NCBI GenBank assembly: GCA_965644295.1
Contig: CBFFRP010000339.1
Span: 1-50,510 of the forward strand
Length of the DNA: 50,510 nt
Reading direction: 5' to 3'
DNA from: Paraphysomonas bandaiensis
Taxonomy: Eukaryota; Protista; Chrysophyceae
Shown here piece after piece: positions 1 to 50,510 of the stretch (position 1 is the stretch's first letter; each line of letters starts with the position of its first letter). A model generated the notes under the pieces. That model saw nothing but the letters and a program-made list of their open reading frames with translations. It did no database searches and had not been told where the DNA came from. A program made the translations under genes and the position numbers.

Positions 1-3000
1 ATGAAACTAACACTTCTTCTCCCGGCAGTATCTCTGTAGTTGCTACCACGAACAGTCGCTTTCCCCTCATCACTATCTTGGCATTGACTAGTGTATCATC
101 CAGAGGATCGTTCGCGAATCTTCCCCAACAGGATGTTGCCTCCTTCGCATCCACATATACCACCTCGCTCCCTCTCTTCTTAGCCGCGAACACATAATCC
201 GTATCCTCTGAGGCTCTCCTCTGTTTTGCTTCTTCCGCAGACCACCGCTCGCCATCATATTCACATATTATACCATCTTCTCTTATTTCTTTTGTTGCGA
301 ACAGGCCTCTGCCTGCTCCTCTCAACGTCGACGGCATGACAGTCACCCTATTATACCCGGTGGCTTTCTTGTCTCGCAGAGCCCATAAGTCTCTATCCAA
401 TTCAACTTCCTTCCAGTCATCCCTATGAGGCACCTCCCTCGCTGGTCTCATCTGCTGCTTTGGCTTTTCCCTCAGTGTCCTATCCGACCGTCCATATTTG
501 CTCACATGTCTCCTCCTCTCTTCCTCTGTCATCTGAACTCCTTCCTGCCACCCTCTCACTACGTTAGCTCTCCTGATCTCTCTATTCTCTTGGGCCTGTT
601 CCTTATACTGCTTCCTCACCTCCTCTGCCTCCCTTACTTCTGCCCTTCGTTTCTCGGCGCGTGCTATCCTCTTGGCTCTCTTCCTTTCCATGTCCTGTGC
701 CAGCAAGATGTCCTCTTCCGTCACTACCCCTTTGTCCCACTCCAGGTCGTCAGCCGTCAAATATTGTGGCTCTTCTCCCTTTCTCAATAGCCTCGATACC
801 GCATCTGCATCCATATGCTTTGTCCCTTGCTTATAATGGAGGTGGAAACTCATTCCCATCAGATCCAGCAGATATCTCATGAGCCTCCCATTATTAGACG
901 CGGTCTGACCCTTATACATATATACTAATGCATTATGGTCCGTGTACACATCCACTTCATTTGCACATCGTAAGTACAGATCCCAATACATCATACAGTC
1001 ATGCAATGCTTTACACTCAATCTCCGTCGGCGAATATTCCCTTTCCGTAGCATTCAAAATCTTGCTCCAATATGCTACTGGATGCCACTCCTCCTCATCA
1101 TCCTGCTGAAGTAATATAGCTCCTATCCCTCGACCCTTCCGGCATGCGTCTACCCTCACTTGAAATGGCTTGGTATTATCCACCAGACGCAAGCATGGGT
1201 GAGCCATCAGTTCCTCTTTTAGTCTATCAACGGCTTCCTCGTGTTCCTCATTCCATGCCTCCGCTACGTTTACTCCTTTCCTTGTTAGGTCATGCAATGG
1301 TGCCACAATACTCGCATAGTCCTTGATGAAATGTCGGTAATATAAGGTCAGCCCTATAAACGCTCTTACAGCTGATACATCCTTCTTCGGATATTCCAAT
1401 TCGTCTATGGCTTTGACCTTCTCTGGGTTGGGGTATTTCCCCTTTTCATCCACCATGAACCCCAAAAATGCCATGCTCGGGTAGTTCAGATGCACCTTCG
1501 TCACCTTGAACACCAAGTCCTTGCTCTCAAGTTGTTGGAACACCTTCCCTATGGATCCATAGTGCTCCCAGAACTCCCTCGAATGTACCATGACATCATC
1601 CTGATATACTAACGCCTCCTCCTGACTAATGCATTGGAATGTCTCCGCCACGATCCTTGCCCATTCGTTAGCACTGTTCCTTCCTCCTTGCACCATCCTT
1701 GTTGGCTGAAGGTACTCGTCATGTGTTCTATATGCAAACTTTGCTCTGCTCCCCTTCTCCAGGTCTACCACCCAAAACGCATCCTTGATATCCCCAACCG
1801 AGAAGTGCTTCGTTCCCTTTTTCACTTGGTCCAACAAATCATCAATCCTCGGCAATGGAAATACATCCGGTAACGTCTTTGCGTTCACTTCTCTGCAATC
1901 TATGGTTTGTCGGTAGAAGGTAGCCACCTCTTGCTCATTCCTCGGGTCCCACATAGCCTCCCTGGCATGCTCCCCCCATTTTTCCTTGAATTTTTCAATT
2001 CTATCCCTATATGGTATTAGTACCAACGCTGATGCCCACGCCCCTGGCTCCGCTGGTTCCACCTTTCGTTCTCTCTTCCCTATCCTCGCTTTTGCCTTCA
2101 TGAATGCTTTCTCTACATCATTGTACCTCCTCGGTCGACACAACACTGGTTTGTCATCCGTGGTTCTGATTCCTGTCTGATAATTTCTTAATTTTTTCGG
2201 GTTGTCGGGATCCGGATGCACCAGCACATTCGCCCACGCTACACATCGAGCCAGTAAAATCGCTCGCTGGGTTGGTTGTCCATCTTTCACGCATATTCTC
2301 CACTTCCCTTCTCGCCCTCTAACCCTATTCTTCCACTCCTGTCTCTTCTTCTCCGCTACTGGGTCCTCATCCTCACAACTTTCCTCCCCCAAATCTAGGA
2401 CCTGACTAGGTCTCCATGGTGTCTCCACTGGATGATATCCCGCTCCCCCTGGATCCCATATCTCCGTTGACCATAGTAAGGTCATAGCTATATCGTCCCT
2501 GGCAATATCCAGATAGTCTATGATTTCCCAGATTACGTCTGCGCGCCGCTCCTCCGGGTATTCCTCTCGGATTGCTACATAGTGCGCTTGATCGTCTGGA
2601 CTCATCCAGTGCCATAGAGCCGTCCACGGATGCTTGAATTCTGGCGGACATTCAGTGGATTGTGGAGTCGCTTCTACTACTCGCGTGGTGTGTGCCCGTA
2701 CCTCTTCCTGGTCCTCTTGCTCATCCAGATCCTCATTCGTATATCGCGGCATCTGATATACCGGCTGTATTTCGACGCTGATTGCCGACCGATGTAACTT
2801 AACGGGCTCGGATGACCAATTTTCCACCCACACCCCATGAGTTCCTGTGCAGGAAGTCACGTCCGGAATACGTACTACCTCTCTCCACTTTCCCGCTATG
2901 ATTCCTTTCGGCACATCCTGTCTGACTACCGTTACAATTGACGACGCGAGAGGGGAGATCTCCATCTTGTGAACTGGTACAAATTGGACTGAATTTGCCG

Positions 3001-5143
3001 GGATGGTGGCTCGCTGTAGACACGCTCTGTGTGCCCTCCGTACGCCATTGGCCCGACGAACCCCCTCCATAAACTGATATATCCTGGCCTCCTGAATAGG
3101 ACTTCTTTGTTTTCCAATCCATTCACATGACCCTGCGTATGATCGTCCACTCATCACCACATCAATACCTGACTCCGTGGTAACCACGAACGCTCGATGT
3201 TTCTTAAGCTCAATCGCATCCGATCCTCCCCACAGTGCTGAGATCGTCAGCCCTGGTACTAGATCAAACCTTCTCTCCCATATCCCTTTGACCGGCGGTC
3301 CGGTTTGCAACCGTCCATGCATTTCCCCATAATATTGTACGCCTTCCACCTCCATTCTCAAGGTGGTATATGAAGTGACCTCCTCTGGCTGACCATCACC
3401 CCCTGTAGCTCCCATAATACGATAACGTTGATGCTGTGGTAACACTGTGATTGGCAAGCCCATCTCCTTAGCCAACCCTTCATGCATAAACTTCCAATCA
3501 GATCCTGGATCCACATGTAATACCATAGGCATCCGATTTCCCTCGACTTGGGCAACCCCACACCACATGGTCAGAGAGTCTGGCTTCCCATTCATTCCTG
3601 CCTCTGTTACCGATGTATGAGCTAGGCTGACCCTAACTGGTTTGTCCTCCTGCCCCTGCCCTTTCTCTGTCCCGTCCTCCTCGTACCAGTCTTCATCCCA
3701 CTCCTCCTCCGCTTCAGACATCTCTACCCTAGCGTGGTTCATTCTGACAAATGCTTGCAAATTCTTCTCCTTCTGGCGCGACACTTCGGCATGGAAAGCT
3801 TTCTTCTCCTCCTCCGTGAATGTACTCCATGCTGACCGAGACTCCTCCATTTTCCTTACAATTTCTTGGTACGCCCGGATTTCAAACCGCGTGAATTTCT
3901 CTGGTTGATACCCCTTCCACTTGCCAGATGTATCCCTCAATCTGTAGAAACACTCTCCCCGCTTGGAATGCTCAAATCCACACCAGTTGCACAGCACCCA
4001 CCCATTCTTCCCTCGTGATGCCGTGTAGCCTCCTCCGCTCCCGGTGCCTGTCTCTCTCCTCCCTTCAGGCTTATCCGTCTCTGCCCCCTGATCTCTTTCT
4101 CCTCCTTCTTGGTAAGCTCCATGCGCCTTTACTGTCTTCTTGTGCGATCCGGTGACTCCTGGTATCTGTCCATTGGGATATGTATCCATCAGCTTCCCAA
4201 CCACTTTCTGCACACAATTCACAATATACTCCTCGCTCTTCATGTCCACCAGGCCTATCCTCCGATCCATCTCAATCTCTGCATCAACTCCTTGTCTCAC
4301 CAAATTCCCTAATGGCCGTCCTGCGGTCTTCATTCTAAACCGTCTATACAGTTGCTCCGCTATATTGTCGTCGCCCACCTGTATGATCTTGTGTCTTAAT
4401 TCTGCGAAGCTTTCGTCGAACTTCTCTAACGATGTTTCGTCCATCTGGAATTCTTCCACTTCTCTCTGCAGCACCTCCTTCCCTACTTGTATGCCGAAAA
4501 TGGACGTGAACCTAATCATAAACTTAAACACCTCCACTCCCCACGTCACCACATCGGTCTCCACCGCTGAACAGGTCGACTTGAAACCACTCTCTCCATG
4601 CTGTACTCTCGTAGCATATTTCCTTCCCAACTCCCCTTTAAACGGAGCCCCCGTCATCAGGTGTAGACATAACTTCATTGGCGACCACTGAGCCATGTGG
4701 GCCGTAGATACTATTCCACTGAATATCATAATACAGTCTAACCTGGTGCTCCCTGTGGGAAAGTCTACTTGGGGATATCCAATGTGGGCAGCTGGCTTTC
4801 CCGACTGTACCCAGTGCGGTATGGGTAACTTCCTCAAGTGTTCTCTCATTTCCGGCAATACTTTGGCCATCTCCACCTGCTCCTCACACCTCTGCCGCAG
4901 CTCCGCGGTGATCTTCTCCACCACCCCTGGCGTCCTCATGCACCATTGACAGAACTCCCCATAGCTCTTAGACCTCGCCTTCTCCACCTGCTGACTAGGG
5001 TCGTCCTCTTCCTTGGCCTCTGCTTCCCTCCCCCTTCTCATGCTAGTGCGAGCCTCTTCCTCTCTTCCTGTCATACTCTCCTTCTCTACGGTCAACCAAG
5101 TCTCCTCATCGCTGCTCACCTCGTCTGGATACTTTTCTCCCCA
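1..5143 (-). CDS. Gypsy gag-pol polyprotein continuation (zinc knuckle, aspartic protease, RT, RNase H, SET domain); 3'-partial
   Basis: Hand translation gives 1714 stop-free codons from 5143 to 2. Motifs: CNWCGFEHSKRGEC (~3950-3991), LHVDPGS (D at 3509-3511), YQDD (1595-1606), RNase H (~790-1170), then VMPSTLRGAGRGLFATKEI...ICEYDGE...YVDA...WGRFANDP...NAKI...ATTEILPGEEVLVS (~350-2). Confidence 0.93.
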
Positions 5144-6760
5144 TCAATCCATGTTCGGTCTTCCTTCCCCTCTCATCCACCTAACCTGATCTCTATAGCT
5201 TTTCAGAGGCGGTCCTATCTCCCTGAGCTCTCTCAATGCTACCTGAATGACCTCCTTCTGCTCCTCCAGATACATCAACCTCTCTGCCAACCTATTGCTG
5301 GTCGTGAGATAGTCCAGCAGCTCCGGTATCTTGTCCCTCTCCTGGCTCAGTAACTCGAAATCCATGTCTCGGCGCCCCCTGGTCCTTGCATGTTGGATGA
5401 TCCCCAGCCACGACACATAGAACTCTCTTTGTATATCTGGTACTCCCTCCTTCACTGCAGCCATCTTCAGCTCCTCCATCAATCTATCCAATACCCCCCT
5501 GTACGTGCCTTCCGTCATCCTCTCTCTCACATTCTGTATCTCTCTCCTCACCAGCCTCTCACTCTGCCATACATACTTGTCTTGATGTTCTGGTTCCACC
5601 GGCTTCACCAGATGTAGCAGCATATTCCTCTGAAGCATGTTCCGGGTCTCCTGTGATAGTCCCACGGGTTTCGAGGCTACCTGAATGTCCTCCTGCATCC
5701 ATCCTCCATCTCGTCTGCTCTCCTCCTCATCTGTTCTCCGTCTACCACTGGACCTACTTCCCATACTCCACTCATCCTGTGACAACATCTCCTCCCCTCG
5801 TCTTCTTCTCCCGCCCCCTACTCCCATCGCAGCCAACTCCTCCATCACTGGTGTACTTCGATACTCTTCCCCTATCTCCCTTCTGGCTGGTGTCTTTGGA
5901 TAGTCGTCCCCTCTTTCTCCTCTATGAGACTGCCAATGCTCTGCTCCTGTGGCCTCCCTCCTACTCGTCGGTGTCTGCCCCTCCTCCCTCATTATCTTCC
6001 CTTCTCTCCGACCTCCTCTATACCAGCATACCCAACACTGTGTAGCATACTTCGGCGCTGATCCTGCCTTCAGTACTGCCTGGCAGCTCCTACACTTACG
6101 ATCAAATATGAGAGTCTCTGTCCGTGGATTCCCTCTCATCTCTATCACAGGCTGATCTCTTGCTTTCTCTGTCGCATACTTCTGACGCACCCACACCCAT
6201 GATGGGATATCTGCAGGCCTGCTCTCCCTCTCTTCCTGCTCCAATTCCCCTAGCCGCATCTTCTCACTAAACAATTTCCTGGTGGTTTCCATACCCCACG
6301 CTCCGGTCTCTCTCGCTCGTACAGGCCTTCCTGTTAGTGGGTCTCCCTCGTCTGACTCTTGATAGTCTGGTGCCCCGCTCCAATCTCTGTACAGTCTCTC
6401 CATTGTGGCCCCCATCCCTGGCCTATCCTTGTTGCCATGTCTACTCCCGTCCCCACAGTTGTAGTCTGGTTCCTCGAATGGGGCCGTCCCTTGGCCGGTC
6501 CCGGTATCCCCCCATGCCTCGGAGAGTGATGTGTCCCGTGCACTGTCCACATCGTCCTCCCATTGCTCTGCCCTTCGCTCTTCCCCCCTTTGGGATCGTT
6601 GCCATGAAATTCCGCTGCCCCCTCGTCTTCGTGGCTGATCAAGTCCACTGGTTCGCGAGGGCAGCCCACGTTGTCCACCACATGAGACGATCGGAGATGT
6701 GAGGGTCCTTGGCAGAGGGCTTTGCCTTGTTGATGCATCAGTTGGGTACCTTGTGCTCAT
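5144..6760 (-). CDS. Gypsy ORF1 / N-terminal gag-region protein (538 aa, R/E/G-rich, CxxC-x15-CxxC putative zinc ribbon)
   Basis: ORF track; motif CRSCQAVLKAGSAPKYATQCWVC. It ends in a single TGA, and the same frame stays open downstream to position 2. Confidence 0.75.
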   Translation of the reverse strand: MSTRYPTDASTRQSPLPRTLTSPIVSCGGQRGLPSRTSGLDQPRRRGGSGISWQRSQRGEERRAEQWEDDVDSARDTSLSEAWGDTGTGQGTAPFEEPDYNCGDGSRHGNKDRPGMGATMERLYRDWSGAPDYQESDEGDPLTGRPVRARETGAWGMETTRKLFSEKMRLGELEQEERESRPADIPSWVWVRQKYATEKARDQPVIEMRGNPRTETLIFDRKCRSCQAVLKAGSAPKYATQCWVCWYRGGRREGKIMREEGQTPTSRREATGAEHWQSHRGERGDDYPKTPARREIGEEYRSTPVMEELAAMGVGGGRRRRGEEMLSQDEWSMGSRSSGRRRTDEEESRRDGGWMQEDIQVASKPVGLSQETRNMLQRNMLLHLVKPVEPEHQDKYVWQSERLVRREIQNVRERMTEGTYRGVLDRLMEELKMAAVKEGVPDIQREFYVSWLGIIQHARTRGRRDMDFELLSQERDKIPELLDYLTTSNRLAERLMYLEEQKEVIQVALRELREIGPPLKSYRDQVRWMRGEGRPNMD

Positions 6761-7020
6761 ACCCGCGGATAACTTCTTACTACGTGCAATGACGTCTGAT
6801 CTTACAATGCGTCTGTTAGATGCTATTAAACAGACCCTTAAGCTCTGATAATCGTATAACTATCAATTATTAGAACTATCCTTACTTATGCTCTCATAAC
6901 CTTAAAAAGAGTGACTCACATAGCAATCTTGCACTTACAAGCTGGCTCTACACTTAAGCACCCATATCATACTTATCACCATCGTATCTCTACAGTTATC
7001 GTAATGCTGTCCCTGTAGTC

Positions 7021-7109
7021 GTACTCATCTACTACTCATCGTACCTATCTACTACTCATCGTACCTATCTACTACTCATCGTACCTATCTACTACTCATC
7101 GTACCTATC
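7021..7109. repeat. 20-bp minisatellite (GTACCTATCTACTACTCATC, ~4.5 copies) in the Gypsy 5' untranslated region
   Basis: Tandem copies directly visible; followed by a 24-bp unit twice at ~7130-7176. Confidence 0.9.
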
Positions 7110-7836
7110 CACTTACATACGTACTCACGTACTCAAGTACATACGTACACATGTACTCAAGTACATACGTACACACCTACCTCCACCCAACAGCTACCCT
7201 ACCACCGTATACTCACTGTAGTCAGGATACACTCACCCCACGATATATGGGACTATATGCGAATTTGTCACATATGTATAGATATATGTATATTATTGCT
7301 ATTGTAATACATCAGATTACTTAATCTTAGAATGGTTGTTTATATGCTCTCCTCTAAACCACTAATACTTCGTATGGTATGGAGCAAGTATCTTGTACAG
7401 TCAGAATGTTTCAGCTGTGAAGCATCCAGCAAACTGCAAATCTTTTCAAGATGCGATTTGGTTTCCAAACCAGTCGTTTTCAGTGTGTAGTTTGGTGTGT
7501 GAGAGGTTGTAGCGTGTTGTTGTCACACTTGTGCATGATAATTCATAGTTATATTATTAAATTAAGTGATGCTGATAGACCCCCCCAGAGTACAAGGTTT
7601 CATCAATGTTTCTGAAGGCGACTGAAGGACATCTATGGAGATTGTGTTGAGAAAGAATGGTGTACAAAATCCTACTTGAGCATTGGAGAGAGCGATGGAG
7701 TCCTGCTCATGCTGTTATATCTTACTATATTACTGCTCTTTAGCTTTGTGATCGCCTGATCTATGTTGTATTGATTTTAATTCACCTTCTATGACCTCAT
7801 GCTTCTGTAATTCGTAGCTATATGCGAGTACAATTC

Positions 7837-8162
7837 ATGACTAGGTTTAATACTATAATTGGCTAGGTTGAGTCATTTATTGCTTTGACTAGGTTATTAC
7901 ACCAATTTTGGAGTGACTAGGAAAGTCCACCAAATTGACTAGGTTGAATAATATATCCCAATACTTAAATCAGTAGGCAGTAGGCAGGACAAAATTAAAA
8001 ATCTAGTTATTTAATGACTAGGTTTAATACTATAATTGGCTAGGTTGAGTCATTTATTGCTTTGACTAGGTTATTACACCAATTTTGGAGTGACTAGGAA
8101 AGTCCACCAAATTGACTAGGTTGAATAATATATCCCAATACTTAAATCAGTAGGCAGGACAA
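7837..8162. repeat. Near-perfect tandem duplication, period 177 bp, with internal (T)GACTAGG subrepeats
   Basis: ATGACTAGGTTTAATACTATAATTGG starts at both 7837 and 8014. Each unit has five G[A/G]CTAGG motifs spaced ~22-28 bp apart. Confidence 0.9.
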
Positions 8163-8517
8163 GAGCCTACTAAGTACTAAGCAAGTCTAAAATTTTATCG
8201 ATTCTACTAAATCTAATACGGCTCAACAGCCATTTTTGGTTAGTAGAAACCTCTGCAAAATTTAGTAGGAATATGGGAAAGTATGTTTCAAATGACACCG
8301 CCACAACTGGACTACGAAGAAAAAAACGAAAAGAATATATAAGGCCGAATATGATTACTTTACATTAGTAACCAGGGTAGATATTGAAAGCAGATAACTT
8401 TAGCAGATACACACAATGCACTTTTACAGCATTATCAACTCTACATGCTTGCATATATGATGAATTTATATATCTAGATACCTTCGAAAAAAGGGTGTAA
8501 TAAAAAAAGGATGTAAC

Positions 8518-9060
8518 TTATATTTGGACTGGCTCGAGGCTAGACACGTCGATTCCATTGGCTCTAGAATCAATAATTGATGCATCGAAAACTCGGTTCT
8601 CACGTGGGTGAGGATAACACATGCTCTCTTCACCACGGTCGTGCTGCTCACAAGGCTCTTTAAGACACCGCAAAACCTGTAGTCCAAGAGCATCTGGAGA
8701 TATGGGCTTCTGCAAAACAGAAAAGAACCCCAATGAGAGTGCCGTAGCAACAGTATCTTCACTACATTCAACAACAGATTCTGCAACATAGATTACAGGT
8801 ATATGAATTCCCATTTTACGTAGAACAGTTAAAAATTCCATCCCAGTTATATGTTTCACATTCTGACTGACCATAACCATATTAAAGTCCGTCATATCCA
8901 TTTGTTCCAATCCAGTTAAACAATCTCTAACAACAGTGAAATCAACTAATACATGACTATCAACATGAGATTGACAATCTCTCTCAAGATCTAAACCACG
9001 TTGTGGTGTGTCTTGTGTGGGCTCTATGAAGAGTATCTTAACAACCCTGTAACAGTGCAT
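8518..9060 (-). CDS. CheY-like receiver-domain protein, probably a pseudo-receiver
   Basis: KILFIEP ... FNMVMVSQNVKHITGMEFLTVLR ... IPVIYV ... ALSLGFFSVLQKPISPDAL follows the receiver-fold pattern, including the conserved KP. The phospho-acceptor Asp position reads Ser. Confidence 0.75.
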   Translation of the reverse strand: MHCYRVVKILFIEPTQDTPQRGLDLERDCQSHVDSHVLVDFTVVRDCLTGLEQMDMTDFNMVMVSQNVKHITGMEFLTVLRKMGIHIPVIYVAESVVECSEDTVATALSLGFFSVLQKPISPDALGLQVLRCLKEPCEQHDRGEESMCYPHPRENRVFDASIIDSRANGIDVSSLEPVQI

Positions 9061-9230
9061 TGAAGATGGATACTTAGAAAACTATATCGTAAAAACATGA
9101 AATATGGTTAGACTGTATATGGAATGAAGGATCTTGATGATGTGAACTATATGCCTGATATGTCGGCATCATAATGTAGACCTTGGGCACAGATACCCCT
9201 ACCGTATGTACCGTATGAGAGTGGGTACTG

Positions 9231-9640
9231 TATGTATGTATGTATGTATGTATGTATGTATGTATGTATGTATGTATGTATGTATGTATGTATGTATGTA
9301 TGTATGTATGTATGTATGTATGTATGTATGTATGTATGTATGTATGTATGTATGTATGTATGTATGTATGTATGTATGTATGTATGTATGTATGTATGTA
9401 TGTATGTATGTATGCATGTATTTATTTATTTATGTATGTATGTATGTATGTATGTATGTATGTATGTATGTATGTATGTATGTATGTATGTATGTATGTA
9501 TGTATGTATGTATGTATGTATGTATGTATGTATGCATGTATGTCTAGATGTGTTTGGTATGTATGTATGTATGTATGTATGTATGTATGTATGTATATAT
9601 GTATGTATGCATGTATGTCTAGATGTGTTTGGTATGTATG
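9231..9640. repeat. (TATG)n microsatellite, ~410 bp with a few interruptions
   Basis: Directly visible. Confidence 0.99.
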
Positions 9641-9653
9641 TTATATTGGAGGT

Positions 9654-10619
9654 ATGGTGGACGAGTGGACAGTCGTGAAGTCAAAACGAAAGCCAAACAA
9701 AGGCAAGGCCAGAGGTCACAAGGGTTCACATCCACACCCTAAACACCATGACGACACAGATGCTGATATAGACATACATACAGAGAGTGTGTCTCTTGTA
9801 GCCTCCATACAACACATACAGTCACTACTATCACACACAGCATTCCATACAGACACTAATGAGAAAACGAAACATATTATAGACAAATGTGTTACCATCA
9901 TAATGCTCGGTATTGGAAACTTCTCTACATCGAAAACAGCACTGCTTCAGTTGTGTTATGGTCTCTATATATGCAGTCAGATTAAAGACAAACTCACAGT
10001 GAATGCGACTATATATGATCCTGTAATGAGACCATTGGAAATTGAAGTGTGTAAAAGATTAGGTCTGAATACAGTGACAAATTGTAGTCAGGAAATGCAC
10101 ACTGCTACCACGAAGACCCTTTTCTACATGCCGCATTGCCCCTATCTACTATATAGTCAGATACTTTGGGCAAATTGGGGAAGTCGTTTGGAAAATGTTG
10201 TGATACTAGGGAACAGGTATGCTAGATTTCTAATTAGTATCATTGATTTAATGCAAGTACAGTTTCAATTCGTATTCTCTCCGTCGCATGGGTGAGGACT
10301 GCATATCTGATCGTGCGGACTGTGTGCAACGGCTCATGCCTCTCGTCCAAGAAGTTCCTTTATGGCTTGACCAATACAGACGAGATCCTTTTTTAGATAG
10401 ACACTGGGAGCTTTCTCCACTAGAAGGAGCTTTTACAGAACTGAGGTCATTCCTAGTGCTATCGTGATTCGTGATTAATAATAGTTGCACAGTTTGATGA
10501 TACTTACTACGCCATCAAGGGATAATGAAGGTATTCTATCACTTAGTAACCGACCCACGAAAGAGGATATGGATGCAGCAGCAGCGATGGATTTGGAACT
10601 AATAACGCCGTCCTCATAG
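9654..10619 (+). CDS. SRRD: SRR1-like protein (SRR1 domain), 3 exons
   Basis: Motifs MLGIGNFS...ALLQL, YDPVM, TLFYMPHC...WANW...ILGNSF and AFTELS. GT-AG introns at 10217-10262 (46 nt) and 10446-10492 (47 nt) restore the frame. Confidence 0.85.
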
Positions 10620-10898
10620 GTCGTACACACGTTTGTTCATTATTGTGTAGTGTATATTACTGGATTTAATCGCATAGATTTTCACACACTATAAACGCTT
10701 AGTCTGTGCTTTTTTATTTTTCACTATAATGTCTTAATTAGAAACGAATTAAATAGACACCCAATCGCACGCACCATAGCAATGGCACTATGTATTGTAC
10801 AAATGTGACGTAGTGCTGATTAGACTTGGAGATGATCAATCTATAAAAGCACCAGAACATCTGCTGTGGGCGTAGGAAGATCAGTCAGTAATGAATGC

Positions 10899-11383
10899 CT
10901 TATTATTAGCAATAATAGGCGTTTAAGAGCCAGTGCTTAACTCTGGTATCCTTCTATTTAACGCTACAAAAGTTACTTGTGCTTCACCGTAAGCACAAAG
11001 GCTCAACTACTTTCACTCAAAGCAAACGCAGTGATCAAGCAGAATGTTGATATACCTGACATCTGCTGACATCAGGTTTGTGAGTCCTTAAGATGAACAG
11101 CACAAATGCTTGACTGACTTCAGCAGTTCAGCACGCAGCACAAAATCTGAATGTCCTTGAGGTAGGCCCATTCCCGGATGCCTGTTTATTCGTCAAAGCC
11201 CAAAGACGTCTTACACAAGAGACAACTATTAGTGCCCCTGTACCACACAAGCATTACGCTATGAGTAGGCAGAACAATATCTGCTGACTATATATGCGGC
11301 TCACGTTAGTTTACCAAAGAAATATCTTCGGTACTTATCCCCCAGAACACCTCGAAAAGGTGTGACTCCGACTATGTTGAGGG
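10899..11383 (-). mobile_element. Copy A of the ~0.5-kb SINE-like repeat with 5' HDV-like ribozyme signature
   Basis: Colinear similarity to copies at 31478-31970 and 32353-32839. Starts CCCTCAAC and ends TATTGCTAATAATAAG on the minus strand. Weak degenerate TSD (GATCAGTCAGTAA / GATCGGATAGTAA). Confidence 0.85.
11300..11383 (-). ncRNA. Putative HDV-like self-cleaving ribozyme (copy A)
   Basis: CCCUCAAC AUAGUCGGAG UCAC ACC UUUUCGA GGU GUUCUGGGGG AUAAGU ACCGAAGA UAUU UCUUUGGU AAACUAAC GUGA. Assignments: P1 CCCUCA/UGGGGG, P2 UCAC/GUGA, P3 ACC/GGU, 8-bp P4, J4/2 containing CUAA. Confidence 0.65.
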
Positions 11384-11883
11384 ATCGGATAGTAAACTTC
11401 ACCCATACCTAATACTTTGCTGCAGTTTACCCTGCACATTATATAGTATATAGTGATTTTCAAATGTGTTGATTTTCTTCAGTATCAGATATTTTCTCAT
11501 AAATAAAATAATTCTAATCACGAATTTCGACTCAATGATGATGTAGTCGCAGCAGGGGTAATATTCGTCTCGTTCAAAATCGAAGAAAACAATGTGTTTA
11601 ATAATGTGATCCATTTTTTCGCATAGCAGTGCACAGTGTATATAGAAGCGTAATTAATGCATACTACGACACTGCTACAACTAGGGTAACGATGACTCCA
11701 CAGGTATTTGATCAACAAGTGTAGAAGGTAGACACTGATAATTGATCGTGAAAATTACTTACTTATCTGTATTTATCTGCAATTGTTTGCTATGTACTAA
11801 CGTCTAAATATTAGGATTAGAGTATGATAAACCGTTTATATCACCCTTAAATGTAACTGGGAGTGAACGAATTGCATCCCTAC

Positions 11884-12605
11884 CAGAGATAGGGAAATAT
11901 ATATTGTATTGCAATGTATTGTAAAATATATTGATTGGTGGACTGGTCAAATATTCCATCAATATTGTTTCTGTTAAAGTCAATATTATGATAGTCATAT
12001 ATACAGAAAGCTTCTTAACTGTAGGGTAAAGAATATAAGTCCATGTATATAAATCTCCGTTCAGACAGTGATTATTAAAACAATACAGAGGATGACGAAG
12101 CTGAAGTTGGCTATGCGGAAAAATTCTTCAATCGGCTCAAAACTTTAAGAAGCGGAAAGTTGAAATATATAAGTATAGGTGCAGGAGTCATGTAGTATGT
12201 ACTACCAATACATGTGAACTGATTATATCAGTGTTGCATAAAAGTATGCATCCTACTACACTTAATATGCTGTTGTTTCTGAAAGCTAACCGACAGTTGT
12301 GGCCGGATGCAAGCATATTTTTCCGATATGGTGATGATGATGTCACCGATGATGGCTCAGAGGATGAGTATGAGGAAACTTTTAATTAGTTAAGAGAAGT
12401 CGGTTTGATTATCAAGTGACCTTCGACCTTAGACCTCATAATGACAAGTACTAAAAACTAGGGATGTGTTTACTTACTGATTAGTCATACTAATATAAGG
12501 CTATATATTGCAATAGTATTGTAGGGCCGGTTTAAAAAACCCATCAATACTATTGATGGAACGCTATCTAACAATAGAATTGCAATATATTTTTCCCTAT
12601 CCCTG
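11884..12605 (+). mobile_element. Internally deleted non-autonomous hAT DNA transposon (722 bp)
   Basis: Imperfect TIRs CAGAGATAGGGAAATATATATTG / reverse complement CAGGGATAGGGAAAAATATATTG. Perfect 8-bp TSD ATCCCTAC (11876-11883 and 12606-12613). Internal remnant KYRCRSHVVCTTNTCE...KSMHPTTLNMLLFLKANRQLW (~12147-12312) resembles the hAT C-terminal dimerization region. Confidence 0.88.
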
Positions 12606-12870
12606 ATCCCTACATATGTAATCAATGAACGTCGCTATGTTTATGTACGCCCTGGTATGCACTCTGAATCGTGTTCAGCAGTATTTACAAGAAATTAAAA
12701 CTTATTATAATACGGATATTTTATAAGAAAAAATCAAAAGTTTAATGTCTGTAATATCTATTTTACTCTGCATCGGTGCTCGATGATCACCAAATTCATT
12801 ATAGATATGCTTCACTCATGCGACTTTGAACTTGTATATACAAATTTGTCAAATCAGTTAATAATCTGAT

Positions 12871-15800
12871 CTAATTGGTCTTACTAGCAGCAATCATAAT
12901 AGAAAATATCTCCTCCATGTCCATTTTTCGAAATGAATATTTGGTAACAATTCCCCGCAGCGAAAGATTATCTAGTACTAACCAAGCAATAGAAAAAGGC
13001 ACTACGAGTTTCTCAAGAGTAATGCGCACAAGGGTATCGCTATACACAACCACTCTTTCAAGTGCAAGTTCTGATTTCCCGATTTGTTCAGAAAATTCCA
13101 ATAGAAAATCATGAATCGCTGTGGAGTCATATCTCGGGACCAGACTCGGTGCCACGACAACGTCGATCTGATAAAACAAGTCTGACACGCTATCAAAGGC
13201 TGCCATTGCCCCATCAAATTGAAGTCGTCCTCCAAGCAACATTAAGGTTCGACTACAGACTCTCACACATTCATCTAGGCGATGAGATGCAAAAAGCAAA
13301 CCTTGTTCATCCGGCAGGCTACAGAGATACTGAACGATACGCTCAGCAGCGGCAGGATCTACTCCACTGGATGGCTCATCTAGCATCAACATCGATGGAA
13401 AGTTCACATTAGAGAGCAACACTGCCAACTTACGCTTGTTGCCACCACTCAGTGATTTGATTGTGTACGTGAAATACTTTTTGGGCAAAATCGCATACAA
13501 ATCTCCCTCAAATTTCTTCGCTATATCTGGCCTCAAAGATTTACTTCTGAGACCAGAAAAGAGATCGACAGCTTCCTGAACAGTCATGAACTCGAATAAA
13601 CCACCATCTTGCGGTACATATCCCACAGCTCCCGCCCGCCCCAAAAGCCAGTTATCTAGTACACTGTCCATCCCACACAACATAGCACGCCCTTGAACTG
13701 GAATCACTTCACTAGTTGATAGCGCTTTGAAAAGAGTACTCTTTCCTCCGCCGTTGATCCCCATGAGAGCAATTCGCTCCCCGATACTAACATTTACATT
13801 AAGCTCCTTTATGATTGGCCGGGAGGCCCCTCTGTATGAAACACTCAGATTATCACATTGCAAAAGTGGCCGATCATTTCTGCTGCCGGATTTAAAACTT
13901 CTGGCTGCTATGGAAGGCCCCCCTCCCATAGTATATGACTCAGAATCAAGCTGTTCCGATAAGGTGCGACTGAGACGACTACCGCAGTATTCTGCATCTG
14001 AGCTAGAACTAAAACTGCAAGCTTTCTTCATGGAAGATATATCCGTATTCCTTTCAATATCTTTCCCATCAGCGGAAATCACGGTAGGCGGAATCGAGCT
14101 GTACGCCCATGTACTCTGTGAACGAGAGGCCATGTGAATATAGTGCTTAATAGTCTCTTGTATAGAAATATCCGATGGTAATCGAACGCGATTCCGTGTC
14201 CTATCCACACACCAGTGAAACCCATCCGAAACAGAGCACAAACTCCTGTAGCAGAAACAGACAGCTGGATAGTAATACATATCTACAAGTATTGTAATAG
14301 TAAGATAAGCAAACACTTGAATGACCATCGCCACCAATGGGGCGTGCATATCACTCCAACTGGTGCTGCCCCCCTTCGCAAGAATACCAACCGATTTTCC
14401 ATACTGCCGCACGTATCTGGAAAACATTTCAAATAAGCACGATGAGAGAGCGTATGAAGGGGATATCCATGTCAACAAGACTGAAATCTGGACATATGGT
14501 TCTTCACTGTGCAGCGCTAAAAACAACTTCAAAAACAATCCCCCACATATGGTTGTGACCAGAGAAATAAGTTGAGACGATATTTGATCTGTTGAAACAA
14601 CAGCAAAAGCATAATTTGCCGCAACAGATGCATGTGCATATGCCGTGAGTGCAACAAGGAACATTACTCCCGGTAGGGGTTCACTGTCAAAGAAAAAGCT
14701 CTCTATGGGCGCCCCTCCAATCCAAATGGCAGCGTATATACTGAGCAGAGATACCACAAGCATTTGCGAGTCGGCTATGAAATTGGATATCCAATACAGG
14801 GCTGGCGATACACCGCACAAGTGAATCTGCGTTTTTACACCGGTGGACTTACTGGAAGTGATAAACTTCAATATCATGGTCGAAGTCATCAATATATACA
14901 ACACAATCATCAGAGCACCTAGGTATCCACGCTGCATGTACATAGGACTAGATGTGTTGGCATCATCGAACGGGTGACTGAAGAGTCGATATGTTTTTTG
15001 GGCGGACTCCAAATTACATGTACGCGCAGACTCGTTGAAGCGAGAATATTTGGTTCCGTATATAAAAGGTGCGACTTCCTTTAAAAATATTGGAGCGCCA
15101 TGGTCGGTTGTTACATTAGTCATCATTGTGAGATTAGCATGCAGAGATTGATATGACGTAACAATTAATGCAGTACGGTCAGAGAAGCTGTCGTTTCTAG
15201 TGCTATTACGCTCGCTTTCAATGGTAATTTCTATTGATGATAGCTCGTTGCAGAACGCTATTCTATCGGTCCTGTTTATTTCACTCGATGGGATGTGTAC
15301 ATCAAAGAGAGAGGCTGCATATCGGACATGGCTATCGAAATCTATCTCTGTGACATTGTTCAAGCCTATACTAGAGTTGCAAACGACGCTCTGTAAGGCA
15401 TAAAACGCATCGTACACATCCGTCACTGGTAGTTTTAAGGCATCATCAGTGATTCGTACAGTTGATTGAAGCCATTGTGGAACTGTATCATCGACAACGA
15501 AGGATGCCCATCTATTCTTCGTTCCATGGTTAAAATACTCTTCATAAAGTGTGGAAAACATATCATCAGAGCTGACAGATCCCATCCAAGTCAAAGAGTC
15601 TCCTAAAAACTCTTTTAATTGTCCATAACCCTTATACATCTTTCTCGACTTCTCAATATCCACAAGATGTACACCAGAGTGCGCCTGGTTACTTAAATCG
15701 GAGCCAGAGAATCCTATACCAGAATTTACACTGCTGACATTTGTGCCAGTGCCAACAAGTATCTCTCCAACATCCCCAAGGGTAGAGCTCGTCAATTCCA

Positions 15801-18800
15801 ACAACGGATATTCAACATCACTGCAGAAAAACACTAACACTAAAACGATGAGGAAAGGTAACAGTATGTGAGACAATAAAAATTGAGAAAAGTGAGCACG
15901 AATTTCAATCATGCGCAAATTCATCAACAAACCCATTCTCTTGAAACTCTGACCTAAGAATGATTCAGATATCGCACGGTGAATCGAAAACGACTGTGAT
16001 CCCTCTGAACTACCTCCTTTCGTCTCCGCCTCATCGAAACTACATGAACTAGCAACAGAGTACTTTCGCTCTGTGATATCATACATTCTACTCAGCGAGC
16101 TGTACGCATTAGGAGATACGACACTCCAATCAATAAGGCCATGATTCTCGAGTGTCACAACAAAGCGCCGAAACTCTTCCACGCTATCTTGCGTAAACAA
16201 TGGAATGTACCACAAGTGCAACCCAACCTCCTTGTTCATTGCAGCCTCTGGTGAATAGTTGAAGACTTCTCTTCCTCCTATCTCGCGGCAGTGTGGGAAG
16301 CGGCTAACGAACATTTCTCGCACAGCTGGATTGCATGTAGAGAACTCCACATGGTTCGCAGAGCCGTCAACACGAGTCCCTAGACTTTTCTTTTCTTCAT
16401 TTGAATGACCGTAATATCTATCAGTCTTACTTTCGCTGCTAGAGTGCAAATCAGACAGTGCACCATTGAAAGTTAAACTGTGTTCATTTAGAAACCAAAC
16501 TCGATCACTTATGACTTCTACATCGTCAATATGATGTGTCGATATTAAGACCGCACATCCACTTTTACGTGCAAGAATGCCCTTCCGTACCAATTCTCGA
16601 GTGTATGAATCACACCCGGAAGTCGGTTCATCTAGTAGGAGTACTTTTGGATTTCCCAGACATGCCATTGCAAGTGACAGACGGCGCTTCATACCCCCAG
16701 ATAAAGCGTGGGCGTGTTTATCTGCATGCTCCACTAAATCTAATTGAGAAAGCAGCAGAGATATCTCTCCACTGGACTCTCCTAAACTCTCACTAGTCGT
16801 CATACGTCGTTGTTTTGATATCGCCGCCCGGTCCACACCCAGCAAATACGAAAACATTTCAAGATGCTCGCGGACAGTCAAATAATCGTACAGAGAGTCC
16901 GTTTGGGCGCACCATCCGAGCAAACGTCTGTGCTTCCGCATTCTTCTCGGTGAAGGTCCTTTCCTGTCCCGAGCATACATCACTGTACCAGTGTAGTTCG
17001 AGTCAAATCCACCCAATATTCGCATTAAAGTTGTTTTCCCTGGAATAGACATTACGGATGATTCGAAATCCAAAAACTAAAGCAACTTACCTGCGCCATT
17101 ACTGCCAAGAAGGGTGGTCACAGAGCCAACCAACAGGTCTGCATCGACATCCTTAAGCACCTCCACAGGGGATCCATCAAATAGCTCGTATGACTTGCAC
17201 AGTTTGGACACCATAAGTCCGATAGAGTCACTATCTCGTCTTGGCAATTGCGCAAATGTACTACTTTCTTTATGCTGATAGTTATCTGCTACTGGGGTTG
17301 AAGTACTCAATGCACTGTTCTGTGAGCGCAGCCAGTCGAAGGCGTAGAACCCAATGCGATTTAAATGAAATAGTCCCTTAGGATGCACTTTTATATCCGT
17401 CGCGCCGTAAGACGCATTCGTACACGCAGCAGATGACAAACGAAGTTTGGAGGGATCAACATACAACTTTGGAGCTACACGATACTCTTTAGATGACACT
17501 ATGAGAGCAATGACAAAGTATATTACGAAGTCGATGCCAAGTATAAACGTATACACCCAAATAGGAGCACCAGATACAACTGCAAGTGTGTTCCATCCCA
17601 GTGGAGAATGTAAAGCTTCCATAGAACACAGAAGCCGTGCGACCATCACAATTGCGCTCGGAGGGAACAAGCACAGAAGTATTTCCATTGGCAACGAACG
17701 TTGCACATCATATGCCTGGAATGTAGAATTAAAGTCAGTAGGAACACAACAAAATAAAATCTACATACCAGATCATAATAAAGCATTCCTGGGAGCATTG
17801 TTAGAAATACCACAGTAGGGACGACAATAACAGCGGCTTCTGCCCTTTTCACGGCTGTGCTTATAATAATGGCGACAGGCCCTAAAATTAAATCAAAACT
17901 ACATCAAAGAAAAATATGACAAAGCACAAGCAATTAACCTAGGGCGAATCCAAACAGTAGGAAGTTTATTGCTGGTACTATCGGGTCAGTATAGTCCAGT
18001 ATGAGGCAGAAGAAAATATATGCAGCTATCGACGGAAGCAAAGCAAGGACACATGCACTTGTCACCCATGCCATGGTGCAAGACCGAATGTTGATCCCAG
18101 GTAGAGAAAACAAAGAGTCGAATTGCCCGCCTGTTGCGTCTCGACAGAAATATCCGGCAACGAGTGCTGGTGGAAGAGAAAAGTACACAACTAGAACGGT
18201 TGCTATCATAACAGCCAGTTTGTGCCAAAACACATCCATGGTATATCCACGAGTAGGATACGCTCTGTCATAAACAGGAACTTGCAACATTGGACGTGGA
18301 GCTCGTAGCTGCATAATATAGTAAGAGTGAGATCAGATCACAGACTTTTGGATCATCACCTGTGAAGATATATTATACACACTGCTGTACAGATCATCAG
18401 TTGTATTGGCACGTAGAATTCCCGCTGCCACTAGTTTTGAAAGAGTAGCAGGTTCAAGGGGGTCGAGTCTTTCCGAAACAAAAGATGATTCCGAAAACGC
18501 ATGCGAATTCAGCAGTGGACCACCCATTCCTAATGAACTGAAGAAGTTTTGAATCTCAAACTGCATTGTCAAGAACCCTGACGTAAAATATAACAGCTGC
18601 CCGGCCTGCGCACGAGAAACCCGACTTCCTTGCTTTCTTGGAGACCAGCTGAGGCAACGTATACGGTCATACGCCAGATCTAACTATAGACACAGACACT
18701 TACATAGTGTTTCTGGAGTCTGGAATACTCGACGGGTGAAATCGGAGAGTCACAGACGGTCCTACTAATTCTAATTCTTCTCTCGATAGTGAACTTACAT

Positions 18801-19655
18801 TTTGTGGACACACATTGTGCTTGTTAACTATTTCTAAAAGTACCCAGACTTTATCACAGCAATGTCCTGCCCTGGTTGCGCGGTACATAGACCTGTAAAT
18901 TCGTACATCCATATCCTACAATGTATCACAAGATAGAAACCATACACTGCAAAGTCTACAGACCTTTATTATCCTTGAGGTTTTCTTCATGTGTGAAATA
19001 AAACTCCGAGTCCAGCAGTTGTCGGGACTCACACGTATCTGAAGATCACGGACTTGCAAAAATGATCCGAACTGACCTCGTAGAAAAGATGACTTCATGA
19101 TTTCGTCTTTCATATTCGAGTTCAGATTTTGATTAACGAAATCTGATGTTTTTACATAATCGTCAAGACCAAACAATGGAAGACCATTCATCATTATGCT
19201 ACTGAGTAGACGGGCAAGATTTTTAGTATTCACAGGGTCGTTGTGTTTGACAGGGTCTAATAAACGAAAAAGGATACTACTCGGTGAAACCCCACCTATA
19301 CTGTCATAGTAGTAGTCTGAGTCTTCATCTGTATTGGGGTAGTACGGTTTGCATTTAGTTAGCGCTGCATGAGGATGATATCTGTGAGTTTTTACATCAA
19401 TACCACTACACGTGATATCAAAGGATAACTTCGAGAATGTCTGCATATCCATAAGAGAATGCAAGTAAAACACTATGAGCGTACCTTGTCTGATGAATAA
19501 ACAGAACTCATTCGTCCTGATGATAACCACATAGCATACAATACAGAGAAGAGCACCAGAGAGCTCATAATAAAGAAACGTCTATTTAAATGCTTCCTGT
19601 GGATAGATGTCAAATTATAATACGTCAGAGCTTTCACCACCGCAAGAGTGGACAT
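12871..19655 (-). CDS. ABC transporter subfamily A, full-size, multi-exon
   Basis: NBD1: GSNGAG|KTT (split by a 51-nt intron at 17040-17090), LSGGMKRRL, LLLDEPTSG. NBD2: GINGGGKST, LSGGNKRKL, LMLDEPSSG. Two TM regions with large exocytoplasmic loops. 5' exons pieced together from successive ORFs; start ATG 19655 is tentative. Confidence 0.9.
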
Positions 19656-20055
19656 GGCTAATTCTCTCACTGTTCCAATCAATCTCTGTTTCTTATAATA
19701 CCATCAATATAAACAATTAATGCATATAGTGTATGTGTATCTATATATATATGTAGGAGTCCATATGTATGTATAGATAGGCATGTAATCAATTCACTTC
19801 ATCTTTTAAAAGAAGTCGAAGTCATGGATGTGTTTCTTCCAATGATCTCCAGTACCAAGAGAATACAATGTGTATTCTACAGTATTCTATCATGTACTGC
19901 TGTATTATATACAACAGTACACTTGTGGATAGACGTATGTAGCAGTACACAATGAATAGGGACAAAAGCACATACAATCATATATCTAGATATCTCCATT
20001 TACCACTATATATATGCAACTTGTGTTAAGTTACAATAACAAGGAGTTAAGATAC

Positions 20056-20410
20056 TCCCAAATAGAGATAAACTGAGCCCTTTTGTGGTGTTTTGAGGGA
20101 TAAATACTGTAGATAATGTTTTGTAGACAAGATATACTGTTCCCCCCACTCATAGTCTAACGCATGTGCATACAAGGAAGAGAAATATATATTTTTTGTA
20201 CAGAGTTCTTTGACTTTCAGGATATTTGGGGCTTTAGGCCGCCTGGTGAAAGTAGGTATCCGGAATGAGTTGGTCATACTGCCTTTATAGATTAGGAAAA
20301 AGCATGTGATTTGGCTGAAGCACACAACACAACTCGTTGAAAGTCCCCACAGCAAAGTAAACTTTTATGTTGAGTTGAGCACTTACCGCTGTATGCAATA
20401 GTAAATAGGT
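20056..20410 (+). mobile_element. Copy B (strongly decayed) of the SINE-like repeat
   Basis: Blocks TTGTGGTGTTTTGAGGGATAAATAC, TGTTCCCCCACTCATAG and GGTATCCGGAATG match the other copies in order. The J4/2-P2 segment is missing. 3' end approximate. Confidence 0.65.
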
Positions 20411-20874
20411 GAATATTAAAGTATGTTCAGTGTCGCGCGAGCTGTTAAATTGGTTGCGACAACTTACTAACTAGGATAGGATGGTCCCCACTAAAATGTA
20501 GAGATTTTGCTGTGGTGATATACGATTATTGGATATAGTATTCTACAGCTAGGGTATGCCCATCATGTACTGGAAAAAGGTGTATAAAAATCAAATTTTG
20601 CAGTAGAGGTGGGTAGCATGTAGCAAAAGAAATTCATACATAGTAAACAATAAAGAGAAAGAGTAGCAATAGGATTAGAGACTAAATATATTAAAAGCTC
20701 AGATTTTAAGTTCTAGTAAAATGGTACCAGATATTCACAGGAATATTGCTGTATAAGGTGATTACATCCTCTATAAAGTATTTCGAAATATGAACAGTAC
20801 CTGCCAGTTCGGTGAGTACATATCATCTCTATGAACTATATCAGTACAGGGTAAATATGTTGGGGAAAATATAG

Positions 20875-22154
20875 TCATGGTAAAAATGTCGTTTTGCTGG
20901 AAGTATAGGGACTGGGTATATTGCGAATAGAGTTCGCATCAGTGTTTGATTGTTTGAAAAGAGATTTCTTAGTGCGCACATATCCTGCGGTAGCCGGACG
21001 GGACCGTATATTCGGCGTGCTTTGACGTCCATGTGGAACACTATCCACTGTCCTTCGCTGGAGTCGTGTATCTGATCTGCTCATGCGCATCGTGGATACA
21101 ATGCTTTTGTTGTTCGTGTCTCTAAAGCCAGACTTCGATGGCAGAAAAGGGGTAGGGGCAGTGCATCCATCCGCGTCTTCACCTCGCTTCAAGCAGCACG
21201 ACCACGCCATCTGCCAGTCAGTGAGCTCCGACCGGCGCTATTTTAGAGATCAATATATTAATAAACAGCAGAGTTGGTAGCGCACAAGATCACTCACGTA
21301 TACACCAGTGTGATACTTCTGCGACTGGCTAATTTTCTGCAAAGTAGCTGTTTCAGTTGGAGCTGGTGAGAAGATAGAAGGTGTCGTACAACCGGAGAGT
21401 TTGCGATGCCCTCCACTTCGAGGCATAAAGCGTTCGTGATCGTCCTTTAGTTTCCGTACAATCGCTGTGGCACGCTCAACCTGTCAGAAACTGTAAGAAT
21501 GAGGTGTACATATATTCATGATACAAATGCTAAGGTTCAGACATGTACCTTTCGCTTCAGTTCTAGTCCCTCACTCTTCACACTGACAAGCTTTTCGGAC
21601 AGGCCTTTCTGTCTCTCTGATGCTTGGGTACGAATCAGCTCGTGTTCCAAAAGTGCATGTTCTCGCTTCCTCTCAGCTTCTATCCCCTGGAGAATAGATA
21701 GGCTAGAACTAAGATCCTTGAGCGACCGTTGCATATCATCCACTTCCTGTTGAGATACAGATACCTGAACGGACATGAATTTAAGCCTTCGTTTGTTGCA
21801 CTCTATAAACCTTAGTGAGTAATTCCGCCAGCTGCTGCGTGTTCTTCTGACATCCTTTTTTCGAACATGCTGTGGTCGAATTCCTGTTTTCATCCGCAGT
21901 ACCTATCATAGAGTCATGTGTGCGTACACCTGAACCTATTTGCTTTTTCTCTTCAGAACCTCTCAAATTCTGCATCACAACACATCTTAAATGGGAGAGC
22001 ATAGACACAACGGCCTCACCAGCGCAAAAGGGATCGAAGAGGGATCAAGGTGTGATATTCTATCCACAGGTGACTTTCGCCATTCTTCATTGTATACTTC
22101 TGAATCTAATCGAGAAAATGTCTCCCATGCTGTCTTACTATCAGCAAGTGACAT
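20875..22154 (-). CDS. Hypothetical coiled-coil protein, multi-exon
   Basis: Consecutive minus-strand ORF pieces with splice-like junctions (e.g. ...LKRK|gtacatg, tctgacag|GTTGAGCG). Heptad-like segment VSQQEVDDMQRSLKDLSSSL...ELKRKVERATAIVRKLKDD. No family recognised; exon structure uncertain. Confidence 0.5.
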
Positions 22155-22782
22155 GAGGACAACGAATACACTATATGAACTCAATAACAGGACTTAACAC
22201 AATCCATTAGATCAGAAAGCAACACTAGAGAGAATGAATGCTTCAACTAATGGGGTATTCTATGAGTTATTCGTAGTTGGAGTTCTGATTCCTTCAACAA
22301 TACTCCTCAACCACTTTATGTTACAGTTTCCATACCACAATCCCCAATACCATACTACACACACACGCTATACATATACAATATTACTGTGTATACACTG
22401 CATTGTATTGTGCGATGTACCCATACATATACAATAAAACGAACTACAGGAATATTCCTCAGCTTTTTCAGGAGCATACTTTACTGATACTTTTATAGTC
22501 AAAACCCTCAGGATTTAGAAGAAAATATGTGATTTTATAAAAATATTGCAGGGAAAGTATGAAGTATTGTGCGATTCCAGTACACCGTACAGCTCTGCAG
22601 ATTAACCAGCAAGTATTTTTCTAGATGGAATATATCAATATACAGCACTACAGTATAGCTATACTCTGCTGTATAGCCATATCTCATATGCGCCTGTACA
22701 TACACAGCAGTGGCATATACCATAATTACTTCCAATTTAACAACAGACACTGTACAGTGATAATTAGAGAGTGAATCTCACC

Positions 22783-23211
22783 ATGTCTTATCTATTGCCT
22801 CATCTAAGATCCGGTTGGGCTGTGGACCAAGCCATTATTAATGAAGAAGACAGGGTTGTGGTGATACGCTTTGGACATGACTGGGATACAACATGCATGC
22901 AGATGGACGAAATCCTCTGTAATATTGCTGAAGATGTTAAAAACTTTGCTGTTATTTATTGTGTTGATATCAGTGAGGTGCCAGACTTTAATACGATGTA
23001 TGAGTTGTATGACCCATGCACGGTTATGTTTTTCTTCAGAAACAAGCACATTATGATTGACTTGGGAACAGGAAATAACAATAAAATTAATTGGGCATTT
23101 AACAACAAACAGGAAATGATAGATATTATAGAGACCGTATTTCGTGGAGCTCGAAAAGGTCGGGGGCTTGTAATATCTCCAAAGGACTACTCCACGAAAT
23201 ACAGATATTAG
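22783..23211 (+). CDS. TXNL4A: Spliceosomal U5 snRNP thioredoxin-like protein Dim1 (142 aa), intronless
   Basis: Highly conserved sequence MSYLLPHL...VDQAI...RFGHDWD...FFFRNKHIMIDLGTGNNNKINW...RGARKGRGLVISPKDYSTKYRY. Confidence 0.98.
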   Translation: MSYLLPHLRSGWAVDQAIINEEDRVVVIRFGHDWDTTCMQMDEILCNIAEDVKNFAVIYCVDISEVPDFNTMYELYDPCTVMFFFRNKHIMIDLGTGNNNKINWAFNNKQEMIDIIETVFRGARKGRGLVISPKDYSTKYRY

Positions 23212-23736
23212 TACATGTTCATATTGGGGACTCATATGTTTTCCCATGTTCCAGGTGCAGATCAAGCAGTACTTTATTCATGCATTTTTAATAAGAAACT
23301 TTTGAACTCCTACTTATGAGGTTTTGCACCATATTGCCGTCGCGATCGAAGTATGTTATTAGTATTTAACTTCCTTTTCGGCTTTTCGGAGTAGGGGTGT
23401 TTGTTGGGCAAGTCTTTGTAACTTGCATGTATACTTTTTATACTTAATTACGTATAAACCCATGTACAAAGGCTATTGAGGACTGAGCTTCTAGAGGCTC
23501 TGTATAGTGTGTAGTCCTAATGTACTAATCTTAGAAGAGAATCTAGTAACTGTGCTCAGTGCTTAATGCTTTGATGGGTACCTGCTCCCAGTGTCCACTC
23601 ATGGCATTATCACAGCCACATATTGGCTTGTAGTAAAATACCTTGTAGTTAATATATATGATGACTCTATTAAACGAAAATAACAGGTATATCAGTATTT
23701 CATTTGTTAAAATGGCATAAATTTTATATTGAGGTA

Positions 23737-26055
23737 CTATGCATTGCTTCCTCTAACTCTTTTTTTCCTACGACCACTACCACCACGCTCACTTCTACCC
23801 CGCTTTGGCCCATTGCTCTGGACATTGCTACGAGGGGCATATATATTATTCTGACTGCGACTACTGTTTTTTTCACGAAAACTTTCCGCTTTCTTGCGAG
23901 CCTGCCGAGAACATTATTAAAAAATACTGTGTTGTATCGTAGAAAAACACGCACCTCTTTGCTTTTTCGCTTATAATCGATAGAGAGTTTCTCGCGATTC
24001 TTTTTCCAAGCATCGACAATCTCACCCTCGGACCTGAGAGCATGTCAGTATCGACCACACATAGTGGATGCAAATAACTTACATATCCCTATAGAAAGAC
24101 GCAGCAGTACTAAACACGCATACTAGTGACGGGAATTCAATTTTTCTTTCCTCTTCTACATGTGACTCTGTTGCACCTGCACTCAAGGCGCCATCACATT
24201 CCATTTCCGTATGATCACTCGCACCGAAGGAGAAAGAGAAACCATCGACTGCTGCTTCGGTGGTCGTGTCTTTGTTCTGTTCAGGGGCGCTGTCGAAAAA
24301 ACCGAATACCATCCCCGTTTTTTTAACATCCTGGGCAGACTCTCCTTCTCGAACATCAATACCGAGCTTTTCAGCCTCCAGGTATAAGCTGTCCTCCTTT
24401 AGACGCCCTGCATCTTCAGATCGCGCTACCATATCGTTCAGGGTTCCATCATCCCCCCAGGTGAATCCTCCCTATACATCATCCGAATCAGGCCTTGTGC
24501 TTATAAACGCGTATTACATACGTAATTCCAAGTGCACAATATGTCACAGCACAGCAGTAGCAAAATACGAACCTGTCTATGGAATATTCCCTTGAGCTTG
24601 TCGACATCGGCAAATTCCTTTGTCGTATCTGTGTCTCTTCTATCAGTTTCAGCTTCCTCGCTCAACCTTTTAGCCTCGTCTCTCCGACGAATTTCCTCTT
24701 CACTCAACTCCAATGCGGCAGTGGTTTGAGGAGCAGCAGAAGGGTCAAACCTAGGTGCTCCAAATGCCGCTCCAGAGCTGGCCCGAATATCCGCCTTCCG
24801 CCTCTCCGCAGCCTTAACAGGGTCTTGTTTCGCTGCAGCAGCTGTGTCTCCGTCGGTAGCCACCAGCATAGCCGCTATTTTACGTTGACGCTCACGCTCT
24901 GCATTCAGCGCATCATCTTCAAGTTCCCCTTCTCCCACGCAAGCCTCGTTGTCACTATCTGAAAGGTCTTCATACCTACCACTCTCCGTCACGACCTCCA
25001 TTTGTTCATGATTTACAGCGTGTGAGCCTGGAGCAGGGACTGCCGAAGTAAACTCCGCTACCCCATCTTCAGGTGCTGGAGTAAGTGAACTAGTGTGTCC
25101 TGAGCTCGGTGGGGCTGTGCCGCAACCGCAGGATTCTCTAGCATTTGCATCAGCGGCCTCTCGTGGAGGAAGAGAGGCTATGGCCCCAAACCCGACACGC
25201 TTGCCGCCCCCTTTGGGTGCAGCGGGCTCTGTTACAGTTGCAGAAGGAACGTCTGCGGCAGAAACAGGAGTAGAAGTTTCAGTGCTAGCATCTGCCTGTG
25301 TAACTGATTTCACAGGCTCAACCTTGCTAGCCGCTTGGAGAGGTGCAGTAGAAAGGACCGGCTGTGGGAGCCCGTTATCGGTGAACACAATCCGACGTCC
25401 ACACGGGAGGATGGCTTTGGGTCCAGTACTACTATTACCTCCCCCTCTTGCGCACACGTAAACATGCTCGTTTTTAAGTCGGCGTATCTTCCACACCCGC
25501 TCACTCAGTACTTCGGCAGGCACTTTTCGAGGGGCACATGGAATTTCATGAGTTGTAACTTCAGCGGTTTCTTTCTTCTCGCGCTCAAGTCGTTCTTTAT
25601 AAAACTCCTTAGCAACATCAACCCTATCAGTAAATTAATTTATTCATCAAATTATAGGAACCATAAAAATTATAGACCTTATTTTCGACCCTTTCCAGTG
25701 GCATCCATTGAAAGTGCGCACACCTAAATGAAACCTGTAAGGATGGCCATGGCATGACACAATGCGACAAACATTTCTTTAGCGTATCCTGGTCGGCTTG
25801 AACTTGAACCACAGCAAAAGCTCGCCTTAATCCTAATTTTATGTTAGTTATGTATTTATACTCATAAATATGCTCACCTGTTGCAGTTTTGCCGGGAATG
25901 TACACGTGTAACACAGGCGCTATTTTAGAAAACAACTGCTTGACATCCTCTTCTGTGGAGACAGCAGGCAGTTCTCCAACTATAGAACCTCTATATTACG
26001 TACAACTTCAAAAGAAAGCAACGTTACAAGTACCATATATACGCCTCTCTTCCAT
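23737..26055 (-). CDS. NOL8-like nucleolar RRM protein, multi-exon
   Basis: Spliced N-terminal RRM (RIYVGEL...EEDVKQLF...RAFAVV...FNGCHWKGSKIRVDVAKEFYKERLERE), acidic low-complexity middle, and C-terminal AWKKNREKLSIDYKRKSKEARKK motif with a basic tail. Confidence 0.75.
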
Positions 26056-26347
26056 ATTGACAGGACCGCTCTAATGCAGTCTGTCAGAGTCTGGTTCAAG
26101 GCCTATTCGAAATGAATCACCTTAATTAGTACAACTTGTACAAGGATTGAGCTAAAAATACTGATGTGTTGAATAATATAAGTTGAATATAATGCAATAG
26201 CCTAAGCGCAGTGCTGTCCAATGCATTCATTGGCAATATACGTATACGTATGATTCCTCCAGTATATAGTATGCTATGTATAGTATACAGCAGAGTTCAT
26301 GGTATTGCACGATCATTGGCTGTCGTAAAAAAAAGCAAAAAAAATGC

Positions 26348-26356
26348 AAAAAAAAA
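26348..26356 (-). terminator. Pol III oligo-T terminator of tRNA-Sec
   Basis: Run of 9 T on the minus strand beginning 2 nt after the discriminator base. Confidence 0.85.
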
Positions 26357-26358
26357 CT

Positions 26359-26445
26359 CGCAGGCGAGAGAGAATCGAACTCCTAAGCAGTTAAGCTTCC
26401 ATGGATTTGAAATCCATGCCCCATACCAATGAGGGTCACTCCTGC
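26359..26445 (-). tRNA. tRNA-Sec (anticodon UCA), 87 nt
   Basis: GCAGGAGTGAC CCTCAT TGGT ATGGGG CATGGA TTTCAAA TCCATG GAAGCTTAACTGCTTA GGAG TTCGATT CTCT CTCGCCTGC G. Shows a 6-bp D stem with 4-nt loop, 6-bp anticodon stem with TCA, long variable arm, 4-bp T stem and G discriminator, i.e. the eukaryotic tRNA-Sec fold. Confidence 0.95.
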
Positions 26446-26466
26446 ACTCTAAGGGAGGGTACACTA

Positions 26467-26475
26467 TTTTATGTA
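26467..26475 (-). promoter_or_regulatory. Possible TATA-like element upstream of tRNA-Sec
   Basis: TACATAAAA at about -30 to -22. tRNA-Sec genes commonly depend on upstream promoter elements, but the AT-rich context weakens the call. Confidence 0.35.
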
Positions 26476-26865
26476 ATAAAAATGATACATAGTACACGCA
26501 GTGTGTATGTATAATCCTTTTTAAACCTGAAAACCTGTATTTCGTAGTTAATCCAACACTGTATTCTACATGAACATATACAAATATATGGTTTCCACAT
26601 GCCCACAACTAGGAATTCTGGGAAATTTGTCAGACAATATTACCAATTTCTTAGCTTGTTACTGTATGTGGTCATATATCGTACCATACATGGACTGTAT
26701 GGCACAAGACATATACAACAGTATATATACATGTACATGTACATATAGAGTACCACATTCACACATTCATTATAATCTTTCATATTAATTGCGTTCAACG
26801 CATAAACTAGTTATTAATTTACTTCCTATATGTACTAACTATAGTCTCATCCGTAGAATACAGTT

Positions 26866-29800
26866 ATGTCTGCTTTTGGAGGGTTTAAACCTGTAGGAGG
26901 TAACACTGGTTTCTCTCCAAATACATCAAGAAATACTTCAGCATTTGGTTCAAATCAAACAAATTCTACATTCGGAGGTAACAAACCTTCAACTGCATTT
27001 GGTGGGGGTTCTACAGGAAATCAATTTGGTGGAACATCATCAAATTTCGGTTTGTAAATTGTTTTATGTGTAAATGTATATATAATGTATAACAGGTGGC
27101 TTTGGAGCTTCTTCAGGGGCAAGTGGGGGCACAGGTTTTGGTACAACAAACCAATTCGGTGCGGGAAACACACAGAATCAAGGCGGGGGTATGTTTGGTG
27201 GTAGTCCTGGAAAATCTTCCTTTGGATCTGGAGCCTCTACCCCCTTTGGAAATGCAAGTGCTCAGAGCAGTGGATTTTTGTCCTCGTCCAATAGTAACAC
27301 TACTTTTATGGGTGGGGGAGGTAATACGGGCGGTAGTCCTTTTGGCAACAAATCTGGAGTTGGAGGTTCCGCTTTTGGGAATACACAATCGCAGGTTGGA
27401 ACTATAGTATTACGGCTATATTCTTTCTGATAATTTTGTTGCTCACAGACTGGATTCAGCAGTGGATTTGGACAGCAGCAAAATTCTTCCGTGGGTAGTG
27501 GTAACCCCCCTTATGTGGTCACAACCGTGAGTTGGTATACGTGTACTCTGATTACTCTAACATGGTTGGTATTTATTGTAGGTATCTGAAAGTAATGTGC
27601 GCGGTGCGGCGAAGAATAGATTTCATTCAATTACTGCGATGCCAGCGTACCAGAACAAGAGCTTCGAGGAGATTCGTTTAGAGGACTATACTGGCAAGCC
27701 AGGTTCGTGATGTATTTTGTATCACGATATGCGAGGGTATACTTACGTATATTTTTGAACAATTAGCCTCCGGAGCACCGACAGGAGGGGGTACAGGTTT
27801 TGGTACAACTAACCAATTCGGTGCGGGAAACACACAGAATCAAGGCGGGGGTATGTTTGGTGGTAGTCCTGGAAAATCTTCCTTTGGATCTGGAGCCTCT
27901 ACCCCCTTCGGAAATGCAAGTGCTCAGAGCAGTGGATTTTTGTCCTCGTCCAATAGTAACACTACTTTTATGGGTGGGGGAGGTAATACGGGCGGTAGTC
28001 CTTTTGGCAACAAATCTGGAGTTGGAGGTTCCGCTTTTGGGAATACACAATCGCAGGTTGGAACTATAGTATTACGGCTATATTCTTTCTGATAATTTTG
28101 TTGCTCACAGACTGGATTCAGCAGTGGATTTGGACAGCAGCAAAATTCTTCCGTGGGTAGTGGTAACCCCCCTTATGTGGTCACAACGGTGAGTTGGTAT
28201 ATGTGTACTCTGATTACTCTAACATGGTTGGTATTTATTGTAGGTATCTGAAAGTAATGTGCGCGGTGCGGCGAAGAATAGATTTCATTCAATTACTGCG
28301 ATGCCAGCGTACCAGAACAAGAGCTTCGAGGAGATTCGTTTAGAGGACTATACTGGCAAGCCAGGTTCGTGATGTATTATATTTATAGGTGCATATAATG
28401 TTGATGACAATGACAGCGTCTGGAGGTACACCTGCCACAGCTGCAGGGGGGTTCGGGGCCTCTTCGGGAACTGCTTTTGGTGGGGGGGGCTTCGGTGCAT
28501 CCCCTGGAAATAGTGGAACGGGTTCCTTCGCAGCAAAACCAGCCACTGGTTTTGGTAGTAGTGGATTCGGCACTGGAACTACAGGTGGATTTGGTAATCA
28601 AAGCCAAACACAGGGAGGTTTTGGACAAACCCAAGGGGGGTTCGGCACCTCTGGTGGGGGATTTGGTGGAGGCGTCACCGGCGGATTTGGAACGCAGAAT
28701 ACAGGTGGATTTGGAGCGTCCAATCGAACAGGCGGTTTTGGGGGAAACAATAATACAGGAAGCGGAGGGTTTGGAGGTTTCAGTCAATCTACGACAGGTT
28801 TTGGTACTCAAAATGCAAATGCAAGCGGTGGGTTCGGCACTCAGAACACAGGTGGTGGGTTCGGCGCTCAGAATTCAGGCGGTGGGTTCGGTACTCAAAA
28901 TACAGGCGGTGGATTTGGGGCTAAACCTACTAGCGGTGGATTTGGGACTCAAAATGCAGGCGGTGGTGGGTTTGGTACCGGTGGGTTTGGTACTCAGAAT
29001 ACAGGCGGTGGGTTCGGCGGTCAGAATACAGGCGGCGGTGGGTTTGGTACTCAAAATACAGGCGGTGGATTTGGGGCTAAATCTACTAGCGGTGGATTTG
29101 GTACTCAAAGTCTAGGCGGTGGATTTGGTACTCAAAATACAGGCAGTGGGTTTGGTACTCAAAATGCAGGCGGTGGGTTTGGTACTCAAAACACAGGCGG
29201 TGGATTCGGCACTCAGAATACCGGCGGCGGTGGGTTTGGTACTCAAAGTACAGGCGGTGGGTTTGGTACTCAAAGTACAGGCGGTGGGTTTGGTACTCAA
29301 AATACAGGCGGTGGTTTTGGTACTCAAAGTGCAGGCGGTGGATTTGGCACTCAAAGTCTAGGCGGTGGGTTCGGAGCAAAGTCTTCAAGTGGTGGTTTCG
29401 GGTCTTCTACTGGAGCGGGGGGATTTGGAACCGGTGGTGGTTTCGGCACTGGTGGTGGTGGTTTTGGTTCCACTGCAGCCTCAACATCTCAACAGCAGAC
29501 TACCACCAGTGGATTTGGGAGTGGATCTGGGTTTGGAAATAAGCAAGCGACTGCTGGGTTTGGTACAAGTCCGAGTAAATCGACAACTGGGGGCTTTGGT
29601 ACCGGCGGTTTTGGTTCAGCTGGGGGCGGCTTCGGTACAAATGGGACAAGTGGTGGGGGATTTGGTGGACAGAACCAAGGGGCTGGAGGATTTGGGGCAA
29701 AACCGTCCAGTAGTGGTTTTGGGACGTCTACTGGACTGGGAGGGTTTGGAACGGGTAGTGGTTTTGGAACTTTAGGTGGTTTTGGCTCCTCTGCAGCCAA

Positions 29801-31076
29801 GACAGGGCTAGGGGGAGGTTCTGGGATGGGGACTAGTGGCGTCGGGTCTGTTTCGTTTGGACAGCAGCAAACTATGGCTGGCGTTGGGGGAGGGAATCAA
29901 CAAGTCCCACTGCCTGCTATGGACTCAGAACTCAAGTTGAAATCAGACTTGTTGCTACTGAAAAAAGAACTACTGGAAATTAATATGGGTGTTAGCAACG
30001 TAGCGAAAACACTCGCTACTTCTTCAGCCGTGTCGGAGCAGAGCTACGTTTCTCCGCGCCACTATAACCCGCGATCATCTGCGCACGTTCAGCCTCGTGC
30101 GACCGTGGGAATGGTCCAGCCGAGCTCCACTCAACAGAAGGTCTACTCATCAGAAAATCAAGCGATTACTGATAAACCCTCTGCCTCCAAAAGTGCCTCG
30201 TCTGTCAGGGAGCCTACGTTGCTCGCGGTTGATCCCAAGACCCGAGCAGCTGACTTAGTTGCTAGTTTACCTGTTGTGGGTGTAGATTCATCTGGTGATA
30301 GAGACAAGATAGATAGCGATCATACTCCGAAAAGATGTAATGTATCAACTCCACAGGAGACGAAGAGGTCTCCTGTGTATTCGCCTGATCATGATGCCAC
30401 TGGTTTGACACCAGCAGCTGCTGCTGACTCGCCGTACCTTCTTTCTGTTGAAAAGCCTTCTGCGAAATCCAACGGAGATGAATCGGTGTCGGTGGATGAA
30501 TCACAACGCAGTTCGTCAGCAGAGAGCGCACGAAGTGGTTACAATGGCTTAGAGTCGGAATCCACGTGTCTGTCACCTGTTGTGTCGCCGAAACCAATTT
30601 TCTTCGATACACCTCTTCAAAAGCTTTGTACTGGCCGTACCATGGATATTGTACCCACCTTAAGTAAGCCAGGACACCATTGCAAACCAGCCATTCGTGT
30701 TCTTCAAGACATGACGTCGGAGGAGCTCGAGAGCGTGAAGTGTTTTTGCATTTTCTCTCCAGGTGTTGGGCGAATTGAATGGGAAGATGAAGTTGACCTG
30801 CGTGGCTTGAATTTGGATGATTTAGTGACCATCGAAAAGGGGGCTGTATATGTGTATGAAGGCATATCGCACGCTGAGAAACCAAATGAAGGTGAAGGTC
30901 TGAATAAGCCCGCCATCGTCACTCTCTATGGTATATATCCCAAGCCAGATGCGTCACAACAAACTTACAAAGATTTTCCTAATAAGTTGCGTAGAAAGTG
31001 CGAAAAGAACGGGTCCGAATTCATAGGGTACGATATAACAAGCGGTGAATGGACGTTTCGCGTGCGTAATTTCTAA
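26866..31076 (+). CDS. NUP98: Nup98-family FG nucleoporin (GGFG repeats, two GLEBS motifs, C-terminal autoproteolytic-like/NPC-targeting domain), multi-exon
   Basis: GLEBS FHSITAMPAYQNKSFEEIRLEDY occurs twice, followed by long GGGFGTQNT repeats. C-terminal domain: VGRIEW...VDLRGLNLDDLVTI...VYVY...GEGLNKPAIVTL...FIGYD...GEWTFRVRNF*. Confidence 0.93.
27129..28378 (+). repeat. Intragenic tandem duplication (period 662 bp, ~590 bp nearly identical, exons plus introns) within NUP98
   Basis: Identical ORF-track peptides at 27191 and 27853; intron sequences are duplicated with only a few substitutions. Confidence 0.95.
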
Positions 31077-31477
31077 GTTAGTAACGGATGTACGCAAAGC
31101 CTTGGGCGTGAATATTTACACAACCAACAGTGACTAGTACTGCGTGAATTATGTGAATCTTGAGCATTTAGGGGTTTCAAGATGTAGACTTTTAGTTAGT
31201 TCATTCAAGATATTTTTCATACACTAATAATGTCGATTACATATGCAATATAAACCACATATATGGCCCCGTTAAAACTGGATCTTATGATGTAATATGC
31301 ATTCATAACGACACATTGGGAAAGTTTATGAGTCAATTCACTACGTCGATCAGTAGTGGCGAACATACTAGACATATACTTAGTAGCAGAATGCACGAAA
31401 ATATATATTGTTTATTTATATCCGTAATATTTGTTGAGTTCTACAATATGAGAGCTGTAGTTATAATAAGGTATTCA

Positions 31478-31561
31478 CCCTCAACAAAGTCGGAATCGCA
31501 CCTTCTCGTGGTGCTATGGGGAATAAGTACCGGAGAGATTTCTACGGGATACTTACGTGAG
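31478..31561 (+). ncRNA. Putative HDV-like ribozyme (copy C, P1 partly disrupted)
   Basis: P2 UCGC/GUGA, P3 ACC-UUCUCGU-GGU, P4 CCGGAGAG..UUCUACGG; J4/2 GAUACUUAC retains the candidate catalytic C. Confidence 0.55.
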
Positions 31562-31970
31562 CCGCATATATAGTCAGCAGATATCAGATATTGTTCTGTC
31601 CACTCATAGCCTAATGTTTGTGTGGTGCAAAGGAAACTTGTGTAGACGTCTTTGGGCCTTGTCGAATAAACAGTCATTCGGGACAGGGCCCACCTCAAGG
31701 GAATCCCGGGGATTGGGCTGCCTGCCGAAGTCAAGCATCCTGGATGTTCACCGTAAGAACTCGAAAAGCCGGTAGTCAGCAGTTGCCAGGTACATCAACG
31801 TTTGCTTTCTCACTGCCTTTGCTTTGTGATAGAGCGAAAGTAGTTGTACCTTGGTGCTTGTGATGACGAACAAACAGCTTTCGCAGCGCTAAGTAGTAGG
31901 ATATCAGAGTTAATTACTAGTTAGTCAAATTACAATGCCAAATTAGTCCTGAAGTATTGCTAAAAGTAAG
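31478..31970 (+). mobile_element. Copy C of the SINE-like repeat
   Basis: Starts CCCTCAACAAAGTCGG and ends TATTGCTAAAAGTAAG. Flanked by TAAGGTATTCA (31467-31477) and TAAGATATTCA (31967-31977), a 10/11 TSD-like match overlapping the tail. Confidence 0.88.
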
Positions 31971-32352
31971 ATATTCACTACTAAACGTATAATAAACTGA
32001 ATTGAGAGTTTATAAATAGTAAACTGTTTGGTGATAAACAATCAGAGAATAATGAGCTTATTCTTTGTTGGGTTTATGCTATATGTCGTTATGACTTATA
32101 TGCATAGCGTTTTATAACCATTATTCTATCTAGTTGAACGTAATACTATCTATACGACGAATAGCATTTAAATCAGGGCCTGGTAACCGTTAATGGTAAG
32201 GGCCTGCTTGCTTCATATATTGAAGCACAATCTAATATTGTTGAGAGGCTTTTTAGTCGTGCAAAGTTGATTACGACACCAGAGCGTAGAAACATGAATC
32301 CATATCGTCTAATATCGTTGCTATTCCTACGAGCCAATTACATATTGAAAGT

Positions 32353-32839
32353 CTTATTATTAGCAATATATAGGCGTTAAAAACCTGCACCAACTTAGTA
32401 GCTAGATGAATGCTAGACAAACTAGAGTTAGACCTCTACCCCTGTAACTAATCAGTACACACTTTTTTATCCTACAATTTAACGCTACGAAAGCTGCTTG
32501 TGCGTCGCCGCAAGCACCAAGGTGCGACCACTTCCGCTCTGAGTTCTTAAGGTGAACATCCCGGATGCTTGACTTCAGCAGGCAGCCCAATACCCCGGTT
32601 ACCCTTGAGGTGGGCCCATTCCCGGATGCCTGTTTATTCGTCAGGGCCCAAAGACGTCTACACAAGTGACACATATTAGTGTCCCTTGTACCACACAAGC
32701 ATTCGGCTATGAGTGGGCAGAACAATATCTGATATTTGCTGACTATGTTTGCGGCTCACATTAGTTTCCCAGAGAGAATATCTCCGGTACTTATCCCCCA
32801 GACAACCACGAGAAGGTGCGAGTTCGACTTTGTTGAGGG
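32353..32839 (-). mobile_element. Copy D of the SINE-like repeat, with ~19-bp TSD
   Basis: Flanks GAGCCAATTACATATTGAA (32331-32349) and GAGCCAATTACACGTTGAA (32840-32858) are 17/19 identical. Same termini as copies A and C. Confidence 0.9.
32755..32839 (-). ncRNA. Putative HDV-like ribozyme (copy D, best preserved)
   Basis: CCCUCAACA AAGUCGAA CUCGC ACC UUCUCGU GGU UGUCUGGGGG AUAAGUA CCGGAGA UAUUC UCUCUGG GAAACUAAU GUGAG. P1 with one bulge, 5-bp P2, P3 with 7-nt L3, 7-bp P4, CUAA in J4/2. Confidence 0.7.
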
Positions 32840-33213
32840 GAGCCAATTACACGTTGAAGCCCTGCAAGAAGATCCTGATGTTCCTATGGAGGGCGAGAAG
32901 TAGTTACAATTCGTAGTCTGCTATTAAACTAAAAATTAGTAATTAAGGGAGCACCACACTATCTATTATGAGCGGTATGATCTACTTTAAGTTAGTAGGT
33001 ATTAATGGTCATTAATGAGCCATTAATGGCCATTATAATTGCCGGGACATTTTTCATAAATGCCATTATAATTACCGGTAACTAAACGCACGATCTGCTA
33101 CTCCAGCTAGTATGTGCACCAGGACCAGGATTATGACAACTGCATGGGGTGTGATTCATCCCTAAAAGCGTAAAGATGACGTGAATTTTATTAGGAAATA
33201 TCAAATATTATTG

Positions 33214-34938
33214 TTATGAAACCGAAACCGAATTATTCAGTGTAATAAATATCTCAATATGAAGTCTTGATAACTCTCGTACACACATTGGGGACAAAAA
33301 ACAGTTATCAACAGTCAAGTGCATAAGATACTCATTATTCGCACATAAACTCTTGATTCCACTGTCTGTTACACGAACTGCATCAGAAATGTTCAAGGTC
33401 TGCAGCATGCATCCTTTCCGTATTGAAAAAATACCGGCATCCGTCACATTTGTTCCATTTATACTGAGAGTGTTGAGCTCAGGGCAGCCACGAGATAGTG
33501 CCGTCAAACTAATGTCAGTGACATGAACAGAACGGGGCAGCCGTAGAACTTTTAACCTGCTACACCAGTTGGATAGAGCCAGTATCCCCAGATCGGTAAC
33601 TGTACACGAATCACTGCTTTCGCCTAAGTGAACTTGCGTCAACCCGTTGCACCCCTGTGCAATGCATATCAAGTCTGCGTCACTGACACTATTGACTAGT
33701 TTAAGCTCGCGCAGGTTACTACAACCGCTCGCTAGAGCAGCGAATCCGACGCTCGTGAACCCCGTAGGCCGCTCAAACCCCAGCACATCTAGATGAGATC
33801 TCCGCGACAGCGCAATTAGCATGTCATCTGTCACCCTCGCACTGATATACCAACCCACAGATCTGATATCTAGACACTGAGATATTGCGAGAAAAGCCAC
33901 ATCAGTGAGACGGCTACATCCCGATATATCCAGAGATGTTAGATGTATACATGAATGAGATAAGCATTGTATGCCCTCGTCAGTGATGCCATCCATGCAA
34001 TGCTGTAGTGAAAGGGATTCTAGACACCGACAACCGTCTGCGAGGGCCTGTAGTCCGTTAACAGTAATTCCATAGCAGTGGGATAAATCCAGAGAAGTGA
34101 GATTTGGACATTCTTTGGATACTGTCACCAGACTAGAGTCAGTAATATCGCAGCACCCAGACAGAACCAGCTCTGTGAGAGATGAAATGCAAGGGGCTAT
34201 AATTTGAAATGCGCTGTCAGTAATACAGGATGTTTGGGAAACGTTGAGAAACTGCAGTGGGCCACCAGCACTGATAAGATGTTTTATACCACGAATTGAG
34301 AGCTCCGTACAGAACGAAACATCTAATGCAATTAGGTGGGGCATACAAGAACTAGGTAAAGCAACTCCGTCGTCTGTGATCATATCGCAGCGTGAGATAC
34401 TGAAGGAAGTTACATGTTGTAGTGTTTTGAAAGGGTCAATTAGATAAGTGCAGTCACACAAAAATGTTACGCTTCTTTCCTGTGACGATATACGAATATC
34501 AGGGGCAACTATACCCCGCGATAGTAACCACTTAAATACGTTAACATTAACTGCATATTGACAGTGTGATAAGACATGACCTCTTAGTGCGGCTCTATAT
34601 CGTCTTCGCATCCCTCCACATACAGCACTATCTAGATGAACAAGATCTGATAGCTCTAAATAATACAGTAACACTGTCTTAATAACTAATTCAGGTATAC
34701 GATACAAGAATTTATCCATTGATCCAAATTTTCCAGCAAATCGAGGATCATCATATGGATCATTGACATGGCACTGTGTTTTATGTATAGTATATCCTCT
34801 TTTAATCTCTCGTATTGATGTATGGTTTGTGGTATGTATGGGATGTTTAGTAGATCGATGAGGAGGGATGTATGTATGTGATGAGGTGAGATCTTTTGAT
34901 TGATGAGAACGTGAGAATGCAAGATCCCATTTATCCAT
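33214..34938 (-). CDS. FBXL/AMN1-type cysteine-containing leucine-rich-repeat protein (574 aa), intronless
   Basis: Repeated CxxLxxLxLxxCxxITDxxL units; F-box-like segment IPELVIKTVLLYYLELSDLVHLDSAVC. The true start may be a downstream Met. Confidence 0.88.
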   Translation of the reverse strand: MDKWDLAFSRSHQSKDLTSSHTYIPPHRSTKHPIHTTNHTSIREIKRGYTIHKTQCHVNDPYDDPRFAGKFGSMDKFLYRIPELVIKTVLLYYLELSDLVHLDSAVCGGMRRRYRAALRGHVLSHCQYAVNVNVFKWLLSRGIVAPDIRISSQERSVTFLCDCTYLIDPFKTLQHVTSFSISRCDMITDDGVALPSSCMPHLIALDVSFCTELSIRGIKHLISAGGPLQFLNVSQTSCITDSAFQIIAPCISSLTELVLSGCCDITDSSLVTVSKECPNLTSLDLSHCYGITVNGLQALADGCRCLESLSLQHCMDGITDEGIQCLSHSCIHLTSLDISGCSRLTDVAFLAISQCLDIRSVGWYISARVTDDMLIALSRRSHLDVLGFERPTGFTSVGFAALASGCSNLRELKLVNSVSDADLICIAQGCNGLTQVHLGESSDSCTVTDLGILALSNWCSRLKVLRLPRSVHVTDISLTALSRGCPELNTLSINGTNVTDAGIFSIRKGCMLQTLNISDAVRVTDSGIKSLCANNEYLMHLTVDNCFLSPMCVRELSRLHIEIFITLNNSVSVS

Positions 34939-35510
34939 AAGAGTTATATGGTTATGATGATAGAAAGGGATTGATATTGAGGTGTATGTGACGGTGTTAT
35001 GATTGTGGGGTGTTAGATATGTATGTATATATGAATAGATGAGTCCATCTTACGCATATATTCATATGGAACAAGGACAGTATATGTATACTAGAGTGTA
35101 CTCCTCTACAGAGCAGACCATTGTGTGCATCTATACATACATACGTACATATATATACCATGACTAAAGTTCCAAGAACATGCGAGCGATATCAGTCTGT
35201 TTATCCCATTTTTACATACATGTATGTACATACGGCTGCGGTTGCTTAACACAATATATCCGGATTTTTATGAGGATATATGGACAGTATCGTTAAAAAC
35301 CGTGGTTTTCTCACTCTTCAGATTCATTTCATATCTAGATATTGCTTGCAAAAGATATTCTTGTACTCCTTAAGTTATGTATGTATATCCCACCAATCAC
35401 GGATGGTGCTACTACAGAGCACTCATTGCATGTATCTGTTGACTAATGTCGTATTACTACATACATATAGCACTATATCACCCTGTGACACTCTCAACCT
35501 GCCAGTAATT

Positions 35511-35953
35511 GTAAGTATGAGGTGTACACATCTCAACAGTGAGATATTCATCGTATAAGAGTACATATGCATGATATAATACTATGGTCACCTTAGTGCA
35601 GATTTGTACCTTTCCTCACTCTTCACACTGACAAGCTTTTCATGTTCCAATAGTGTATGTTCTCGCTTCCTCTCAGCTTCTAACCTCTAATAGAGAGACA
35701 AGAATTAGCATCCTTCAGCGCCCGTGACATATAATCTACTTCCTACCGGATATCTATGCCCCGGTTAGGTTGTGGTGATACGCTTTGGATACAACATGCA
35801 TGCAGATGGACGAAATCCTCTGTAATATTGCTGAAGATGTTAAAAACTTTGCTGTTATTTATTGTGTTGATATCAGTGAGGTGCCAGAATTTTATACGCT
35901 GTGTGAGTTGTATGACCCATGCACGGTTATGTTTTTCTTCAAGAATAAGCATA
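35511..35953 (+). pseudogene. Deleted, chimeric duplicate of the 21.5-23.05 kb region (coiled-coil gene fragment joined to a DIM1 fragment)
   Basis: 35511-35744 matches ~21492-21748 (CCTCACTCTTCACACTGACAAGCTTTTC, GTTCTCGCTTCCTCTCAGCTTCTA). 35761-35953 matches DIM1 ~22811-23052 (MQMDEILCNIAEDVKNFAVIYCVDISEVP), with both ends lost. Confidence 0.9.
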
Positions 35954-36358
35954 TGAAGCGGAAAAGTCTTATAATTTAAATGGAAAATATGTGCGTTGCT
36001 GTAACCAACTGAAAACTCGCGCTACATTTAGGATAACTTATTCTATGTTTGAACTATATATTTAATCAATCAGTAAAAGCTCAAGATTTTAATTTACGGA
36101 AAAAGTCCATGTGATAAGTAGGAGGTATAATTTTTACTGACGAGCTATTTGAGAGACCAACTATCAAACTAATACGAGAATATCGTAATGGAATGTCAAC
36201 TATGTATGCGCAAATACATACGTCGACGAATATTGATCACTGTTACTCTATCTCAATAACAAAGTAATAGGATTACGGATCACAGGAAGAAATACTGGGC
36301 CAAGCTATACACCAGAATGGATATATCTAACTATTCAATACAATCATATGACATCTAT

Positions 36359-38146
36359 TTACAGTAATTCAAACTCAAAGCTACACACTTGAGTTGGAGA
36401 ATTGGTCCATCCAATTTTGAAATCAGAAAGTAAAGACAGTGCACATACATCATTTCTCCGTGTACCGTCAACGTTCTCTGATCTAAGTGGCTGAATTTTG
36501 TCATTTTCAGCGAAGTCTGCGTTGTCTCCCCACCCTTGTAATAACTTCACTCTAGGAATCCCTCTTCGGGATAGATAAGCCGAAATCCAAATATCGTCAG
36601 TGTAAAAGCAGACAGAGGAAATAGCCTTCAGCTCATTCAGGTCGTCAAAGAAATCTCGCCTGTACATAGCTCCTCTAAAAGCCTCTAGTATATCGACTGG
36701 GTAGTCGGCGTCTTTCCATTTCCACGCAGTACGCACGACAGCCGGACCAAATAACCCGTCCACATCAACAAGCTGGCCAGCATAACCGTATGCTATGCGA
36801 GGATTGTTAAAATGTCGTTCCAACATCTGCCCTAGTAGTGTTGGCTTGAATATCATGTCATCATCTACAGTTACTATAATGGTACTAGGATCACGCTCTC
36901 GTTCTAGCGTAGGGATGAGCTTTGTGGCAGGCCCCCAATCACGGTCTACAGAGTTTATGATCACAGGAAGGTTCCGAATCGCTTGAGGAATATCTGTAAC
37001 AGATACACCATCAAATCTCGCGTAATTACGTGGAATATTGAGATAAATCGCGTCAGCAGGGATATGCTGGTCCACAAGGGATCGGAGAGTTGGCTCTATC
37101 TTTCCTATGCGATGCGGAAGGGTAGTAAGACTGACCACGACGCGGAAAGACTTCCGGTCTCTACTAGCAGTAGAGAAGGGGTCATCAGCAGGAGAATAGT
37201 GAGCGGATGTGTAACCAATAGTATTGTATGCATTTACCACGGAAGGATAGGCAGGCGATCGAGAGATTCCATCGAATACAAGTATACCAGGAGAATAAGA
37301 GGAGTGTCCAGTGGGATGGATCACTCTCTGGGAGCCACGAACCCCAATCTGAAAATCATTTCCGCCCGTGGAAACAAAGCCTAGTAGCTTGTGTTCTGAA
37401 TCTATTGTAATGGGAAGGTTGTTTTTTAATGAAACAACGGCACTTTTAAACCGCTCAGACATGGAGAGAGAAGATGAACCTAACTCCGCCCCTGCTCTAA
37501 GGTAAGGGGTACTGCCACCTTTTGAAAAAAGTGCTGCTTCTAGAAACGTTATTATAACCTCATTTACTCCTAAGGCAAAGAAAACGTCGGGTGAATCAAG
37601 CGGAAAACCAGAAGGTAGCACGATTTGGTGACCATTTCGTGCAACTTCCTTCAATAACATCTTCGGTGATATACCAAACAAAACTTCCACCGTCGAGCAA
37701 ACAAACAAAAGAGACTGAGAATATCGTGAAGACTGTGATTTTAAGTGCTCCAGAAGCATAAGGAGCCGGTGTTCTGCATCATTTCGTCTATTCTTGGCAT
37801 CCCTCAGAATTACGTAATCTTGGTATCCCTGTCGTTCAATTGACTGTATTAGATTCATACGGAGCGATTTGGATCTGGTTTCATTGAAATGGCTATCCTG
37901 CCAAGACGGTTCAACGAATACTAATTTGACAGCAGAGTTATCGCGTAGCGGTACGTATGTATTGCATTTGCGAAGGCGCTTTTGTGTAGTTGTAAAGAAC
38001 GGATCGGATAGATCCTTTACAGGTGATAACGGCGGTATAATATCTGTTTTAATCTCTCCAGTACCCATCATATAATATAAACTCGATATAATAGAACATA
38101 CGAGTATTAATATGAGAGTTAGTGTAATCCCTGATGACACTCTCAT
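36359..38146 (-). CDS. Type II membrane GT-A fold glycosyltransferase-like protein (595 aa), intronless
   Basis: N-terminal signal anchor. C-terminal domain: VVVSLTTLPHRI...YLNIP...DWGPATKLIPTL...IIVTVDDD (DxD)...YTDDIWISAYL. Confidence 0.8.
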   Translation of the reverse strand: MRVSSGITLTLILILVCSIISSLYYMMGTGEIKTDIIPPLSPVKDLSDPFFTTTQKRLRKCNTYVPLRDNSAVKLVFVEPSWQDSHFNETRSKSLRMNLIQSIERQGYQDYVILRDAKNRRNDAEHRLLMLLEHLKSQSSRYSQSLLFVCSTVEVLFGISPKMLLKEVARNGHQIVLPSGFPLDSPDVFFALGVNEVIITFLEAALFSKGGSTPYLRAGAELGSSSLSMSERFKSAVVSLKNNLPITIDSEHKLLGFVSTGGNDFQIGVRGSQRVIHPTGHSSYSPGILVFDGISRSPAYPSVVNAYNTIGYTSAHYSPADDPFSTASRDRKSFRVVVSLTTLPHRIGKIEPTLRSLVDQHIPADAIYLNIPRNYARFDGVSVTDIPQAIRNLPVIINSVDRDWGPATKLIPTLERERDPSTIIVTVDDDMIFKPTLLGQMLERHFNNPRIAYGYAGQLVDVDGLFGPAVVRTAWKWKDADYPVDILEAFRGAMYRRDFFDDLNELKAISSVCFYTDDIWISAYLSRRGIPRVKLLQGWGDNADFAENDKIQPLRSENVDGTRRNDVCALSLLSDFKIGWTNSPTQVCSFEFELL

Positions 38147-38530
38147 TCGATCAGATTAACGCCAGATGACTTATAGAGGAATGGAAATGGGTTGTTTTCA
38201 TTGCCACATGGACCAGAAAGAGTGGATTATAGGAGATAACTGTGATAATAACAGGCACTATGGCAGTATGATATAGTGTTTGCAGAGAGAGATGCTGAAC
38301 TGTGATGAGCTCACATATGTACATACCATACTGCTGTACAGTGATACAGCGGTACAGTGCTTTCTATAGCGAGATATGTACCAGTGTACTCTGTATAAGT
38401 ACACTATATGATTGTTGTATATGTGTGATATGTCCCATCTTTTTAGCATAATGCCAGGAATGTACTTGGCGACATATTTCTGTACTAATGTACCACTGTA
38501 TACTTCCAGAAAGTACGTCGCAGTATCTAT

Positions 38531-38697
38531 CTCTCACTGTATGATGTACTTCACTATATATGATGTACTTCACTCACGTGTCTCGTGTACTTCACTATAT
38601 ATGATGTACTTCACTATACATGATGTACTTCACTATACATGATGTACTTCACTATACATGATGTACTTCATTCACTATGTCTCGTGTACTTCACTGT
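38531..38697. repeat. ~20-bp minisatellite (ATGATGTACTTCACTATA[T/C], ~8 units) between divergent genes
   Basis: Directly visible, with two variant units containing TGTCTCGTGTACTTCACT. Confidence 0.9.
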
Positions 38698-38838
38698 CCC
38701 TCATCTACTACTAGAACACACACTCTACATACAGTGACGTGTTACTTACCTCTTAATCAAATCCAGCCACACAACCCCCTCATTCTATCTTAGTCTACAC
38801 ACACACTAACCATCATAACTATCGTCATATTAATCATC

Positions 38839-39444
38839 ATGATTCGATTTATAAAACGTTCTCAATTTAAAAGTATGTTATGGAGGAACGGCAAGGGTAC
38901 AACAACAGAGATCTATCGCTATCCTATCAACAACAATCAAGAGACTGACTCTGAATATGACTGGCGTATTAGTATGGCTACTGTTAGTGAGAATGGTCCA
39001 TTTTCTATATTCAATGGTTATGATCGGAGTTTATCAGTGATTGATGGGGATGGTTTAGTGTTAACAGTAGACAACACACCACCTGTGACTGTAGACAGGA
39101 TATCTCAGCCTTTTAGATTTTCAGGAGATGCGACCACACATTGTCAATTACTTGGTAGTGCAGTTCTTGATTTTAATGTTATTTGGAAGCGTACTACTAC
39201 TGAAGCCAGTGTGTCGAAAGTCGCTTTTTCGCCTGGGGAATCGAAACAGTATTCTATGGATGATAAAAAAGGTGTGATGCTGTTGTATCCTGTTGGCGGA
39301 CAACTACATATGTCATCAGAAGAACAGAATGATATTGTACACGATGGCGATGCCAGTATAATTGAAGACTTTGATGGCTCAGTCAATTGTAGGTCAGATG
39401 TAGATATGTATGCGTTTTTAGTGCGATTTTGGAATAAATCTTAA
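38839..39444 (+). CDS. hutD: HutD/Ves family cupin-like protein (201 aa), intronless
   Basis: Motifs MLWRNGKGTTTEI, DWRISMATV...GPFSIFNGYDRSLSVIDGDGL, PFRFSGD and LDFNV are typical of HutD/Ves. Confidence 0.88.
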   Translation: MIRFIKRSQFKSMLWRNGKGTTTEIYRYPINNNQETDSEYDWRISMATVSENGPFSIFNGYDRSLSVIDGDGLVLTVDNTPPVTVDRISQPFRFSGDATTHCQLLGSAVLDFNVIWKRTTTEASVSKVAFSPGESKQYSMDDKKGVMLLYPVGGQLHMSSEEQNDIVHDGDASIIEDFDGSVNCRSDVDMYAFLVRFWNKS

Positions 39445-39582
39445 TAACTTCCAGCATAGTACTTGTCCTTCTATTAAATTTTCTATAAATTCAGCATAGT
39501 ACCTTTGATAAAAGTAACGATAGCAATGCCCGTTTCTAGACTTTTCTACATCTTGAAGTAATTTACTCAGTAATTAACCTTC

Positions 39583-39808
39583 AAATAAGATTTAAGCAGT
39601 AATGAACACGATAGAGTGAAAATTATGAATAACAATATAGAACGTACTATCATGCACAACGGAATAGTTAGAAGTGTAACTGATAATGACGACGTTATGA
39701 TGACGATCACGTATCTTCGACAGATACTCTCTCTAATTCAGTTCATGGTATATTTCATTGAACATTATAACTCACAGATACAATCATGTATTAAGCTGAA
39801 TCCTAATA
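39583..39808 (-). repeat. Copia 3' LTR (226 bp)
   Basis: Appears identical to 45012-45273 except for a 36-bp deletion; preceded on the minus strand by the PPT. Confidence 0.93.
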
Positions 39809-40008
39809 CGCCCCCTCAATGAAATAATCAGTGAATCGTAGATAATAGAGAGAATATGAACTTATGCACACTGAGAGTAAAAACCAGAGTAGCAGTCACT
39901 AGTCAATAATAAGCGAACTGCAGAGATGCCATATTGTGAGACCATCCTTCTAGTCCAGCATCATGTATTGAATAAAAATAAAAAAAAATGGTAAAAACTC
40001 CGTGTAAC

Positions 40009-43000
40009 TCAAACTAGCCACCTAGGTCGCTTGTGGCTTGTTAATTGTGATTTAGGTGTCTCTGAGGTTGTTGATCGCTTTCTGTTGCTGCTGGATGGGA
40101 TGTCGAACCCAGCTCCCCCCATCAATGTAGTTCGCAATTGAAGAAAATTAGTTGTTCCTAGTGGTTTCGTGAGAAGATCGGCTAACATTGACGTGGTGGG
40201 AATATGGTCAACAGTCAATTGGTTTTCGGCAATATTTTCTCGAATGAAATGATACCGTATCGCAATATGTTTCGTACGACGATGATGAGTAGGATTGTAG
40301 CATAATTGGACTGCCCCTTTATTATCGCACCAAATAGTTGTTGAGAATGGAAGTTTGAAACCAATTTCTGATAATAATGAGCGTAGCCATAATGCTTCCT
40401 GAGCTGCTGACGATAGAGCCATATACTCAGCTTCAGTAGATGACAATGCCACAGTTGTCTGTAATCGAGATTGCCATGATATAAGACAATTACCTATGAA
40501 GAATGTAAAAGCTGTAGTGGACCGTCGAGTGAGGTGACATCGTGCCCAATCGCTATCGCAGTATCCTGACAATGTTATGTGGGATCCAGAATATATCAAT
40601 CCTTGCTTAGCAGTGCCTTTGAGATACCTAAGAACATGTAACGCAGCATTACAGGTAGTTAGATTAGGCATATCAGAAAATCTGGCAAGAGTATTGACTG
40701 CGTAGGCGATATCCGGTCGAGTGCATACAGCTAGATACATCAGGGAACCTATGAGCTCCTTGTAGGGGAAATTCTGAACATAACTTTGATTTGACTCTGA
40801 AAGATGATTGTATTCATGTAAATCATAGTTGAAAGACAGTAACATAGGTGTTGACATGGGTTTACTGTTGGACATGTTGAATTTGTCCAGCAGTTTTCTG
40901 ACATACTGCTCCTGACTGAGAGTCGTGATATTTTTGTCAAAATCTTGATGAATGGAGATGCCCAAGTAATAATCTAGGAGTCCGAGATCCGTAATTTCGA
41001 ACTTTTTGGATAAATGATCTTTGAATTGTTGGATATCAGTGTCGGATGTAGATGCTATAATAATATCGTCCACATACATGGCTATTAGCATAATCCTGCC
41101 ATTAATCTGCTTTTTGAATATACACGGGTCAGATATTAGTCTGGTGAAACCCATATCTAGCATAAAATTTGTACAGCACTTATACCAGTTAAGACCTGCT
41201 TGCTTTAGACCATAGATGCTTTTCATCAGTTTGAGGACTTTTCCGTCAGGGACGTCCATGCCAGGAGGGGGATACATGTATATGTCCTCTTCGAGGTCAG
41301 CATTGATGTACGCAGTTGTGAAATCGATTTGGTGCAATTTGAGTTTCATAATAGTCGAAAGGGCAATAATTGTACGTAGGGATGTAGCCTTCGCGACGGG
41401 GCTGTATGTATCATTGTAATCGATGCCTTGGATTTGAGTAAAACCCTGTGCGACTAGTCGAGCCTTGAATTTGATATCATTCTGTTTTCTTTTTATTTTG
41501 AATATGAGTTTCCCCTTTATGGCTCTTGCTCCAGGTGGTAACGCAGTGTATCTCCAGCACCCTTTCCTCTGAAGAGTGGATATTTCTCTGTTGATAGCAT
41601 CGATCCACTGCTGTTTATATTTACCTGAAATAGCATCTTGAACACTCTTTGGTGTATCAGTTAGCTCGTCAATGTCATCGCAATTACTGATAGCATGCAT
41701 AACAATATCAATATTGTTAGTATGTAATTTTGATATACATTGTGTGTCATGTGCCATATGATTTACTACATGTTTAGCATTTACATCACATGTATATACA
41801 CCATCACCAAGTTTATGTATATTTACGATTACCCGTTTCCTGGCCATTCTCCTGCTTCGGAGAACACTCTTTCTACCAGCTAAAAATTGTTGTTTTGCTG
41901 TAGCACGGACCTTACTTGGCCCTTCAGGTGTACCCTGATTTTCCCAATCTCCCGATGAATCAGCAGGCTTGTTGCAGCGTTTGGCCACACGCTGACGCAC
42001 ACGATCCACTTGACCGTGTGGTGCCGGATTCGGCACTAGATTCCCATTGAATTGTTTCGAAGGGCGAGTCTTCGCTATCTTTGCATCGGAGTGGGTAGGT
42101 TCACACCGATGGCTGCTGATTCTCTCCTGCGCGGCATCATGATGTCTTCGATTCACGCCACTCCCCCTGGAAGTAGCGGCTGGCGCTGGAGATCCATTAA
42201 CTGTATCGGGGTCTCGATCTGATTTGCTGGATTTATGTATTGGGGTTTTCGATCGAGAAGTATTACATTTGAGACCAACTGCTTTGAGTTCTATGTATTC
42301 TTCAGTGTACTTTTCGACGTCTGCAGCATGAATGGGGTCGTCGAGCTGGATGAGTCGTGTCTTGTCACCGCTGTCGTCCACTAGACCACGATACGCTGCG
42401 ATTAATCCTTTTCTGAGCTTTATTTGAGTTGTTACATATGTTAATCCATCGTCTGGATCTACATGAGCTAGACCTATGAGATATTTGAAACTTTCTACTG
42501 TCCTGGAGGTCTCATTCTCTCTGAAGATCTCATTTATCTCTTTAAAATATCTCTTATCCGCTGGTGGAACACATTCGTTGAAAAATACATGTCCTGATAT
42601 AACAAAATCTCTTAATGCGGGAACAAAGACTATATATCCAGGACCATCCTCTCGATAGCCCATAAAATACCCAGGCCAGCTATGTCTGTCCCAATTGTTC
42701 TTTCGGAGACTGGAATCGATATTCACAAAGCATTTACATCCCCATATTCTGGCATAACTCAAGTCTGGTATTTCGTTTTCGATAAACTGAAGTGGAGACA
42801 TAAATCCTTTAGCTGTTTGACACGGTAACCTGTTCTTGATGTGTATTGTCGCCTTTGAGGCTTGTTCCCAGAAATTCGGTGGGAGTCCAGAGTCGATAAG
42901 GCTGCTGAGTGCTCGTTCTTTAGTTGTCCGCCATGATCGCTCTTGGAATGGGTTATCCTCGGGGGTATACGGGGAGTTGAAAGTCCATGTAGCCCCTATT

Positions 43001-45002
43001 GATTGAAGATACTCTAGAACTTTTCTTGATACCAGCTCCTTCCCCCATCCGCATGATAATGTTGTAGTCGTTTGCCTTTACTATGTAGATACATGACAAC
43101 TTTCTGGATGGATTGGATGACGAAATCTTCATCTCTCGTTGGTCCGTAGGAGTCCCATTGGTGTCTGGAAGCTACATCTGTCATCCCGAGTATGTAACGG
43201 TTGCCAGTAATGATTGCCTCTGGTGCATGGGGTCCAGAAAAATCGGCTACTACTAGCTCCCCCAGCTCATTTGCTCTTCTTACACGCTTGAGCAGCATTT
43301 GTCTGATAGCGTGTCTATGTTTTCGGCGATGAGATTTACCACTAGCACAACCATCACATAGGCCACCCGGTAAAGAAGTAGCATTCATCTCCGACTTCGT
43401 TAACTTAATACCCGTTACTAATTTTGACTGTACAGCTTTCTGTATGAGTCCAATTGAAGAATGTGCCAATCTCTTATGTGCTAGAGTTGCGAGTGGGCCT
43501 GAAGCAGTTGAAGCAAGGTGGGATTCGTCAATAGGAGTACCGAGGTCTGTTAATGGAATTTCATATAGGCCTCCAACTCTCTTACCCTTTGATAGCAGTA
43601 TTTCATCTTTATATATCTCAACTGATTGGTTTCCGAACAAGATTTTATACCCTAGGTCATCTAATTGGCTGATGGACACGAGTGTCCTCGAAGCATGGTC
43701 CACGTGCTTGCACTTGGGGATAATACCAAGTCTTCCATGTCCTGAAGAGGTCATAGTCGATCCTGACTTAGCTGTTTGAATGTCGGTGAGGCATTCCTCA
43801 TAATTGGTGATGTATCCGGCTTCAGGTGTGATGGAGACTGTGCAGCCAGAATCAAGGGTTCCCATTCCGGCTTCTTGATCAAAAACGAAGTTCGTTTCGT
43901 CGTTTGTTGGATATCCGACTCCTCCGAAGTCTCGTCCTTTCTGTTGTAGTGGACCACTGTCTTCATAATCTGCAAACTGGTCGGATTCGTCGTTTTCAGT
44001 GCTCTGGTGGGTCTGGAATCTAACTTTTTTGAATTTCCTACTGGTTGATTTGTTTCCAGAGGAACTCTTCATTTGTTGGATCCTTTCCCATGAGTGTTTG
44101 CATTCTGAAGCGATGTGTCCTTTTCCATCGCATCGGAAACACTTAATGTCCTTGTCAGTTCTCTTGTCATGTTTCGGTTTATTGGAACGGTTTCTGAAAG
44201 ATGTCCCCTTTTTGCGCTTGGAATTCACTTTACTTTTGAAAAATGGGGGTTTTGAGGCTGCAAGCTGAATACTGTCGGTTTTTGTTTCTTCGTTGCTTGA
44301 CAAGAGCATTCCAACAGACGAGCTTCCTAATCCGCGTAGTCTGCGTATGAGTGTTTTGTAGTCATCGATAGGGTGCATCTGCAGGTTGATTGCCAGTTCA
44401 CGATACGTCATATTTTCTTTGGATACCAGGCCTTGTCGAATGCGTGAGATGAGATCTTGGTCACTTATCCGATGACCATAATTAATCAGCTTGTTTCGGA
44501 GCTTTTCGACAGCGTCAAGAAAGTTGATTATCGACTGACCTTTTTTGATTTTTATGCTCTGAAACTGGCCAATCAGATCGGTGATTACATCGTTAGTCGT
44601 TTTTTCTTTGAAGTGGTTGAGCAAGTCCGTCCAGGCGGTTTTTCCGTCTCCATCGGGGACGTTCTCCAAAATCCCCTCAGCCTCTTCATCCTGACCAATG
44701 ATAGAGCTTGCAATGACTGACCATAGGTAGTTATTACCTTCATCATAATATCGTTTCGCATCCTGATACTGTTCGAGTCGATACTGGTAGTCCTCGTCAT
44801 CTGAGTTTTCTCCTGCTTCAGGCTCAATTGGGTGATCGTTCTGTAGAGTATAAACGATCTTAGGCTTTCTGTAAAACCATGCACGGCACTTCTTCTGCCA
44901 CTTGGAGAAGTTCTTCGCGTCGAACTTTGGCATTGAGTCTTTCTGTTTTTCGGTTGTTGAATCCGAGTCGGTTGAGTCGTAACTTGTAACTTTAACTACC
45001 AT
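40009..45002 (-). CDS. Copia gag-pol polyprotein with one frameshift at ~43040 in the integrase core
   Basis: CFRCDGKGHIASEC knuckle, LDSGC protease, HKRLAH..CDGC, VVADFSGP...HADGG|(K)ELV...PYTPEDNPFQER integrase, KARLVAQGF and YVDD for RT, GYCDSDW...EAEY...ADLLTK for RNase H. Confidence 0.93.
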
Positions 45003-45011
45003 CCGCTACCA
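45000..45011 (-). promoter_or_regulatory. Primer binding site, probably for initiator tRNA-Met; overlaps the gag ATG
   Basis: TGGTAGCGGATG is complementary to a tRNA 3' end ...CATCCGCTACCA, resembling eukaryotic tRNAi-Met (acceptor starting AGC). Confidence 0.7.
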
Positions 45012-45273
45012 AAATAAGATTTAAGCTTATTAGTAAAACAATGTTGTGATTATTAGAGTGTAAGTAATGAACACGATAGAGTGAAAATTATGAATAACAA
45101 TATAGAACGTACTATCATGCACAACGGAATAGTTAGAAGTGTAACTGATAATGACGACGTTATGATGACGATCACGTATCTTCGACAGATACTCTCTCTA
45201 ATTCAGTTCATGGTATATTTCATTGAACATTATAACTCACAGATACAATCATGTATTAAGCTGAATCCTAATA
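45012..45273 (-). repeat. Copia 5' LTR (262 bp)
   Basis: Immediately followed on the minus strand by the PBS. Confidence 0.93.
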
Positions 45274-45611
45274 CCTTCCATATCCCATTTTTCATGTCTT
45301 CGTCATGCATTATAAGGAGGCTATGTCGTCCCGTGTTCATGATTTTGAAACATGGCGATTGTCATTGATCTTCGTATACCATATGTTACAGGGACTGAGG
45401 GAAGAGCACCTGCAAGGTATAAAAATTCGTACATAAGTACATAAATGTTTAGACGACTGTGAGAAATTGTAGTCGCACGAAGCTTTTTGTTGCCATAATT
45501 GGCATTACCATCACAGTTAACCCCTGCTAGTGTAACTGGCTCGAATGCTCTGTCTGTTGTCTATTAAATCAGGCACACAATCCTGATGACCACAATCCTG
45601 ACCCTATTGAT

Positions 45612-46722
45612 TATTGGTCATTTTACAATTAAGAAATGTTTAGAGTAATCAAACTAGACAGACTCTTTCACAGTTTCATGTATGATGAAGATAGACCGCG
45701 ACAAAGAAGAAGTGTCGATACTGTTCTAAAAAAAGTATTATACACAACGAATTCGACGACACCAAGACTGGTAGGAAAATCACAAGAGTACGGAGAAGTC
45801 ACATCGAGAAGTCTCGAAAGAAGGAGAGAGCATCTACATCGACAACGTATTCGTTGTATATAATACCTTTTTTAAAACAATATTGACACTTCTTCTTTGT
45901 TTCGGTCTATCTTCATCATACATGAAACTGTGAAAGAGTCTATCTAGTTTGATGCAATAAGTGCTCCTCCGTACTCTTTCGCATCTTGTCGAGGATATTC
46001 CTACCAGTCTTGGTGTCGTCGAATTCTTCTATACGTTTAGACAACAACTCGTATGATACATCATCCGACATTCAAACCATCATACTCATCACTTGTCAGC
46101 CCTTCCTTCAGTCGACTGATTTTGGAGATCTCTGGCACCGTTTGGTTATGGGCCTGAAGTTCACGAAGAAACAGCTCAAAACGCAAAACATATTCTTAAC
46201 GGTCTCCCCCGGCTTCGTCTCAAATGATCTAAGTTGGGAAAGAAGATTTGCAATCTTATTCTGCTGCCCACCCTCGAAACAGGATTTCAGTGTCTGAATC
46301 ATCTCTCGAGTGACTGAACTTTTCTTCCCGTGCTTCTGTTGCTTTGAACTCCTTATGCTTTAGATGAAGCTTCTGGAGTGCGTTCGGGGATCGCTTCACC
46401 GCCTCCCTGCAGTACGAATACGAGATGGCATTTGCCTCCCAGTAATCTTTCATCGCTTGCTTGTATGACTTCGCCTCGAGCTTGTTCAACGGTGGAAGTC
46501 CGAAGTCCTCCTCTCTTGGTGACTTTTCGAGCGCGACCTCACTCTGCTCTTTGCGCATCAGAAACTTCTCGAAGTTTTCAATTCACTGTTCAACATTGCT
46601 CTCGTCGAATCATGGCACATTAGCTCTATCCTCCTTCTCTCCTCCGCATCCACTAACATATTGAGTATTGGTCATTTTACACTTAAGACGTTTATGGTAA
46701 TCAAACTAGTAGATAGACTCTT
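45612..46722 (-). mobile_element. Relic Copia-like element: gag remnant between ~55-bp direct repeats, with nested inverted repeats
   Basis: Direct repeats TATTGGTCATTTTACA.TTAAGA...GTAATCAAACTAG...GACTCTT at 45612-45667 and 46666-46722. Broken minus-strand frame KVP*FDESNVEQ*IENFEKFLMRK...YWEANAISYSY...TLKSCFEG...KIANLLSQLRSFETKPGETV resembles the N-terminus of a Copia gag. Confidence 0.6.
45648..45953. repeat. ~105-bp inverted repeat with ~96-bp spacer
   Basis: 45648-45752 is the reverse complement of 45849-45953 with scattered mismatches. Confidence 0.93.
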
Positions 46723-47640
46723 TATTATAATTGCATACACAATTGTGTGTGTTGTCATTGAAAACATGTCAACAACATGATAAATTATTTCATTCATGTC
46801 AGCCACTGCTCAACTTCCGTATCTTGAATCGTCATGATACAATACTTCAGTTTCACAGTTATAGCTATATAGCACCTTTGACTATTGACTACGTATTACT
46901 GTTTTTCACATTGTATTTAACGTATTCTACAGTACTATCTTTTAGACCATATGTATTCCAACAGACCCTAACCCTGACAGAGTTGAGTGACACTGCTCCA
47001 AAATATATCCATATATCTGGCATACGAACTCTCTAATAATATTCTTGAAGTACTTTTCCTATATTACTTAAAGTTGTAGTTATAGGTTATAGTATGATAG
47101 CATGTAAACCGCCCTTCATCTGAGCATCTTTATACCAAATAGTTTACCCGGTGTAAGACATACCAGTCACAAAGTAAACGGTTGAATATTGGTGACCAAT
47201 GAAACTAACATACTTTCAGTTTTATGAAATACTAAAAGGATTCCCACCGACTTAGGGGCACCATCTGCCACGTTGTATATAATACAAGACTTTGATAGCT
47301 ATAGGAAACTGAAACATTGCTTTCGTTGTATGAACACACGACAATGTGCCCATTGATACGATAGTCTATATCTCATCAAGCAATAGCGACGTCAAAATGC
47401 AAATGAAGCACACCAGAGAGAATTGTACTAGAAGTATAGCACCAATAAAAATGTAACCAAATTTATTCCTTTCTAAATGTAATCAATACCAAACACGCAG
47501 CCAAAATAGACTGAGATTTCAGATATATGAAAAGTAAAACTGCATACTGCATTCAATTCACTTGTACCGCTCCCTCGAGCAGCTTCCTACATTAGATTTA
47601 TAATTCGGAGTTGTCTTGCTGTAGATCCGGATCAAATATG

Positions 47641-50266
47641 TTAGCTTTGGCATACTTTCCCTCTTTAAAGCTTTGCGTCTTATCAAGCACAGACCTTACG
47701 GACTTTTGAGCGTGTGATCTCTCACGAGTAATTCCCCTGCCCTTTTTCGCATTTCTCTCGAACTCTTCCTCGATGAGGAATCCCTGAAAAAAACTTAAAA
47801 AAGAAGTGCTTTATAACTCCGCTATATACCTGTAACAGAGTATCCGCAGTGATAATCAAGATATCCAAGAACATCGAAGCTGGTGACGTAAAAGGAATTA
47901 TCCGAAGACACCAATTATCGTTAATTAAATCATACCAGTGAGCCATGCAATAAATCCAACAAATATGGTTGGAAGAATGAATCCATTTAACTGGTCCTGC
48001 AAATGATATTACGTTATAACCCAAATAGAAACTATGTAAAACTAACCTCCAAGTATCTGTCCATATAAAGGTAGGCCAGACCAGAGCACACAAGCGTCAC
48101 ACACAGCTTTCCTATGATCCAAGGATTCGATTACAGAAACTTGAATCAGTATCAAACTTACCAATTACAACGGTTAAGTTTCCGATCAACGTTACCACAG
48201 ATACTCTTGCGATGTTTCTCATGATCAGGCCAAAGGCTCGCACAGCGGAAGGAAGGAATCCCTTACCCTCCATAGCGCACTATGCAACAAGCAGATATCA
48301 AATAAACGATATAGTATACGCACAGATACGAAAATACCTGAATATATGCGTGCTTGTTGATAAACTTAATGCATTCCTCTAGACAGTGGATGCAGCAGAA
48401 CATGCATTTCAGGACACACTGGTGAAATCGATTCTAAAAGAAACAAAATCAGCGATATGCATACACGGAGAGTGTATTGTACATTCGGGTCTGAGAACTT
48501 CTCCTTGATATACGTTAGCACGTAGCGTATCATTTGAATCACCGCCAAAATAAGCGACCCAAAGGCGGCTGTGCCACAATGATATCTGGCAACCACGGCA
48601 GATGATTTGAATATCTGTGCATTGCAAAATGACGGGAATCGAAAACGAAAAATTAGCTCCACCTGAAAATGACTGACGGAATCACGATTCTCGGCAAAAT
48701 ACCACTCCAGGCATGCATGTGCGAACGATATCTGGTCCATTTTTATAAAAATAATGAAACCATTAACAACAGATATAGTAAATTATCATATCTCACCTGC
48801 CCGAAGGCTTCTATAAATGCTGTAGTCCACAGCCACATAAACACCATAAACACGACCTACAGTACCCCCAAGCTATAAGCTAACTATACTTGCATATATC
48901 ATACATACCGCTTGTTTCGCGCGTTCACTATACTCCAATTCTTTCTCAGCGACCCCCGCACCATCAGGTTCTGTTGTAACCTAGTATGACAAATAAGGGA
49001 CATGGGTACATAGGCGGACATTCACCTCCGCAGACGACACTAAGTAGACAGTGTACAGCAACCAGAGGACAGAAAATCCGCAAAAACACAGCACCTACAT
49101 GGTGTGAAATACATAGAGGAATAAACTCAAGCAATGAACCTGACAAAGACAAAATAGCGGTACGGCTGTCAAAGACGTCACACATGCAGCGGCCTCCTGA
49201 ATGAGATCTATTGCCAGTTGAATCCTAAAGACAGCATTAACTTAAAAGACTATATACGTATATAAAACATAACGTACCGTTCTCTGAGAAAACAAACCAC
49301 ACATACCCAAACTACAGCCAGACCTGCCAGGAGTCCCCCTATTCCCCTCAATAGATTGATCTGCATGTCCGAAAACGCTTCCGGATCATCTGATTGTGCC
49401 TCGTTTTCTTTGTAGGCTTTGTTAAGCATTAATATTGCTCCTGCAACCAGGAACGCTTCTATGATAATCACATTTGACCACACGATGATTGTCAGCATGC
49501 AAGGGATTCTGTATATGAAACCTTTAGAAGTACATTATGTCCAACGACCTTCTCACCTCAAAAAGAACAGATAAACGTAACACATCACAACAGCCAAGAC
49601 AAACCCTGTAACGGCTATCAGTCCAGCCACACGAATAAAGTCGCCAAAAGTGTCTTGTGCAATATTAGTCTGCCGGTTTTCGATAACTGGAATACAATAT
49701 CCAAGAATATTCACAGTCTAGAGAGGTATCATAAAGACAATTAAATATATATGTATTCACTACTAACATCCCACGGAGAATCCCATTCCTCAGAGGGATC
49801 ATAAGGATTTACTCTTGTCTCGCCTTCCTTGGGACATGAGCTAACACAGAAGCCGTATTCTTCGGAGTAGCTGGGATCGTAGTCAGGTGACAGTATGTTA
49901 TTCGGCTCCCACTTCTTCTCTAGATCTTTAACAGGATTATCAACGCCACATATCTTCCCTTTGTAGTCCACTCCACGAAGTAGACGTTCAGGATTACCTT
50001 CGTTAATTTTATCACTATGAATAATTCCCAGAGCAATAAACCCGATAACTATATACGTATATAACAAGAGATGAGATGATCTACCATCTATATATATATA
50101 TACATACTTGTCATTGCAATCCATCCACATATAATTAAAGCAAGAAAAAAAAGATCAGTACAATCTCTTTGTTTCGCTGTTCCTGTAAAATCAGATGTAG
50201 CAATAAACTCTTTATGAAGTTCTGATTTGGATTTCTTAAAACTGACATCACGTGTAGCTTTTTCAT
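47641..50266 (-). CDS. Choline transporter-like (CTL/SLC44) protein, multi-exon
   Basis: Motifs RDCTDLFFL, GNPERLLRGVDYKGKICG, CVSSCP, VARYHCGTAAFGSLILAVIQMIR, INKHAYIQ, KGFLPSAVRAFGLIMRNIAR and ADTLLQGFLIEEE. Confidence 0.92.
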
Positions 50267-50510
50267 ACTATCTATTGGGTACTAGATACGACTAGATGAA
50301 TAGATGGTTATGAATTGAATCCACTGGTAGTTATAGTGATATAGTTAATTGAGGTGATAGCATGTTATCTACCTCATATATATGTGTATGTAAATCCTCG
50401 GGTCTGATTCAGATATCTGACTATCCACACACGCTCTATACAAGTACCAGTAGCTAGAGTACGCATACTATATACAAGACTATGTACAGTGTCGGACAAA
50501 AATAATGACA

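Follow-up and report, generated by a model that had tools for sequence, protein, structure and literature searches.

The window, by which we mean the whole 50,510-nucleotide stretch of Paraphysomonas bandaiensis DNA analysed here (contig CBFFRP010000339.1), contains four copies of a dispersed repeat, named A to D (Table 1). One repeat family includes copies A, C and D as old members, each about 0.5 kb long; they are colinear and begin sharply at CCCTCAAC, as the initial annotation had described, and the flanks that precede them are unrelated. The family is real: a model built from it (R1) recovered A, D and C in the window at E about 1e-21, and copy B at 23.8 bits (E = 0.008). Copy B matches positions 24-61, 105-153 and 977-1147 of a long 1.19-kb subfamily, tail region included, and by these matches is a degenerate relative of that younger subfamily. 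The placement of A, C and D as family members was upheld, but the start of copy D was moved from 32353 and the 3' end of copy B was extended, both to the values in Table 1. A Nup98-type ORF lies about 400 nt upstream of copy C, and the two have the same orientation.

Table 1. Repeat copies and their parts in the window (positions of the forward strand).
Feature	Position	Strand	Description
Copy A	10887..11383	-	old short-form element, ~492-497 nt; model R1 109 bits
Copy A head	11292-11383	-	5' part of copy A, whose LINE-type tail lies at ~10887-11012
Copy B	20056..20500	+	heavily decayed, internally deleted; 3' limit approximate
Copy C	31478..31982	+	old short-form element, ~500 nt; head 31478-31569, tail ~31831-31982
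Copy D	32343..32839	-	short form, 497 nt, 93-nt-head subfamily; head 32747-32839
Copy D tail	32343-32540	-	full LINE 3' UTR-type tail
TSD of D, 3'-side copy	32331..32342	.	perfect 12 bp, TGTAATTGGCTC on element strand
TSD of D, 5'-side copy	32840..32851	.	perfect 12 bp

Core mutations are present in all window copies: CGTGGTG to CGAGGTG and GGAAAC to GTAAAC in copy A, GGAAACTAA to GGATACTTA in copy C, and GGTG to GGTT in copy D, in which consensus positions ~293-362 are also internally deleted. The 3' ends of A and C lie near 10887-10892 and 31977-31982, respectively. By sequence, all four repeats represent a non-coding mobile element that is very abundant, and all are decayed. The suggestion that the repeat may be abundant was borne out, with 2,602 first-look BLAST candidates in the genome, 366 exact matches to the head core (0 for the reversed pattern, 62 Mb) and 150 scored model matches, every one of them at E < 2e-20. 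Copies of the 1.19-kb subfamily are 95-100% identical to each other, and subfamily-level differences in the head are restricted to distal P4, where pairing is preserved. In addition, the element was found in polyA metatranscriptome contigs from two studies, these being assembled contigs from which the 5' ends of the molecules cannot be read; an accumulation of molecule ends was not reported for them.

Among 14 young copies elsewhere in the genome, 12 have perfect target-site duplications (TSDs) of variable length (11-18 bp), and 8 of these 12 TSDs overlap the last 1-5 nt of the element (...CAATA end). Since the duplications are perfect, variable in length and often overlap the ...CAATA end, we infer target-primed reverse transcription of the LINE type. 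For two window copies, the earlier reported TSDs of 17/19 and 10/11 were not reproduced: copy A has a weak one of about 9/12, and the presumed TSD of copy C is mostly 5' flank resembling the element's own tail. The end sequences show no evident terminal inverted repeats, in agreement with the first reading, and the 5' and 3' ends are unlike each other.

The short form closes with ~190 nt of sequence that is the 3' UTR of a giant, young LINE; the ORF of this LINE has SET, Exo_endo_phos and RVT_1 domains. In copy D, positions 300-497 show 85% identity to the C440 LINE, in the 3' UTR that starts ~47 nt past its stop codon; the C433 LINE matches the tail of copy D equally, a second LINE family does so at 81%, and the 1.19-kb form has only a terminal ~25-nt box in common with the LINE tail. 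The partner LINE also has 5'-truncated copies, at 98% identity. The variable TSDs, the 3'-end microhomology and the LINE 3' UTR tail together agree with the original view of a LINE-dependent non-autonomous retroposon, and the element is short, non-coding and shares its 3' end with a resident LINE, as a SINE does.

The initial annotation had further proposed a search for an autonomous LINE with the same 5' head and the same 3' tail, and here the tail was found but the head was not. At least 40 LINE 5' ends start ~70 nt before the ATG without the head; they share 97-100% identity, 99-100% in nearly all cases, and model R1 with filters off had no match at the LINE 5' end. The survey covered the giant LINE that supplies the tail, as distinct from LINE families C143, C426 and C644 and from the LINE that partners the 1.19-kb subfamily. 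Pattern searches of the genome gave no second head family and no autonomous carrier of the head, and a search of the genome for PF14529 gave no match. The first 500 residues of the LINE protein gave no homologue of compatible length. SIDEs (short internally deleted elements) have both ends derived from full-length LINEs by internal deletion; here the tail is LINE-derived, and none of the LINE DNA compared matched the head or the body, about 89-300.

The first 88 nt of the element carry an invariant core in the register of L1Tc (CACC-N4-CGTGGTG, AGTAC and GGAA(A/G)CTAA, with C at +1). The 77-nt L1Tc ribozyme has been validated (PMC3185411) and its sequence is printed in PMC1874656; against this printed oligo the L1Tc landmarks named earlier were confirmed, in an unchanged pattern and register. 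A fold in HDV order can be drawn for the first ~88 nt, as had been proposed (P1, P2, P3, L3, P3', P1', P4, J4/2, P2'; 88.9% of cells paired in 26 heads), and P1, P3 and P4 are also present in the centroid fold. J4/2 reads GGAAAC-UAA before P2', exact in 366 copies, and the same motif occurs in L1Tc. Moreover, nucleotides 1-6 form 6/6 pairs with the hexamer that ends exactly 3 nt before AGTAC, the register of the class; where these nucleotides start is known independently from the TSDs. The P1 3' strand (GTTCTGGGGG) has 10 nt versus 7 in L1Tc, with its 3'-end register kept; with 3 nt more than in L1Tc and every metagenome member, P1 would consist either of 6 contiguous pairs, with 4 nt between P3 and P1 left unpaired, or of 8 pairs with a 2-nt bulge. 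P2 requires a 1-nt bulge, and the possible P1.1 pairs are A46-U32 and U47.G31 only; L1Tc has been reported with a single P1.1 pair.

Covariation described as visible among the window copies was not significant when 26 heads of this genome were compared (88.9% paired versus 89.1% shuffled), and the base changes among these heads look like neutral CpG decay. The head is also no better conserved than the body, the two conservation profiles showing no difference. Constraint on the head is therefore deduced solely from other lineages.

The core pattern recovered 24 metagenome contigs of at least 8 unrelated lineages; an earlier pattern specific to the Paraphysomonas family had no match in the metagenomes, and viral contigs scanned for the head gave none. 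The P1 strands in these contigs are diverse (CTGCTTC, CCCTAGC, CCCCATC, CCCTCCC and GGCGAC), each with a matching complement, the P1 5' starts having been picked by complementarity. In P2, 7/7 pairs have changes on both sides, and 92% of positions are paired versus 67% in shuffled sets (0/500). Across lineages P1, P2 and P4 covary, and the full topology is 93.6% paired versus 69.5% shuffled (0/500), with slid controls at no more than 50%; a position-free P1 control that allows G-U pairs discriminates weakly (diagonal 6.7 versus off-diagonal 5.7 of 7). RNAalifold recovered P2, P3 and P4 de novo on the cross-lineage alignment. RF02682 matches one metagenome member of the class over its full length, but weakly (22.9 bits, E = 1.1). 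In another genome (record OZ255840.1), a 0.8-kb repeat with 14-15-bp TSDs begins with such a head exactly at P1 nt 1, the predicted cut site. ORFs downstream of the metagenome heads contained no reverse transcriptase. The fit to the L1Tc oligo and the covariation across lineages both speak for the proposed L1Tc/Pr77-type HDV-like core, and we consider the head a putative variant of this ribozyme, predicted from its sequence to cleave itself.

The alternative that survives best, although we regard it as unlikely, is that the head is an L1Tc-type relic which does not cut now or never did in this lineage, the C1 end arising from initiation at an internal promoter, with the LINE-tailed retroposon otherwise unchanged. 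It would account for the departure of the head from class geometry (3 extra P1 nt and weak P1.1) and for its ordinary conservation. It is also consistent with the Rfam results, in which HDV families had no match to the head at the gathering score nor at E <= 10 and no HDV-type match was found in the whole window. Further, Pr77 is documented as having a dual role of promoter and ribozyme (PMC3383444). Against such a relic, the landmarks of the catalytic core are all intact in 366 copies, all four helices can form, the first base defined by TSDs is the predicted cut site in class register, and master-level changes occur only in P4 with pairing kept; moreover, no reason is known why a pol II promoter element of trypanosomes should function in a stramenopile. 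Far less probable is a classical pol III SINE whose head derives from a tRNA, 7SL or 5S RNA and resembles a ribozyme by chance. The element is indeed short, non-coding, abundant and LINE-tailed as ordinary SINEs are, but ARAGORN and Rfam gave no tRNA, 7SL or 5S match in any copy or in the head, in agreement with the reported lack of tRNA A/B boxes, and the head fits a pattern of ~24 specified bases common with L1Tc. Because it has no pol III head, we call the element SINE-like rather than a classical SINE. Next to inconceivable is a solo LTR, MITE or other DNA-transposon fragment: nothing speaks for it except that this is a dispersed short repeat, whereas the variable TSDs with microhomology to the 3' end, the dissimilar ends and the LINE 3' UTR at the 3' end speak against it.

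We thus favour, with good though incomplete confidence, a LINE-mobilised, non-coding, SINE-like retroposon made of an 88-nt head that is a variant of the L1Tc/Pr77-type ribozyme, a body and a LINE-derived tail. In the cycle that we propose for this retroposon, copies would probably owe their transcription to read-through from host promoters upstream, and the head would fold into a double pseudoknot (P1, P2, P3 and P4; J4/2 GGAAAC*UAA) and cut directly 5' of C1, which would explain the exact 5' end in all copies. The LINE protein would then recognise the common tail and insert the RNA by target-primed reverse transcription, with priming by TA/ATA microhomology to the ...CAATA end giving rise to TSDs of 11-18 bp. 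More tentatively, and with somewhat less than even confidence, we suggest that the Pr77/L1Tc-type core is not a hallmark of trypanosomatids but a widespread 5'-processing cassette that can move between retroposon lineages, and that here it survives only on non-autonomous elements; it would replace the promoter, so that a highly successful SINE would need host read-through transcription plus self-cleavage to obtain its 5' end, and its 3' end would depend on a giant LINE that is unrelated.

If the head cuts, a stramenopile-type marine protist would harbour thousands of copies of a SINE-like element with an RNA-processing module in the usual place of the promoter, and the L1Tc-type ribozyme would extend well beyond trypanosomatids. 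It would also mean that retroposons can combine head and tail modules of different origin, which so far is seen only in rare Drosophila R2/R1 hybrids. Where active copies lie downstream of genes in sense orientation, they could cut transcripts that read through. From the cross-lineage set comes an alignment, supported by covariation, on which a dedicated model of this ribozyme subclass can be built.

The element, with its predicted RNA cutting, is a new example of a known strategy. Its head resembles that of the L1Tc/Pr77 group of trypanosomatid ingi-clade elements (L1Tc, NARTc, ingi, RIME, SIDER) in the invariant core, C at +1, CCCT at nt 1-4, the end of P1 3 nt before AGTAC and a J4/2 reading C-U-A-A, and in both cases the head lies at nt 1 of the retroposon and heads non-autonomous elements too (PMC3185411, PMC4035085). 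It differs in the P1 3' strand (10 nt here, 7 nt in L1Tc/Pr77), in L3 (TTTTCGT here, TCAACGT there), in a longer J1/2 and in a P2 that starts 1 nt and not 2 after CTAA, and needs a bulge; the host here is a marine protist. The analogy with RIME and NARTc thus stands for a non-autonomous retroposon with an L1Tc-type head and fails for a head common with the partner LINE: the L1Tc/NARTc and ingi/RIME pairs share the head, whereas the autonomous partner here is headless.

Plant retrozymes (hammerhead) and Schistosoma elements (hammerhead/twister variants) likewise have a small self-cleaving ribozyme that processes the RNA of a non-autonomous retroelement (PMC4918200, PMC8501958), but the ribozyme is of another class, and retrozymes also use another mechanism, with circular RNA intermediates and LTR-type partners. 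The hybrid R2/R1 SIDEs of Drosophila (Eickbush and Eickbush 2012, PMC3414825) combine an HDV-like ribozyme head with the 3' end, machinery and TSD type of a different LINE. Those SIDEs are rare and specific to rDNA sites, and their ribozyme donor R2 resides in the same genome, whereas the element described here is dispersed in thousands of copies, has a body of ~200 nt and has no autonomous carrier of its head at pattern level. Since the LINE that donated the tail is without the head, we place the element as a chimera, nearer to these Drosophila hybrids than to the trypanosomatid pairs.

The P. bandaiensis genome scanned here comprised 62.6 Mb in 669 contigs, in which copy C as a BLAST query returned 2,602 first-look candidates. 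All 150 of 150 scored matches of a covariance model of the head (the first ~88 nt of the element, an L1Tc/Pr77-type HDV-like ribozyme candidate) had E < 2e-20, and a strict core pattern matched exactly 366 times and its reversed form 0 times. Every copy examined has the same starting C. The family has a short form of ~0.5 kb (75-83% identity to copy C among the copies sampled with it), which takes in a subfamily having many identical 93-nt heads, and a young, non-coding long form of 1.19-1.21 kb, whose copies are 95-100% identical to each other; the first ~350-370 nt are common to both. The long subfamily shows two length classes, ~1,187 and ~1,212-1,216 nt (loci L009:1501-2687; L033, L034, L036 and others), copies L038, L046-L048 and L050 have early ends or internal deletions, and the ~800-nt middle had no match among the other sequences compared.

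The initial annotation described four colinear copies in the window, the three better-preserved ones with a sharp 5' end. Alignment bore this out for A, C and D, colinear ~0.5-kb repeats with the common start CCCTCAAC and unrelated upstream flanks, and not for B, which is much more diverged and related to the long subfamily. Copy ends were re-measured against a consensus of 19 short copies. Copy D is flanked on both sides by a perfect 12-bp duplication, TGTAATTGGCTC. The target-site duplications (TSDs) of 17/19 and 10/11 reported previously could not be reproduced: that of A is about 9/12, and the flank of C mostly resembles the tail of the element itself. The annotation noted no tRNA A/B boxes; ARAGORN and Rfam scans of the window found no tRNA or Rfam family within them, and the sole match in the window was a tRNA-Sec gene (anticodon TCA, 26359-26445, minus strand; Rfam 69.6 bits and ARAGORN). 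The window also holds a retroelement reverse transcriptase (1454-1915), part of an open frame of 1,714 residues (region 1-~6000, minus strand).

Window copies of the repeat (window positions) and elements of the drawn head fold (numbered from the first C)
Feature	Position	Strand	Sequence	Basis
Copy A	10887/10892-11383	-		consensus of short copies
Copy B	20056 to about 20500	+		matches long subfamily, tail region included
Copy C	31478-31977/31982	+		consensus of short copies
Copy D	32343-32839	-		consensus of short copies
P1	1-6 with 40-45			drawn fold
P2	14-16 and 18-22 with 80-87			drawn fold
P3	23-25 with 33-35			drawn fold
L3			UUUUCGU	drawn fold
P4	53-59 with 64-70			drawn fold
J4/2			GAAACUAAC	drawn fold

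Among 14 young long copies, 12 had perfect TSDs (11, 12, 12, 12, 13, 14, 14, 14, 15, 15, 15 and 18 bp) and the remaining two each had a one-mismatch TSD. For 8 of the 12 perfect cases, the duplication takes in the final 1-5 nt of the ...CAATA end. TSDs that vary in length and come with terminal microhomology point to target-primed reverse transcription with an APE-type LINE, the footprint being unlike that of a transposase or integrase. Some copies directly adjoin a stretch resembling the tail of another copy (in inverted orientation at L009:1440-1490, direct at window 31455-31477 beside copy C), a hint that existing tails are favoured insertion targets via 3'-end microhomology.

The initial annotation had proposed a search for an autonomous LINE having both ends of the element; the 3' tail proved common to a LINE and the head did not. 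Copy D, from position 300 to 497, shows 85% identity with ~190 nt of a LINE on contig C440, starting ~47 nt past its stop codon; another copy of that LINE, on C433 and 98% identical, gave the same match, and a second LINE family on C143 matched at 81%. Copies A and C have this tail with an internal deletion, and the long subfamily has only the terminal ~25-nt box in common with these LINEs. The LINE ORF, of which 2,942 of about 3,021 residues were covered, carries SET, Exo_endo_phos endonuclease and RVT_1 domains, and typical 5'-truncated copies also occur (98% identity). A protein-collection search gave a protein of 428 residues that is 98% identical to the N-terminus of the LINE and reaches 74 residues upstream of the query. 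The first 600 nt of its contig matched at least 40 places in the genome at 97-100% identity, nearly all 99-100%; LINE homology starts at position 30-35 in most and 2-24 in a few, and the ATG is at 104, so the LINE 5' leader is only ~70 nt. The genome thus holds at least 40 full-length copies of the SET-APE-RT LINE, nearly all 99-100% identical, and the 5' boundary varies among them by a few bases, as against the exact start of the SINE-like element. The core motifs of the head were absent from the leader, where R1, the covariance model built from the family heads, found nothing with filters off, and pattern searches of the genome gave no second head family, matches with another L3 or canonical spacing being mutants of the same one. 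The element is therefore most probably a chimera rather than a LINE that underwent internal deletion.

As first annotated, the head accommodates a drawing in HDV order that comprises P1, P2, P3, P4 and J4/2. The covariation claimed among window copies found no such backing: within the family 88.9% of cells are paired versus 89.1% in shuffles, head changes resemble CpG decay, and the head is no more conserved than the body, so the heads of this genome by themselves, those of the window included, give no evidence for the fold. The P1 3' strand has 10 nt versus 7, and P1 can therefore be drawn either as 6 pairs, which leaves 4 bases past P3 unpaired, or as 8 pairs, one of which is the class-conserved C-G beside P3, with a 2-nt bulge. 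For P1.1 the best pairing available is A-U plus U.G, P2' starts 1 nt past CTAA (2 in the class), and P2 needs a 1-nt bulge. Rfam HDV models did not match the element head; a canonical class member gave a weak end-to-end match to RF02682.

Published primers (PMC3185411, PMC4748587) and the complete 77-nt oligo (PMC1874656) give the L1Tc layout as CCCTGGC (P1), P2, CACC TCAA CGTGGTG, a 7-nt P1 3' strand, 3 nt, AGTAC, the P4 hairpin, GGAAGCTAA, 2 nt and P2'; for L1Tc, in vitro cleavage at C1, the first C, is documented (PMC3185411, PMC4035085). The P. bandaiensis head has every one of these landmarks, and the L1Tc layout given in the initial annotation was accurate. A pattern fixing only the common single-stranded core and P3 matched 24 metagenome contigs and four places on one genome record, with at least eight sequence-distinct head lineages, one probable chance match aside (P1 5' strands CTGCTTC, CCCTAGC, CCCCATC, CCCTCCC, GGCGAC, GGAGAC, GCCTTGC and TCCCA). 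Each P1 strand has its complement, which in most lineages runs precisely from the G following GGT up to a point 3 nt ahead of AGTAC (4 nt for GGCGAC and GGAGAC), and the two P2 strands pair in a constant register that extends from the base preceding CACC to 2 nt past CTAA. In the cross-lineage head alignment, six rows of which are one lineage, all 7 P2 pairs are changed on both sides and 92.4% of cells are paired versus 66.9% in shuffles (0/500), slid P2 controls reaching 50% or below. With four outer P1 pairs, whose 5' starts in metagenome rows were picked by complementarity, and four P4 pairs added, the values were 93.6% versus 69.5% (0/500), 14 of 18 pairs being changed on both sides; a position-free P1 control allowing G-U pairs discriminates weakly. 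Unguided RNAalifold recovered P2, P3 and P4, and P4 hairpins were clearly better than shuffles in 5 of 10 tested. A degenerate A-rich tract lies ahead of every head of the commonest metagenome lineage, CTGCTTC (L071, L073, L074, L077, L078, L082, L083, L086, L088-L090); P4 of this lineage covaries among variants (GATC/GATC versus GTTC/GTTC), and no reverse transcriptase was found near its heads.

TSDs fix the first base of the element, and bases 1-6 are complementary (6/6) to the hexamer whose 3' end lies 3 nt before AGTAC, the class register. Moreover, OZ255840.1 holds three copies of a ~0.8-kb non-coding repeat whose very first base is the G of GGCGAC and which finish with an (AATC)n tail; their 14-15 bp TSDs abut the predicted cleavage site. 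These TSD-fixed starts are independent support for the predicted cut site at the element start. Overall, we consider it fairly probable that master copies self-cleave. The element is present in RNA-library contigs of two marine metatranscriptome studies, assembled contigs that carry no 5'-end information. OZ255840.1 (L092-L095) is labelled MAG Lapillicoccus sp.; its 8-kb stretches are only 42-53% G+C and carry these eukaryote-style ribozyme-headed retroposons, and this part looks mis-binned or mislabelled for an actinobacterium. At L092:7620-7750 a further head lineage (P1 GGAGAC/GTCTCC) is followed, ~30 nt past P2, by a short hairpin and then a poly(A) run, and may be a minimal ribozyme-plus-tail element.

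Copies A, C and D lie 3' of an ABC-transporter, a Nup98-type and an LRR ORF, respectively, each in the orientation of the gene; A is also ~600 nt beyond the SRR1 ORF on the other strand. This placement is compatible with read-through transcription, three copies in a compact genome being no proof. Because all three have substitutions at invariant core positions, they are unlikely to act on the transcripts of their present neighbours.

No HDV-like ribozymes linked to stramenopiles were found in the literature searched. The initial annotation proposed a RIME/SIDER-like retroposon, which stands as far as a ribozyme-type head on a LINE-tailed non-autonomous element is concerned; the element is outside the strict ingi/RIME system, because the head is missing from its LINE and P1 has another geometry. 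Its mode of working would be that of trypanosomatid NARTc, RIME and SIDER, non-autonomous elements with a ribozyme head. Closest in architecture are the Drosophila R2/R1 hybrid SIDEs, in which the R2 ribozyme is placed on an R1 3' end (PMC3414825), and the P. bandaiensis element is another probable case of the known strategy of ribozyme-headed non-autonomous retroposons.
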